DNA of 64,000 nucleotides from Harriotta raleighana (lineage: Eukaryota): contig JBNZDD010013398.1 in NCBI GenBank assembly GCA_050575255.1, positions 287,360 through 351,359 of the forward strand, read 5' to 3'. Positions 1-64,000 of this stretch are shown one piece after another. Each line of letters starts with the position of its first letter. The stretch's first letter is position 1. Below the pieces are notes generated by a model. That model searched no databases and was not told the DNA's origin. It was given only the letters and a program-made list of their open reading frames with translations. The position numbers and the translations under genes were made by a program.

Positions 1-1873
1 AATGTTTGTGGGACACTGCTGTGTGTCAAACTATATCATAATGAATTTTAGCTGTGCTCGATTAATGTTTTTAAATATGTTTGGCTAATCTTAATTTCTA
101 ATGTCATCTAATCCTTGGAATATAATTTGACGTAAGGCAAAACTCATGTATTCTAGAGAGAAAAAGAAGGAAAAGCAGATCATCTGCAAAAGTGGATTTT
201 GTTTTGCGTAAATAAGGCAATTAGAGTGCTACATAACTATTTGTGCCAAGATCAAATATAAAGTTTGTCTTTTACCGTCACATCAAATTAATAACTTTTT
301 CAAGTGTATATTGGTATATAAACCATGTTCTGCTTATATGTTCTGAAGTGCTTAATAGACTTGTTACAGCATAGCAAATCAATATTTTTCATAGAGATAA
401 TTGTAGCAAAGGCTGCCAATTTACTCGGAATTACACATGATTGATCCAAAGAACATCACGAGCTTGTGATTATATATCATACAGACGTTGAAAATCAATG
501 CAGCGACCTCCAACGAGGTTACCTCATAACAGCAGTAATAGATAGTGTGATCTTAAGAAAATAAGATGTAATCATATTCGTCAGCATTATGCGTTGCCGT
601 GGCACAAATAGAGTATAATTTGAAGCATTTTTCCTTCACTGCAAGAATCTAAACAATGTCACATTGAAGGAGGTTGGTCCCGTTTCAGAAATCTATGCAA
701 GTGTAATGTGGAAGTTTACCTGAACACCTGGACCTGGGAAGTTAAACGCTTTACCTAATTTTATATGCTTAATTTCAGTGGACATTCAATTAGTGGTGGT
801 ATGTTCTATGTTGAATTCTTTTTCGGTAAAGAGTGATATTTAACATTATACAATTATTTTCCAAAAATATGAGGTTCGTTTTCTTTCAAACGTATCATAT
901 AATTTACAATATTCAGTTGGTATATTTTATTCTGAAGCAAAAGACACTTCAAATGTCAGATTCAAACCGTACAAACCATGGGTGGTCTGCAATTAGATTA
1001 TTACATGCAGTTCCAGTCCCAGCAACATTATGGGGAACGAGGCAGCGAGGCAGCACAGAGAGAACAAACAAGTCTGACCATCATTAAATATTACAGGAAT
1101 TATTTACGAGGAGCAAATAAGATACATTAAGGTCCTTTAGCCTTGAAATTGAATGTTTTGCAGAAACCATACCAAGGTACTTATTTGTTATACTAGATGA
1201 GATTGAGAAGTTAAGCATTGCCTTCAGGTAGTCAGAGTCACTTGGAGAAATCTGCACGGTTTCAGACTGATGAAGAACAACTTATTTCAGTACATGTCCA
1301 GTACATATTTTTTTACATGGAAAAAATACTTCCTGGTGTACTAGTATAACTTGATTGACTTGTCTCTGCAAAACTGGAAGGGAAGTAAAGGCAAGAAAAT
1401 GGGAATCAGTTAAAAAAAAAGCTTGATTTCGTAATGTTAATAAGTTATGATATATTTTCCTAAATGAAGGAAGCAAGTGGGCAGATGGATCATAATCTGA
1501 AACAATCCCGTGATCTTGTATCTTGAGTGGTGATGTTCCAAGCTTCAAATGTGTGTTGGTAACATTTCGATAGACTATGCAATCTGAGGATGGGAAATTA
1601 GTGTTGTTTTATTTAGGTGAGTCAACTTTTTTTCTGTACATGCGTACTATGGCTTTATAAAAATCTTCGCGCTGTGTTAATAACAGCAGATGCACTAAAA
1701 GAAACATATTTACTATATATTTACCTTGGATATAAGCATAAATAGGAAATTTAGTTTTGATTTGAAGAAATACTTCAGCCATTGCTTGAATGAGATTCTG
1801 GGTCAATCTATGGTTGTGTTCTGCCAAAGAGTTTGGGGTTCACAGGAATATATATCTTTGAGAAACTGCTACG

Positions 1874-1915
1874 TGTAGTTATTGGGCGAGACACTTTGTG
1901 TCGCTGTCTACCAAT
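1874..1915 (+). promoter_or_regulatory. Pcdh promoter conserved sequence element (CSE, CGCT box; putative CTCF site) of variable exon V1
   Basis: TGTAGTTATTGGGCGAGACACTTTGTGTCGCTGTCTACCAAT, about 260 bp upstream of the ATG; near-identical copies precede V2 and V3. Confidence 0.85.
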
Positions 1916-2175
1916 GAGGAACTGAAATATGACCAGAGATCCATCAGTCCTCCCCCAACACCATACAGGGTGGAGGAAGAAGGCAAGCTGGAGCGCCGTT
2001 TGCATTTATGTGTCAACCATCTTTCGTTCCGGGCACATTCTGCATTGGTGGGACATGCGATTTGTCGTATATTTTCCTTTGCATTTTATACGAAGACAAG
2101 TGGCTGTGAGGAATATTTATCTTTCATTGTTATTTACGCAGCATTGCGAATGAAAAGGCGCATTCGGGTTGGAGG

Positions 2176-4620
2176 ATGCAAGCGTTGCCCTTCCTGATCC
2201 TGCTTTGTGTCGGGGATTTCTGTTTTGGTCAGATTCGATACTCTGTACCAGAAGAATTAGAAACCGGCTCCTTTGTTGGGAATATTGCTAGAGATTTGGG
2301 ATTAAATGTGAGAAAACTCTCCGATCGCAGGTTCCGGATCATCTCCGCCACGGATGAGAGGTATTTCGAGGTAAATTTAGAAAATGGCGTTTTGTCCGTT
2401 AAAGAGAAAATCGACAGGGAGCAGCTCTGTGATCAAAGTTCCCCCTGTTTACTGAATCTGGAGATTGTTATGGAAAACCCTTTGGAACTGTACCGAGCTG
2501 AAGTCGAGATACAAGACATCAACGATAATTCCCCCAGTTTTTCGAAAGCTGAGCTAAATTTGGAGATCCTAGAATCCATCCCCCCGGGAACTCGCTTTCC
2601 ACTAGAAAGCGCTCACGATCCGGATGTTGGTATGAATTCCATCCGGACTTACCGCCTCAGTTCGAACGAGCATTTCACCCTGGAAGTCCAGAAAAGGAGC
2701 GATGGCACACCAATCGCACAAATGGTCCTAGAGAAATATTTAGACAGAGAAAGGGAAGGGGTTCATCGGCTTCTCTTGATTGCCATCGATGGCGGAAATC
2801 CCGAGAGAACAGGTAGTGCCCAGGTCATCATCACTGTGCTTGATGTCAATGATAATTTGCCTGTGTTTGATCATTCTATGTACAGAGTTAGTGTGGTGGA
2901 AAACGTGGCTGAGAACAGTTTAGTTATTGATCTAAACGCTACTGATTTGGACGAAGGTTCCAACGCAGATATAATCTATTCCTTCAGCAGCCACACTCCG
3001 GGTAGAGTCCGTGATCTGTTTAGTTTAAAGCCTGAAACGGGAGAGGTCAGAGTAAAGGGGGTGTTGGACTATGAAAAAGCCATTAGTTACGAGATCAATG
3101 TTGAAGCAACAAACCAAGGTGGAAACTCCATTCCTGTGTATTGCAAAGTTCTGGTCGACATCTTGGACGTGAATGATTTTAAACCCGAGTTGACAGTGAT
3201 GTCCTTATCCAGCCCAGTGCCCGAAGATGCTGCAATCGGGACGATGATAGCTCTGCTCAGTGTGAAAGACCCAGATAGCGGAGAGAACGGCAGGACCAGT
3301 TGTCACTTAACCCCTAATCTTCCGTTTGAACTCAAATCATCTTTCGAGAACTCGTACATGCTGGCCACCAAACATACTTTGGATAGAGAAACAGTTTCTC
3401 AGTTCTCAATTAACGTCACCTGTGTGGATGGAGGTACTCCCGCCCTTTCCACTGAGAAAGCTTTACAGGTGGAGATTTCAGACATCAATGACAACGCCCC
3501 ACGTTTTGAGAAGTCGTCTTACACAGCCTATCTACCGGAAAACAGCCCACCAGGCACTTTGATTTGTACCGTTAGAGCTCGAGATCCAGATTTGGGTCAA
3601 AATTCCCACATTTCCTATTCCATCCAGGAGAAGCGCATTCAGGCTGCTCCTATCAGCTCGTTTGTGTCCATTAACTCAGACAATGGCAACATATTTTCAC
3701 AGCGTTACTTTGATTACGAGCAGCTTAAACGTTTCCATGTCTATGTTGAAGCCCGGGATACAGGGACCCCTCCGCTGAGCAGCAGCATTATTGTGAACGT
3801 GATCATTCTCGACCAGAATGACAATCCTCCCACCCTTATCGATGCCCTGGCGAAGGATGCATCGCGGGTAACTGTGCTTCGATCGGCCCAACCAAATTCC
3901 TTGGTGACCAAGTTAGTTGGAACTGACGCTGATTCGGGACAGAATGCAAAGTTGGTTTACAAACTGCTCCAAGCCACCGACCAAAGTCTGTTCACAATAC
4001 TACACAGTTCGGGAGAGGTTCGAACTGTGCGCCCATTTGACGACGGGGATTCCATTGAGCAAGTGTTGGTTATTTTGATAAAAGACAATGGACATCCCTC
4101 TCTGTCGTCCACCTTCACCATCACATTGTTACTGATGGATGGTGTGGCAGAAATTGTCTCTGACTTCAGCGATCTTCCCCCAAATAGCGAGCCTCCCTCC
4201 AGTTTAGCCCTTTACACAATCGTATGTCTGGGCTCTTTCTCATTCATCCTTCTAGTGATAATAATTGGCCTAGTGACTACCATATGCCACAATGATAACG
4301 GCAACGAAATGTGCTCTCTGGTCATTTGTTGCTTCAGAAGGAGAATTTCGAACAATGTTTCACGACCGTCTAATATACACCTTCAGATACACCCTGATTC
4401 GAAACTGATTTCAAACTTTGTAGAAGTTCGTGGGACCGGCTCCCTCTCCCAAACATATTGCTACAAAGTTCCTTCGACCTCAGAACCAGCCAACAATGAC
4501 TTCAGGATACTCACTCCTTTCGGCACTGCAACACGTGGAAGCAGAAGTAAAAACACTGAGTTGTATTTCTCGGAGTGGAGTGAGCAAACTACTAAGAAAA
4601 GCATTCATGTTGCCAGAGAG
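2176..4620 (+). CDS. Clustered protocadherin variable exon V1 (signal peptide, EC1-EC6, TM, variable cytoplasmic domain; 815 codons)
   Basis: ORF 2176-4662 with QIRYSVPEE start of EC1, DRE, DxNDN and AxDGG cadherin motifs, a hydrophobic TM segment, and a phase-0 donor GAG|GTGAGT at 4620/4621. The ORF beyond 4620 is intron read-through. Predicted 955 aa when spliced to the constant exons. Confidence 0.95.
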
Positions 4621-5761
4621 GTGAGTCATAAAAAAAGGTCTATGCCCTCTCTTTACATATAAAGAGGTAATCTCTTGTATGTCACATGCATTTGTAATCA
4701 TTTGAGCATTTATAAATGACCAATAATTGGTAACAATCTTACTTGGATTTTTCTTCAAAGAGTAAACGAGCTCCCTTGGTAGTCTTGCAGGTAAGTGTTT
4801 CACTTGTTACAGTGCCAGTCCACGTTACTGGAAGTTCATAGGTTCAGAGTCTCTACTTGGTAACAAGCCAACCACCTTGTTCGAACAGGAATCGAAAGTA
4901 CTGACCAGTACTTGAAGCGTCCCACACTGTTAACTGGGTAGTATGATCCAACTTGGAAAAAGCAGTGCTAAGATTGACAAAGAGTATCACAGATGACAAC
5001 AAGTTATTGAGTTTAGGTTAGTTCGGCAGGTATCTGAACCACACTCTGCTATCCCGAGTACATTATCTCTTGTAAGCCCGTGTCTAATTATTTCAGCAAT
5101 TAAGTGAGCAGGGCGCATGAAAGGTGGAGGGTGGTGGAGGTGGGGGTGGGGGTGGTGTGGGAGGTGGGGGTGCGGTGGTCGGAGGGTGCAGAAGAGAATG
5201 CATTCTATTTCAATGAAATGGAAATTGTTTATGGGATAGTGGGAAGCATATGTGAAACTTTCTTAAGCATGACGTTAGATTTCCTCAAGAGTCAAACACT
5301 TGGTTGGTTAAAATTAAAAAAACACAGGGAGGAAGTGAAAGTGGGTGGTAGAAGTTGACAAAGAAAATAGATTGAGGAATACTACACATGGAATACTTAA
5401 GCGCTTTGGGACGCTCCTCTGTCTCAAACAGATGACAAGCTACTAATGTTTTAAGAAAGGGTATTGTATAATATGTTCATCCCATATTATGTTACTGGAT
5501 TGGGCCTGATCCTTTCGACTTAAAAGGAGACGCATAAATGCAAGTTGTTGTTCTTCTTGGTCCAGATGTAAGTGATGGTTTATTGAAGTGCAATACACAC
5601 AGGTACAGCTAGGTGGCTGGAGTTTACCGTTTGGTACTATTGGTGAAAACCTTAGATGCAATTAGTATGCTAATTGCCTTTGTTACGCATAAGAATCATA
5701 AAACAAGACTTTTCGTGGCTTTGTTTTATATTTAAGTCCAAAAATATCGTCAATTTGTCAA

Positions 5762-5803
5762 TGCAGTTATTGGCGAAGACACTCTGTGTCGCTGTCTACC
5801 AAT
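5762..5803 (+). promoter_or_regulatory. CSE (CGCT box) of variable exon V2
   Basis: TGCAGTTATTGGCGAAGACACTCTGTGTCGCTGTCTACCAAT, about 260 bp upstream of ATG 6065. Confidence 0.85.
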
Positions 5804-6064
5804 GGGGAGCCACAACGCTACTAGTGATCCATCCCCGCTTCCCCCCTCCCCCAACATAACGCATAGTACAGAGCAGCAGAGCAAAAGCAGTCTGCTGTTT
5901 ACCATTGACATTGTGCCCCAGACGCTGATTATCGCCGCGAAGGACGGATCGGTTCTCAGCATCTCCTCAAATTTTATATCAAATAAAGGTGAGGGGCGTA
6001 TTATTCGCGAAATAATTTTTTTACACACCATTACGAACGAAAGGGCGGAGAATTAAGACAGAGA

Positions 6065-8515
6065 ATGCAAGCCTTGCTTACGTTTTTCCTGCTTTGTGTC
6101 TGGAATATCGTGAACGGACAGATTCGCTACTCCATCCCTGAAGAATTGAAACATGGCACTTTCGTTGGGAATGTCGGTAAAGATGTGGGACTGGATGGAG
6201 GAGAACTGGCTGGTCGGAGGCTCGGGATCATGTCTGTCACAAGGAAACGGTATTTAGAGATAAATGAGGAGACTGGTATTTTGTTCGTGAATGAATTGAT
6301 AGACCGGGAGCACCTCTGCGGGCGGAACCCTGCTTGTTTTGTGAATGTTGAAGTGGTTGCGGAGAACCCGTTGGAATTATACCTCGTTGAAGTGGAGATA
6401 TCAGACATAAATGACAATCCTCCCGGATTCCCAAGCGATGAATTCCGTTTGGAAATTATGGAGTCGGCGCCGCCTGGAACTCGCTTCCTTCTGCAGAGCG
6501 CGCATGATCCAGACGTGGGCGTCAATTCCATCCACCATTATCGCTTGAGTCCAAATGAGCATTTTGCTTTGGAAGTGCAGAGCAGCGGTGATGACAGCAG
6601 ACATGTCTACTTAGTGCTGGAAGATCACTTGGATCGAGAACAGAAGTCTAGTCATCACCTGGTGCTGACTGCCGTTGACGGCGGGACGCCAGAGCGATCT
6701 GGGAACACCCAGGTAATCATCAGTGTCCTTGATGTCAACGACAATGCTCCGGTGTTCGATCGGACTCTCTATAAAACCAACCTAAGGGAAAACGTACCGG
6801 TAGGCACCGTAGTTGCCAAACTAAACGCTACCGACCTGGATGAAAATATGAATGCGGAAATAACATACTCTTTCAGTAGCCTCACTCCAAAGAGGGTTGG
6901 AGAACTTTTCAGTGTAGAAGCCAAAACAGGCGAGATCAGAGTAAAAGGAGGGATAGATTTTGAGGAAGCCAACATTTACGAAATCATCGTGGAAGCCAAG
7001 GACAACGGTGCAATCCCCGTGCATTGCACTGTCCGGATAAATATCATAGATGTAAATGATAATGCTCCGGATGTGACTCTGATATCAGTGTCTACCACAA
7101 TCCCAGAGGATGCAGGGACCGGAACTGTGATTGGGTTGATCAGTGTGAATGATCAGGATTCCGGTGATAACGGTCGAGCGAGTTGCAGGATTCCTCCCAA
7201 CCTGCCATTCGAACTGAAGTCCGCTTTCATCAACTCGTACACGCTGGTCACAAGTCGTGCAATGGACAGAGAAACTGTAGCAGTATATCATATTGACATC
7301 TCATGCCGGGACATGGGGTCTCCCGCTTTGTCCAGCAAAGTGAGCATTCAGATACAAGTGTCAGACATCAATGACAACCCCCCTCGCTTCTCGGAGAATC
7401 CTTACACTCTGCAGATAATGGAGAACAATCCTCCTGGGGCTTCCGTCGGCTCAGTCTCCGCTTTAGATCCTGATGTGGGACAGAATGCTCACCTTTCCTA
7501 CTCAGTCCTGGAGAGCCAGGTCGGAGGAATGCCCGTTTCCTCCTTCGTCTCCATCAATTCAGACAACGGCATCGTCTTTTCCCAACGGTCCTTCGACTAT
7601 GAAGAACTCAAGAACTTCCAAATCCACGTTCGTGTGCAAGATGCTGGGTTCCCCCCGCTCCTACAGAACGCTAAAGTGAACGTTGTCATTCTGGATCAGA
7701 ACGACAACGCTCCTATAATCATATCGCCCCGGGTAAAGAATGGTTCCAGATTAACCATACCGCAACCAGCAGACTCCGGCTATTTGGTGACCAAAGTAAT
7801 GGCAACGGATGCTGATTCCGGGCAGAACGCACGCCTGGTCTATCAACTGGTTGGAGCTACGGATCGGACTCTTTTCAGCATTGGCAGTAACTCTGGAGAA
7901 ATTCGAACAATTCGCCCACTGAGAGACAAGGACGCCAGCACACAGACTTTAGTCATCCTGGTGAAGGACAACGGACACCCATCATTATCTACAACCACCA
8001 CCGTTTGGCTCAACCTGATTGAGGTTGAGACAGAAGTAATTTCTGGCTTGCCACCCAAACTCCAACCCCACCAGGAGTCATCGGAAACAGCCTTTTATGT
8101 GATTATACCTTTAGCTACCATCACAATGGCACTGTTGGTAGCTCTCATTGCCCTTGCTATCGCCATTTGTCACACAGACAGGGGAGCTCCTGGCGGCTCC
8201 GGCTGTTGTGTGACCTGGTGCTGTTGTTTGGGGCGGAGGCATTCGGACGAGAGGTTTCAAAACCCCACCCCGACCTTTCACGCGGTGCCAAACTCCAGAT
8301 TGGTGAAAAATATGGTTGAGGTCCGTGGAACCGGTGGCCTGGACCAAACGTACAGCTACACGATACGATCGGTTCCTGGAACGATTAGAAACGATTCCAA
8401 GATGCCTCCACCGTTCTGCGCGGTGCCTGTCAGGAATCAATCCCACGATGCTGACAGATATCTCTCAGAGTGGAATGTGAAGGGAATGAAAAACACATCA
8501 CGTTTCCCTGATCAG
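6065..8515 (+). CDS. Clustered protocadherin variable exon V2 (817 codons)
   Basis: ORF 6065-8755 with six cadherin repeats, TM and Cys-rich juxtamembrane segment; phase-0 donor CAG|GTGAGT at 8515/8516. The rest of the ORF is intronic. Confidence 0.95.
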
Positions 8516-8764
8516 GTGAGTCATCTAACCGGAAGACCAATTAAAATAACTGCCTCAGCAATGATTCCCGAATACACGCTTCTTGCGTTTCGCTGGCGTC
8601 TTTGTCTGGGACAGTCAAATAATTGTGGACTAAAAATTTTAAATAAATTCTCCTATTTTTCTCCTCCAATGTTACATTCCAATGCCATCTTATACCCGTC
8701 TTCTCCTCTAGGTGGAGACTCATACAGGAATATGATTCCAGTGAAGTGCAGCTAAACTTTACTT

Positions 8765-8900
8765 CCCCAACTGGATAATCTTCATGTGTGAACCTGGACT
8801 GTGAGTGCAATCGAGTTTTGAACTATGATCCAGTTCTCACCTAAGCCAACCAGCAGGCTTTACTAGATCATTAATGAGGATTCAGAAGCCTGAATCTGGA
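8765..8900 (-). mobile_element. Fragment of an old interspersed SINE-like repeat
   Basis: Minus strand reads CACTCACAGTCCAGGTTCACACATGAAGA; related motifs recur near 20.88 kb, 35.6 kb and 37.0 kb. Boundaries approximate. Confidence 0.4.
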
Positions 8901-9269
8901 TGCCAAACCCAATTATCTTGCTTCTCCTGGGAGAAGATGAGATTATTAGTATCTATCATCGGAGAGGATCACATGAAGAGACAGTTGGTCAGATGGATCA
9001 GCAGCAACGCATCCCCATGCTTATGAGTATTCAAACCAACCTGAGATTTCCATGTATTCCACCTTTATATGAGAATTAAGAGATATTTATTGGAATGGAA
9101 TGTGTGTTCTCTCCCTAATTCTGCAAAGTATTAAGCACAAGTTGGCACAGAGGGTAGGCTCACGTCTGACATTTCATTGCCAAACATGTCACCTTGGTTT
9201 GTGGACGGAGCTGGAGAAAATATAGTCTTCAAACAACAAGACGTCAAAGACCCATGAGAATGAATGAAT

Positions 9270-10130
9270 ATAACAACATCTTGCAGTTAAATAGCGCCCT
9301 CTATGCTGGATAGCGTGTCAGAGTGGTAACAGTGGTGGAGCTTGACTCCAAGCTGTGGAAGTGTGGTGGTGGTGTGGGGTGGGGGGGGAGGAGAGAGAGG
9401 GGGAGGTTGCTGTAAGTATGCTCAAAGAATTTCAGGTTGAATTTGAAAAGGGGGAAAGGGGGCCAGTTGGAGGGATTGTGGGAGTGTTCCAGAGTTTGGG
9501 GAGTTTCCAATTAATTTGGTTCGAGTGAAACCAAATTAATTGGTTAATTTTTCTAACCAAAAATTAGATTTTATTCTACCATCGGAGGCTGAGCTTTCAG
9601 ACACTCAGCAAATTAGAGTGTATTGCACCTTTCAAGTTGTGAGGATGTTTTCCCAACCCAAGCTGGGGGTCAGGATCCAGGATGATGGAAGGCAGTTGGG
9701 AAAGGATGGTGATTGAAGACAGACGAAGAGGACAGCTGTGAGATGGGTCTTGAAGGAGGCTAAGGAGGGGTGAGGCAGAGGGATTGCAGGATGGAGTTCG
9801 AGAGTTGGGACAGACAGGTTGAAGGCCTGCCTGCCAATGGTGAAGTGGGCGAGGAATGGGATGTGAAGCAGGCCAGATCCTGCTGAGTAAAGGGAGCAGG
9901 CAGGTTGGTAGGAGATTGGGAAGATGCAGAGATAAGGGGGGCAAGGGCATGGAGAATTTTGAGGGTAAAGCAAAAGATCTTGAATTGTATCCTCTGGAAG
10001 CCAGTGGAGTGGGTGAGTATAATGGTGATAGTGTCGTGAGGCCTGGATAGGCAGCAGGGAAAGGACATAAGCTGCAGAGTTCTGGAAGATCTTCAGTATA
10101 TTGAGGGAGCAGTTGGAGAGGTTGATAATC
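9270..10130 (-). mobile_element. L2-clade LINE 3' fragments (decayed)
   Basis: Minus-strand translation QRIQFKIFCFTLKILHALAP resembles the L2 ORF2 C-terminus; similar to copies at 21.3, 23.0 and 28.1 kb. Boundaries approximate. Confidence 0.7.
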
Positions 10131-11333
10131 AGAGATCCTAGTATATATTAGATTAATTAAGGGGTGGATGAATCCAGATTTGACCTCTCTCACTATTTAT
10201 GGGCTATTTACTGAGCCCATTAAGTATCTCAATCTCACACTAAGGTATTGTTGCCCTGATCGAAGGATATAGCTGAACAGTGGAGATTGATACGTTTGAA
10301 GTTTCTGAAGTTTGTTTATTTATGCTTGGGGTGATTAAATCCACAGGATACTTATGCTCCAGTGGGAAAAAATCGATAGACGTTATTTAATTCTCCAAGG
10401 TTTCTGAAGCTTTTGCTTTTTTTAAAAAAAGAATGAGTTTCTTGATCCACTGTACTGCTAATTTGCTTCGATAACGTAATTTTTATAACTCAACAATTGG
10501 AACTGATCACGACTCTCTCAATGATTCCAGACAACCCATTCCATCCGGGTGGGCATTTGATTTGAAAGAGATATGTGTAAATCCTGTACTCCTCGACAGG
10601 ATTCGAGGAGTAGAGGATTATAATTCTATAACATTTAGAAATGCTGTAACTCCGGAATCTTTCCCGACTGTTTAACCTTTTCAAAATGATTAGAAAAACT
10701 TCAACCCTGTTATTAGCGGGACACCTGTATAACAATTAAGGTGTAGAATTGCCATTTAATAGATCATGTTATCGCCAAACCGCCTTTTAATCAAATCCTC
10801 ATCATGTTGTTATTAAATGTTTGTTCGGTTTCCCACAAGTCTTACTTAAGGCAGCAGGGCAGGATTGTAGTGCAAGTTTCTTCTCCTTTGGTCATTTATT
10901 ATTGTCCCTTGTGACACGAATACTGGAGACTTGCCTGTCGTGTTGCAATGTCCCCGAGTGACAGATGCTTTGTCTGCCTGGACTGGGCACATCCTGCAGG
11001 AATTGTGTCTGACTAAGCTGTCGACATTATAATGAGGCATTTTGCTGTACAGCCAAGGTGTGGTGAAGCAATGAAGTACTGTACTGTATTTATTCTGATT
11101 AAGCACAGGAGTGTCAGAGGCGAGATCCGAGCAGGCAGCACACAAACGTTAAAGTTCAGATGAAATTAAATCTGCTGCAGCCCAAAGCTTGTGAAAAGAG
11201 ATTAATTTTCAAAGGAACACTTTCATTGCTTTTCTTGTCTGAACCATTGCTCGTGTGTGGAATACTTAATAAACCGTGTGTCACAGCATCGCACAGTTCT
11301 GCTCGTTTTGGCAGGATTTTGGCTGCTCCCTCA

Positions 11334-11334
11334 G

Positions 11335-11419
<85 letters not shown>

Positions 11420-11569
11420 AGCCCCCCCCCCCNNNNNNNNNNNNNNNNNNNNNNNNNNNNNNNNNNNNNNNNNNNNNNNNNNNNNNNNNNNNNNNNNNNN
11501 NNNNNNNNNNNNNNNNNNNNNNNNNNNNNNNNNNNNNNNNNNNNNNNNNNNNCCCCCCCCCCCCCCCCC
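11334..11569. other. Poly-C tract with assembly gap (120 N at 11433-11552)
   Basis: Directly visible; true length and sequence unknown. Confidence 0.95.
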
Positions 11570-12242
11570 TTCTGCCTCCAAATGCCATTCTGAGATTGCC
11601 TGCAATGTGCTAAGAAACAGCAATTTGCTAAGTGGAATCAAGCGAGTTCTTTATTTAAGTTACAATTTTAAAAAGGATTAAGCGGCTATTGTAATGTGTT
11701 TTCTTCAGGCAATACTAATGTTCGTGAACGATGTAGCAACATCTAAGATCATGCATAACAGTTATAATGTAAGACAATGATTGATCTGCAGAACACGTGT
11801 GTCATTAGCAACTATTTGTGAAAATGGAAACGGGAGGCATACATTTAACACAAAGCCATGACATTATCCCAGGCGCGACTTGTTCATATCAGCTTTACTT
11901 TTAAAGTTAAAAAAAAGGCTTATTTTGAAACAGTTAAAGGTTAAATTATTTTCAGTGAGGATTGCACATGGTGTGGGGGTGTGGGAGGGGGGTGGTGAAG
12001 TGGTGAAAAAAATAATGTGGACGTTCCTCCATTGTAATCCAAGAAATCTGACGGATTTAAAGCAGTAATTACTTTTCATTGTGCTTTTTCTGAATTAAAA
12101 TGTTACTCCTCCCCACTTTTTCGAGGAAATCATCAGCATGTGGCAAAGATTATTCTCGTCTGGTTCGAGAGAAATGGTTTGCATTTGCTGGAATAATATG
12201 CCAAACGACTGTTGGCACAGTCTAGCTTTAACAAGTATACGA

Positions 12243-12284
12243 TGCAATTATTGGCTGGGACTCTTTGTGTCGCTGTGTACCAAT
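12243..12284 (+). promoter_or_regulatory. CSE (CGCT box) of variable exon V3
   Basis: TGCAATTATTGGCTGGGACTCTTTGTGTCGCTGTGTACCAAT, 280 bp upstream of ATG 12564. Confidence 0.85.
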
Positions 12285-12563
12285 GAGGTACTCAAACACT
12301 GCTCTGGGTCCCACCCCTCTTTCCCCCCAGCCAACACGTACAGCAAAGATTCAGAAAGAAGGAAAGGCAGGGGTTGGTGTGTTTACATCCATCTCTGAAA
12401 AAAACAGCCATGTTTTTCAACACAGTGTTCCTCAACTGCTTAGGAAGTGCTTTAAGGCTTAACTAGTTTAGTCGGATATTAAACTGGATACAGGTGGTCG
12501 CCGTGTTTTCTCAGTTTGCATTGGCAACAACACTCCGAATGCAAGGATTAGCTCGGACAGAGA

Positions 12564-15008
12564 ATGCAAGCGTGGCCGTTGGTTTTCCTTCTTTGTATCT
12601 GGGAGAATGTCTCTGGACAGATCCGCTTTTCGATTGCTGAAGAACTGGAATACGGCTCCTTGGTTGGGAATGTCGCTGAAGGTTTGGGGTTAGACGTAAG
12701 GCACCTGGCGAGTCGTACGCTCCGCGTTATGTCTGAGGCGAGGGAACGGTATTTCGATGTCAACTTGGAAACCGGCGATTTGTTTGTGAGTACTAAAATA
12801 GACAGGGAGAAGCTGTGCGGGCAAAGCGCCAAATGTTTCCTCAATAATGAAATCGTGGTCGAAAACCCCCTCACCCTATACAGCGCGGAGGTAGAGATAT
12901 TGGATATCAATGACAATGCCCCCAGTTTCCCTAACGGAGAACTCAAATTGGAGATAGTGGAATCGGTTCCTCCGGGAACTCGTTTCTTGTTGCCCAGCGC
13001 TTACGACCCAGACGTGGGAGCGAATTCCATCAGGACTTACCACCTCAGTCCGAATGAGTACTTCTCGCTGGAAGTTCAGAACAGCAGTGACGGCGGGATA
13101 GTGGCGGAGCTGCTGCTAAAGAAGTCTTTGGACAGAGAAGAGGTTGGGACGCATCGATTGCGCCTGACAGCCGTTGATGGCGGGATTCCGGAGCGGTCTG
13201 GCACGGCTCAGTTTGTGATTACCGTGCTCGACGTTGACGACAACTGGCCAGTGTTCGCTCAGAACGTTTATCGGGTCAGTCTGATGGAAAACGCGCCAAT
13301 GGGGGCTTTGGTCATCAAACTCAACGCCACCGATTTGGACGAAGGTCCCAATGCGGATATCACGTATTCCTTCAGCGACCGCACCCCCCACAGTGTGCGT
13401 GACCTATTCAGCCTGGGACCCAAAACGGGGGAGATGAGGGTCAGAGGCGTGTTGGATTTCGAAGAGAACAATCTTTACGCGATCAACGTCGCGGCCAAAG
13501 ACAGCCTCCACTTTGCGGTGTGTAAAGTGGTGGTGGAGATACGTGATGTGAATGACAACCCACCCGAGGTGACGCTGATATCGGTGTCCAGCCCTATCCC
13601 GGAGGATGCACAGATCGGCACCATGGTCGCTCTGATTCGCGTAACCGACCGGGATTCGGGCCTGAACGGCCATGCCGAGTGCCACGCCCCACACCATGTG
13701 CCATTTGAACTCAAGGCCTCCCTGAAGAACACTTACACCCTGGCCACCAACCGTGCCCTGGACCGGGAAACAGAGCCCCAGTACAACATTCAGATCATCT
13801 GTCGAGATGAAGGGACCCCGCCACTCTCCAGCAACAAAACCATTCTGGTCGAGGTATCCGACGTCAATGACAACGCGCCACGTTTTGCCCAGGCTTCCTA
13901 CACCGTATATGTGCAGGAGAACAGTCCACCAGGAACTTCCATGGGTTCTGTCTCTGCCCTGGACCCGGATCAGGACCAGAACTCCCACTTGTCATATTCC
14001 GTCCTGACCACCCAGGTTAATGACCTGCCTGCAGCAGCCTATGTCTCCATCAGCTCAGCCAATGGTATTCTCTATTCCCAACGCTCGTTTGACTATGAGC
14101 AATTCAAGAACTTTCAGATCCTGGTCCAAGTTCAAGATGCTGGAATGCCTCCACGTGACAGCAACATGACCCTGAATGTAGTAGTTCTAGATCAGAACGA
14201 TAACGCACCTGTCATCATTTCTCCATTGACAACCAATGGCTCCAAAATAGTCCTACCTCAATCTGCAGACCCAGGTCACTTGGTGACCAAAGTGGTGGCC
14301 ACTGATGCCGATTCTGGCCAGAATGCACGGCTATTCTTTCAGCTCCTCCAGGCGACTGATCCGAGCCTGTTCACCATAACCCACAATTCCGGGGAAATCC
14401 GGAGCACTCGTCGCTTTTCAGAGAACGACGACACCATTCAAAAGCTTCTTGTCCAAGTGAAAGACAATGGGCATCCACCTCTCTCTGCGACTGTCACCAT
14501 TATTGTGTCAGTGACAGATGCTGCCGGAAAAACTCTTTTGGATGAAACTGACCAAACCAGCGACTTGGGGAAAGCTTCCAATTTGGCATTTTATTTAATA
14601 GTCACGTTAGCCTCAACCTCTTCCATTCTCCTGGTGATTCTCATTGTCCTTATTGTCACCATGTGCCACTGTGACAGCAATTGGTCTGAGTGTTGCAGTT
14701 CTGCCCCCTCATGTTGCGGTCTCAGTTGCTGGAATTCCAGTGATCCATTCCCAAATTCTCACTTGTACCTTCAGACAGTGCCAGACTACAAAGGAACCCC
14801 ACAGTTTGTTGAGTTGGTTGGGAATGGCTCCCTCTCCAGAACATATACTTATAAAGTTCGGTCTGATCCCTTATCACGTAAGGGAGATTTTGTCTTTTTA
14901 GCACCGTACAGTACAGATACCCTACAAAATGACCCTGCAAATACAGAAACGCTTCTTGCAGAATGGAGAGGGGAGATGGCAAATAAATGGACTAATGTAC
15001 CCAGTGAG
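12564..15008 (+). CDS. Clustered protocadherin variable exon V3 (815 codons), last variable exon before the constant region
   Basis: ORF 12564-15038 with six cadherin repeats and TM; phase-0 donor GAG|GTGAGT at 15008/15009. Confidence 0.95.
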
Positions 15009-15416
15009 GTGAGTGGTACAAACTTAAGAGCTGAATAGCTAAATTTCTCTCAAGGAATGTGAGAAAGGTGGTAAGTGGTGAGAGCTTGATACATCATGTT
15101 ATCTCATAAGTTTATCAATGTATCTGCTACATCTATTAAGTTTCTAATTAATGTGAGTCTATGAATGTCAATCAGTGATGGATACTTTTAAGGATTAGGT
15201 CAACAGGAAGGTTCATATCTGTTATATATGTAATGCTAATATCTGTTCATTTAGCAAAACTCACCGAGTGCGAAAATGTGAGTTTGTTAGTCAAGAATAA
15301 TATTTTGTTGCGTGGAATATACAATGCTTCCTTTCAGTGCGAGTTCCTTTAATGTTCTTTATTGTCTGATGGTTTGTTGATTTTTTTTTACAGTTTATAC
15401 ATATGTATATTTACAG

Positions 15417-15475
15417 GTAGGACAATTGAACACAGACTGGCGTTCTTCAGAACCATACATAGCGTCAAAGATCAG
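15417..15475 (+). CDS. Protocadherin constant exon 1 (59 bp): VGQLNTDWRSSEPYIASKI(S)
   Basis: Acceptor TTTACAG| and donor AG|GTATTG; 59 bp, phase 0 to 2, the same size and phase as alpha/gamma constant exon 1; contains the N-x-D-W-R motif. Too short for the ORF track. Confidence 0.9.
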
Positions 15476-15905
15476 GTATTGTATTTCATCTTTGTTTTGT
15501 TCAGTTTGGGCACCTACTGATGGCCTAGACTTTCCTGGATATAAAGCTGATTGAAATCTAGTGGCCTCTGTTGGAAAGGATCATGTTGGGCATTGGATAA
15601 CTGGGTTGTGTTGCTCTTGTAAGAACCTCAAAGATCACATTATCTGACAACACCTCATTTTCAGTTTCACAAAGTAATCCAGTAACAGATGCAGGTCATT
15701 CATCTTGATTAGCCCTATCTACCATCTAGCCCTATCTTGGCTATTTGATTGGGATATTGTTTAATTTTTAATTGTTTCATGATTTAAGGAATGGATCGAA
15801 GGAGAGATGATTGCAAAATAAAACTTCAAAATTTACATGTCAATTTTCTCATATTATTTCTGATTATAAATAATTTCAAACATTGTTTTGCTTTGTTTTT
15901 CCCAG

Positions 15906-15991
15906 CTCCCAGTACTTGGAAGAAAACCTAGCCCAGGATGAAATTAAACGAGAATTCAACAGGCGACACACAGCTATCACTTCAGCAGCAG
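15906..15991 (+). CDS. Protocadherin constant exon 2 (86 bp): (S)SQYLEENLAQDEIKREFNRRHTAITSAA
   Basis: Strong polypyrimidine acceptor TTTGTTTTTCCCAG| and donor G|GTGAGT; phase 2 to 1, in frame with exons 1 and 3. Mammalian alpha/gamma exon 2 is 89 bp. Confidence 0.9.
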
Positions 15992-18900
15992 GTGAGTGTG
16001 AGAAACAAGGAGGAAACTATTCATATATTCTATATGAGACAAGTGTTCATCATTTCACCATGTAAATTCAAGTTGTCTAACTCTTTGTATGTGTATAGAT
16101 TCATGTGTGTATGTTTAGAATTATTCAGCCCTAAAATTGATCAGTTGCTTTCCAGCATTACTAACCGTGTTTGATACTATAAAATCTGTATATGAAGTAA
16201 CCTGATAAATCAAAGGGTTCTGAGAAATAATAATTAAACAAAATGGCAATAAATGTCATTATCAGATACAGACGCAAACAATTATGAAACAGCGAAAAGT
16301 ATTAACTTTTTTATAACATTCAAAAATACATACATGTACATTAAAAAATAATGCAGAAGTTATTTCAGACATAATAACTGTCTGTTTTTGCTGCAGGAAA
16401 GCTTCTGGTCTCATCAGCACAATAGAATTTAGTTTAAAGGTACCATGGTTTGATATCTTGGATGTTTACTGCTCATATGCCACTCAATCTAAAACGTACA
16501 TGAAGAAAATATAAACCTCACACAAGATTATGTGTACTCTCAAAAGATAATTCCAGATGCCTTGCAAATTTCCTGAAAGCAGGGATTTTGTTTCTATTGT
16601 GCCAGACTTGAAATTTCACTATCTACAGTGAAAATATGTTTTACAATATGTGTTCATACATTTAAAATGAATGTGTCTTTATTTGTTTCGTCTGATTTGA
16701 GAAAAATACAAACAGTAAGTTTATTTGCAACAAAATGTACTTCATGGCATAGTGCCTGGAGCTATTTATATATTTAACTGGTTATTGTTAAGAAGATTAT
16801 GTGGTATTTGCAATTATTTACAGGAAATATAAACTCCCACCTTAAACTGTCAAACTATTTACTTTACGTGCGGTTAACCTTTTGGAGGATAGATATACTT
16901 TCTTCTATTCATTCCGTTTGAACTTTCATGTCATATTGATATTAGAGTTACATAAGAAAAACTATAAATCCACAGTGAAATCCGTTGACGCTGAATTTTG
17001 AATATTTCTGAAATCAGCAATGTATGAAATGTCAACTGGATATTTAATTTATATTGATTGCTCCCTAATTTTCAATAATGGAGAATATTATCATCATCAG
17101 TCTTACTTTGGTGCTGAGCAGTATCTAGATGGATGGACAGGGACATGTAAAAATGAAGTGAAGCCAGAAGAATCGCCCATTAAAGCAGAAAAAAACTGTT
17201 ATTTAATGCAGTGTTGCATTTAAATATGTACTTGTCACCCTTCCTGGAAGACAAAATGTAAGTTTCACCCTTCGTATTGTCAAGGGAATTGAATGGAAAT
17301 ATTTAATCATTATTACAGAGTATAATTAATATGAAAGACAGCAAATATCCTTCGGCATTTAACCTTGAGCAGAGTGCTGGACAAAAGTTCTGAACCTTCC
17401 CATTAAAATAGCCATAGCTGGTTTCTTTGGAAAAATATGGAGGTTAGAGCTTAACTATTATCAGATCTTATGTCTAAATTGTACTGGAAGCATAAATTTA
17501 GTGTTAATACCTGTGTTAAAGATTTTAAAACTGACTGTATAGAGCTCCATGGTTTTAGATTAATGTGAAGCATAGTTCTATTAATTGATGCATAAATTCT
17601 ATGGAAATGTGGAACATTAACAAAAAGATGATTGCCTCATTGACATTGGTAATGTACAAATGAGTTGTGAAGTTGCTCAAATTCAGTTTGCATTTAGATT
17701 TTGGATTTTAAAGGACAATTATAACACAGCTTCCGCACTGATGTGATGTGAATTTGACTGCAGATGAACATAGAAATTGCAATGCAACTATTTATTGATG
17801 ATATTTCCAAGGTTGCAGAGTACAAAATTTGAATATTGTAAATTTACTTTATGGGGTGAAAATGAAAGATTTTATTCCATGCTTACATAAAAAGTATTAC
17901 CTTTTGATTGTAAGAAATTGTTTTCAAAACAGAAAGTGCCTATGTTATGCCTAATAATTAAAAAATAATAATGTGACTCCCAAGCACACAGCATTGATAA
18001 ATAATTTAGATAAAAGCCCCTCAAAAATCTTGATTGATGAGCATTCCGAGATTGAATGACTTGTCTCACAGGAATTGAATGCTGTTCTTTAGGTCCAAAC
18101 TCAGTCTAGACTTGTGGGATGAAAGATGCCTTTCTTTTGGCCAAATAGTTCTTAAGTGACATGAATTTTATCAGTCTCAGTCAGTTCTTTAGCCATTGTG
18201 AGGTCAGGGTATGAAATCTGCCTGGAATTGTGCATTATTAGATATTAAATTCAGTTTCTCTCTGAGGATTGTTGACTTCAGACACATTTTATGCAATACA
18301 AAATTGAACTCCATGCCAAGGGAATTGTGAATTGGTGGATGGAAGAAACTTTACATTTCATGTATGTATATTGTCTCTGGGTTGACGTGTTTGGCATTGA
18401 GAGGACTGTGTTAAATTTTCCTGCCTCAGTGAGTCTATAAAGGGGGAAATCCCACATTAGAAATGCACAAATAACAAATAAAATTTCAGCACAGTGTTGA
18501 AATGGGCAGAAAGGTTTGATTCTTCATTTGATTAATGTTCACCCAAACATTTGCATGGGACTTTCACTTCTAAATGTTATTTCTGTAAGCAGGCATTGCA
18601 AATATTAAATTCATTCTGAATAAAACTCAAACAGCTAGTGCCTGGCAAGTGATAGGGACAATGATTTGTTAACAAGGGTATATTGTGAATATCAGCATGA
18701 GTACTGCCTTGAAGTCAATGAAGTAACCATTAATGTCAGTATTGATGGGTTGTGACATGTGCATCCCTTTAGCCATTCTGTATTTGTGAGTCCTGGTATT
18801 GAGCTGACTGCACAAGATAATGAAGTGCAATAATATGTTTGATAACATGACCCACAAGCATTTGCTTGGAAAACAAATGAAAACTTTCAGAACCATATGA

Positions 18901-19834
18901 GCCAAATGTACCGTGCGTAGCAACAGAGTGGTTTTACTCCTAATAGTAACCGAAACTACGAATGAATAACAGTAAAACTCCAATATGGGTCTTAACCCTT
19001 TGTAGTCTGTATATTCCTGTGTCATACGATATACTCAATCAACCGTTTCATTGTGTTATTTCCAAATCATAGGCCATTACTATCAAGTGGTACAAATTCC
19101 TGTGAGGATTCTCAACACCCTCCGAACACCACTGTGTGCTGGATTGAGAGACAATTGGCATTATTACAAATTCTCTGTAGAATTTCAGATAACCTATAAA
19201 TCAGTAAGAGCAGATGTTCCTATTTTCTTTTTATAATTTAATGTTGAAGTTTTTGTTTTTGTTTGTTTGGTGAGATATGATATCTCAATACATTTCCTTT
19301 GGAATAATAATAATCTTTGCATTTTTATAGCGCCTTATCAGGTCTGTGATACAACTCAAATAGCTTCAGAATATAGTGTAAAGTGAAATGACTGTATATT
19401 TTGTGGAAGTACTGAAAATACAAGAAACAAAGATAAAATATGAGGCTGTTACAGTAGATAGAGTTACATTTGTATCGCTTCATGAGAAATGAACTGCTGT
19501 TGTTCTCCATTCAGAAGCTCTGTCTAATGTGACACATCAAATTAGTTGTGCTGCAGATGCCTTTTCCTGTAGTAAAACTGGATGAGGCACTGGGAGCTAA
19601 TGATAATGACTGTGGAAACATACCACTGCATGATTCATCCGCTTCAAAAAAGAAAGTTGGGGGGAAAGAAAGAATGTTGGATAGAAATGCAAATGAGGAA
19701 ATTGTAGCACAAAGCAGAAAGAAACACTGACCAGAATATAGTTGAAACAAAGCCAGTTGTTTTCAAATCACAAAGAATGTAACAAAATGATTTGTAAATA
19801 GCTTAGGAGGGCAGGAATCAAAATAAAAGTGTAA

Positions 19835-20070
19835 GAGTATAAAAGTATAAGAATTTGCTATGCGAAAGAAGACCAAGGTCGATCCAGTTCGCCATCCAGC
19901 ATCCTGGCAGCCGTTTGACACGGAGTGTTCCCAAACTACAGCTGCAGAGAGATTATTTTTTTCAAGCAGAAATCTATCTGATTTGTTCTTGAAACAAACA
20001 GCACTTTCTGCTTCCACCATCTCCCTGGGGAGTCTATTGTATAAGTTTACTATCCGCTCACATAATTCCA
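19835..20070 (-). mobile_element. CR1-clade LINE 3' fragment
   Basis: Minus-strand ERIVNLYNRLPREMVEAESAVCFKNKSDRFL resembles the CR1 ORF2 C-terminus (RVVNxWNxLPxxVVEA..FK.xLD.FL). Confidence 0.7.
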
Positions 20071-20689
20071 TAATATTCCATAAGGTAATATCTCAAATAC
20101 TAAAGGTAGATACCATAGCAACAGCATGCTCACTCTACAAATTCAAACTACTGAGATGTAGGCTTTACTATCTCTGCATTGTGCTATTAATATAAATGCA
20201 CCATACCCTGCTGGTTTAATGGTAGGACAGTATGAGCAGTGAAAGTAACATTTCAAGGCAGTTGATGCATTTTGATCTTATTATCAACAGTTCTTCTGCA
20301 ATCACAAAGGCATCAGCAATTATAAGGAATGATGATAATTGACAGGCACTGTTTTATTAAAGCTTGGTTACTGTTAATCATTCCATGAAATAGGAATTTT
20401 GCATTAGAATATTTATTCAGGGTAACTAATCACCCTGAGTGTTTATAAGTTTCACAAGTCTAGTATTGTATTGCCAACATCATTGCATGTATTAAATTAC
20501 CAGGCATTTAGAGTCAATGAGCAGAGGGAATTGTTGTGATTTCATTAAATTGTAAGGTATCTCAATGGTTCTTTGATGAGAACATTTTGCTTTTGTCTAG
20601 AACATCTGATTGTGTAATTTTTTTAAATTACATTTTTAATGCATCATGGTATTTTTGTTACTTTTTCTCTCTTCAATTTTCTTTCCTCC

Positions 20690-20930
20690 TTAGCTGAAGG
20701 ATCTCAGCTGAGATGTTAGTCAGTTGCCTAAATGTCCTTGAGCTGGGGGAAAGGGTAAAATTGACAGGGATTCGACTAATCCATCTTTGTGGTACTTGTA
20801 TGGACCTGAAACACAGATAGTGTCAGGTGCCATCCTTTAGTTTTGTGATGGTTGAAGGTCAAATATTCATTAATTTACACAGTCTAGGTTCACACCTTAG
20901 AATGACAATGGACAGCCATTAGCACTTATA
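20690..20930 (+). mobile_element. Fragment of an old interspersed SINE-like repeat
   Basis: CACAGTCTAGGTTCACAC motif shared with the 8.8, 35.6 and 37.0 kb copies. Confidence 0.35.
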
Positions 20931-21299
20931 TCTATATCCTAATATTTGTCATTGCAATATGGAAAGGCAGTTAAAAGAAACATTGAGTGAAAGAACAAGA
21001 ATAGTGTATCATTGGGGTTTTGAGCACAGTTTCCCATGTCAGTGAAAGCACTATTGGCAAATGGTTAATAGTTCCATTTAAATAATTTGGTATTTAGTAT
21101 TTAGTATTCACCAGTTTCCACAGTGATGAATGATTAAATCCATTTATTAGCAGCTTAAATGAGTGTCACAATATGGTCAAACAAATTGAAAAATGATCAG
21201 TACATATCCACAGATATTCTGTAATTTACAACAAAGAAGACATCTTCACTGCCGATTTAAATTCCAGTCCATCTCTATATTTACAACAACAACAAAATT

Positions 21300-22505
21300 A
21301 TAGTTGAGGACCAGGATCTTGAATTGGATCCTCTGGATGATGGATAATGGATGTGGAGCTCCTGTGGCTCAGTGGTTAGAGTACTCGCCTTACAAGTGTG
21401 AGACCAGTGTTTGAATCCAGGCAGATCAGGGTAAAACCTTGGGCAAGTTTCCTTACGTCACATGCCTAATAATAATCCCTGCAAAAAAAAACACAATAAT
21501 ATAATTGATCATTTCAATCCACGATTGTTTGTGGGACACTGCTGTGCGCAATTGGCTGCCACTTTCTACCCACAAATATGCAGTCAATTCACTTTACAGT
21601 ATATTCTGTGAAGCGCTTTGGGATGTCATTAAGATTTGAAAAGCGCTATATCAAATGCAAGGATGATTATTATTATTATTATTATGATGGGCAGCCACTG
21701 GAGTCGGGCAAGGATGGGGAAGATGGGTCATGGAGATTGAAACGTTAGAGGACCCAGGCCACAGAGTTCTGGAGCATCTGCAACCCATGGAGGGAGGAAT
21801 TGGGAAGGTCGACAAGCAGGGCATTTGCATAGTCGAGTCGGGATGTAATGAAGGCATGAATGAGGCTTTGGAAGTGAGGGAGTGGCAGAGTCAGGAAATA
21901 TTGCGAAGATGAGGAAAGGCTGAGCGATGGATGTGAGGGAGGAAAGATAGTTAAGGGTTGAACAAGATACCTAAGTTCTTGACTGGCTTGGTGAGGTCGA
22001 CGGAGCAACCATGGAGGTTGATGCTGCCAGCGCCTGATGTGTGAAGGTGCTGGTCCCAAGGCCCTCGGTATTGTTGACATTCAGCTGAAGAAAGTTAGCT
22101 CTCATCCACGACTTGATGTCTGACAGGCAATCTGTTAGGACAGCAGTGATCCTGGACTCGAGGGTAGAGGCAAAAAGGTAGAGTTGGGTGTCATCTGCAT
22201 ATTTGTGGAAGTTGACTCCATGTCTGTGGATGATGTCACCAAGGGAAGGAGCACATAGATATTGAAAAGTAACAAGCCAAGGACAGAGCCCTGAGAGATG
22301 CCATAGGTGGCAGTGCAGGGACTGGAGGAGAAGCCATTGGTGGCAACAAAGTGTAAACGGTGAGAGAGATAAGAGTCAAATCAGGCAAGGGCGGATCTAT
22401 GAAGATTGAGCTGAGAGAGGCGGTGTAGGAGTGTAGGAGGATGAAGTGGTCAACAGTATCGAAGGTAGCAAAGAAGTCAAGGAGGACATGGAGCCAGAGA
22501 ATGCC
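21300..22505 (-). mobile_element. L2-clade LINE reverse-transcriptase fragment, interrupted by a SINE
   Basis: Minus-strand motifs LLDFFATFDTVDHFILL, FHKYADDTQLY, IHAFITSRLDYANALL, LQWLP and IQRIQFKILVL in the expected order, with frameshifts. Confidence 0.85.
21344..21683 (+). mobile_element. tRNA-derived SINE, near full length
   Basis: tRNA-like head (TGGCTCAGTGG A box, GTTTGAATCC B-box-like), body shared with 26449-26771, and AAATGCAAGG(ATT)n tail. Confidence 0.85.
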
Positions 22506-23029
22506 CTCTGTTTTCATTGGCATAAATAATGACATTGTTATTCCAGACAGACTTGGTAATATTCAAAATATTTGCAGCAGGGTTGGAATTATTCATTAGA
22601 ACGGAACCGAGCATAAAACTAGAATGATTTTTGTTACCAGTGGTGCTGTACTCCCTTTCCCACAGAATACATTGTTTCATAAGCCAAGGCAATCAATGTA
22701 ATTTATTTTGTGCCCTGAAGTAAAACTGGTGTCCCATCTGACACTTCACTTGAAAGTTGCAACTTCAGATTAGTTACGAATTTGCTGCTGGCTTACAGTA
22801 AAATGAATTGGTATGTGTTGCAGTGCTATTTATTAAAAATTATTGAACCTTCACTGCAAAAAAAATCTGCATTGCTGAAGTCAGCTGTAAATCAATCGAT
22901 TTTTCACCAGACTGGTGAAATGAGCTGTCAGAAATGGAAACACAATGTACGCCCTGGGTTGTCAGCTCAAAAACACTCGTGCATTAATTGAACCATGGCT
23001 GAGAGGGTCAACATTACGACCAAATTTAA

Positions 23030-23450
23030 TTGGGTTGTCGCCCTCATCTTCAAAGCCCTCCACTGCCTTGCTCCTTCCTACCTATGTGGCTTGCTAACTC
23101 TATATTGACGTGTGCAATCTCTCTACTCAGCAGGATTTATCCTGCTCCCTGTCTACCATCAGTCTGCCGGAACATCAGCGGTTCGGCCTTTATCCTTTAT
23201 CTCCACCCTATTTGGAACTCCATTCTGAAGTTCATTTGCCTCACTCTGTCCCTTGATTCCTTCAGGGAACATCTCAAGACCTTTCTCTCCAACTGAACTT
23301 TCGATCACCCTCATACCTCTATCCTTCCTGCCCTCCCCTCATTCTGTTCCCAATCGCCTGCGTGGGACCGAATCCCTGGCAGACCAGCACCTTGGAACAT
23401 CTTCCTGACATGAAAGGCACTGTGTAAATGTCATTTCTTATTGTTATTAT
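23030..23450 (+). mobile_element. L2-clade LINE 3' end
   Basis: FKALHCLAPSYL-like coding remnant, then ...LKTFL and a TTATTGTTATTATT tail. Confidence 0.65.
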
Positions 23451-26448
23451 TGGTAGTTCAGATATTCCTGCTCCTCAGAAATGAATGTAATTTTTGTTGT
23501 ATTCATCTGCCTCTGAAGTGCTAGAAACTCATCACTTGTCGGTCTCCAAGTGAAAGTAACAGTCGTGATCAAGCATCAAACCTTTCTCTAGGCTTTGGAC
23601 AAAAAGAGTATTACCCTGATAGGATCTGACTTCCTTTTTTTTTCTAGAATTGATGTCTGAATACACTAACCTATATTTTCAGCTTTTTGAATGTAGGTGA
23701 CATGATAATGGTAAATAAACCCATGTTGAAGGCAGACACCTCAAATCTTTATTTAGGATCATGGTATGATACAAAAAGTAAGGATTTTTGCTAAGATATG
23801 ACAACAAATTTGACTGCACAAGCAATGATATTTGTGTATGTTACTTGACAGTAGATTGCTACTCGCAATAGAAGTGAATTTTTCTCTGACCAAAGATTAT
23901 TATTGTTTGTAGTGAACATGCATACTTATAAATGTGGAGCCAGTGTGAAAAATCTTCACAGCGGCATGAATGTCACTTGCAAGTTGCTGCTAATTTGTGG
24001 CAGTGTTATAAAGTTAGCCTCAAATTGATTAAGACTGTTTAAATCTAGTTTTCATGTAGAACCAGTAAATGATTGTGTTGAATGAGTTTTTTTCCTCCAC
24101 AGTGGACAATTACACTGAAGCAGGGTGCACCTAATTGCTGTAATTACATTTCATGGATATTTAACATTTAAATTAAAATCTGACTATATTTGGAGAAGAA
24201 ATATTCATGTGGTTATGGTTGTTTTTCTCGCTTCACTGAATACCACCGTGTGTTAGTATATTTGGATAATATTAATTCAGTTGAAAGTAGTAATGTGAAC
24301 CACATGCATATTTCATATATAACATCATCAATTATGAATAATCATAATCAAAAAAATTTCAAAGTTTAAAATGTGTGTACATGATTTGAAATGGTTTAGA
24401 AGATCTGCTTTGTATATATAATAATTTTTTGTAGGTTATTTTAAAGCCCCCTATTTAATGATCAATTCTGGTTTCTCATAGGAGCTGTGAGAGAAATATT
24501 CCGCAAAAAAGGATTAAAAGATTAAATACCTCCAACGGAATATAGCAAACTGTAGCAGAGGTTTAGTATTGGACAACATTAACAAAGATTAGTCAGGCAG
24601 GAAAATGAATGAATGTTTATCTGAGGGAAAGGGGCATTATTTAATCTAGATTGATGCCCATTTTGTAAAATTCTGTATTTGTTATGTAGTACGGCACACT
24701 GTACCTGGTTATAATGCGACTCAATGTTCATTTGAACAACTGTGAACAGAACTGAGCTAATTATGCCAGTTTGTATTGTATTTCCTTCCAGAGTGCTATC
24801 TCACACACTCTCAGCTCTGTTTCCAAATGCCATTGGAGAACTCAAGTCTTGGATGAATTTTGGATTCACAGAGAAAAATATTTTTCATAGGTGTAATGAG
24901 AGAAGTTATAGCACATGCAGTATCCATTATACCTATTAAGCCCTTGCTGTTGCTCACTCTTCCACTCAAGCTTTCTGCTCTTTTGATGGTAAGGAAAGAA
25001 AAACATATCCACAAAAGTAAAGATTTTACAAATTTTCACAAGCATTTCAACCTGAGGAAACCATCAGTAAAATTGGTAATCAGTTGTCTGAATGCAAATC
25101 TTCCTCCTTTAGGCAGTGAGCAGAGGGCGTGTGACGTATGGTAGACAGTGGTAATGTCATTTTTTTTGCCTTTGATTCTATCTCTCTGGAACATTCTATC
25201 CTTTTAAAGTTAGCCAAATGATATTATGACTTTCAGTTCTCTACCCAAACTGAATTCATCTTGGCTGCTCTACTAGTGACAATCAAATGGCAGGATGAGT
25301 ATTTTTTGTTGACATCAGACTGATTTGAAAATTTGACCGACAAGCAGGGCTTGTGGCAATGGATGAGTGGCTTGTGGGTCACAGCCATCACGGTGGGCAA
25401 TTGGCCGACACCATCTTCCAAAGTGGAAAATGCTGAACAATTAATGCATTTGTACATTGCCTTTCACATCTTGGAACCAGAACGTTCCAAGGTTCTGATG
25501 ACTGCCATAGTTAAATAGCTGGGATGAGGGAGGTGGATAGAGAATTTTACCTTCAACACCCACATGAAGTCTATTCCATACCCGTAAATATGGAATGAAT
25601 TATCCTCAGTATTGCTAATATGACTCCCAAGCTTTACAGGAGGGAACATTGGAATGTAGAAACAAGAATAGCCATTCACTCCCTCATGCCTGTTTCACCA
25701 TTTCTATAGGATCATGGCAGATCTTGTCAGGAGGATAGGAAGGAAAACAGTTTAGATTTAATTAGTGTGTAGTGCATGGTGACTGTTGTTTAAAATAATT
25801 AAAGGTGGATTTGGACAGCTATTTAGAGGAGTGAGAAGTGTGAGGAATAGAGTGTTGGTGTGTGATATATTATTGTTCTGGACTGGCCTAATGGGCTAGA
25901 TTGTGTGGGTTGAGATATCTTAAGATCTAGGTAAGAAATTGGATAGTTAAGGAAATGCAGCCTTATATTGCGTCGTGCCTTCAAGAGAGGAGAAATTAGG
26001 GGTGAAGAAGTAGCTTTAATAATGTACTCTCTTTGAGAATCATATAAAACAACCTCTTTATAAAGAGAAATTCAAACAAGTTATGTCAGGTGCATTCCTC
26101 ATCATTCCAAATGGTCACTAAGTTATGCAGTTCCAAATCAGCCAGTGATTAATTTTCCATTAAGCTGCCAAGAATCATTGCATCTGTTATTCATCCACTC
26201 CTTTAGGTTGTAAAATATATTTGCACAATGTGGAATACAGTAAGATATATTATTCTTGGTGAGGTGCCTTGCTATTAAGGCAGATTACTTTCAGTGCTGT
26301 TTTTGTGGCTAACACTGAGCTGCTTGCTGCTTGTGTGTTGCTATGGTGATGAGGAAAAAGACTTGTGCGGTTGCAAAGAATACTTACACTGTGTGCTGTG
26401 TGGGAAACCAAAATGCTGTCTGTCTTCTGTTTTGCAGTGTTAATAAGT

Positions 26449-26771
26449 GGATTTCTGTAGTGTAGTGGTTAGTATTCTCTCCTCGCAAGCGAGAGACCTG
26501 GGCTTGATTTCCAGGCAGAGCGAAACCGTAAGCAAGTTTCCTTAATCTACTCACCTCTGTTTACCTAGCAGTAAATTGGAATCTGGTTGTTAGTGAATTA
26601 GTGGATTGCTTTCACTCTATCCACAACTCTTTGTGGAACACTGTTGTGTGCCTTTGGTTGCTGTGTTTTGCCCACAAAATCCACTTTGCAATACAGTATA
26701 TCCTATGAAACACTTTGAGACATCTCAACAACGTGATAAGATGCCATATCAAATGCGAGGATTATTATTAT
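26449..26771 (+). mobile_element. tRNA-derived SINE
   Basis: TAGTGTAGTGG A box, CAAGTTTCCTT body, TTTGTGGAACACTG core and AAATGCGAGGATTATTATTAT tail; same family as 21344-21683. Confidence 0.8.
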
Positions 26772-28094
26772 AAACCGCAGTCATACTACAGTAACTAATA
26801 ATCTGAGCAAAGTGCCACAAGAATCATGCTCAACAAACACCATCTCACCTTATCTTAATGTTCTGACCTACCCTTAATCAAAAGTTCATTTAAAGGAAAT
26901 GTGTATAGAGCGGTCATCAGTTATAATATCATATGCTGTAATTTTGACCACTTTATAATTTGTTTTCTATGTACAGTGAATGTGTTGGCGTAATTTCTCA
27001 GTAATTTAGATGAATAAATATTGCATCCTCCTGCTTCTGTGGCAGTGATATTTATGTAACTTGTAGACTTAACCAATTGAAACGCACAAGAAATGCCATT
27101 ACCTAATCAGTGTCAATTAGTGTATGAGTATATCACATCACATACAATGAACAATTTATATGGACAGTAAACCTAAAGCACTCAGCCCAAATTTAATCAA
27201 CCAGTTTTGAATACTTTTCACTTTATTAACCAGATTGAGCCTGTATCTGTCCAAGTGTAGGGTTGATTAAAATATATCTGAATGCATAAACCTGCAGTGA
27301 ATCATTTTGAACTGCAGCAATTTCAAGAAAACAGAACATATGTTTGATATATTCTTGATATTATGAAATGAATTGTGGGCCAAGCATGGCACATAGCAGT
27401 GGATCCACAAGCAGTCCTGGATGTACTTGATGGTAATCCTCTTTGTAAATATTTAGTTTGACGGGAGGAAAAGGACATTTTAATTTGAGTTCACAATATC
27501 CGACTTTTAACATCTGGATAAAATTTTAGTAAAGTTAAAGGGTAAAAAAGCCGATAGAGTAAATTGAATGCATCTAAAGTAACAGATGGCTACTCAATGG
27601 AATTGTCACCTTGAAATGAGACACCTTACATTTCAAATCAATATAAATCATGTAATACAAGTTTGGAGGTGTTTGGGTGGAAGGAGAAATAATTGAGTAA
27701 TTAACAGATTCCACAGCAATGGTAAGTGGTGATGGGGAGAAACATAATTATTATCAAAGAAAATAAAAGATAAGTATTAGTTTTTTTTTGAAAATACCTA
27801 TTTTGTGAAACTCACTTGGTCCATTTAAATAAATATTTGAACATGTCCATTTGTGTATACATTCAACTTTACCTAAAATAATAACTTCCTGTACTCTTCT
27901 CAGTTCAACTCACTTTCTTTATATTCTTTTCTGTTCATTTATTTTCCCATCTACCATCTACTTTTAACTTTTTCAACTATTATCCTTAAATCTGATTTCT
28001 AATGAATTGCTTCGCTTTGTATTATTATTGTGCTTTCATGAATATGCTCAAAAGACAATTAGTGTGTTTGCTGTATATGCCATTGACTAAATGC

Positions 28095-28610
28095 GACAAC
28101 AAAATTACATTTGTGTAGAGCGTTTCACTTCAGAAGGATATACCAAGGTGCTGGACAGTCAGTATTTCATACGCAAACTGGGGTTGGGATTGGGGAGGTT
28201 GAAGTGAAATTAGGTGATTTGAGGTGACCGATGGGACCATCGAAGAGGATTTTTTGAGGTAGGACTTGAAGGAGGCTAGGGAGAGGGCAAGGCAGAGGGA
28301 ATGCAGGATGGAATTCCAGAGGTTGCGGGCAGCGTGACTGAAGGCTCACCCGCTGATGGTGAGGCGGGTGGGTTGGAGCACATGGAGCAAGTCGGAGCCC
28401 TCTGAGCAGAGTGGAGGGAGCGGGCAGTTTGGTAGGGGGTTAGTAGGTCACAAACGTAGGGTGGGTTGAGTTCGTGGAAGGATTCGAGGGCAAGAACCAG
28501 GATCTTGAATTGAATTCTCTGGGTGATAGGGATCCGGTGGAGTTGGGCGAAAATGGGGGAGATGGGGTCGCAGAGCTTGGAGTGGTGGAGGACACGGGCT
28601 GCATAGTAGT
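28095..28610 (-). mobile_element. L2-clade LINE 3' fragment
   Basis: Minus-strand QLHRIPITQRIQFKILVLALESFHELNPPYVCDLL followed by the 3' tail. Confidence 0.8.
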
Positions 28611-28769
28611 AACTATCTCTTTGTTTTTGTAATGAAGCCATCAATGTCGTTTGTTAATATTTTTCTCTCTCCTACTTTTCCTATACCATCCATTAATTTT
28701 CCGCCATGCCTTCATTTCCCAAAACAATCTTAATAATAATTTTTAAAATAATTTTAGAAATGCAGAATA

Positions 28770-28930
28770 CTTAATAATAATCGTTGCATTTTGTACGGTA
28801 CCTTATCATATCTTTGAAATGTCATAAAGTACTTCCCAGAATATACTGTAAAGTGAATTGACTGTATATTTTGTGGACAAAACATGGCTGGTAATTGTGC
28901 ACAGCAGCATCCCACAAACCTCATGGATTG
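28770..28930 (-). mobile_element. 3' half of the tRNA-SINE family (decayed)
   Basis: Reverse complement of the core TTTGTGGGA..CTGCTGTG..CAATT...CAGTCAATTCACTTTACAGTATATTC. Further short pieces occur near 1-30, 29.9, 34.3, 36.2, 37.8, 40.7 and 45.8 kb. Confidence 0.7.
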
Positions 28931-29369
28931 AATTTTTTTTATTCCTAACTTTTCCGGTGAGACTTGTTGCATATGCTCTGTTAAAATAGGGAGCTGTAGA
29001 ATGTTTCAGGAGAAACATATCTGAATGAAATTACTTCCATTTTCAGAGTAGATCACATTTAATTCATCTTAAATTGATGTGAGCTGGATTTCATGTCTCT
29101 GGCAATTTATTCACCACATTGTCATCAGCCACTACATTTGTCAGACAGCGTCAAGTTACTGACTAATAAATATATTGTGTAGTCAATGGGCCAGAAATTC
29201 AGCAGAGATTTGAATCAGATTGTATAAACAAACCTAGTTTTAATCAATTTGCATTACAGGTGGTGTGAACAGCCCATGAATTTTAAAGTTTGTGTATGAA
29301 TTATTTGGAATAAAATTCTGCTAATTTGAAATGGGTACAAATTGCAAATAAATTCCAATGAAGAGCTAA

Positions 29370-29650
29370 CACATAATATAAGAATAAGAGGAGGCCATTC
29401 AGCCCCTCAAGCTTATTCCGGTGTTCTATTAGACCATGGTTGATCTGATCTGTACCTCAAAATATCCGCCTTTGCCCCACATCTTTCGACACCGTGACCC
29501 AATAAAAATCAGAAAATTTGAATGGATCCAACATCCACAACCTTTTGGGAGAGAGAGTTCCAGATTTCCACTATCTATTGTGCAAATAATTGCTTCCTGA
29601 TTTCATTCCTAATTGGTCTAGCTCTAATTTTAAACAGTTACAGCTGTTGA
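29370..29650 (-). mobile_element. CR1-like LINE 3' end fragment
   Basis: GGAGGCCATTCAGCCCCTCAAGC...CATGGTTGATCTG...GAGAGTTCCAGATT pattern; related pieces at about 25.65, 45.9 and 59.3 kb. Confidence 0.55.
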
Positions 29651-31374
29651 TCTCACTGTGTGAGTGGAAGCTGAGCACAAAATAGTAGAAGAATATCACA
29701 CAGTCCTTGACACCCCCCAACTGAGAGAAGGAATGGTTTTGGAGATCATAGAGGAGCTCCGCATGGCAGGAGTCGATCTGCATTCATACATCACGCAAAC
29801 CAATTCTCGAGTGAGAAATATGTTTGTGGATTGATTGTGTAATATAAGCTGTGTGCGCATCAGTTAGCGAATTGTTCATTTCATTGATTGACCTCAGGAA
29901 CCAAATAGAAGAGCATAGCCTACAAACAGCCACGGTCATTATACTTTACAGAAAATCCTGTGAAGCTCTTTGAGACATCCTCCCAATGTGAGATGAACTG
30001 ACAGATGCAAAGATTATTGTTGAGATATAAAACTGATTAAATTAGAAACATGAGGGTGAAAAGCCACTGTAGCCAGGAAACTCAATACACTTCTTCAAGA
30101 AACAAATGGAACTGTTATACTTTCCTTGCAAGTAAAAATATTTTTAGTTTGCCATTGTTCTCAATAACGTTATATCTAAGGAAAGATAGCCAAGGAATAA
30201 GCTGGCAGCTACCTGGTAAACAATGTACATTGACACTAAGAATGAATCATCACCACTAAATGAGTTGCAGGATGACTCACGGTTTTATCTTGGTAAACTC
30301 TACAATATTACTACCAGAGGTGAAGGGAATACAATATACAGTATTCATGACACACAGCCTTTGGTTACAAAATAGATTACTTTTATGAAAGCATTTATCA
30401 CTGATGCATTTATCGCTGGTCTTGATTAAGAAATGCTTTTTCAAAGGTCCGGTCTGCCTGTCCAGTTGGATTTGAAAGAGAATGGAGATAGATCCTCTTT
30501 ATGTTCCTGAACAACAATTCACACAGATTTAAGAAAAAAATTAATGGCTGAACTTCATGGCTATTCTCCAGGCATATCTCCTGATTTCCAATACCATCAC
30601 AGTGATAGTGGAGGTCACAGAACATTTCTAATAGTGGCTCTTATAACGCATGAACGTCTTGATCACAATACTTACACAATGGCATCATGTTGAGGTGGTG
30701 CACTGTATGGTATTTGACACAAGCAGTCTCCAGAAGTCTCTAGTAACTGCGTAAAATAAGTGGAGGATTGAAGTATCCATTTGAAATCTGCAAAAACATA
30801 ACGTATGAGTGGAATTAGCAGTCACTTGAACCTGCCAGTCTAGCACTAGTGCCAAAATATTACTAAGCTACCTTTTCAAAGCCCTACTTTATTTCATGTT
30901 TCAGTTGTAAGGGAGCATTTCACAGCATGAATCAGCTCGACTGATACTCAATTGCATCAAAACGCGCTCGAGGGTGCTACAGACAGCAGTGATGACGTTA
31001 GACATCTGGCAGAGTGACACTGGTAGCTTAGGAGGAAGAAGAATTTCCTGTTCAGATAATGCAGTCCGTATGCATACATTTGAGCTGAAATCACATTAAC
31101 AAGAATATAAACAGCCCATTGTCCCCTCTTCACTCTCATGGGCATTTGTTAACCTTTTCCCAGGCAGGCATTCAAAAAAAGACATAACATAGGAAACCTA
31201 CATAGGAAAACACTGCAAAATTAGGTAAAGTCTTGATGATAAATTTTTAGGAAAATATAATAGGAGAAAGGAATTTATAAAGCTGTGCATCCATATTCAG
31301 TTGACTATTTAACTCGGCTTCCTTAGAGATAGGCCAAACCCATTACTTTAATGGAACTAATATTTCTAAATATC

Positions 31375-31378
<4 letters not shown>

Positions 31379-31404
<26 letters not shown>
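31379..31404. repeat. (GT)13 microsatellite
   Basis: Directly visible. Confidence 0.95.
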
Positions 31405-31405
<1 letters not shown>

Positions 31406-34400
31406 GCAGGATTGAATGCATTATCTCTTGGGAAGCAAGCGAGATCTCCCCTGAGGCAGAAGCGGCTGCGAGTAGTTTTGGGCAGTAATCAAAAGCACCG
31501 ATAATGGTTAGAGCTCAAAAACATTGAATTATCAAAAACATGAAATCTGTGGCTTCATTTAAACCCATTGCTCACTAGGGAAGGGGTTTGTTTGCAGACG
31601 ACATTTTCTTATAATGATGTATGTTTTATTACCGGAAAGTGGGGATATTTTTGTGGTTTAAGAGAATATCCTAAAACTGTACGAAAGTAATAAGAAACAG
31701 TGACTATCGAACAAAAAAATATTATTTCGGGTTAATTTTTAAAGATATATTGCCTTGCCGCAGAAAATACATTATTTAACAAGTGCAATTTTCATCCTTA
31801 TATTTCAGCAAATAATATTAACAATAATCACATCAATAAACTTGTCAAAGACAAAGCTAGCATAAGTTAGCGGGCAGCAGGACTTGATTGAAATAGGGTC
31901 AGGTTACAGACCTTTCACCATTAGTAAAATGGAGCATAGCTGAATGTAAGAAATGGGAACAAAGTTGTTTACTTGAGTAAATACATCTCTTTGATGTTTA
32001 TTTCAAATAAACCCCTAGAAAGAAAGTGGCTGCTCTGGCTAGTAACATGGTGGGAGGTTTTGTAAGGAAGCACGATGGAATGGTTGACCCCTGAAGAGCA
32101 AAACACAGACTCTGCACATCAGGGCTTCCCCCTCGAGGCAAGAGCTGATTTTAATAACTACACTGGAGCCTTTGAAACAGACTAGGTCTCTTTCATGTTT
32201 TATCCATTGCAAAGCGGACCAAACCTCAGTTTGAATGGAGTTTATTATGCGAAATTCTAACAGAAATTCAGTTGTTAAATATGTCTCTGAGCTTTTTGGC
32301 TCTTTATAGACATACATGCAATCGGTCTCTTTCTCCCTTCCTTACAACACCCATAAGCGGTCGAGAGTTGACTCGTTATGAAGCAATACGGTTGCATTTA
32401 CTTTTGATGTTTTACGAGAAAAAATATTTGAGAACCAGATTGTAATAGAATTTTTATAAAGGATTACACAAAAAAATCGGACAACTGATATCAAAGGCCA
32501 AATTGATGAAACCTAGAATTTTAACACAAATGTAAGTTTAAGAAAACCCTCTTTGATGAGATGTGCAATAATAAAAAAAATTGCTGCACTGCCGAGACTT
32601 AAAGCACAGGGTAAATGTGCCTAGAATTAGAACTTGGTTCCTTCGAAAATGTGGATAAGTTGGTTTTAGGAGCAATTTGATTTGCAGCAGCATAAATAAA
32701 AAGGTAGCAATCAATACCAACTATAACATGAGACATTTAGTCACTTACAGTTGGTTTGGGAAGTGCAAAGTGGCACTTGTGAGATTTCGACTGAGTCGCA
32801 ATATTAGGGCTTTGCTCCACATCTAACTATTCCTCATCCTTCCGGGAGTGCTTGACACCAACACCGACAGGCTGAAATGGAAAAGGGTTCCAGTTCCCAC
32901 TACTAACATCCATCACTTTGAAAAGCATAAAATGTACCAATTTTGTATTAAAAAATTTAAAATTTATTACATTGCATACAGTCACGGCATGAATAAAATA
33001 TTTGTCTTGGGAGCTGTGGGCTGTGCAGAAATAATGCAGCTCATAGATTCAGCATACAAATAGCCCACAAACACTTTGATGCATAAGTTTTTTGGATGCC
33101 TGTGTTCTCTGTCAACTGTCCATTACTTGCCAATCATCAATATTGTAATTATGTTCACTTGACATTCTCATTACATGTAGCATATGGTCACAACGCAAAT
33201 TATTAAAGTCTGGGCATCTGACAGGAGTATTCTGTAGGAAATTAATATTTATTTTACTGTGTCTTATAGACGCTTCATTCTGGAAAACAAATGCACTTAA
33301 ATAGGCATTTTCAAATGTCACTTTTAAAGTAGCAAGAAATTACAACAACAAAATTACATTTATATTGTGCCTTTCACATGGAAAGAATGTCCCAAGGTGC
33401 TGGTCAGTCAAGAAATTTGCAATTACACCTTCAAATACCAGAGTTTGATTGAGTGCCACATTGCACAAGCTCAAAACCTAATGACTAGAATTTTGTGGTG
33501 GATTTACCTTACCAGTAGATTTATCTGCTGGTGGGTTGAAAACATCTATATACTTGATTAATCATGATCCTTTTCTGTCTTGGTGCATTTTAACAGCTGT
33601 TGTTGAAGTTTTCTATCCTGTTGCCCAGCAGAAGATATTTGCATGAGCATGAGTATATAACTGGGTTTATTTCTCATGTATGGAAAAATCTATAATTCAC
33701 AAGCACTGCGGGCATGACAGAATTATCACGTCTCTTATGCAAGTAAAATAAATGGAATACGTGAGGCTGCCAGTGCAATAATCTATCTATTATTAATACA
33801 GGCTACAGCGGGATGCTCATCAATATGGCTCCTAACTGGTTACAAAGAGATGCTTGAGAATGGACCTGAGATGGATAAATGCATTGTCTATATTTGCTGG
33901 TTCGCCACAGTGAATGACACTGAGGTCAACTGTGTGGAGAGGGAAACCTAACCATTGAATGATAGTGTGTCGCAGTATCACAATTGTTGTATACCTACTC
34001 CAATTAAACACATATTATTTGATCATTAAGTATATAGGAGACCATTATCTCATAGTGATTTTGCCAGCTCTCTAAAAGAGCAACCATTTATTTACTTTCC
34101 CCCTTAGTTTTTCACGAATGTTTTTATGTATTTTCTTTGGCAATTATTTGCCCAATTCTCATTTCAATAAAACTGTTGTTCACCAACAAAATGCACAGTT
34201 ACTACACCTTACACTATAATAATGATTATAGTAATAATAACCCTTGCATTTGATATAGCACCATATCACGTCTTTGAGACGTCTCAGTAGTTCACGCAAA
34301 ATACCGTAGAGTGAATTTACTGTATATTTTGGGGCCCAATCTATATCCAGTGAAGTGCTTCAAGACATTATCCTGATGTAAAAGGCTTCATATCAAAATT

Positions 34401-35529
34401 TATATAAAACGATTGTTATTTCAACAACAATAACAAAATTACATTTATAGAGCACATTTCACGTCAGGAGGACGTCAGAATTAAAGATTCACAGGTCAAT
34501 CCATTCAAGTCGTAAAACTGGAAAACAGCTGTGATTGAAAAAAAACTATTGGGTTCAAAGGCTGAACAAAAGTCTGTCCTGTTAAAATGATCCACAGTTG
34601 CTCTCTTCCTGGAAGACATGTGATGGTGTCATGACAACAGTTTCTAGGATTGAACATTTTATGACCTCATCTAAACCATTAGGGGATACACAGGTAGTTT
34701 AGGGGATTTAACCCTTAACCTACTGAGAAAGGGATGATTGTATTCTACAATTAATTCAACAAATTCTTTTAACTGGAGAATCGAGTGTTAACATTCAATT
34801 CATCTCAGAGCTACGATCTTTGGAATGTAATACGGGTTCCAATATCTCACTGACAACTGAACTTTTGCAGTCCATATGTTGCCTTTTTGCACAATGATAG
34901 GAAAAGCAGATGAGAAGCTGACAACCTGCCTTGCATTAGCCTGAGAGATGAGATGAATATAGCCCTTCTTAAACAGGATTAACACATAAGCGTTTTAACA
35001 AGACATTGTTTAAAACTGAAATTCTCTATTGCTATGGAGACAAAATGCTTCACAACAGAATAGTAAACAGTTATAATTTCATCGTTTGAAGGTTAGTTTA
35101 TTGGTGAGTTAATACAAGGGTCCCAAATGTAATATTTGCAACCTGGATTCGCGCATAATTCTTTTTTTTCTATATCCTGCTGATAATGGGATGTGCATTG
35201 CACAAATTGTCAGGAGCTCTAGTCTGACACGATTGGAAGTAGATTGATTTTGAAGCGGACTTTATCCCAGGTCTTATTTCCAGTTGATAGGGAAGCAGTT
35301 GCTCTTTGCACGTTGCACTGGATTGTGTCATAATAGTTTGCAAATTACTGTTAGATTTGGTTGGATGTTTGAATGGCAGAGAAAATGAAACGAACACGCA
35401 CCTCAAGTACAGACACATATCCAAGGTGGTGGATTTGCAATATACTGTTCTATCGTAGGATAATATTGTGATGGACAAGCACTGTTTCGAAGAAAATTGT
35501 GACAAATTGAAACGTTATGTTCCTTATAG

Positions 35530-35655
35530 CAACCCAGTGAAGCTGTCTGGGTGAGGACAGGTGTTTATTGGCAGTGATGCTATTGCAGTCAGACACTCTG
35601 CAGTAGCTCACTGTCTAGACTGACTTATCAAGGTTACTTGACCGAGGTATCTGAA
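35530..35655 (+). mobile_element. Fragment of an old interspersed SINE-like repeat
   Basis: GGTGAGGACAGG...GCTCACTGTCTAGAC; similar to 36830-37040 (AGTGAGGAAAGG...GACACTGAGTGTC...GACATGAATAATGG). Confidence 0.4.
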
Positions 35656-38600
35656 GGCTGCCAAGACTCATAGTACTGTCTGCTGGCAAAGGAAAGCATA
35701 AAATCAAAGATATTTCTGCAGAATTAACTAGTGGATGCCGATAGAATCCTATTATCTCAATTTCAGGCTTATGCGTTGCAGATAAAAGGAGAAAAACGTG
35801 ACCGCTGGGAATCTGAAATAAAAAGAGAACATTCTAGAGAATGCAGAGCACATCAATCAGCATCTGAAAGAGACAGACAGGTTAAGACTTCAGGTGATGT
35901 GATAACAAAGGGTTTCTCGTTCCTCTTTCTCTTTCAGATACTGATCCAAAATTTCCCAACCCGTTTCTGTTTTAAAATGAAGAGTCATGCTGTTTCTATC
36001 CGATAGGATTATGTTGTATAACTTCAGTTAAAATTTGCATTTTGTTGCTTTTTCTGTTGTGCTCTTTCTCCGTTCATTTCTCTGAGGCTCACGTAGAGGA
36101 GGATCAATCATTTGATCATTGATTATTTGTCTGGATGTCTTCGTGAGACTGAACCAATTTTTTTGGTAGCGCTAGCAAACACACAAAGACAGAGCGGTGA
36201 GAATAGAATTGCAATTTGCCCACAAAATACACAGTCAATTCACTTTACATTATATTCTGTGAAGTACTTTGAAACATTTTAGTGATGTGATAAGACACTA
36301 TATCATATGCAATTATCTGTATTACATTTCTCAATGAAGCTTATAAAGGGACAAGAGTGGATTGATTAAACGTTTGTGCTATTTGGATATTTTTAAGTGT
36401 AATTATTTTTCGGAACGTTATCGTGAATTTCGTGAAAGTCAAGCTTGTCAGGGTGAAACTTTATGCTTGTGTAAGCAGCTTTCATCTGCCATTTTCAGCA
36501 TGCACACAGCACTTGCCCATTTGCACTTTGTAGATCGGTGATTGAAATTAAACGTGACTTTCAGGTAATTTTAATATGAATCTGACTGACGGCATATTTG
36601 ATTTGAAGCAAATCTGAAATCCCAATTTGTTTGATGCGAGTTTGGCTCCTGGCGTGTAATTTTTGTGAAAGTTTAGCAGCAGAAGAACATTTTTTAAAAT
36701 TGACTCTGTCTGCTGGGGATGCGATTCTTTTGTTGGTGAATCGATTGTGATTATGCTTTCAGATGTACAAGTGGTTGTTGTGTTGACAATCTATATGAAG
36801 AGCCCAGTTCAACAATGGGCTTCAATGTTCCTGGGTTAGTGAGTGAGTAAATTAGCCAACATTCTGTTGATTACCACATCGGAACGCCTGATGGAAGGTG
36901 TATGTATTCGTGCATGTTGAGTGAGGAAAGGAAAGATTTGATTGAATGACCCTCTCCTCCCTCCCTTTCCAGGAGCTTGCTGACACTGAGTGTCAATGCT
37001 TAGACATGAATAATGGGCGTCTTGGATGAATTACTGTGGCATACAATAATAAAAGCTGAAATGCATTCTGATGAGTTAGAGAGAAATCCGACGCAAATCG
37101 GATAAGAGAAAACAAATCGAAACAACAGACGATTTTCGGTTCTTGAAAACTCCTGCTAAAGCAAAATGAAATTTATATTGCTTTTTTTTCCCACCAATTT
37201 TGTGAAAATTTGACTTTGTGTTGTATCATTTAGGACTTGCCGAGTTTCAGCAATATATCATTTATTTTCCTCATTACTAATGCAGTATTACTGAGCACGT
37301 ACTGAGTAAAATGGTGATAAACCATAAAGCTCCCATTTGCCAGGGTTTACATGGAAATATCACATAATGGTCCAACTACCATTTACAAGCAGCTCCTTAA
37401 TTATTAATACAGCAACATCTTTTAACAACAGATTTGAGATTTCTTTAAACATGATTCAGTACGAACAATATAGAAACTGCAAGTGTGTTCACTTTCTGTT
37501 TCTTTCTCAGTTTTTCTCCCCCACACTCCATAGAAAAATAATCTTCCCCAGATCTTATGCAGCTTTTTAGCTGCAGATACATTTTGTATCGAGAAGGCAG
37601 TTTACAGAGTTTGACAAGAGATTCAGCTTCCAAGTAAAACTGACAGAAGCTAATATTAAACAAAAGGTTTTCTAGCAATCAATGAACAACATCATTCAAA
37701 CCACAGATTTCAAATAAGAAAGTCAATTTCTGCTGTGACTATTTTTAAAAGGTAGCATTTTAATACGAATCCTTGCATTTGACATAGCGGCTCATCAAAG
37801 AGCCTAACAGAATATACTGTAAAGTGGATTGACTGGGTTTGATATAGTCTCATGATCAGGAACAATTTAATTCTATGTAGTCATAATTCACCATGTCATA
37901 TTCTACAAAAAGTAAATATAATTTTTTCTTCACCACCAGACTCCAGGGGTGGACTGTAGTTTCTGCCGATTCTCTGATTGGACCTATATTAGCAAGAAAG
38001 ATGCAACATACACATTCATTCCACCATATTATTTTATTTTTTGTCATTCGATTTAATGCAAAGCATTCAGAATTCATTGTACCATCACCACAATTAGACA
38101 TAAAACTAATTAATATATTTCTCAAATGACCAGTTTCAAATCCATAAACATTTTGTGCTTCCAGGCATGCTTCTAGTACTCCTGTAAGGGCAGTTATTTG
38201 TGTTAGTCTCAAATAAGATTACACTGTTAATTTATCCACTGAACAATGCAAAACCAAAAGGAATTTCCATTTTTCTTTTATACATTTCTCTGAATCAAAG
38301 CTCACAATATTTAGAAAAGCAAGTTCATAAATATATCATCAAGAAATTGAATATTTTTAAAAGCAACTGAGAAAATTAGGGATGAAAGAAATCATTAGCC
38401 AGGCAGTCTTTGCTCTGATATGTAGCAGTAACTCAGAATGAAAATTAAAATTAATCTGAAAATTGCAGATGACATTTATGCTCACTAAATTTAGCAATTA
38501 AATTTACTGTATGGGGAGTTGGATATAATTTTATTTTTTTCTGACATTCAATTCATTTATGGCAAAAAGATTTGCCAATCAAAAACCTGGAGTTTTTTTT

Positions 38601-38909
38601 AGTTGCTTCTGTTTATTTGATCTCTGTAACCTGCGTTTGAATTTACTCCAGACTGGTAGGAAACAATATAATGTCTGATAGCAGTAAGGATCTCAATGAA
38701 GTTAGTTCAGGTTATTTCAGCAAGTCTCAATGGATATAATAGTCATGTACAAAACTGTGAACTAATTTGGTACCAAATAGGGCGAATGCATCCCACTCAT
38801 TCAGGTCTTAAAAAAAATGCCCGTTGTGTTTGATAGGAATTCTAGAATTGTGTTGTTGATATATTCTGTGATAAAGAACATGTCACAATTTGAATTGCGG
38901 GCACGAAGC

Positions 38910-39097
38910 TTTGCAAAAGTCTTCCTCTATCCCTCCATCTTGCTACCAATCCTTCCTCATCTCCCTGCTGAAGATCTTCCACTTCAACTGTCCCTATGAT
39001 CTCTTCTTCCCCCAAGCTCAGTGTCGTGCTTCATTACTGTCAATTGCTCTGGGACACTACCCTGCGTGAGGAGGCGCTATATTGTTATTGTTGTTAT
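38910..39097 (+). mobile_element. L2-like 3' end just upstream of the constant exon 3 acceptor
   Basis: GCTCTGGGACAC..CGTGAGGAGGCGCTATA followed by a TTGTTATTGTTGTTA tail, like other L2 tails in the window. Confidence 0.55.
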
Positions 39098-39138
39098 GAA
39101 CTGTAATGATCTTGACTTTATTTCATTTATTTTAATAG

Positions 39139-39416
39139 ATGCAGGATACATTGAAGCATCTCCGGATCTAGAAGATGGCATTCCTACTTGGGCTCCACGG
39201 TATGGATCACAGCAGGTTGAGCACCAGGAACCTGATGAGTATCAGCCTGGCATCTACATGGGAGGTAGTCCAGTCCGGTTGCCCGCCAAACAGGACCAAG
39301 TGGCTAAACTGGATGGGCAGCAATCTGCCTCATCCACCAAGAAAAAGAAGAAACGCAGCAAACGAACGGAAAAGAGGGAGAGCAAAGTTACCATTGAGGA
39401 CCCACAGAATGAGTAA
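39139..39416 (+). CDS. Protocadherin constant exon 3, coding part: (D)AGYIEASPDLEDGIPTWAPRYGSQQVEHQEPDEYQPGIYMGGSPVRLPAKQDQVAKLDGQQSASSTKKKKKRSKRTEKRESKVTIEDPQNE*
   Basis: Acceptor TTTATTTTAATAG| in phase 1, compatible with exon 2; RYGxQ...PDxYxxxxYxxGS similarity to the gamma constant domain; Lys-rich C-terminal patch; stop TAA ends at 39416. Confidence 0.9.
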
Positions 39417-41191
39417 TGCAACTTGTCATGACAATCTGAGAACTATCAGTATCCAGATCAGGGCACTAGGATAGACATAAGGGTTTTGCGAATTAAAATT
39501 AAAATCACTTTTTAAAAGGGGTATTCTACGTTCAATGCTTAACTGTTTTTCTTTGTTAAATTCCGTTGACTCTGCAAGAGGGAATGTCTCATCGGGACTT
39601 TAATGCCTGGATTAATCAATTCTCATCTCTTCTATATCCAAGCTTAGCCAAATACAGTCAATGGTAAGAACAAATGAAAAACAAAATTAACAAAATAGCT
39701 TCTTGCTAATACAAAACAGCAGTAGACTGACATACCGATTAAGGCAATGCCCTTGTGTGACAAACGTATTAGCAATTTTATGCACCCTTAAGTGTCTTAT
39801 CCTGGAACTGACCCACAGAACAGATTATTTGTACTATACATGTTTGAAATGGAAAATTATGTATGACGTAAGTGAATATTGATTAAATCTCGAGATAATA
39901 ACAAGGGGATAACAATCAGAATTCATCTGAATGGAATGAAAACAAATGTACACAAAAATCTGATTCCTGTATTAAGCAGTAATTATTTCCAGTGCCAATC
40001 TAGATGCAGTTTACTCCACAGGAACCTAAATTAAATTGTTCTTGAACCAATGCATGTCATGCCAACGTAGCGGTTACATTTACACATCTTATCCATGTCT
40101 CAATTAACCTTGGCCTGGATAGAATAAAAGCATGTGTTTGCCGCTTTTTCTCATGGTCTCCAAACAGCTGACTGTATACCTGAGCATGGATCATCCAGTA
40201 AAATGTCTCCAGCTACACTTTGTAGCAAAGTCAGGCTGGTTCTGTACTGCTTAATAGCCATATGAAATATATTGTGCTGTTCTTAAATCAGTAATCACAA
40301 AAAAGTCAAAATTTGTTCAATCACCTGCGGCAAACTATGCATTTTTTTGTTACATTTGTACCAAAGTTGGCTTCCTTTCTCAATAATGTCTAATGTAATC
40401 TTTTATGCTTTAGTCTATTTTCAGATGTATTCTGTTTTGCATGTATAAGTAAACGTGATCAGGACAATCTTTACTATGTATGTGTTTATTGAAAACCAAA
40501 CACTTCATCACTTGCGTTCTACAGTTTTAGAACATATTGCACACATATAATGTGTACACATTTCTAACTAAAGTTTAGCTTCATTCATATTTTATAGCAA
40601 GTTATTGGGTGGTAATCCTCTTTTAATAATAATAATCTTTGTATTTGATAAACAACAATAACAACTTTGATTTACATAGTGCCCTCCACGCCGGAGACAT
40701 TTCAAAGCACTTCACAGAATATATTTTAAAGTGGATTCACTGCTTAATGTGAGTCTTTTCCTGAAAGATTTTGAAACATTATTCCAACATAACCATCATG
40801 AAGTCAAATAAAATCTAAATATTGCATTTGAACCAATACACTAAGTTAACATACATGATTGTCCATGAAAGAACGGCATACATTGGTTTGGCTTCTGTTG
40901 CAATATTCTGGCAAAATAATGGTATAACATTAAACAATAGTTACATCTAAAATAAAACAAACAAATCTGAACACACTGGATCCACATAATACTTCAATTT
41001 GACTATTCCATCTCTGTCAAGACCTAGAAATCAAATTGACTGGAACTGGAACAGCTATATGTCTATCAAAAAGCACATAAAAGAACACAACATTTTGCAC
41101 ATCGTGGGGACAAGGTGAAATAGTGTGTTAAAACATTATCTTTTTCAATACTTATAGACTATGGGTTCAATCCAAGCAAGATGAAATGAGT

Positions 41192-41422
41192 AAAAAAAAC
41201 ACAGAAGTTGCTGGGGAAACTCAGCAGGTTAGGTAGCATCCATGGAGAAAGCAAAGAAGGAAAGGAAACCCTTCGTCAGAAGTGAGTTCTGACAAAGGGT
41301 CGTGGACCCGAAACATTGACTCATTTTCCTTTCTCCATGGATGCTGCATGACATGCTGAATTTCCCCAGCAACTTCTGTGTTTATTTCATATTCCCAGCA
41401 TCTGTAGTATTTTGGGTTTTGT
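41192..41422. mobile_element. Palindromic Penelope-like insertion with 13-bp target-site duplication
   Basis: About 53-bp inverted arms (41198-41251 / 41329-41382), inner inverted pair ACCCTTCGTCAGAA / TTCTGACAAAGGGT, and flanking direct repeat AGATGAAATGAGT at 41179-41191 and 41423-41435. Family assignment is from memory. Confidence 0.7.
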
Positions 41423-44400
41423 AGATGAAATGAGTGTTTATTATCCCTCTCAAAGTGAGCATGAACATTTTTACATCAATCAATTATGGGAAGTCTCAGC
41501 CCAATTGTAGTTTTAGACCCACAGCAAAATGTTATTAATTCGAGCATCAATTTGTATTGATTTGGCTTTTTCATTCAGAGTAAACTGACATAGGAGTACA
41601 TGATGATGACCATCAAATAAAGAAAGCAATCTTGTTCTTGACAAGCAAAAAACATATTTATTTGACTACTGCAAGGGCATTAGAAGAACTGAGGGGTTTA
41701 CAGTTAATTCCTGGACTACAAAAGGCAAAAATCAGAAAGATTCCACTCCCAAATTCTATCCTTGGTGCAAAGTATCTGTGTGAATATTTCTTAATGAGAG
41801 AATTGAACTACGTTGTAGGTTCCTGGGCTGAACACCTGCTGGACAGCTTACAATGTAAGATCACATGCAAATATATATGGTGAGGCTTCAGAATGAAGTA
41901 GCATCTTTAGAAGCAGAGAATAGTCAAGCCACTCCTTGAGGACAAAGACTAATGCTTTTACAGTTCAGACTGTGTTAAACAGAGACATGGACTGGAATCA
42001 TAATCATGTACTTTGTGATTTTAAGAGATTTCTAAAGCTGGGTACTTTTGATGCAGAATTATTAATTATTTTTATTGTACTTTCCTGACGTTTACACCGG
42101 ATGTGTAAATGATGAGATAGATTTGTTTTAGGAAATAATGTTGTTGGATAATACATTATATAGTTTAGACTTCCATCTTCTTTCATCTTGCAATTCCTCT
42201 ATATGATTGAGTGTGGTGGCTTGGGGGAACGGTTAGGTTCGAAAACTGACTCTGTGATGTGGTCACTTGAACTAAAATGGATTGTTCCTCTCTATTCCCT
42301 TATTGGAATGGAATGTTTTTGGCAAATCTACTCCCAACACCAGCACCTGTACCTATAAGGCAAATAATCTATAAATTTTATTATATTATTTCACTGTTTA
42401 TTAAAATGATGCATCCCATCTGCAGGCTACATCAGCTTGACTTGGATTGGGGCACGCAGAGCATTTTGGAGTGCACAGACAACAAATTACTCTAATCAGT
42501 TGAGAGAGGTGAGATTTCAGGTTATATCTAGAAGGATGCTTTGATATATCTGGAGAATAACTTGACATTCAACTTGACATGCTCAGAAACTTCATTTAAT
42601 TGTTTATCTTACTTTGAATATAAACTAGTCATTTCTGGATTAGCAATGGAAGGGGTTGTTGGGAGGAACTATCCAACAATGATTTGCCTTTGCTAGGTGT
42701 TACTTTGCTATAATTTATCTTCTTTTTGGTATGCTAATCAAAATAGATTCTTATCTGCTGAACCAAGCAGCTTGTTCAATCAAGCAGAATGCAGTCATTA
42801 TGCATTGATCCTTCAACTAATTTTGAGCTATTTTAAGTATCCCTTGACCCCCACTTCGTTCACCCCGCGGAGCTTTCCACCGATTTAAGTATTTTTAACG
42901 AGCTGGCGAGAGAAACGATGCTGAAAAAAATGCTCTATATAATTTCCATAGTTAATTACTAAATGTGGATTTAAAACGTAAAATCTTATGTTGTATATGG
43001 TTTATGTGCAAACACATTCACTCTGTGCATAGAATCTGTAATATGCACTCCAAAATAGAGACAGGCTAATGCCATGTTTATTTACATATTCTAGTCTTGC
43101 TGTGTATCACTGAATAAATGTCATCATTAGTTCAATGAGATGGCTTGTAGATATCCAATGCATCTCAATTTCTACACAAATGATTGCAAGTTTTACTTCA
43201 TGTAATGATAAAAAGAAACACAAAGAGTAGACAATAAAAATTTTAATCTTGGAAACAAACAGCTGATTAATGTATCTTTATATTTTAAAATACTGATTGG
43301 CCTAATTTCCATTCTTTTCACTGTTGTTGCTTTTTTCGTTATTATGACTACTTGTTAAACCACTTAAGCATTAAATGGAATAACTGATTTCAAACAGAAA
43401 TTCTTTCTGCTTTTGTCGGAAATGATTGTAAAATGCAAATTTGGTTTTATGTTCAGAGCAACACATTAGCAAAATTATAGATGGATTTCTAAAACACATG
43501 CCTATAAATGTAACGCATCATTTGCACTATATCTTTCTAATTTACTTATTTAGAGATTATGTACATTTATCTGAAACAGCAAATACGAATAGGTTCTACC
43601 CAACCTGAATAACGAAAAAGCCAAGAACTGAGTATTATTTCTGAACCTCAGATGCTTACAAACTGGAACACTGTAATGTAAATGCAAATTCTAATATCAA
43701 GCAGATCAGTTCCCGTGTAATATTATTCAGATTGCATTGTCAGCAGAAAAATGCATGTATTTGTACACGAATGTTAATCCATATGGTGTCATATGTTACT
43801 TTGAGTCAAACCAAGAATGACAATTTATAGTTTCTGGTTGTTGTGCTTTATTTACACTGAGCAAAACATTTCCATTGCCACAATGAAATCCATAAGTAAT
43901 TAGTATAAGCATCTTGATGAATAGATTGAAATGATAATTACAAAAATACAGAGTAAAATGTGACTAAGAGTACAGGGAAGTTATCTTTGGAGCAGATAAG
44001 CAGTGTTTCAAATCATGTTAATTTTAGATCTAAATCTCAGATAGCTGATCAAATACTTATTCAAGATGAATTGATGAAATAGTTCAAAGGATTTATAAAA
44101 ATCCTAAACCAAGTTGTTTTAAATTACAGAAGGTACATTCTTGCCTTACCCTTTGCCTACTTTCCTAATCCAGGACTAGCTTTATTTGGCAAATGATAAT
44201 AGCATTGAACTGGACTACAGTATTCTGTTGATCTCTTTGGTTAATAGTAAGAGTTGCCCTGAATCCATTGGGTTTCATCCCAGTTGCTATTCAGTGGCCT
44301 TTTGAAAAGTGCTGTGAATGAATGTGGGACAGTACATGACATGAAATAGCTATGATTTTCCTCTCTCCCAAACTCCTCACAAACTCAAGAGTCTTATTGT

Positions 44401-44898
44401 CTTGCTGACATTCAAGGTCCCATCTCAAACCATAAAGTGCAGTTACTGGCCTTAGCAACCCAATGTGTGGCTTCTAACTTTGGTCATGTATAACATGATC
44501 TGATTGTGTGCTTTCGGGAAATTGATGTTTCCAAGATAAGTTTATTATTTGTAGAATATCTAAACTGAAAAAGCAAAGTATGTGAAACACAATTGCATAA
44601 AAATAACCAATTGTATTGAATTAAAGATTACACTGTGCAGAAAAACTAAACAACTATAATAGTCGATAATCTCAACAACTATAATCTTTTACAGAAAGGA
44701 AAATCAATGCTTGAAATGAACCTTGGATTATTTTTATTTCAACATTGTTTCTTTTTGCTTTTAGTTTGCTCCATTCAATTTTGTAAAAATATTACAAAAA
44801 TACTTGGATAATGTTACATAATTACTTGTGTAAATCATGTATGCAGTTGTTTGATTTTCTTTCCAGGTTAAACATTTGGTTCACAAATTTGCCTTTAA

Positions 44899-45000
44899 AA
44901 TAAATATTGTACTGTTACTTTATGTGTGTTAGCATTCAACTCTGCAACTATTTACTGAAATAAAGTGTATTATGCACATGCAGATATGAATGATAATAAA
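44899..45000 (+). terminator. Cluster of AATAAA signals, candidate distal polyadenylation region of the constant-exon 3' UTR
   Basis: AATAAA at 44899, 44959 and 44995; an earlier one is at 40123. The region is AT-rich, so chance occurrence is plausible. Confidence 0.3.
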
Positions 45001-45879
45001 ATTCTGAAGAAATTTTGAACTGAAATGATCTGACTTCTTGAATGCTGACCACTCATAAACAAACACCAGTTTTATATTTAACATCTTTTAATATAAAAAC
45101 GCCCATGTAAATACATTAATTAAGCATTTATTTAAATGGTTTGTAACCTGACACAATTGTGAGTGGAAGGAAAATACAATAAATTATTTTAAAATGTTCA
45201 TTATCGTCTTTTTTTCTGAAGCATAAGATGTAATTTCAACATTCATAGCATGAATTGAAGAAAAAATGGAGCTAGCCCCTGTTCAGCCTTGAGGGAGACT
45301 TCTGTACTACAACTTGTACATTTTAAGGACATTCGGATTTAATAAGCTAATGTAAAGGATATGTACTCATTTCCAGCAAAAGATGCACTTACCCTCTAAA
45401 AGAACTGATGAAATTTATTGCATGTTCACTGTACATATTTTATTATTGTTTTTGATCAACTTGATCAGCTGTCAATCCATTTTTGCAGACTTATCCCATC
45501 TTTTACATTGACCTTACTTTCTGTCGGAGTGAAGCAATTCCTCTCCCAATGCACCTTTCAATATGTGCTGTTGTTTTGCAACTTCAGACATTTCAGAGTC
45601 GATTCACCATTTGTGCCGCTTAGCAACAGAGCCTGTTTTCACTTTCAAAAATAAAACAAAACTCAATCTCCAAATCCAATTTACTGACAATTTTCCTCTT
45701 GTGACATTTTCCCTAAAGCATGATTTCCCCTGAATCTAGAGGAAACTGATAATTCCACAATAATACCAAGCAACTCACTTCATGGAATACAACAATAATA
45801 ATCCATGCATTTGATGTAGTGACTGCCTTATTATCTCTTCGAGATTTCTCAAAGTGCCTCACAGATTACACCAGTAGTA

Positions 45880-46100
45880 ATAGAATCATAGAGTGTTACA
45901 GCAATTGAGGTGGTCATTTGGCTCATTGTGCCTATGCCATCTCTTTGAAAATTTGTCCAATTAGTCCCACTCCACCACTCTGTCCCTTTAGCCTTTTAAT
46001 TTATTTTCCTTTCAAAGTATATATCCAACACCCTTCTGAAATTTTTTATTGAATCTACCTCCACCACCATTTCAGTCAATGCATTCCAAAATTGTCCCTC
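45880..46100 (-). mobile_element. CR1-like LINE 3' end fragment
   Basis: ATAGAATCATAGAGTGTTACAGC...GGTCATTTGGCTCATTGTGCC..., then GAATCTACCTCCACCACC...GCATTCCA, the reverse of a WN.L...VVE-type coding remnant. Confidence 0.55.
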
Positions 46101-48627
46101 ATTTCCTCAAAAGTAGTTGTACAGAATTATACTTCCTTCTCTATGAATTGGTAAAACTAGTTAGCATTAGACACATATGAGCTGAAACACCATTAAGCTG
46201 TTTCATTACTGTAGTACTGCATGGAACATTTCACTTGAAAAGACATTTCGAAATACCGTGACCTTTCAAAGCACCATGTGTTTATAAAACTCATGACATT
46301 CAGTCCCTACCACGATAATTGTAACCTCACTCTTGTGCCATGGATTGAACTGGGGAGAGAAGAAAGATATGATTCCCTCCATGGGTGTCACCATAAGAGT
46401 TGTGTGGTATGGCTGTGAATGAAGCAATCAATTCCCCTTGATGCAATCAACAAATTCAATTGGCTTTGGAGTCAAAGACCATAGTAGTGATAGAAAGAAG
46501 AAGTAAAAAAATGATTTATTTGCGCATCACAGAACAAATCGAAAGCACTTCGGGGGAGAAATGAAATGAAAACTCATCTAAGGTACATCTGGTAGAAGAT
46601 TCCACGTGACATTCTGGCAGAGATAAAATTGGCAAGTTCAGAGGAAAACGCACAAAGCACCCCTGTGATCTCAGTCATGCAAAGCTCTGATTTTATCTGT
46701 AGGGATCAGTTTTCAACAACAAATTACATTTGTATAGTGTCTTTCATGTGGGGAGCACGTCCCAAACACACTCCCTTAAAATTGCTTTGGAATCATGATA
46801 TATGAATCTAAATTTTCTCCATCTCTTGCATCTCACGAGATTGACTCCATCGAAAGGGATTATATGATGTACACAACCACATTGTCCAAATCGTTACCAT
46901 CCTAAGAAATTACTGCTTGTTCTACACATTCTGGATCATTTTCAGCTCGACTTGAAACTTGAATAATTCTACTTGTAGGAATAGAATATTTTGCTTCGGT
47001 TGTTTGGCTGCAATCCTCAAGACTGTAACAGTGGTAAACTTTTTCCTTTTATCATACGTGCAAACCTAACTTCTTCTCTCTTGGCCTTGTCCAATCAACA
47101 CCAATTTTGATCAAATGCCGACTTGTACCTTAGACATTATCTTAGGATTCAAGGAGCAAGTAGTCAGACATTCCGTTTCCTTGGCAACAGCGCTAAAATC
47201 ATTGTGCAGAATTGATTCCTGAGGTGTATCTGATAAACATTCACGTTCCTCCTAAGAGTTTTCACAGGAGTAACGCGTGTTACAATTGAAGGGGTTTCAA
47301 AAGAGAGAGCAAGATTATTTCTGTTTAAGCACTCTCTATCTGCCAAAAGAGTTATACCACAACAGAGAAATACGAGGAGAAAATATTATAGGTGCAACAA
47401 TGCATTGCATGGAGTTATATTGTTACTTGTTTCCAACGACTGTATGCAATATTATCAATCTGTGTTGCGCAAGGTAAAACTTAAATTCTCCCGGGAAACC
47501 ACATTAATTTTCAACGAACGTTCCGATTTTAGAACCGAAGTTTGCTGGACCAATTACAAAAAGTGCACAGAAAGTTTCATATGCTCCAGATAGTTTCAAA
47601 AAGTCTGTTACTTTATCCACGACAAATATACTGTTGAATACTATTGCTATAAATCACAATTACCTCACAAATTCCATGCCACAGATATGCACATCTCACT
47701 CAGATCCAAACATTCAAAATAATCCCAAAATAATTTGGGTTACCATTTGCAGATGCATCTTACTTGACTACTAGGCTGCAAAATCATTCATTCTACGTGC
47801 CAACAATCTAATTTTAGATTGAGTGTTAACGCCTTTTTTCATAGATAAAGAGATAAACATATTTTTACGTGTCTAATTTTAAGTAGTTTGCTATTTGTTG
47901 TATTTTTTCAGTTAGAACGGCCGTTTCTACCACTTCACCACTGTTTACAACTCCCGATGAACATTGTTGACAAAGAAATGAGCCTTCAATCTGCATTTCC
48001 CTTTTCAAAGGCCCCATTGCTTGCTGCTTCGATTCGTCTTTTATTTATAAGATAACACAGCGGAATCCCATCAACATAAATTTGAACCAACCACAAATGG
48101 GCAATCCAGGCCATAAATGTACGTTTTAATATATATAAAACTGTTAGGCGAAATGATAGAAAAAAGCAGTAGGCATACTTTAGGGATGACTTTGTTTCCT
48201 TTGCTTATTATCCAGTATTGAGTGCAGAATTAATTTTCTTCCCCTCCGGGAATTCTGCCAAAGGTCGGATGAAAAATATTCCAAGCCTCATTAAGTTTGG
48301 ACATTCGCTAAGAACTCCGGGAGGCAATTTTCACTCGAGTGCACAATAATGAGTTTAATAAGTTGACTCCAAGAAAACACTCACATATATACTCAGAATA
48401 CTGCCGAACATGCAGAATGAATACTGGCAGTTTAATAGCTATATAGCAATTTCGCTTTGGTTAATGTGTTGCACAAGCTGAATAGCACTTATTGATTGCT
48501 GAAAAGTTTGAAATTCAAGGCACTTTGAAATTTCTCCTTTTGTTTTTCTAGAAGAACACCAGCAGTAAGATCATGTCAAATTCAATGTGCATTTCAGTAC
48601 TGGAACATTCTCAGCGGGCATTTAGTA

Positions 48628-48810
48628 TGGAAGTGGGGGGGTGGGGGAGGGGGTAGGAAGAAGAGGGATGAAGAGAAGGATGGGGCGGGATGGGGGGAGA
48701 TAGAGGGAGAGAGAGGAAGAAAGAGGAATGGGGGTGGGGTGGTGGGAGAGAGAGGAAGGGGGAATAGAAAGGCAGGTAGGGGAGGGGGTCGGGGAGAGAG
48801 AGGGAGAGCA
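48628..48810 (+). repeat. G/A-rich low-complexity purine tract upstream of V4
   Basis: Many G-runs of 4-7 and GA repeats, directly visible. Confidence 0.85.
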
Positions 48811-49126
48811 ATTCTAATTAGCACGAGAAAGGCTGAAAAGATGTTGAGAAACATTTGAACATTATATATTCCGGTTCTTTGTTGTATGTCTTGCACTGCA
48901 GAGTGAAACATTAATTCCTCACTTTCAAAACTATCGTGAAGCATAAACCGGAATGGCGCTATCTGTATAGTTGCTGTTGTTATTGGAGGGGTGTGTGTGT
49001 GTGGGAAGTGTGTGTGTGCGTGGGGGTGGGGGGGAGAGGGTGGGGGTGTGGTGTGTGGAGGGGGGGATCCTCAAGTGAAGAAAACAGTTTCTTTGCATTA
49101 AACTGTTACGCGTTGAATCTCTTGCA

Positions 49127-49152
49127 GCTGCTGTCCGCTACTCGGTGCTGAA
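49127..49152 (-). promoter_or_regulatory. Non-canonical (gapped) RE1/NRSE REST-binding site
   Basis: Minus strand TTCAGCACC-GAGTAGC-GGACAGCAGC: a perfect left half-site and a GGACAGC right half-site with a 7-nt instead of 2-nt spacer. Confidence 0.65.
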
Positions 49153-49591
49153 ATGTGTGCGGTACTTAAAAACCCTGCACAACAAAACACACACAAACCA
49201 AACCACCTCCACACACACTCACTCACTCATACATTACATACACATACGCGCGCGCCTGTAGTCTAATTAAAGTACAAATCGGCGTTACAAGAGAGCATTA
49301 CATTCCTTCCCGGGTCGATGTCTGGAGAATAGATTAAGATCGGCGCTCCAAAAGAATCCTCTTCCTCACCTCCCTATTTCTCAGGCAGCACAGATCCTTG
49401 CCAGGAATCTGAACAACTGAATGTGTTTCACAACGCACGGGAACTTCCCCTAAAAGTGGATAGCTACCAGTCTATACTATCTGTCTCCCTCCTCCCATCC
49501 CTCCTCCATCACGCACCCTTTCGACCTCTCTGCGATCAATACTCACAAGAACAAGGGAGATATAATTTACCCTCACCTGCGGTTGTGGAAA

Positions 49592-52162
49592 ATGTTTACT
49601 GGATGGAGAAAGGGGGCACTAGCCAGGCAAGTGGTGTGTTTTATCGCCGTATCCTTCATCGGCGACTTGATTTCTGCCCAGATCCGCTATTCGATTCCCG
49701 AAGAGTTGAAACACGGCGCTTTTGTGGGGAACATTGCTGACGATTTGGGTTTGGATATTCGTAAACTCTCAGCCCGAAGGCTGCGCATCGTTTCCGGGAC
49801 TATCAAGCAATACCTAGAGGTGAATTTAGGCAACGGCATCTTGTTTGTCAATGAAAAGATAGACAGAGAACTATTGTGTGGCGAAGGAGTTACCTGTTTT
49901 CTGCACCTGGAGGTGATTATCGAAAATCCGCTGGAGCTTTACCGAATCGAGGTGGAGATTCTGGATGTGAATGACAATTCCCCGGTCTTCTTGAGGAAGG
50001 AGCTCGAGTTGGAGATCATAGAGTCGGCTTCGCCCGGCACTCGCTTCCCCCTGGAGAGCGCACAGGATCCTGATGTGGGCAGCAACTCCGTCCGCACCTA
50101 CCGGCTCAGCCCCAATGAACACTTCATCCTGGATGTAGAGACGCGCAGCGATCGCAGCAAATTCGCCGAACTGGTGCTGGAGAAACCGCTGGACAGGGAA
50201 CAACAGCGCAGTCACCACCTGATCCTAACCGCCATTGACGGGGGAGTGCCGGTAAAGTCTGGCACAGCTCTGGTCAGTATTTTGGTCCTGGACGCTAATG
50301 ACAACGTGCCTGTCTTCGAGCAGTCCGTTTACAAAGTTAGCTTGTTAGAAAACACGCCCAAAGGCACACGAGTCGTGAAACTCAGTGCCAGTGATTTGGA
50401 CGAAGGCTCCAATAGCGAAATAGTGTATTCCTTCAGTAGTCATACTCCGCCTAGTGTCCACCAACTGTTCAGTGTGGATCCCAATACGGGTGAAATTAGA
50501 GTCAATGGTATTGTTGACTACGAGGAAGCAACTGTTTATGAGATTTATGTGCAAGCCAAGGATAAGGGCGGCCCATATGCAATTCCCGTCCATTGCAAGG
50601 TCCTAGTGGATATAATTGATGCCAATGATAATGCCCCAGAAGTGATATTGACCTCGCTGTCCAGCCCAGTCCAGGAAGATGCTACACCCGGGACTGTGAT
50701 CGCTCTCATTAGCGTTACAGACCAAGACTCCGGTAAAAATGGCCAAACAAACTGTAGGATCGGCCAGAATCTTCCATTCAGACTCCAAACCTCCTTCAAG
50801 AACTATTATACTCTGGTGACCGCCGATCCTCTGGACCGAGAGCGTGTCTCTGAGTACAATATCACAATTACAGCCACTGACTTTGGAAACCCTGCTCTGT
50901 CCACCCAAAAATCTATAGTCCTTAAGGTCTCAGATGTGAATGACAATGCGCCAACATTCACCAAACCTTCCTACACAGTGTATATCATGGAAAATAACGC
51001 CCCAGGAGCCGCTGTTTGCTCCGTATCTGCACTTGACCCCGATTTGAATCATAACTCCTACTTGTCCTATTCCATCCTAGATAAATCCATCCAGGGATTA
51101 TCGTCCAGAACCTACGTGTCCATCAACTCCGATAATGGCAATATTTACGCGTTAAGGTCCTTCGACTATGAGCAACTCAAAGGGTTTCAGATCGAGATCC
51201 AAGCCCAAGATGCCGGGTTCCCACCTCTCAGTGGCAAAGCGCATGTCAACGTCATTATATTGGACCAGAACGACAACGCTCCGGTCATCTTGTCCCCAAA
51301 ACCCAACAATGGTTCCGCGGCGTTAGAGACTGTCTCTCGAACTGTAGAGCCCGGTCACTTGCTGATCAAAGTCAACGCCGCTGATGCCGATTCGGGCAAG
51401 AATGCACGGCTGTGTTATCAGTTGCTTCAAGCCACCGATTCGACGCTGATTAACGTGGCGCTGTACACGGGAGAGGTTAGGACAACCAGGCGCATTGGGG
51501 ACAACGAGGCCCCCAAGCAAACGTTGCTGATCCTCGTGAAAGACAACGGACAACCTCCGCTTTCAGCCTCCGTTACCATCATCTTTTCAATCGTGGACAG
51601 TATCACGGAGCCTGTGCCTGATGAGGTCGGCGATTTGTCTATCAAAGAAGAGCACACGTCCGACCTCACGTTCTACTTAATTGTCACTCTGGGGTCCATT
51701 TCGTTCGTCTTCCTGCTGGCCATCATTATCGTGGCTGCCACCAAGTGTCACCAATGCAGAAATAATGTCCACGATTACAGCTGTCCCTTGGTACGATGCC
51801 CATGTCTCCAGCGAGTTAATTCGACTGATGTCTTGAAAACGTCGAAACTCAACCTTCAAGTGACCACCAACTCCAAGGTGCCCCATGAGTTTCTGGAGGT
51901 TGGAGGGAGTGGTCACCTCCCTTGTACCTACTATTACAAGGTCTGCCTGACTCCTGAATCCGCCAAGAGTGATTTTACTTTTCTCAAACCATTCAGTCCA
52001 GCAACTCCGAGCGACAACAACAGGAACAATACAGACCCACAGGAGACAGCTTGGCAGAAACAAGGCACAAAACCTCTCAACAACTGTCTGTCACCCACGA
52101 AGATCAACCGCAGAGCTATTGAATCTCGCAAGGTAGAGTCGAGTAGGCCTCTATCCCATCAG
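49592..52162 (+). CDS. Protocadherin variable exon V4 (857 codons; C-type/PCDH10-like cytoplasmic motif), first gene of the next subcluster
   Basis: The ORF track starts at TTG 49583; the first ATG is 49592 ([15 protein letters not shown]...QIRYSIPEE). Six EC repeats, TM, phase-0 donor CAG|GTGAGA at 52162/52163. Confidence 0.93.
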
Positions 52163-54273
52163 GTGAGACCTGAGCGCACTTGTGATTTTGTTTACTTAGA
52201 AGGTTTTTTATTTTAATTATTCCTTTCCATGCAGTTTACATGTTAAACGTATCTCTGCAAGTCTTCCTGATTGCATTACCATGAGCAGAACTTTTTGACT
52301 TGCCTTTGGGTGCATTCATAACCTCTGCTTTATACATTATGCATACCTAATGTTAATCGCTAAGATGATGTTTAATTAATCCTTGGAGTACCAGTTTTCA
52401 TTTGAATTGATAAGACATCTGGGTTTGCTTCCACCATCTAACATTTTAATTATATTCAGTGAAATACTCTAGTATTAAGAATAACAGAGGTGTGACGGGG
52501 GAAATAGGGTAAATTGAAGAATTGCATTATGAAAAATATTTCTGCAATCGATGTTATTTTGAATATGTACAGTATGTAGTCTTCCTAGAGTGCTTAGTTC
52601 CATTTGATGATTTGGACCATCTATTTTTAGATGGGCCAATTCCTCCCATGATATTTTAACATAAGAAATCCTATTGTCCTAATGAGTCGCCTCCTTGCAA
52701 ATAGTGAATCGACGTAAGGCAGTGCGTTGGGCTGCAGTATTTCGCGTTGAGTAACAGAAGTGCGAGGTGAGGAATAGAAACAGCGCGCCGAATGGTGGCA
52801 GAGATAGGGAATTTTACAACGAATTAAATAAAAACTGTGCCTCCAATAAGTCTTATACGTTAACAATGTGAGGCACAGCGCAATCTTTGTTCGCTTGTAC
52901 AATGAATATGATGAAGGTGAAGACTTTTTTTTAAAAAATGAAAAGGCGTTGTGTCCTTCCTTGGTCCCTTCAAAACATTTCGGAAACGAGGCAGATATTC
53001 ATTTGCACATGCTTCAACATGATCACATAATTCTCACTGAGAAATTAAATGGGTATTTAGTTTTGTACTAAATCATTGACGATGATAATTCTACTGACTC
53101 GAAGTATTTAAACGACGTGAATACAGCATTCATCATGTGGAATTAGTGTGTGTCAACTGCGCTGAAAGATTCTATATAATTAAGCAAATATCTTCTCGTA
53201 TATATCGACGCTATTTAATAAATTGCGACATACGTCAGCTCCAAGATAGAGTTTTCTGATGCATTAATGATTAAAATAATTGGTAATTTGAGTATTAAAT
53301 GTGAAACTATTTTTCAATGGAAACAGTAACAACGCAAAACAACACAATGTATCATATCGGTAAAACAAGCACCTGAACTTTCCAAGCCTACTTGATACCA
53401 GATAAAATTTTATAAAGTTACATAAATACTAGATAATAATAATAATAATGTACACGAGCTAAATATTATTCACTGTGGCTTGTCTAAGGTGTCACGCAGG
53501 CCCCGAAATTCTATAATACGGATTTGGGCCGAATAGCTTGTCAATAAACTTTGCACCTGATAAAGGTGTCAACCATGAGGGGGTGGAATGGAAATTGATC
53601 TCAAAACGGATTGCATAGTTTGAGATCATTTTGATAGAAAAATGCAAAACAACTGAAGAGAAGTCCAGGGTTTTCATGATATACCGTAAAACAACAACAT
53701 ATAACAACAAATTTATATTGATATGGCGTGTTTCACGGCTGGAAATCTGTCAATGTGCAGGGGCAAGGCGCCCCAATAGATTCCAGGCAGATAGATCTAT
53801 TGGAATGTATATTGACATACACCTCAGAACATGATTCAATGTTCAGTGAAAAGATATCTAATTTGCGCAACAACAGAATGTTTATTTAGCACTTGTTATG
53901 TACCCGTGATATTCTGAATCTACATAAATCAACCCAACATTTTAGAATCTCGGGCGGTGTCTGTTGTTTACAGACAAAGGACGAAGACTATGTTGTGTTG
54001 CAATATTTCGGTGATTAAGATAAATTTGTGCATTGAAGTGATGCGATTCCGTCGGAAAAGGCGCTTCTCGGCATTCAATCTATTTTGGAAATGAAAGTAA
54101 TAATAAAAGAACGTATGCCTCTAGATGTAATATTACGCCTTGGTGATGATTATATTACAGCACAAACTTGTACTGTTGGTTTTTCAAGGCTAATTTGTTT
54201 AAGAGAGTGCTGGATATTACAATGCCACATACTATATGTTTAATGTTCGTATTGTGAACGGGTCCCAGCTGGT

Positions 54274-54440
54274 GGGAATATTTGCTATTCAATTTCTGAC
54301 GAATTAGATCTCACTAGCCTGGCTTAAAATATTGCAAACTATTTCGGGTTGGATTCGTATATAGTTTTCTGCTCGTAGCTGTCTAACTATATCTGAGTCT
54401 GGGTGGGAATAATTTAGTGCAATATTAAAAAAAATTGGAA
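54274..54440 (+). pseudogene. Highly decayed protocadherin variable-exon relic (EC1 N-terminus)
   Basis: 54274-54354 translates GNICYSISDELDLTSLA*NIANYFGLD, aligning without gaps to the [27 protein letters not shown] pattern of neighbouring genes; after a frameshift it continues FSARSCLTISESGWE*FSAIL. Confidence 0.75.
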
Positions 54441-55214
54441 ATTCTAATAATTTGGAACAACTTCACCGACAGAACATGGCACGCCGAATCAACCTGCCAC
54501 TGACTTTACAATACACATGTCACTAAACTGATTTAACTTGATCACGGACTCAGCTCACATTAACCGTGAAACAATTTTGAGCTTTTGTACCAACAAAAAT
54601 ACAGAAGCCAATCAACAAATATTTATCTGTCTTCCTATTAATCATCCCAATCCATTCTTAACCTTCTGGTGTATCCTTTGGGTGAAGATGTGTCTTCCTA
54701 TCGCATTACTTCATTTCGCCATAATATTAACGTTATGTCCTGTAATTTGGGATCCTTCCGTTGAAGTGAAGGGTCGTCAATAGTTGGTTTATTTGAAGAA
54801 AAAACTTCAATACGACTATCCTATGATGATCAACTATTCTAGGCAGTGCATGGGGAGGAGTTGGGGTGGGGTGGAGATAACCGATAGTAGAGAAGGGGGG
54901 CAATGTACTTTGGGCCTCTAGCAATGAAAGGGAGGTCTGTGGCGTATGTATCTGTGTCCATTATTCTATTCTATTGCATTTTATTCAACTCTAGGGAACT
55001 TATTCCATCAGTAACTGACATTTATTCATAGCAGGTATTAACACGATGGGGTGGGGGGAATCTGCCACCCTTGCCAAGCCAGTGAGCAACTTCTAAGTTT
55101 GGGGAGTTCAAAACCGGAAGCAGTGCTACAAGTGAAACTCCACATGACTTTAAATTCACAACTTAGGTTTTGTATTCCTGACTATATACATCCCGAAAAT
55201 GACTTCCTAGTCAT

Positions 55215-55261
55215 TTAGGTTATTTATCCAAGATGCGCCACATCTTGGATAAATAACCTAA
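55215..55261. repeat. Perfect inverted repeat, 21-bp arms, 5-nt loop
   Basis: TTAGGTTATTTATCCAAGATG-CGCCA-CATCTTGGATAAATAACCTAA. Confidence 0.95.
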
Positions 55262-55374
55262 GGAAATTAGTAGCAGCCAGATGAATTCAGTAAAATGAAA
55301 TTGCACAACACTAAATGCAAACAGTAATATGCCATTCAGCAGCGGCAGTATTGCTTTAAGAGCGGTTGATTTGA

Positions 55375-55410
55375 TTATTGGTCAGTCACTTTGTGTCACT
55401 GACGACCAAT
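55375..55410 (+). promoter_or_regulatory. Variant CSE (CACT instead of CGCT) of V5
   Basis: TTATTGGTCAGTCACTTTGTGTCACTGACGACCAAT, about 300 bp upstream of ATG 55708. Confidence 0.75.
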
Positions 55411-55707
55411 CAGGTGAAGCAATGTATCCCGCGATCCCTTACCACTCCCCCTGCCCAAAGCCAACCTCTGCGCAGAATCAGTGCTCATTATTATTCCAGG
55501 TTTTCCATTCAACTCTGAGGATGGGCCTCAAATATTCTAAGGAGAATTGTACAATTACTTCGGGCCACTATGACCAACACAGCCCGGGATTACACACGGG
55601 AGGGGTCTCTTCTGGAAGCGGGAGGTAATGAACCACAATATTATTTGATACCCGAGTAATTATCGCGCCCTTCTATCGGCGCTTCTCGTGAGGACTTTCT
55701 TGCAGCA

Positions 55708-58182
55708 ATGGCTGGTTGGATGGATCACGGAGTGTCACGCTGGCAAGCCCTGTATTTTATATTGATCTACGTTTCGGATTGTGTTTGCGGAGACATCCGT
55801 TACTCGATTCCCGAAGAGTTGGAGCATGGGGCCTTTGTGGGAAATGTCGCCAAAGATTTGGGATTGAACGTGAAACGCCTGGCCGCCCGCAAGTTCCGGA
55901 TTGTGGCCGATCACGGGAAACAATACCTGGATGTGGATGGACAAGGGGGGACATTGTTCGTCGATTCGAGAATCGACAGGGAGCGGCTGTGTGAACAAAG
56001 CCTGACTAACTGCGTGTTGGAGATGGAGGCTGTGGTTGAAAATCCCCTCCATCTGTACCGTGTTGTGGTTGAGATTGTGGACGTGAACGACAACTCGCCG
56101 GCGTTTCAGGGCAGCGAGTTTCGCTTAGAAATCTCGGAGACGGCTGTCCCGGGAGCTCGCTTTCGGCTCCAGAAAGCGCACGACCCCGACTCGGGTACCA
56201 ACAGCGTTCGCTCCTATCAACTGAGCGACAATGAGCACTTCTATTTGGAACTACAGACTGAGAATGATCAGGAAATCAGCCCGGAGTTAATCCTTCAACG
56301 CCCGTTGGACCGAGAGGAACAGCGGACTCATCAATTTACGCTGACGGCAGTTGATGGCGGGATCCCAGAAAGATCCGGGAGCACCCGCATCGTTATTAGC
56401 GTCTTTGATGTCAACGATAACGCGCCCGTTTTCGATCAGGACATCTATCAGGTCACCACCACCGAAAACGTGCCCAAAGGCTATTTGATCGTGAAAGTGA
56501 ATGCGATAGACTTGGACGAAGGCCCGAACGGTCAGGTAATCTATTCCTTTGGCGACTACACGCCCGACAGAGTGCGTAAACTGTTTCACTTGGACTCTCA
56601 AACCGGGGAGATCACGGTTACTGGCGCGTTAGACTTTGAACAAGGCGAGGAGTATGATATTTCAGTACAAGCTAAAGACATGGGTCTATCTCCGGAGCCA
56701 GTGTACAGTGAAGTTCTAGTAAAGGTCACTGATATTAATGATAACAGCCCAGAAATATCACTAACCTCGCTTGCAGGTCCTATCCAAGAGGATGCGCCTG
56801 TGGGAACGCTGGTGGCTCTTTTTAAAGCAACGGACAGGGATTCTGAAGAGAGAGGGAATGTTTATTGTCACATAAGCCCCAGCATCCCCTTTAAGCTGGA
56901 AAGCTCATTTAATAACTATTACACAGTGGTGCTGAATGGTCCGCTTGATCGGGAGCAAGTGGCTGATTACAATGTGACCATGACATGCAGGGATGGCGGA
57001 TCCCCTCCCCTCTCGGCCAACCAAACCATCGCGGTTCAGGTCTCGGATACAAATGATAACGCGCCACGCTTTACGCAGCCAGAGTTCACCATGTACGTGA
57101 TGGAGAATAACGTCGTGGATACGTCCATTGGGTCGGTCTCCGCTTCCGACCCAGATTTCAGCGAGAACGGCAGGCTGCAGTACTATATTCTGGACAGCAC
57201 CATCCAGGGAATGCCTGCCTCCACCCTCGTCCTTCTCCACCCGGACAGTGGAGTCCTGTCAGCGCAACGCTCCTTCGACTACGAGCGCCTCAAGACTTTT
57301 CCTGTCAACGTGGGAGTCAGCGATGTCGGGTCCCCCCCTCTCAGTAGTAACGCCACTGTGAATGTGATCATCGTGGATCGTAATGACAATATCCCTGCCA
57401 TCGTATCACCTCCTTCGAGTCCCCAATTCCCAGCAGAGGAGACGATACCTTGGTCCACTGATCCCGGTTATCTAGTTACCAAGGTTACCGCCACAGACGC
57501 CGATTCCGGGGAAAACGCCCAACTCACCTACCTGCTTCTTCATCCGACCGACACAAGCCTCTTCACTGTGGCTCCACAGACGGGAGAAATCTGGACCATC
57601 CGGAACTTGGCCAATAAAGACTCTCCCCAACAGAAACTTGTGGTCCTGGTAAGGGACAACGGAAAGCCACCCTTATCATGTACAGTTACCATCAACGTGG
57701 CGGTGCTGAATGGCGGAACCGAACATCAATCTGATGCCACCGCGTTGGGAAAACAGGGACTTTGGAACACTAATTTAAGATTTTATTTAATCATATCGTT
57801 TGGCACAATCTCGCTTATTTTTCTGGTGGTTATAATTATCCTCGGCGTTAAGGTGTTCAGGGGTAGGAGTGGCCATGGCGATTGCTCCAGTTGTTCTTTC
57901 GGCGCCTTACTCTGCTGCGGGCAGAGAAATTCGCTGCACGGAATTCAAAAGGCTAGTGCAAATGTTCAAAGGCAGCCAAATTACCCAGAGGTGTACGAGA
58001 GCGAGGTTTGCACTCAAACATTGCGCTACGGTGTGTGTCCAACCTTAGATTTGCCCATGAATGATTTAATGTTTTTGAAATTGTATGGGTCAGCTGCCCC
58101 CACGATTAATGTCAAGACGGGAACTTGTATGGCGGGTGACGCTGGGAAGGCATCAAATTCTGCAGCCACTGATTTCCTTGAC
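55708..58182 (+). CDS. Clustered protocadherin variable exon V5 (825 codons)
   Basis: ORF 55708-58200 with a good Kozak context (GCAATGG), six EC repeats and TM; probable phase-0 donor GAC|GTGAGA at 58182/58183; in-frame stop at 58198-58200 if unspliced. Confidence 0.93.
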
Positions 58183-59234
58183 GTGAGACCAGAGTTATAA
58201 GAATCAGTGCAGTGTTTCCCTGAATGCATATACACTACAACAGATTAAACTGCCGATCAATCTGACTATTTGACTACATTACTCAAACGGAAGTATGCAA
58301 TTTGATAGTCATAAAAAATCATTGCGTATTTAGGAATCTCATGATTAGATTATGAATAGAAATGCCAATTTCTTGGTTATATCAATTCTTTATAAATTTA
58401 AACGTAATTGAATCAATGATTTATCTTCCGTATTTATAAAATTCAGCAACAAACTGCTGTAAATATAAATTCTATCCAGTGATCAGACGGTGCTAACCCC
58501 AAAACGGTAACCTACAAAGATGTTCAAAATCCAGTCTGTATTGTTAAAATATAAAATCCTTCAGTGAAAATATTAACAAAAACTGTTCATTTAATAGAAC
58601 TCCCACACCAACCCCCCACCCATTTGTTAACATCCAATATTGGATGTTTTCAAAACCTTTAGCGAACCTGTCTATTGTAACAACCTGGTGAGCACTACGT
58701 AATTATCTGTCGAGGGGAGGTTTGATTAAATGAATAGCTTTAATCCCAGAACCACTTAGTATTAAATATTAATTGATTTTGTCTCCGGTTGTTCCAATAT
58801 CCACAAGCACGCAAACACTCTCGGAACATATACAGCATTGGGCATCATTTTCCTTATTTAACCATCATCACTGTGGTTGCATTTAAAAGGAAATTCATTT
58901 AAAACTTAAAGTTGACAGCCTCGGGAGTAACATATCAGTAGTGAACACAATTCACTGCAGTTACGAAACTTAGTGATAAAACAATAAACAGAAATAACTG
59001 GAATTGAGTATGTAATTATTTTTATTTACAGGTGGCAAGTAGTTTTCGGGAAGGAATTGTTCGCATGTGTATTACAGCCAAAGTCATGCTTTCAGAAATA
59101 TGGGTGCTTATTTTTTCAGTCTGTCATGGTTATTTATCCCTCATATTATTTTTCCTAGTCTGTTTCGTAAAGTTCATTTGTTACAAGAGCTCAAATGTCC
59201 ACTACATTCCATCAGTCAAAATTGAGTAGGTTCC

Positions 59235-59390
59235 AAGACTGATGTGGATAGATTTTTCTTAAATCAGGTTATCAACAGATGGAGCAAAGATGGATAAATT
59301 GAGTTGAAATACACATCAGCCACGATCCAATCGAATGGTGGAACAGGCTTGAGGGGCGAATCGCCCATTGCTCTTCCTAAATTCCTAATC
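59235..59390 (+). mobile_element. CR1-like LINE 3' end fragment
   Basis: TTCCAAGACTGATGTGGATAGATTTTT...ATCAGCCACGATC...GAATGGTGGAACAGGCTTGAGGGGCGAA; reverse-complement similarity to 29370-29450. Confidence 0.6.
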
Positions 59391-59751
59391 TGATTGAAGA
59401 GATACACACACAGACACACACATGTATATATACACACACTATATATCAATTGTAGTAAAGATATTGCTTTGATATTCCAACCAGAGTGATACATGTATTG
59501 TTTACATCTAGGTGCACTGCGAAGCAACAAATTTGTTTCTGTATAGGAATTTGAGTTTGCGGACAACCTCTGTGAATAAATTACACTAAAATATTCCACC
59601 CCACCTACCCCCTCTGCCCCTATTGAAAAATCATTCATTTTACGTTCCTTTACGGCAATGAACTAAAAAAAAGTATCAGTTCCAGGGAAACCAACCACAT
59701 CACCAATTGATCTCAATCTGATCAATGTGGCATTAAGAAACGAAGCGTGTG

Positions 59752-59789
59752 GTTACTGGGCTCGGCTGGTTGTTTCCCTGTGCACCAAT
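59752..59789 (+). promoter_or_regulatory. Degenerate CSE (CCCT instead of CGCT) of V6
   Basis: GTTACTGGGCTCGGCTGGTTGTTTCCCTGTGCACCAAT; same spacing as the V1-V3 elements, about 305 bp upstream of ATG 60094. Confidence 0.6.
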
Positions 59790-60093
59790 GAGCTGTGAGC
59801 CGAGATCCATCCCGTCTCTAGCCAGAATAAAGTCAAAAACACATTGTGACCAGAGGGCATTCTTTCACGTATTTTACGCATGGAGGACGGATTGACTTAT
59901 ATGTTCCCGAAGACAGAGTCAGCGATTCGAACAAGGTGTCTGTCATATGTTTTTATGTATGTAAGGTTCGTTTTATTCACTGAAATTTGATTTGCGTCCA
60001 GTTGGCTATAAGACTTAACAATTATCCAGTTGCCAATTATCCAGCTGGCCTCGGTAAAAATATTTACCTACCTCATTTTTTGATCTGTTCGCG

Positions 60094-62575
60094 ATGGAAA
60101 CTCCACAGGGGGAACGATTTTGGATGGTAAAGTGGCAAGTGTTCCCTGTATTCTTTTCGTGTGTGAGGATTCTGGTGTGCGGGCAGTTTAGATATTCGAT
60201 TCCTGAAGAGTTGGGTGAGGGTGCCTTTGTTGCAAATATCTCTGCGGATTTGGGACTCGACTCGGCCAAACTGTCCAGCCTCTGAGATTGCATACGGCGT
60301 CCCGATCGAGAAAGCAATATTTCAACGTTGACACGGAAACCGGGATATTATCTGTACGTGAACGAATAGACAGAGAGGAGCTGTGTGGACCCATGCACAG
60401 CTGTGTTGTGCGTCTTGACGCTGTCGTTCAAAACCCTCTAGAACTGTATCACTTGGCAGTGGAGATCCTGGACGTGAATGACAATCCGCCCACATTCACG
60501 AACAGCCAGATCCGATTGAACATTCTCGAATCGGCTTTACCGGGCACTCGTTTCCCGCTGGACGGCGCGCACGATCCGGATGTGAGTCCGAATTCGGTGC
60601 ACACCTACCAGCTCAGCAAACACAAACACTTCGCTCTGGGTGTACAGGCTCTAACTGGTGGGAATATCTTTCCAGAATTAGTGCTGGAGAAACCTCTGGA
60701 TCGAGAGAGGGTTCGCGTCCATCAGTTGCTGCTGACGGCCATCGACGGTGGGACTCCAACAGTGAGATCCGGGACAGTCCAAATTATTATCATCGTCCTG
60801 GACGTCAACGACAACGTGCCGGTGTTTGATCATTCGCTATACAAAGTCAGTCTGAGAGAAAACGTCCCACTGGGTACAATGGTAACTAAGTTAAATGCCA
60901 CTGATTTGGATGAAGGTTTAAACGGTGAAGTGGTTTATTCCTATTCGAGCCGAACGGCGGATCAAGTCCGCGAGGCTTTCAACCTGGATTCCCAAACCGG
61001 GGAGATCAGAGTGAAAGCCAATGTGGATTTTGAAGATGCCCAATTTTACGAGATGTACGTGCAAGTGATGGATGTGCCAGGCGCTGGTCCATCCCAATGT
61101 AAAGTTCTGGTGACCATCACTGATGTGAACGACAACGTCCCCGAAGTGATATTGACCTCGGTGACCGCAGTGGTCCCAGAAAATGCACTTCCTGGCGCTG
61201 TGGTCGGTCTGATCAGTGTCACCGACCGTGATTCGGGGCACAATGGCCAGGTGTCCTGCCGGATCGCTAATAACCTCCCTTTCAAACTGTTCTCCACTGT
61301 AAACGGCTTTTACAAGTTGATGACCGATAGCCCCTTAGATCGTGAGCTGGTGTCTGAATGCAACATCACAATCATAGCGTGGGACAGGGGCTCCCCTTCT
61401 CTCTCCGTCAATACAAACATCCTCGTCGAGGTTTCCGACGTCAACGACAACACCCCACAGTTCGAAACGTCACCGTACACCGTACACTTGATGGAGAACA
61501 ACGCGATGTGGGCTGTGGTCCACTCGGTGAGAGCCGTTGATGCCGATTCCAATCAGAATGCTCGATTGACCTATTCCATCCTGGAGAAAGATAACTCGAA
61601 CGACATCTCCATCTTCAAGTTCGTTTCCATCAATTCGGCCACTGGTGACCTTTACGCGCGACATTCGTTTGACTACGAACATGTTGAAAGTCTTCAGTTC
61701 CGCGTTCACGTCCAGGACGGTGGGTCGCCAGCCCTCGGCAGCAACGTGTCCGTGGATCTGATTATCCTGGATCAAAATGACAATTCCCCAGTGATCGTAT
61801 CGCCGAAGCCGAATTCAGGGTCCATCTTTGTGGAAGAAACAATTCCAAGGTCGGCTGAGCCTGGTTACATGGTGGCGAAGATGACTGCGTTCGACTTCGA
61901 TTCCCACGAAAACGCGCGGCTCACCTACCGCCTGCTCCGGAGAACGGACGCGACTCTATTTACCGTGTCCGCCGAAACCGGTGAAATCTGGACAATTCGG
62001 CGTTTCCACGCCAAAGATGCATCCAAACTGAAACTAGGCATTCTGGTGACTGATCACGGCCAACCTCCCCTCTCGACCACACTGACAATCACTGTCACGG
62101 TGTTGGACAGTGTCAAGGACACCCTATTAGGCGGTAGCGGCTCGATTATACTTCTCGATTTTTCCAGTGATACATTTTTGTATTTAATTATATCCCTGGG
62201 ATCAATTTCCCTTGTTCTCCTACTGGCTATCAGCGTCCTTGTTGTCACTGTGTGGCGCAACTGTTGCTGTGGCTCGTCTGCTCCATGCTGTGGTCCCAAA
62301 TTGACATATTCAATACCCACAACTCAAGCCATAATACTCCCCCATTCGTCCTCCAATACTAATGCATCATCGAATCAGCTCGATTACTCTATGGCCAGTC
62401 CAAAATCTTATGACAAATATTCGGTGTCGGATTTATCCAACAGTGATTTTCTCTTCCTCAATAAGCACAATCTTTTAGTGCCGTGGTCAATGTCGTGAAC
62501 AGAAAATCCGAAGCCCCAGAAAGTGTTCAGAATTCCAGGACTGAAAATACTTTGCCAGCAAGGGAAATTAATCAG
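60094..62575 (+). pseudogene. Protocadherin variable exon V6 with two frameshifts (probable pseudogene, or assembly error)
   Basis: ORF 60094-60285 (signal peptide + EC1 start) and ORF 60288-62498 are joined by removing a duplicated CT at about 60280-60283. The donor CAG|GTGAGG at 62575 is phase 0 only in a third frame open from 62465. Confidence 0.75.
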
Positions 62576-62616
62576 GTGAGGTGAACTGGAGTAAGCTATA
62601 AATTTCGCTATTTGTG

Positions 62617-63092
62617 GTGCAAATAAATATCATCGGCTTATAGTTCTTCAAATGGCGACTTCCTCAAAACATCCTTATGTGAACTACAATTTCCTGATTT
62701 TACGATGACAGGTATCCACGTCAGAAGGNAGTGCAAATAAATATCATCGGCTTATAGTTCTTCAAATGGCGACTTCCTCAAAACATCCTTACGTGAACTA
62801 CAATTTCCTGATTTTACGATGACAGGTATCCACGTCAGAAGGATATCATTTGTCTAATTATTTAATCGAATTCGTAATTTATTCATATTTGTTACACTTA
62901 AAAGACACAGCAAGACTTGTGTCCCATGGACCAACACTTGCTGTCTTTTTTGGAGAGGGGAAGATGCCTGTTTTGANTTTAATCGAATTCGTAATTTATT
63001 CATATTTGTTACACTTAAAGACACAGCAAGACTTGTGTCCCGTGGACCAACACTTGCTGTCTTTTTTGGAGAGGGGAAGATGCCTGTTTTGA
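62617..63092. other. Two near-identical tandem duplications each joined by a single N (likely unmerged allelic contig overlaps)
   Basis: 62617-62728 vs 62731-62842 (N at 62729, one SNP) and 62861-62976 vs 62978-63092 (N at 62977, one SNP and one indel). Confidence 0.85.
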
Positions 63093-64000
63093 GTTACATG
63101 ATGGGATATAATGGAGAAACAAATAGTTTCTTGAGTTCTTGGAACGATTTTTGTTCAGTCTGGTTGGATTTATGTGATTCAACATAAATGTTTGTATTTG
63201 AATGTTTGGTGTTGTAGAGTCGTGATACATTCGTTGGCATACCTAGAATACAATAGCTGAAATGTGATGATTAAACGAAGACGGTCTCCAACATTTCTGC
63301 AATCGATAATCGACAATATCGATTGCTACTATCAGCTGAATCACGCTGTTTGTTTCGATTTAACCCAACATTACCTCCCAGCAATCACTATCACTTCCCA
63401 GCGTCCTAACCCTGTTTTGTTTTGTATGGAAGTCGTGTAATATGCATAGTTTGACATTTTGATAGCCTTGAATATTAAAGTAAGTGCGTGATTCGCACTG
63501 CAGTATCCAGGCTTTGGCTTGGAATTGTAGGTGAATTCGTAATTTCATATGATTATCATTCGGATGCACGAAATGTATATGTAAATGCGCTAACGCATGG
63601 CATTGTGCTTCTATGTATACCGAATGGGCTTGATATTAAACAGCTGATGTTTGCAGAACATTCATTGGAAAATTGACCTTTCACCTCACCAACAGACAGT
63701 AGCGTTTAACTCGAAACTTGTATAATGAACCGCAAAACTATGATCGAAATCCTCTCGAACTGAATGCTTTGAAATACTTCATCTGGAGGAGTATGCTTAC
63801 ATATTTTGTGGGGGAGTAATTATTTGAATGGCTGCGTGAAGTGATTCTCACTGAAATGATATTGCTTCGAAATTGGTATCAACTTCTCTGCGTAATCGTG
63901 AGCCAATTATCTTTCAGGGATGTCCGCACAATTTAAAACCAATATGAAACTTGTGGTGCAAGTTTTTTTTCTAGAACGACCCATCCTAATCCTGCAAACT

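Follow-up and report, generated by a model that had tools for sequence, protein, structure and literature searches.

The locus examined here, a 64,000-nucleotide stretch of Harriotta raleighana DNA (the window), belongs to the clustered protocadherins, which are nerve-cell adhesion genes, and raises the question of which constant region its three shared exons encode. The original prediction read them as a new, lineage-specific tail combining alpha-derived and gamma-derived exons. Our analysis indicates that they are very probably the constant exons of chondrichthyan Pcdh-mu, that mu isoforms share the 140-aa tail and that its mixture of motifs is most simply read as ancestral leftovers.

Constant exons, variable exons and promoter elements

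The boundaries of the three constant exons (CE1, CE2 and CE3) are all AG/GT and the joined frame is open, confirming the exon lengths (Table 1), phases 0/2/1 and 140-aa tail that had been proposed; the motifs quoted with them were likewise found in place. CE3 contains a PF15974 match above the cut-off and is single copy in this genome. A phase-0 GTGAG donor ends each of the variable exons V1, V2 and V3, and near-identical copies of a 28-nt CSE-like element lie 270–295 nt upstream of each. The locus thus displays the clustered-protocadherin hallmarks of a PF15974 tail and one CSE-like element per variable exon (V1–V3), together with the architecture of variable exons and three common constant exons, the CE2–CE3 junction being taken from colinear proteins only. 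By analogy with findings in PMC7811963, the CSE-like elements may bind CTCF. No NRSE within two mismatches of the fugu motif was found in the 64-kb window.

Table 1. Positions in the window of the Pcdh-mu exons, promoter elements and tail features
Feature	Positions	Strand	Basis
CSE-like (CGCT box) promoter element of V1	1890..1917	+	near-identical 28-nt element
V1, Pcdh-mu6 orthologue	2176..4620	+	85% over 815 aa to C. milii mu6; phase-0 donor; V1–CE1 junction in relatives
CSE-like promoter element of V2	5778..5805	+	near-identical 28-nt element
V2, Pcdh-mu7 orthologue	6065..8515	+	86% over 817 aa to C. milii mu7; phase-0 donor
CSE-like promoter element of V3	12259..12286	+	near-identical 28-nt element
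V3, Pcdh-mu8 orthologue	12564..15008	+	91% over 815 aa to B0YN84; V3–CE1 junction in relatives
CE1, Pcdh-mu constant exon 1	15417..15475	+	59 nt; 19/19 aa as in C. milii mu
CE2, Pcdh-mu constant exon 2	15906..15991	+	86 nt; 29/29 aa as in C. milii mu
CE3, Pcdh-mu constant exon 3, coding and stop	39139..39416	+	278 nt; 96% to C. milii mu
Eroded WIRS position	39327..39344	+	ASSTKK aligned with the F-x-[TS]-F-G-K of delta, nu and alpha (alignments)
Lys/Arg patch, then Ser and 19-aa mixed-charge extension	39339..39413	+	motif census

The junctions were traced in relatives with about 90% similarity, using contigs and reads. Among the joints listed, V1–CE1 was present in one contig and two RNA reads, V3–CE1 in three of three contig runs (five letters diverge at this joint), and CE1–CE2 in three of three contig runs and 11 RNA reads with seven starts; V2–CE1 was absent among the joints listed from these contigs and reads. 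The CE2–CE3 junction is based on colinear database proteins only, among them the mu8-type protein P0021 (955 aa; contig of 3,318 nt); the run search listed no RNA run for the exon-3 stretch. The claim that the tail is common to V1–V3 held for those three exons but not for their number, given that eight variable exons are served, five of them upstream of the window. Upstream variable exons matched C. milii mu1, mu3 and mu5 at 85–87%, and all eight formed one clade in the variable-exon tree (support 100). The number of V3 (mu8) follows accession order, B0YN84 being named gamma-A10-like in UniRef.

Identity of the tail as Pcdh-mu

The tail shares 136 of 140 residues (97%) with six C. milii proteins, all but one of them named mu, and is 70–82% identical to 15 other mu-type tails, 14 of them from sharks and rays. 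Mu-type variable exons were present in 21 of 21 mu-tail proteins. The alpha, gamma, delta, mu and nu tails each formed a clean clade of their own in the tail tree, which placed the window tail as sister to C. milii mu (99/100) within the mu clade (100/100). The locus is ordered delta, 21 variable exons, eight mu exons, window tail, nu, in agreement with the published delta/epsilon/mu/nu layout; epsilon is here a label of position only, the comparison having been made without C. milii epsilon sequence. A delta-like exon is present at positions 138301–140973 of the contig (C13398). A PF15974 search of this genome gave three matches, corresponding to delta, mu and nu, which speaks against a fourth, alpha-like constant region, and profile and exon scans of the cluster stretches for such a region recovered delta, mu and nu exons only. 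PDB sequence searches with the tail returned nothing relevant and the ESM Atlas no usable match.

The Pcdh-mu subcluster of Callorhinchus milii was reportedly described by Yu et al. in PNAS in 2008 and corresponds to UniProt entries B0YN77–B0YN84. Membership of a chondrichthyan-specific subcluster, as predicted, is borne out by the identity to C. milii mu and the locus order. Novelty is not: the similarity search met this named subcluster directly, the outcome that the original prediction had itself said would remove novelty, and the tail is already known, Pcdh-mu having been named in 2008 and having database entries. The C. milii subcluster likewise has eight variable exons, with one-to-one orthologues at 85–91%, and sits between the epsilon-position array and nu; its tail differs by four substitutions, all in exon 3.

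Origin of the mixed motifs

Mu exons were compared with alpha, gamma, delta and nu tails from databases by mean local score, with shuffles as a control. CE1 scored 43 with nu, 33 with gamma, 30 with delta and 29 with alpha; CE2 scored 41 with nu, 22 with delta, 15 with alpha and 14 with gamma (shuffles 13–21); and CE3 scored 99 with delta, 87 with nu, 78 with alpha and 72 with gamma. The best-scoring match was nu or delta in all three exons, whilst CE2 against alpha was at shuffle level (shuffle mean 13). Nu and delta, at approximately 28–33% identity, share with mu a 59-nt exon 1, N.DW, an SQ.LEE-type exon-2 start, W.PR, Y..N.Y..G and the Lys patch. Both differ in keeping WIRS, and nu also in having an exon 2 that is long and repetitive (254 nt in this genome) and almost no post-lysine extension. 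Bony-vertebrate alpha (~23% identity) is likewise built of three exons and shares the W preceding RYG/KYG, G[ST]P and a long Lys run with an extension containing acidic residues, but possesses WIRS and two to eight PxxP motifs and lacks Y..N.Y..G. Bony-vertebrate gamma (~25% identity) resembles mu in its RYG, Y..N.Y..G, Ser in the basic C-terminal patch and lack of WIRS, but is without the W, G[ST]P and long extension, and its exon 2 aligns to that of mu no better than chance.

The motifs cited as alpha or gamma also occur in delta, nu, or non-mammalian alpha and gamma: N[TS]DW was present in 7/10 delta, 3/9 alpha and 9/16 gamma tails, and the S.Q.LEE-type exon-2 start in 3/3 nu, 6/10 delta, 8/9 alpha and 1/16 gamma. 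Mu exon 3 has gamma-like features alongside alpha-like ones that gamma lacks, namely the W preceding RYG, the G[ST]P and the post-lysine extension. The suggestion that the tail keeps ancestral features was upheld. The apparent alpha/gamma mix likely reflects old shared ancestry; most simply, both sets of motifs are remnants of a single ancestral constant region, with losses differing among alpha, gamma, delta, mu and nu.

The backbone order of the five tails was weakly supported, the best bootstrap being 66% for nu+gamma and at most two of 15 topologies being rejected (none under C20); shared ancestry is therefore the simplest reading rather than a proven one. The mu tail fell outside both the alpha clade (as alpha sister, 16% bootstrap, AU p=0.46) and the gamma clade (as gamma sister, 3%, AU p=0.30). 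A mu+gamma join (84/69) in a tree without alpha, which carried a long-branch warning, fell to 3% when alpha and more gamma tails were included. Exon-wise likelihoods favoured mu+nu in exons 1–2 and nu+gamma in exon 3, by no more than 3.4 log-likelihood units, and this disagreement makes some exon-level exchange within chondrichthyans possible.

Mu and nu may have arisen by duplication within cartilaginous fishes, or had exons 1–2 swapped by gene conversion, with mu then losing WIRS and diverging. We consider this somewhat unlikely: exon-wise resampling joined mu and nu in 62–63% of draws for CE1 and 94–98% for CE2, their variable exons are sisters (support 97 and 95) and CE1 DNA identity is 35/59 for mu/nu vs 26/59 for mu/delta, but the whole-tail bootstrap for mu+nu was 8% and exon 3 favoured nu+gamma by 2.4–3.4 log-likelihood units.

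In a more doubtful alternative, mu and nu are the orthologues of the bony-vertebrate alpha and gamma constant regions, respectively, mu having diverged; jawed vertebrates would then have had three constant regions (delta, alpha/mu and gamma/nu), with reciprocal WIRS loss. The delta-mu-nu order is colinear with delta-alpha-gamma as given in PMC2764143, nu+gamma is the best-supported backbone pair, and a tree with mu+alpha was only 0.01 log-likelihood units worse. Both tails extend beyond the Lys patch; a K/R run of at least five occurs in 11/11 mu and 9/9 alpha tails and in no others, as does, in 9/11 and 9/9, a [KR][QH][DE]-type motif after G[ST]P that was defined post hoc from the alignment. 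The variable-exon motif EVRG[NTS]G was confined to 7/8 mu exons and three alpha-C2 sequences. However, mu+alpha appeared in just 16% of bootstraps, alpha scored below nu and delta in every mu exon, and the published view, as cited in PMC2764143, treats mu as lacking an orthologue in bony vertebrates. Variable-exon trees, built with a quick tree method, made nu the partner of mu and grouped the chondrichthyan exons as a whole with delta. These trees and an AU test rejecting mu with alpha-C2 variable exons (p=0.0085) ruled out an alpha-C2 expansion, the candidate suggested by EVRG[NTS]G, and the variable exons argue against descent of mu from the alpha tail (AU p=0.009). Were the alpha/mu and gamma/nu orthology true, WIRS would have been lost from alpha/mu in cartilaginous fishes and from gamma in bony vertebrates, an ancestor with three tails, ordered delta-alpha-gamma, would replace the published seven-subcluster one, and tail function could be studied through a swap made by nature.

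A true mosaic, with exons 1 and 3 derived from gamma and exon 2 from alpha, is highly improbable and already largely refuted: CE1 and CE3 minus the Lys patch score slightly higher with gamma than alpha (33 vs 29 and 53 vs 47), WIRS and PxxP are missing as in mammalian gamma and the exon-2 start is nearer alpha (8/9) than gamma (1/16), but those margins fall within one standard deviation, CE2 scores 15 with alpha against a shuffle mean of 13, exon-wise draws gave mu+gamma in 1–3% (CE1) and mu+alpha in 1% (CE2), delta and nu show the same motif mix, and neither the scores nor the exon-wise likelihoods, which pair exons 1–2 with nu, assign the exons to different parents (gamma, alpha, gamma).

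Probable motif loss and proposed function of the mu tail

The alpha constant domain contains WIRS and PxxP motifs, according to PMC6047886. Both are missing from mu (0/11 tails each), as had been noted of this tail, and WIRS was found in 3/3 nu, 10/10 delta and 9/9 alpha but 0/16 gamma tails. The mu tail has likely lost WIRS, a docking site for an actin regulator (the WAVE complex), which its delta and nu neighbours keep. The post-lysine extension of mu, previously called acidic, has five D/E in 19 aa yet a net charge of 0 to +1. The gamma PKC/lipid motif KKSGK occurs in 0/11 mu vs 10/16 gamma tails; mu tails have only a less strict basic-Ser/Thr-basic site, found in 11/11. AlphaFold gave the C. 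milii mu tail a mean pLDDT of 55.5 and one helix. Searches of the open-access literature yielded no paper dealing with the function of mu or with shark WIRS.

For Pcdh-mu, a mode of action can be proposed from mammalian mechanisms covered in PMC6047886, PMC7811963 and PMC10849722. Each neuron would pick variable-exon promoters via CTCF/CSE elements. Splicing of the three constant exons onto a mu variable exon very probably gives every isoform the same cytoplasmic tail. The ectodomains would provide homophilic recognition, whilst the tail, predicted to be disordered, likely signals without direct WAVE complex recruitment and acts more like a gamma than an alpha tail. Its basic patch may bind acidic lipids, with the adjoining Ser as a possible PKC switch, and FAK/PYK2 binding is conceivable. 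Any link to WAVE would depend on cis-dimerization with delta or nu isoforms, which bear WIRS. The presence of WIRS in delta, nu and alpha but not in mu or gamma suggests that it is ancestral and was probably lost twice, such that WIRS-less tails next to WIRS-bearing ones may be a recurrent design of these clusters.

Identity and exon structure of the tail

A protein search with constant exon 3 matched 21 of 72 candidates, and the best six matches were all from C. milii; five of these are named protocadherin mu (mu1, 3, 5, 6 and 7), and the sixth, B0YN84, is next in the accession series after the named mu entries. The full tail was identical to all six entries at 136 of 140 residues, compared with 70–82 % identity to the remaining 15 matching proteins. 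V1 matched mu6 at 85 %, V2 mu7 at 86 % and V3 B0YN84 at 91 %, compared with 51–55 % for the remaining C. milii paralogues, and mu-type variable exons were found in all 21 proteins bearing the mu tail. The genome searched (G000) contained one copy of exon 3. Comparing the tail with elephant shark subclusters, as the original prediction had proposed, thus gave a direct match to a named one, Pcdh-mu. The feature is real and was described correctly, and it is not new, being already known under that name. The mu, nu and delta proteins of sharks and rays carry automatic names (alpha-C2-like, beta-15-like, gamma-like or protocadherin-10-like) that hide their subcluster identity. A search of the open literature, with subscription papers and supplements outside its scope, found no functional study of mu; 'protocadherin mu' and 'Pcdh-mu' as whole words had no match there, although Greek-letter spelling may escape such a search.

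The peptides quoted in the original prediction were located on the + strand at 15429, 15904–15990 and 39198–39350, and its three-exon, 140-aa architecture with phases 0/2/1 was borne out by AG/GT boundaries.

Constant exons encoding the Pcdh-mu tail (window positions)
Feature	Position	Length	Strand	Boundaries
Constant exon 1 (CE1)	15417–15475	59 nt	+	AG/GT-bounded
Constant exon 2 (CE2)	15906–15991	86 nt	+	AG/GT-bounded
Constant exon 3 (CE3)	39139–39416	278 nt	+	AG/GT-bounded

V1, V2 and V3 each end in a phase-0 GTGAG donor, and near-identical copies of a CGCT-box element lie ~280 nt upstream of each. Splicing was checked with four public runs from relatives, ~90 % alike, aligned to 4000–16300. 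Three were contig sets, for which an RNA origin is a guess; the fourth is recorded as RNA. Among the joints listed, V1 to CE1 was seen in one contig and two reads, V3 to CE1 in three contig runs, and CE1 to CE2 in three contig runs and 11 reads from 7 starts. The V2–V3 interval at 8932–10164 displayed very high read depth and many loose ends, which points to interspersed repeats. A 173-aa poly-Pro ORF at 11160–11681, spanning a 120-N gap at 11433, was rejected as a gene and is a simple repeat.

Cluster layout

A PF15974 search of the genome returned three matches: the window tail, a second 96 % identical to C. milii nu and a third that shares 94 % identity with C. milii B0YN55. One of the relatives of B0YN55 is named protocadherin delta 1. 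We infer the delta label, because most delta-type rows carry automatic names (e.g. protocadherin-10-like). In order, the locus comprises a delta exon and its three constant exons, 21 variable exons, eight mu exons, the mu tail and nu exons, the last extending onto a second contig where the nu constant exons sit. This order (delta, array, mu, nu) agrees with what PMC2764143, PMC4978886 and PMC7811963 cite for elephant shark, a delta/epsilon/mu/nu layout, and the extra chondrichthyan subcluster originally proposed corresponds to Pcdh-mu within it.

At the start of the epsilon-position array, exon L010 (G000:C13398:138301-140973) is delta-like (63 %) and has a phase-0 GTGAGT donor, as in mu exons, that differs from the next 20 exons of the array; a scan found no constant exons between it and the rest of the array. 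Its splice partner may be the mu tail, ~160 kb downstream. V4 (49592–52162), the first exon past the mu tail, is delta-like too (62 %) and clusters with delta and the L010 exon in variable-exon trees, hinting at repeated units, each with a delta-like exon at its head. V6, running to 62498, has a frame change near 60280, in EC1, no phase-0 GT[AG]AG donor was found near its end, and it is a pseudogene or an assembly error. Nu constant exon 2 (L031; G000:C13673:39483-39736) is 254 nt long and contains tandem repeats of QR[DE]A/V type, which differ between species, and some shark nu proteins have an extra insert ahead of exon 3.

Affinities of the mu tail

The tail had been read as a mosaic with gamma-like exons 1 and 3 and an alpha-like exon 2. 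We compared 49 rows (9 alpha, 14 gamma, 11 mu, 3 nu, 10 delta and 2 mammalian gamma); the alpha and further gamma rows were full tails from a profile search with 82 matches, ten of them looked up for names, after partial, near-duplicate, delta-type and unrelated rows were left out. By mean local score, mu was closest to nu in exons 1 and 2, and in exon 3 to delta followed by nu; profile–profile scores agreed (delta 91, nu 85, alpha 63, gamma 52). Exon 2 scored 15 against alpha and 13 against shuffles. The motifs taken as alpha/gamma diagnostics also occurred in other tail classes: N[TS]DW in 7/10 delta and 3/9 alpha tails, lungfish included; the mu-type exon-2 start in 3/3 nu and 6/10 delta tails and a lungfish gamma-type tail; and R[YF]G in 9/10 delta and 7/9 alpha tails.

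In a tree of 34 of the 49 rows the tails fell cleanly into five clades, and C. milii mu was the sister of the window tail. On these sequences the branching order among the clades is ambiguous, the top backbone pair, nu+gamma, reaching only 66 % bootstrap (mu+delta 54 %, mu+alpha 16 %, mu+nu 8 %, mu+gamma 3 %), and AU tests rejected neither mu+alpha (p=0.46) nor mu+gamma (p=0.30). Within-exon resampling over all 15 backbones, whose log-likelihoods differed by ≤3.4 units, paired mu with nu in exon 1 (62–63 %) and exon 2 (94–98 %), and in exon 3 mostly paired mu with no one. The gamma–alpha–gamma pattern is therefore unsupported by exon scores, motifs or trees, whilst the accompanying suggestion of retained ancestral features fits.

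An unlikely reading is that, at constant-exon level, mu is alpha and nu is gamma, with reciprocal WIRS loss. Colinear subcluster order and the nu–gamma affinity permit it, and mu exon 3 shares several traits with alpha that gamma is without; however, variable-exon trees (52 rows by FastTree, 29 by quick IQ-TREE, leaving out near-duplicates, one gapped and one frameshifted exon) joined mu to nu and to delta, and a grouping of mu and alpha-C2 variable exons was rejected (p=0.0085), a result that long branches among the fast bony-vertebrate exons may have helped to produce.

Signalling motifs

The mouse alpha WIRS, FITFGK, is required for WAVE-dependent rescue, according to excerpts of PMC6047886. 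All nu (3), delta (10) and alpha (9) tails examined had WIRS, and none of the 11 mu or 16 gamma tails did; the corresponding mu columns read ASSTKK or close variants, so the motif appears to have eroded in place. PxxP was absent from all 11 mu tails, and a basic patch followed by Ser/Thr was kept in all 11, resembling without matching the PKC and lipid-binding motif of the gamma tail (PMC10849722). AlphaFold, from a 9-row alignment, modelled the tail as mostly unstructured with one helix (pLDDT 55.5).

By analogy, the standard clustered-protocadherin model likely applies: promoter choice among eight mu variable exons would give isoforms sharing one tail, modelled as disordered, that is predicted not to recruit WAVE directly and is probably subject to lipid and kinase regulation. 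Nu exon 3 (L002:1504-1713) has an intact FITFGK WIRS and a gamma-like KKKSGK end, so that nu, not mu, bears both alpha and gamma signalling motifs.
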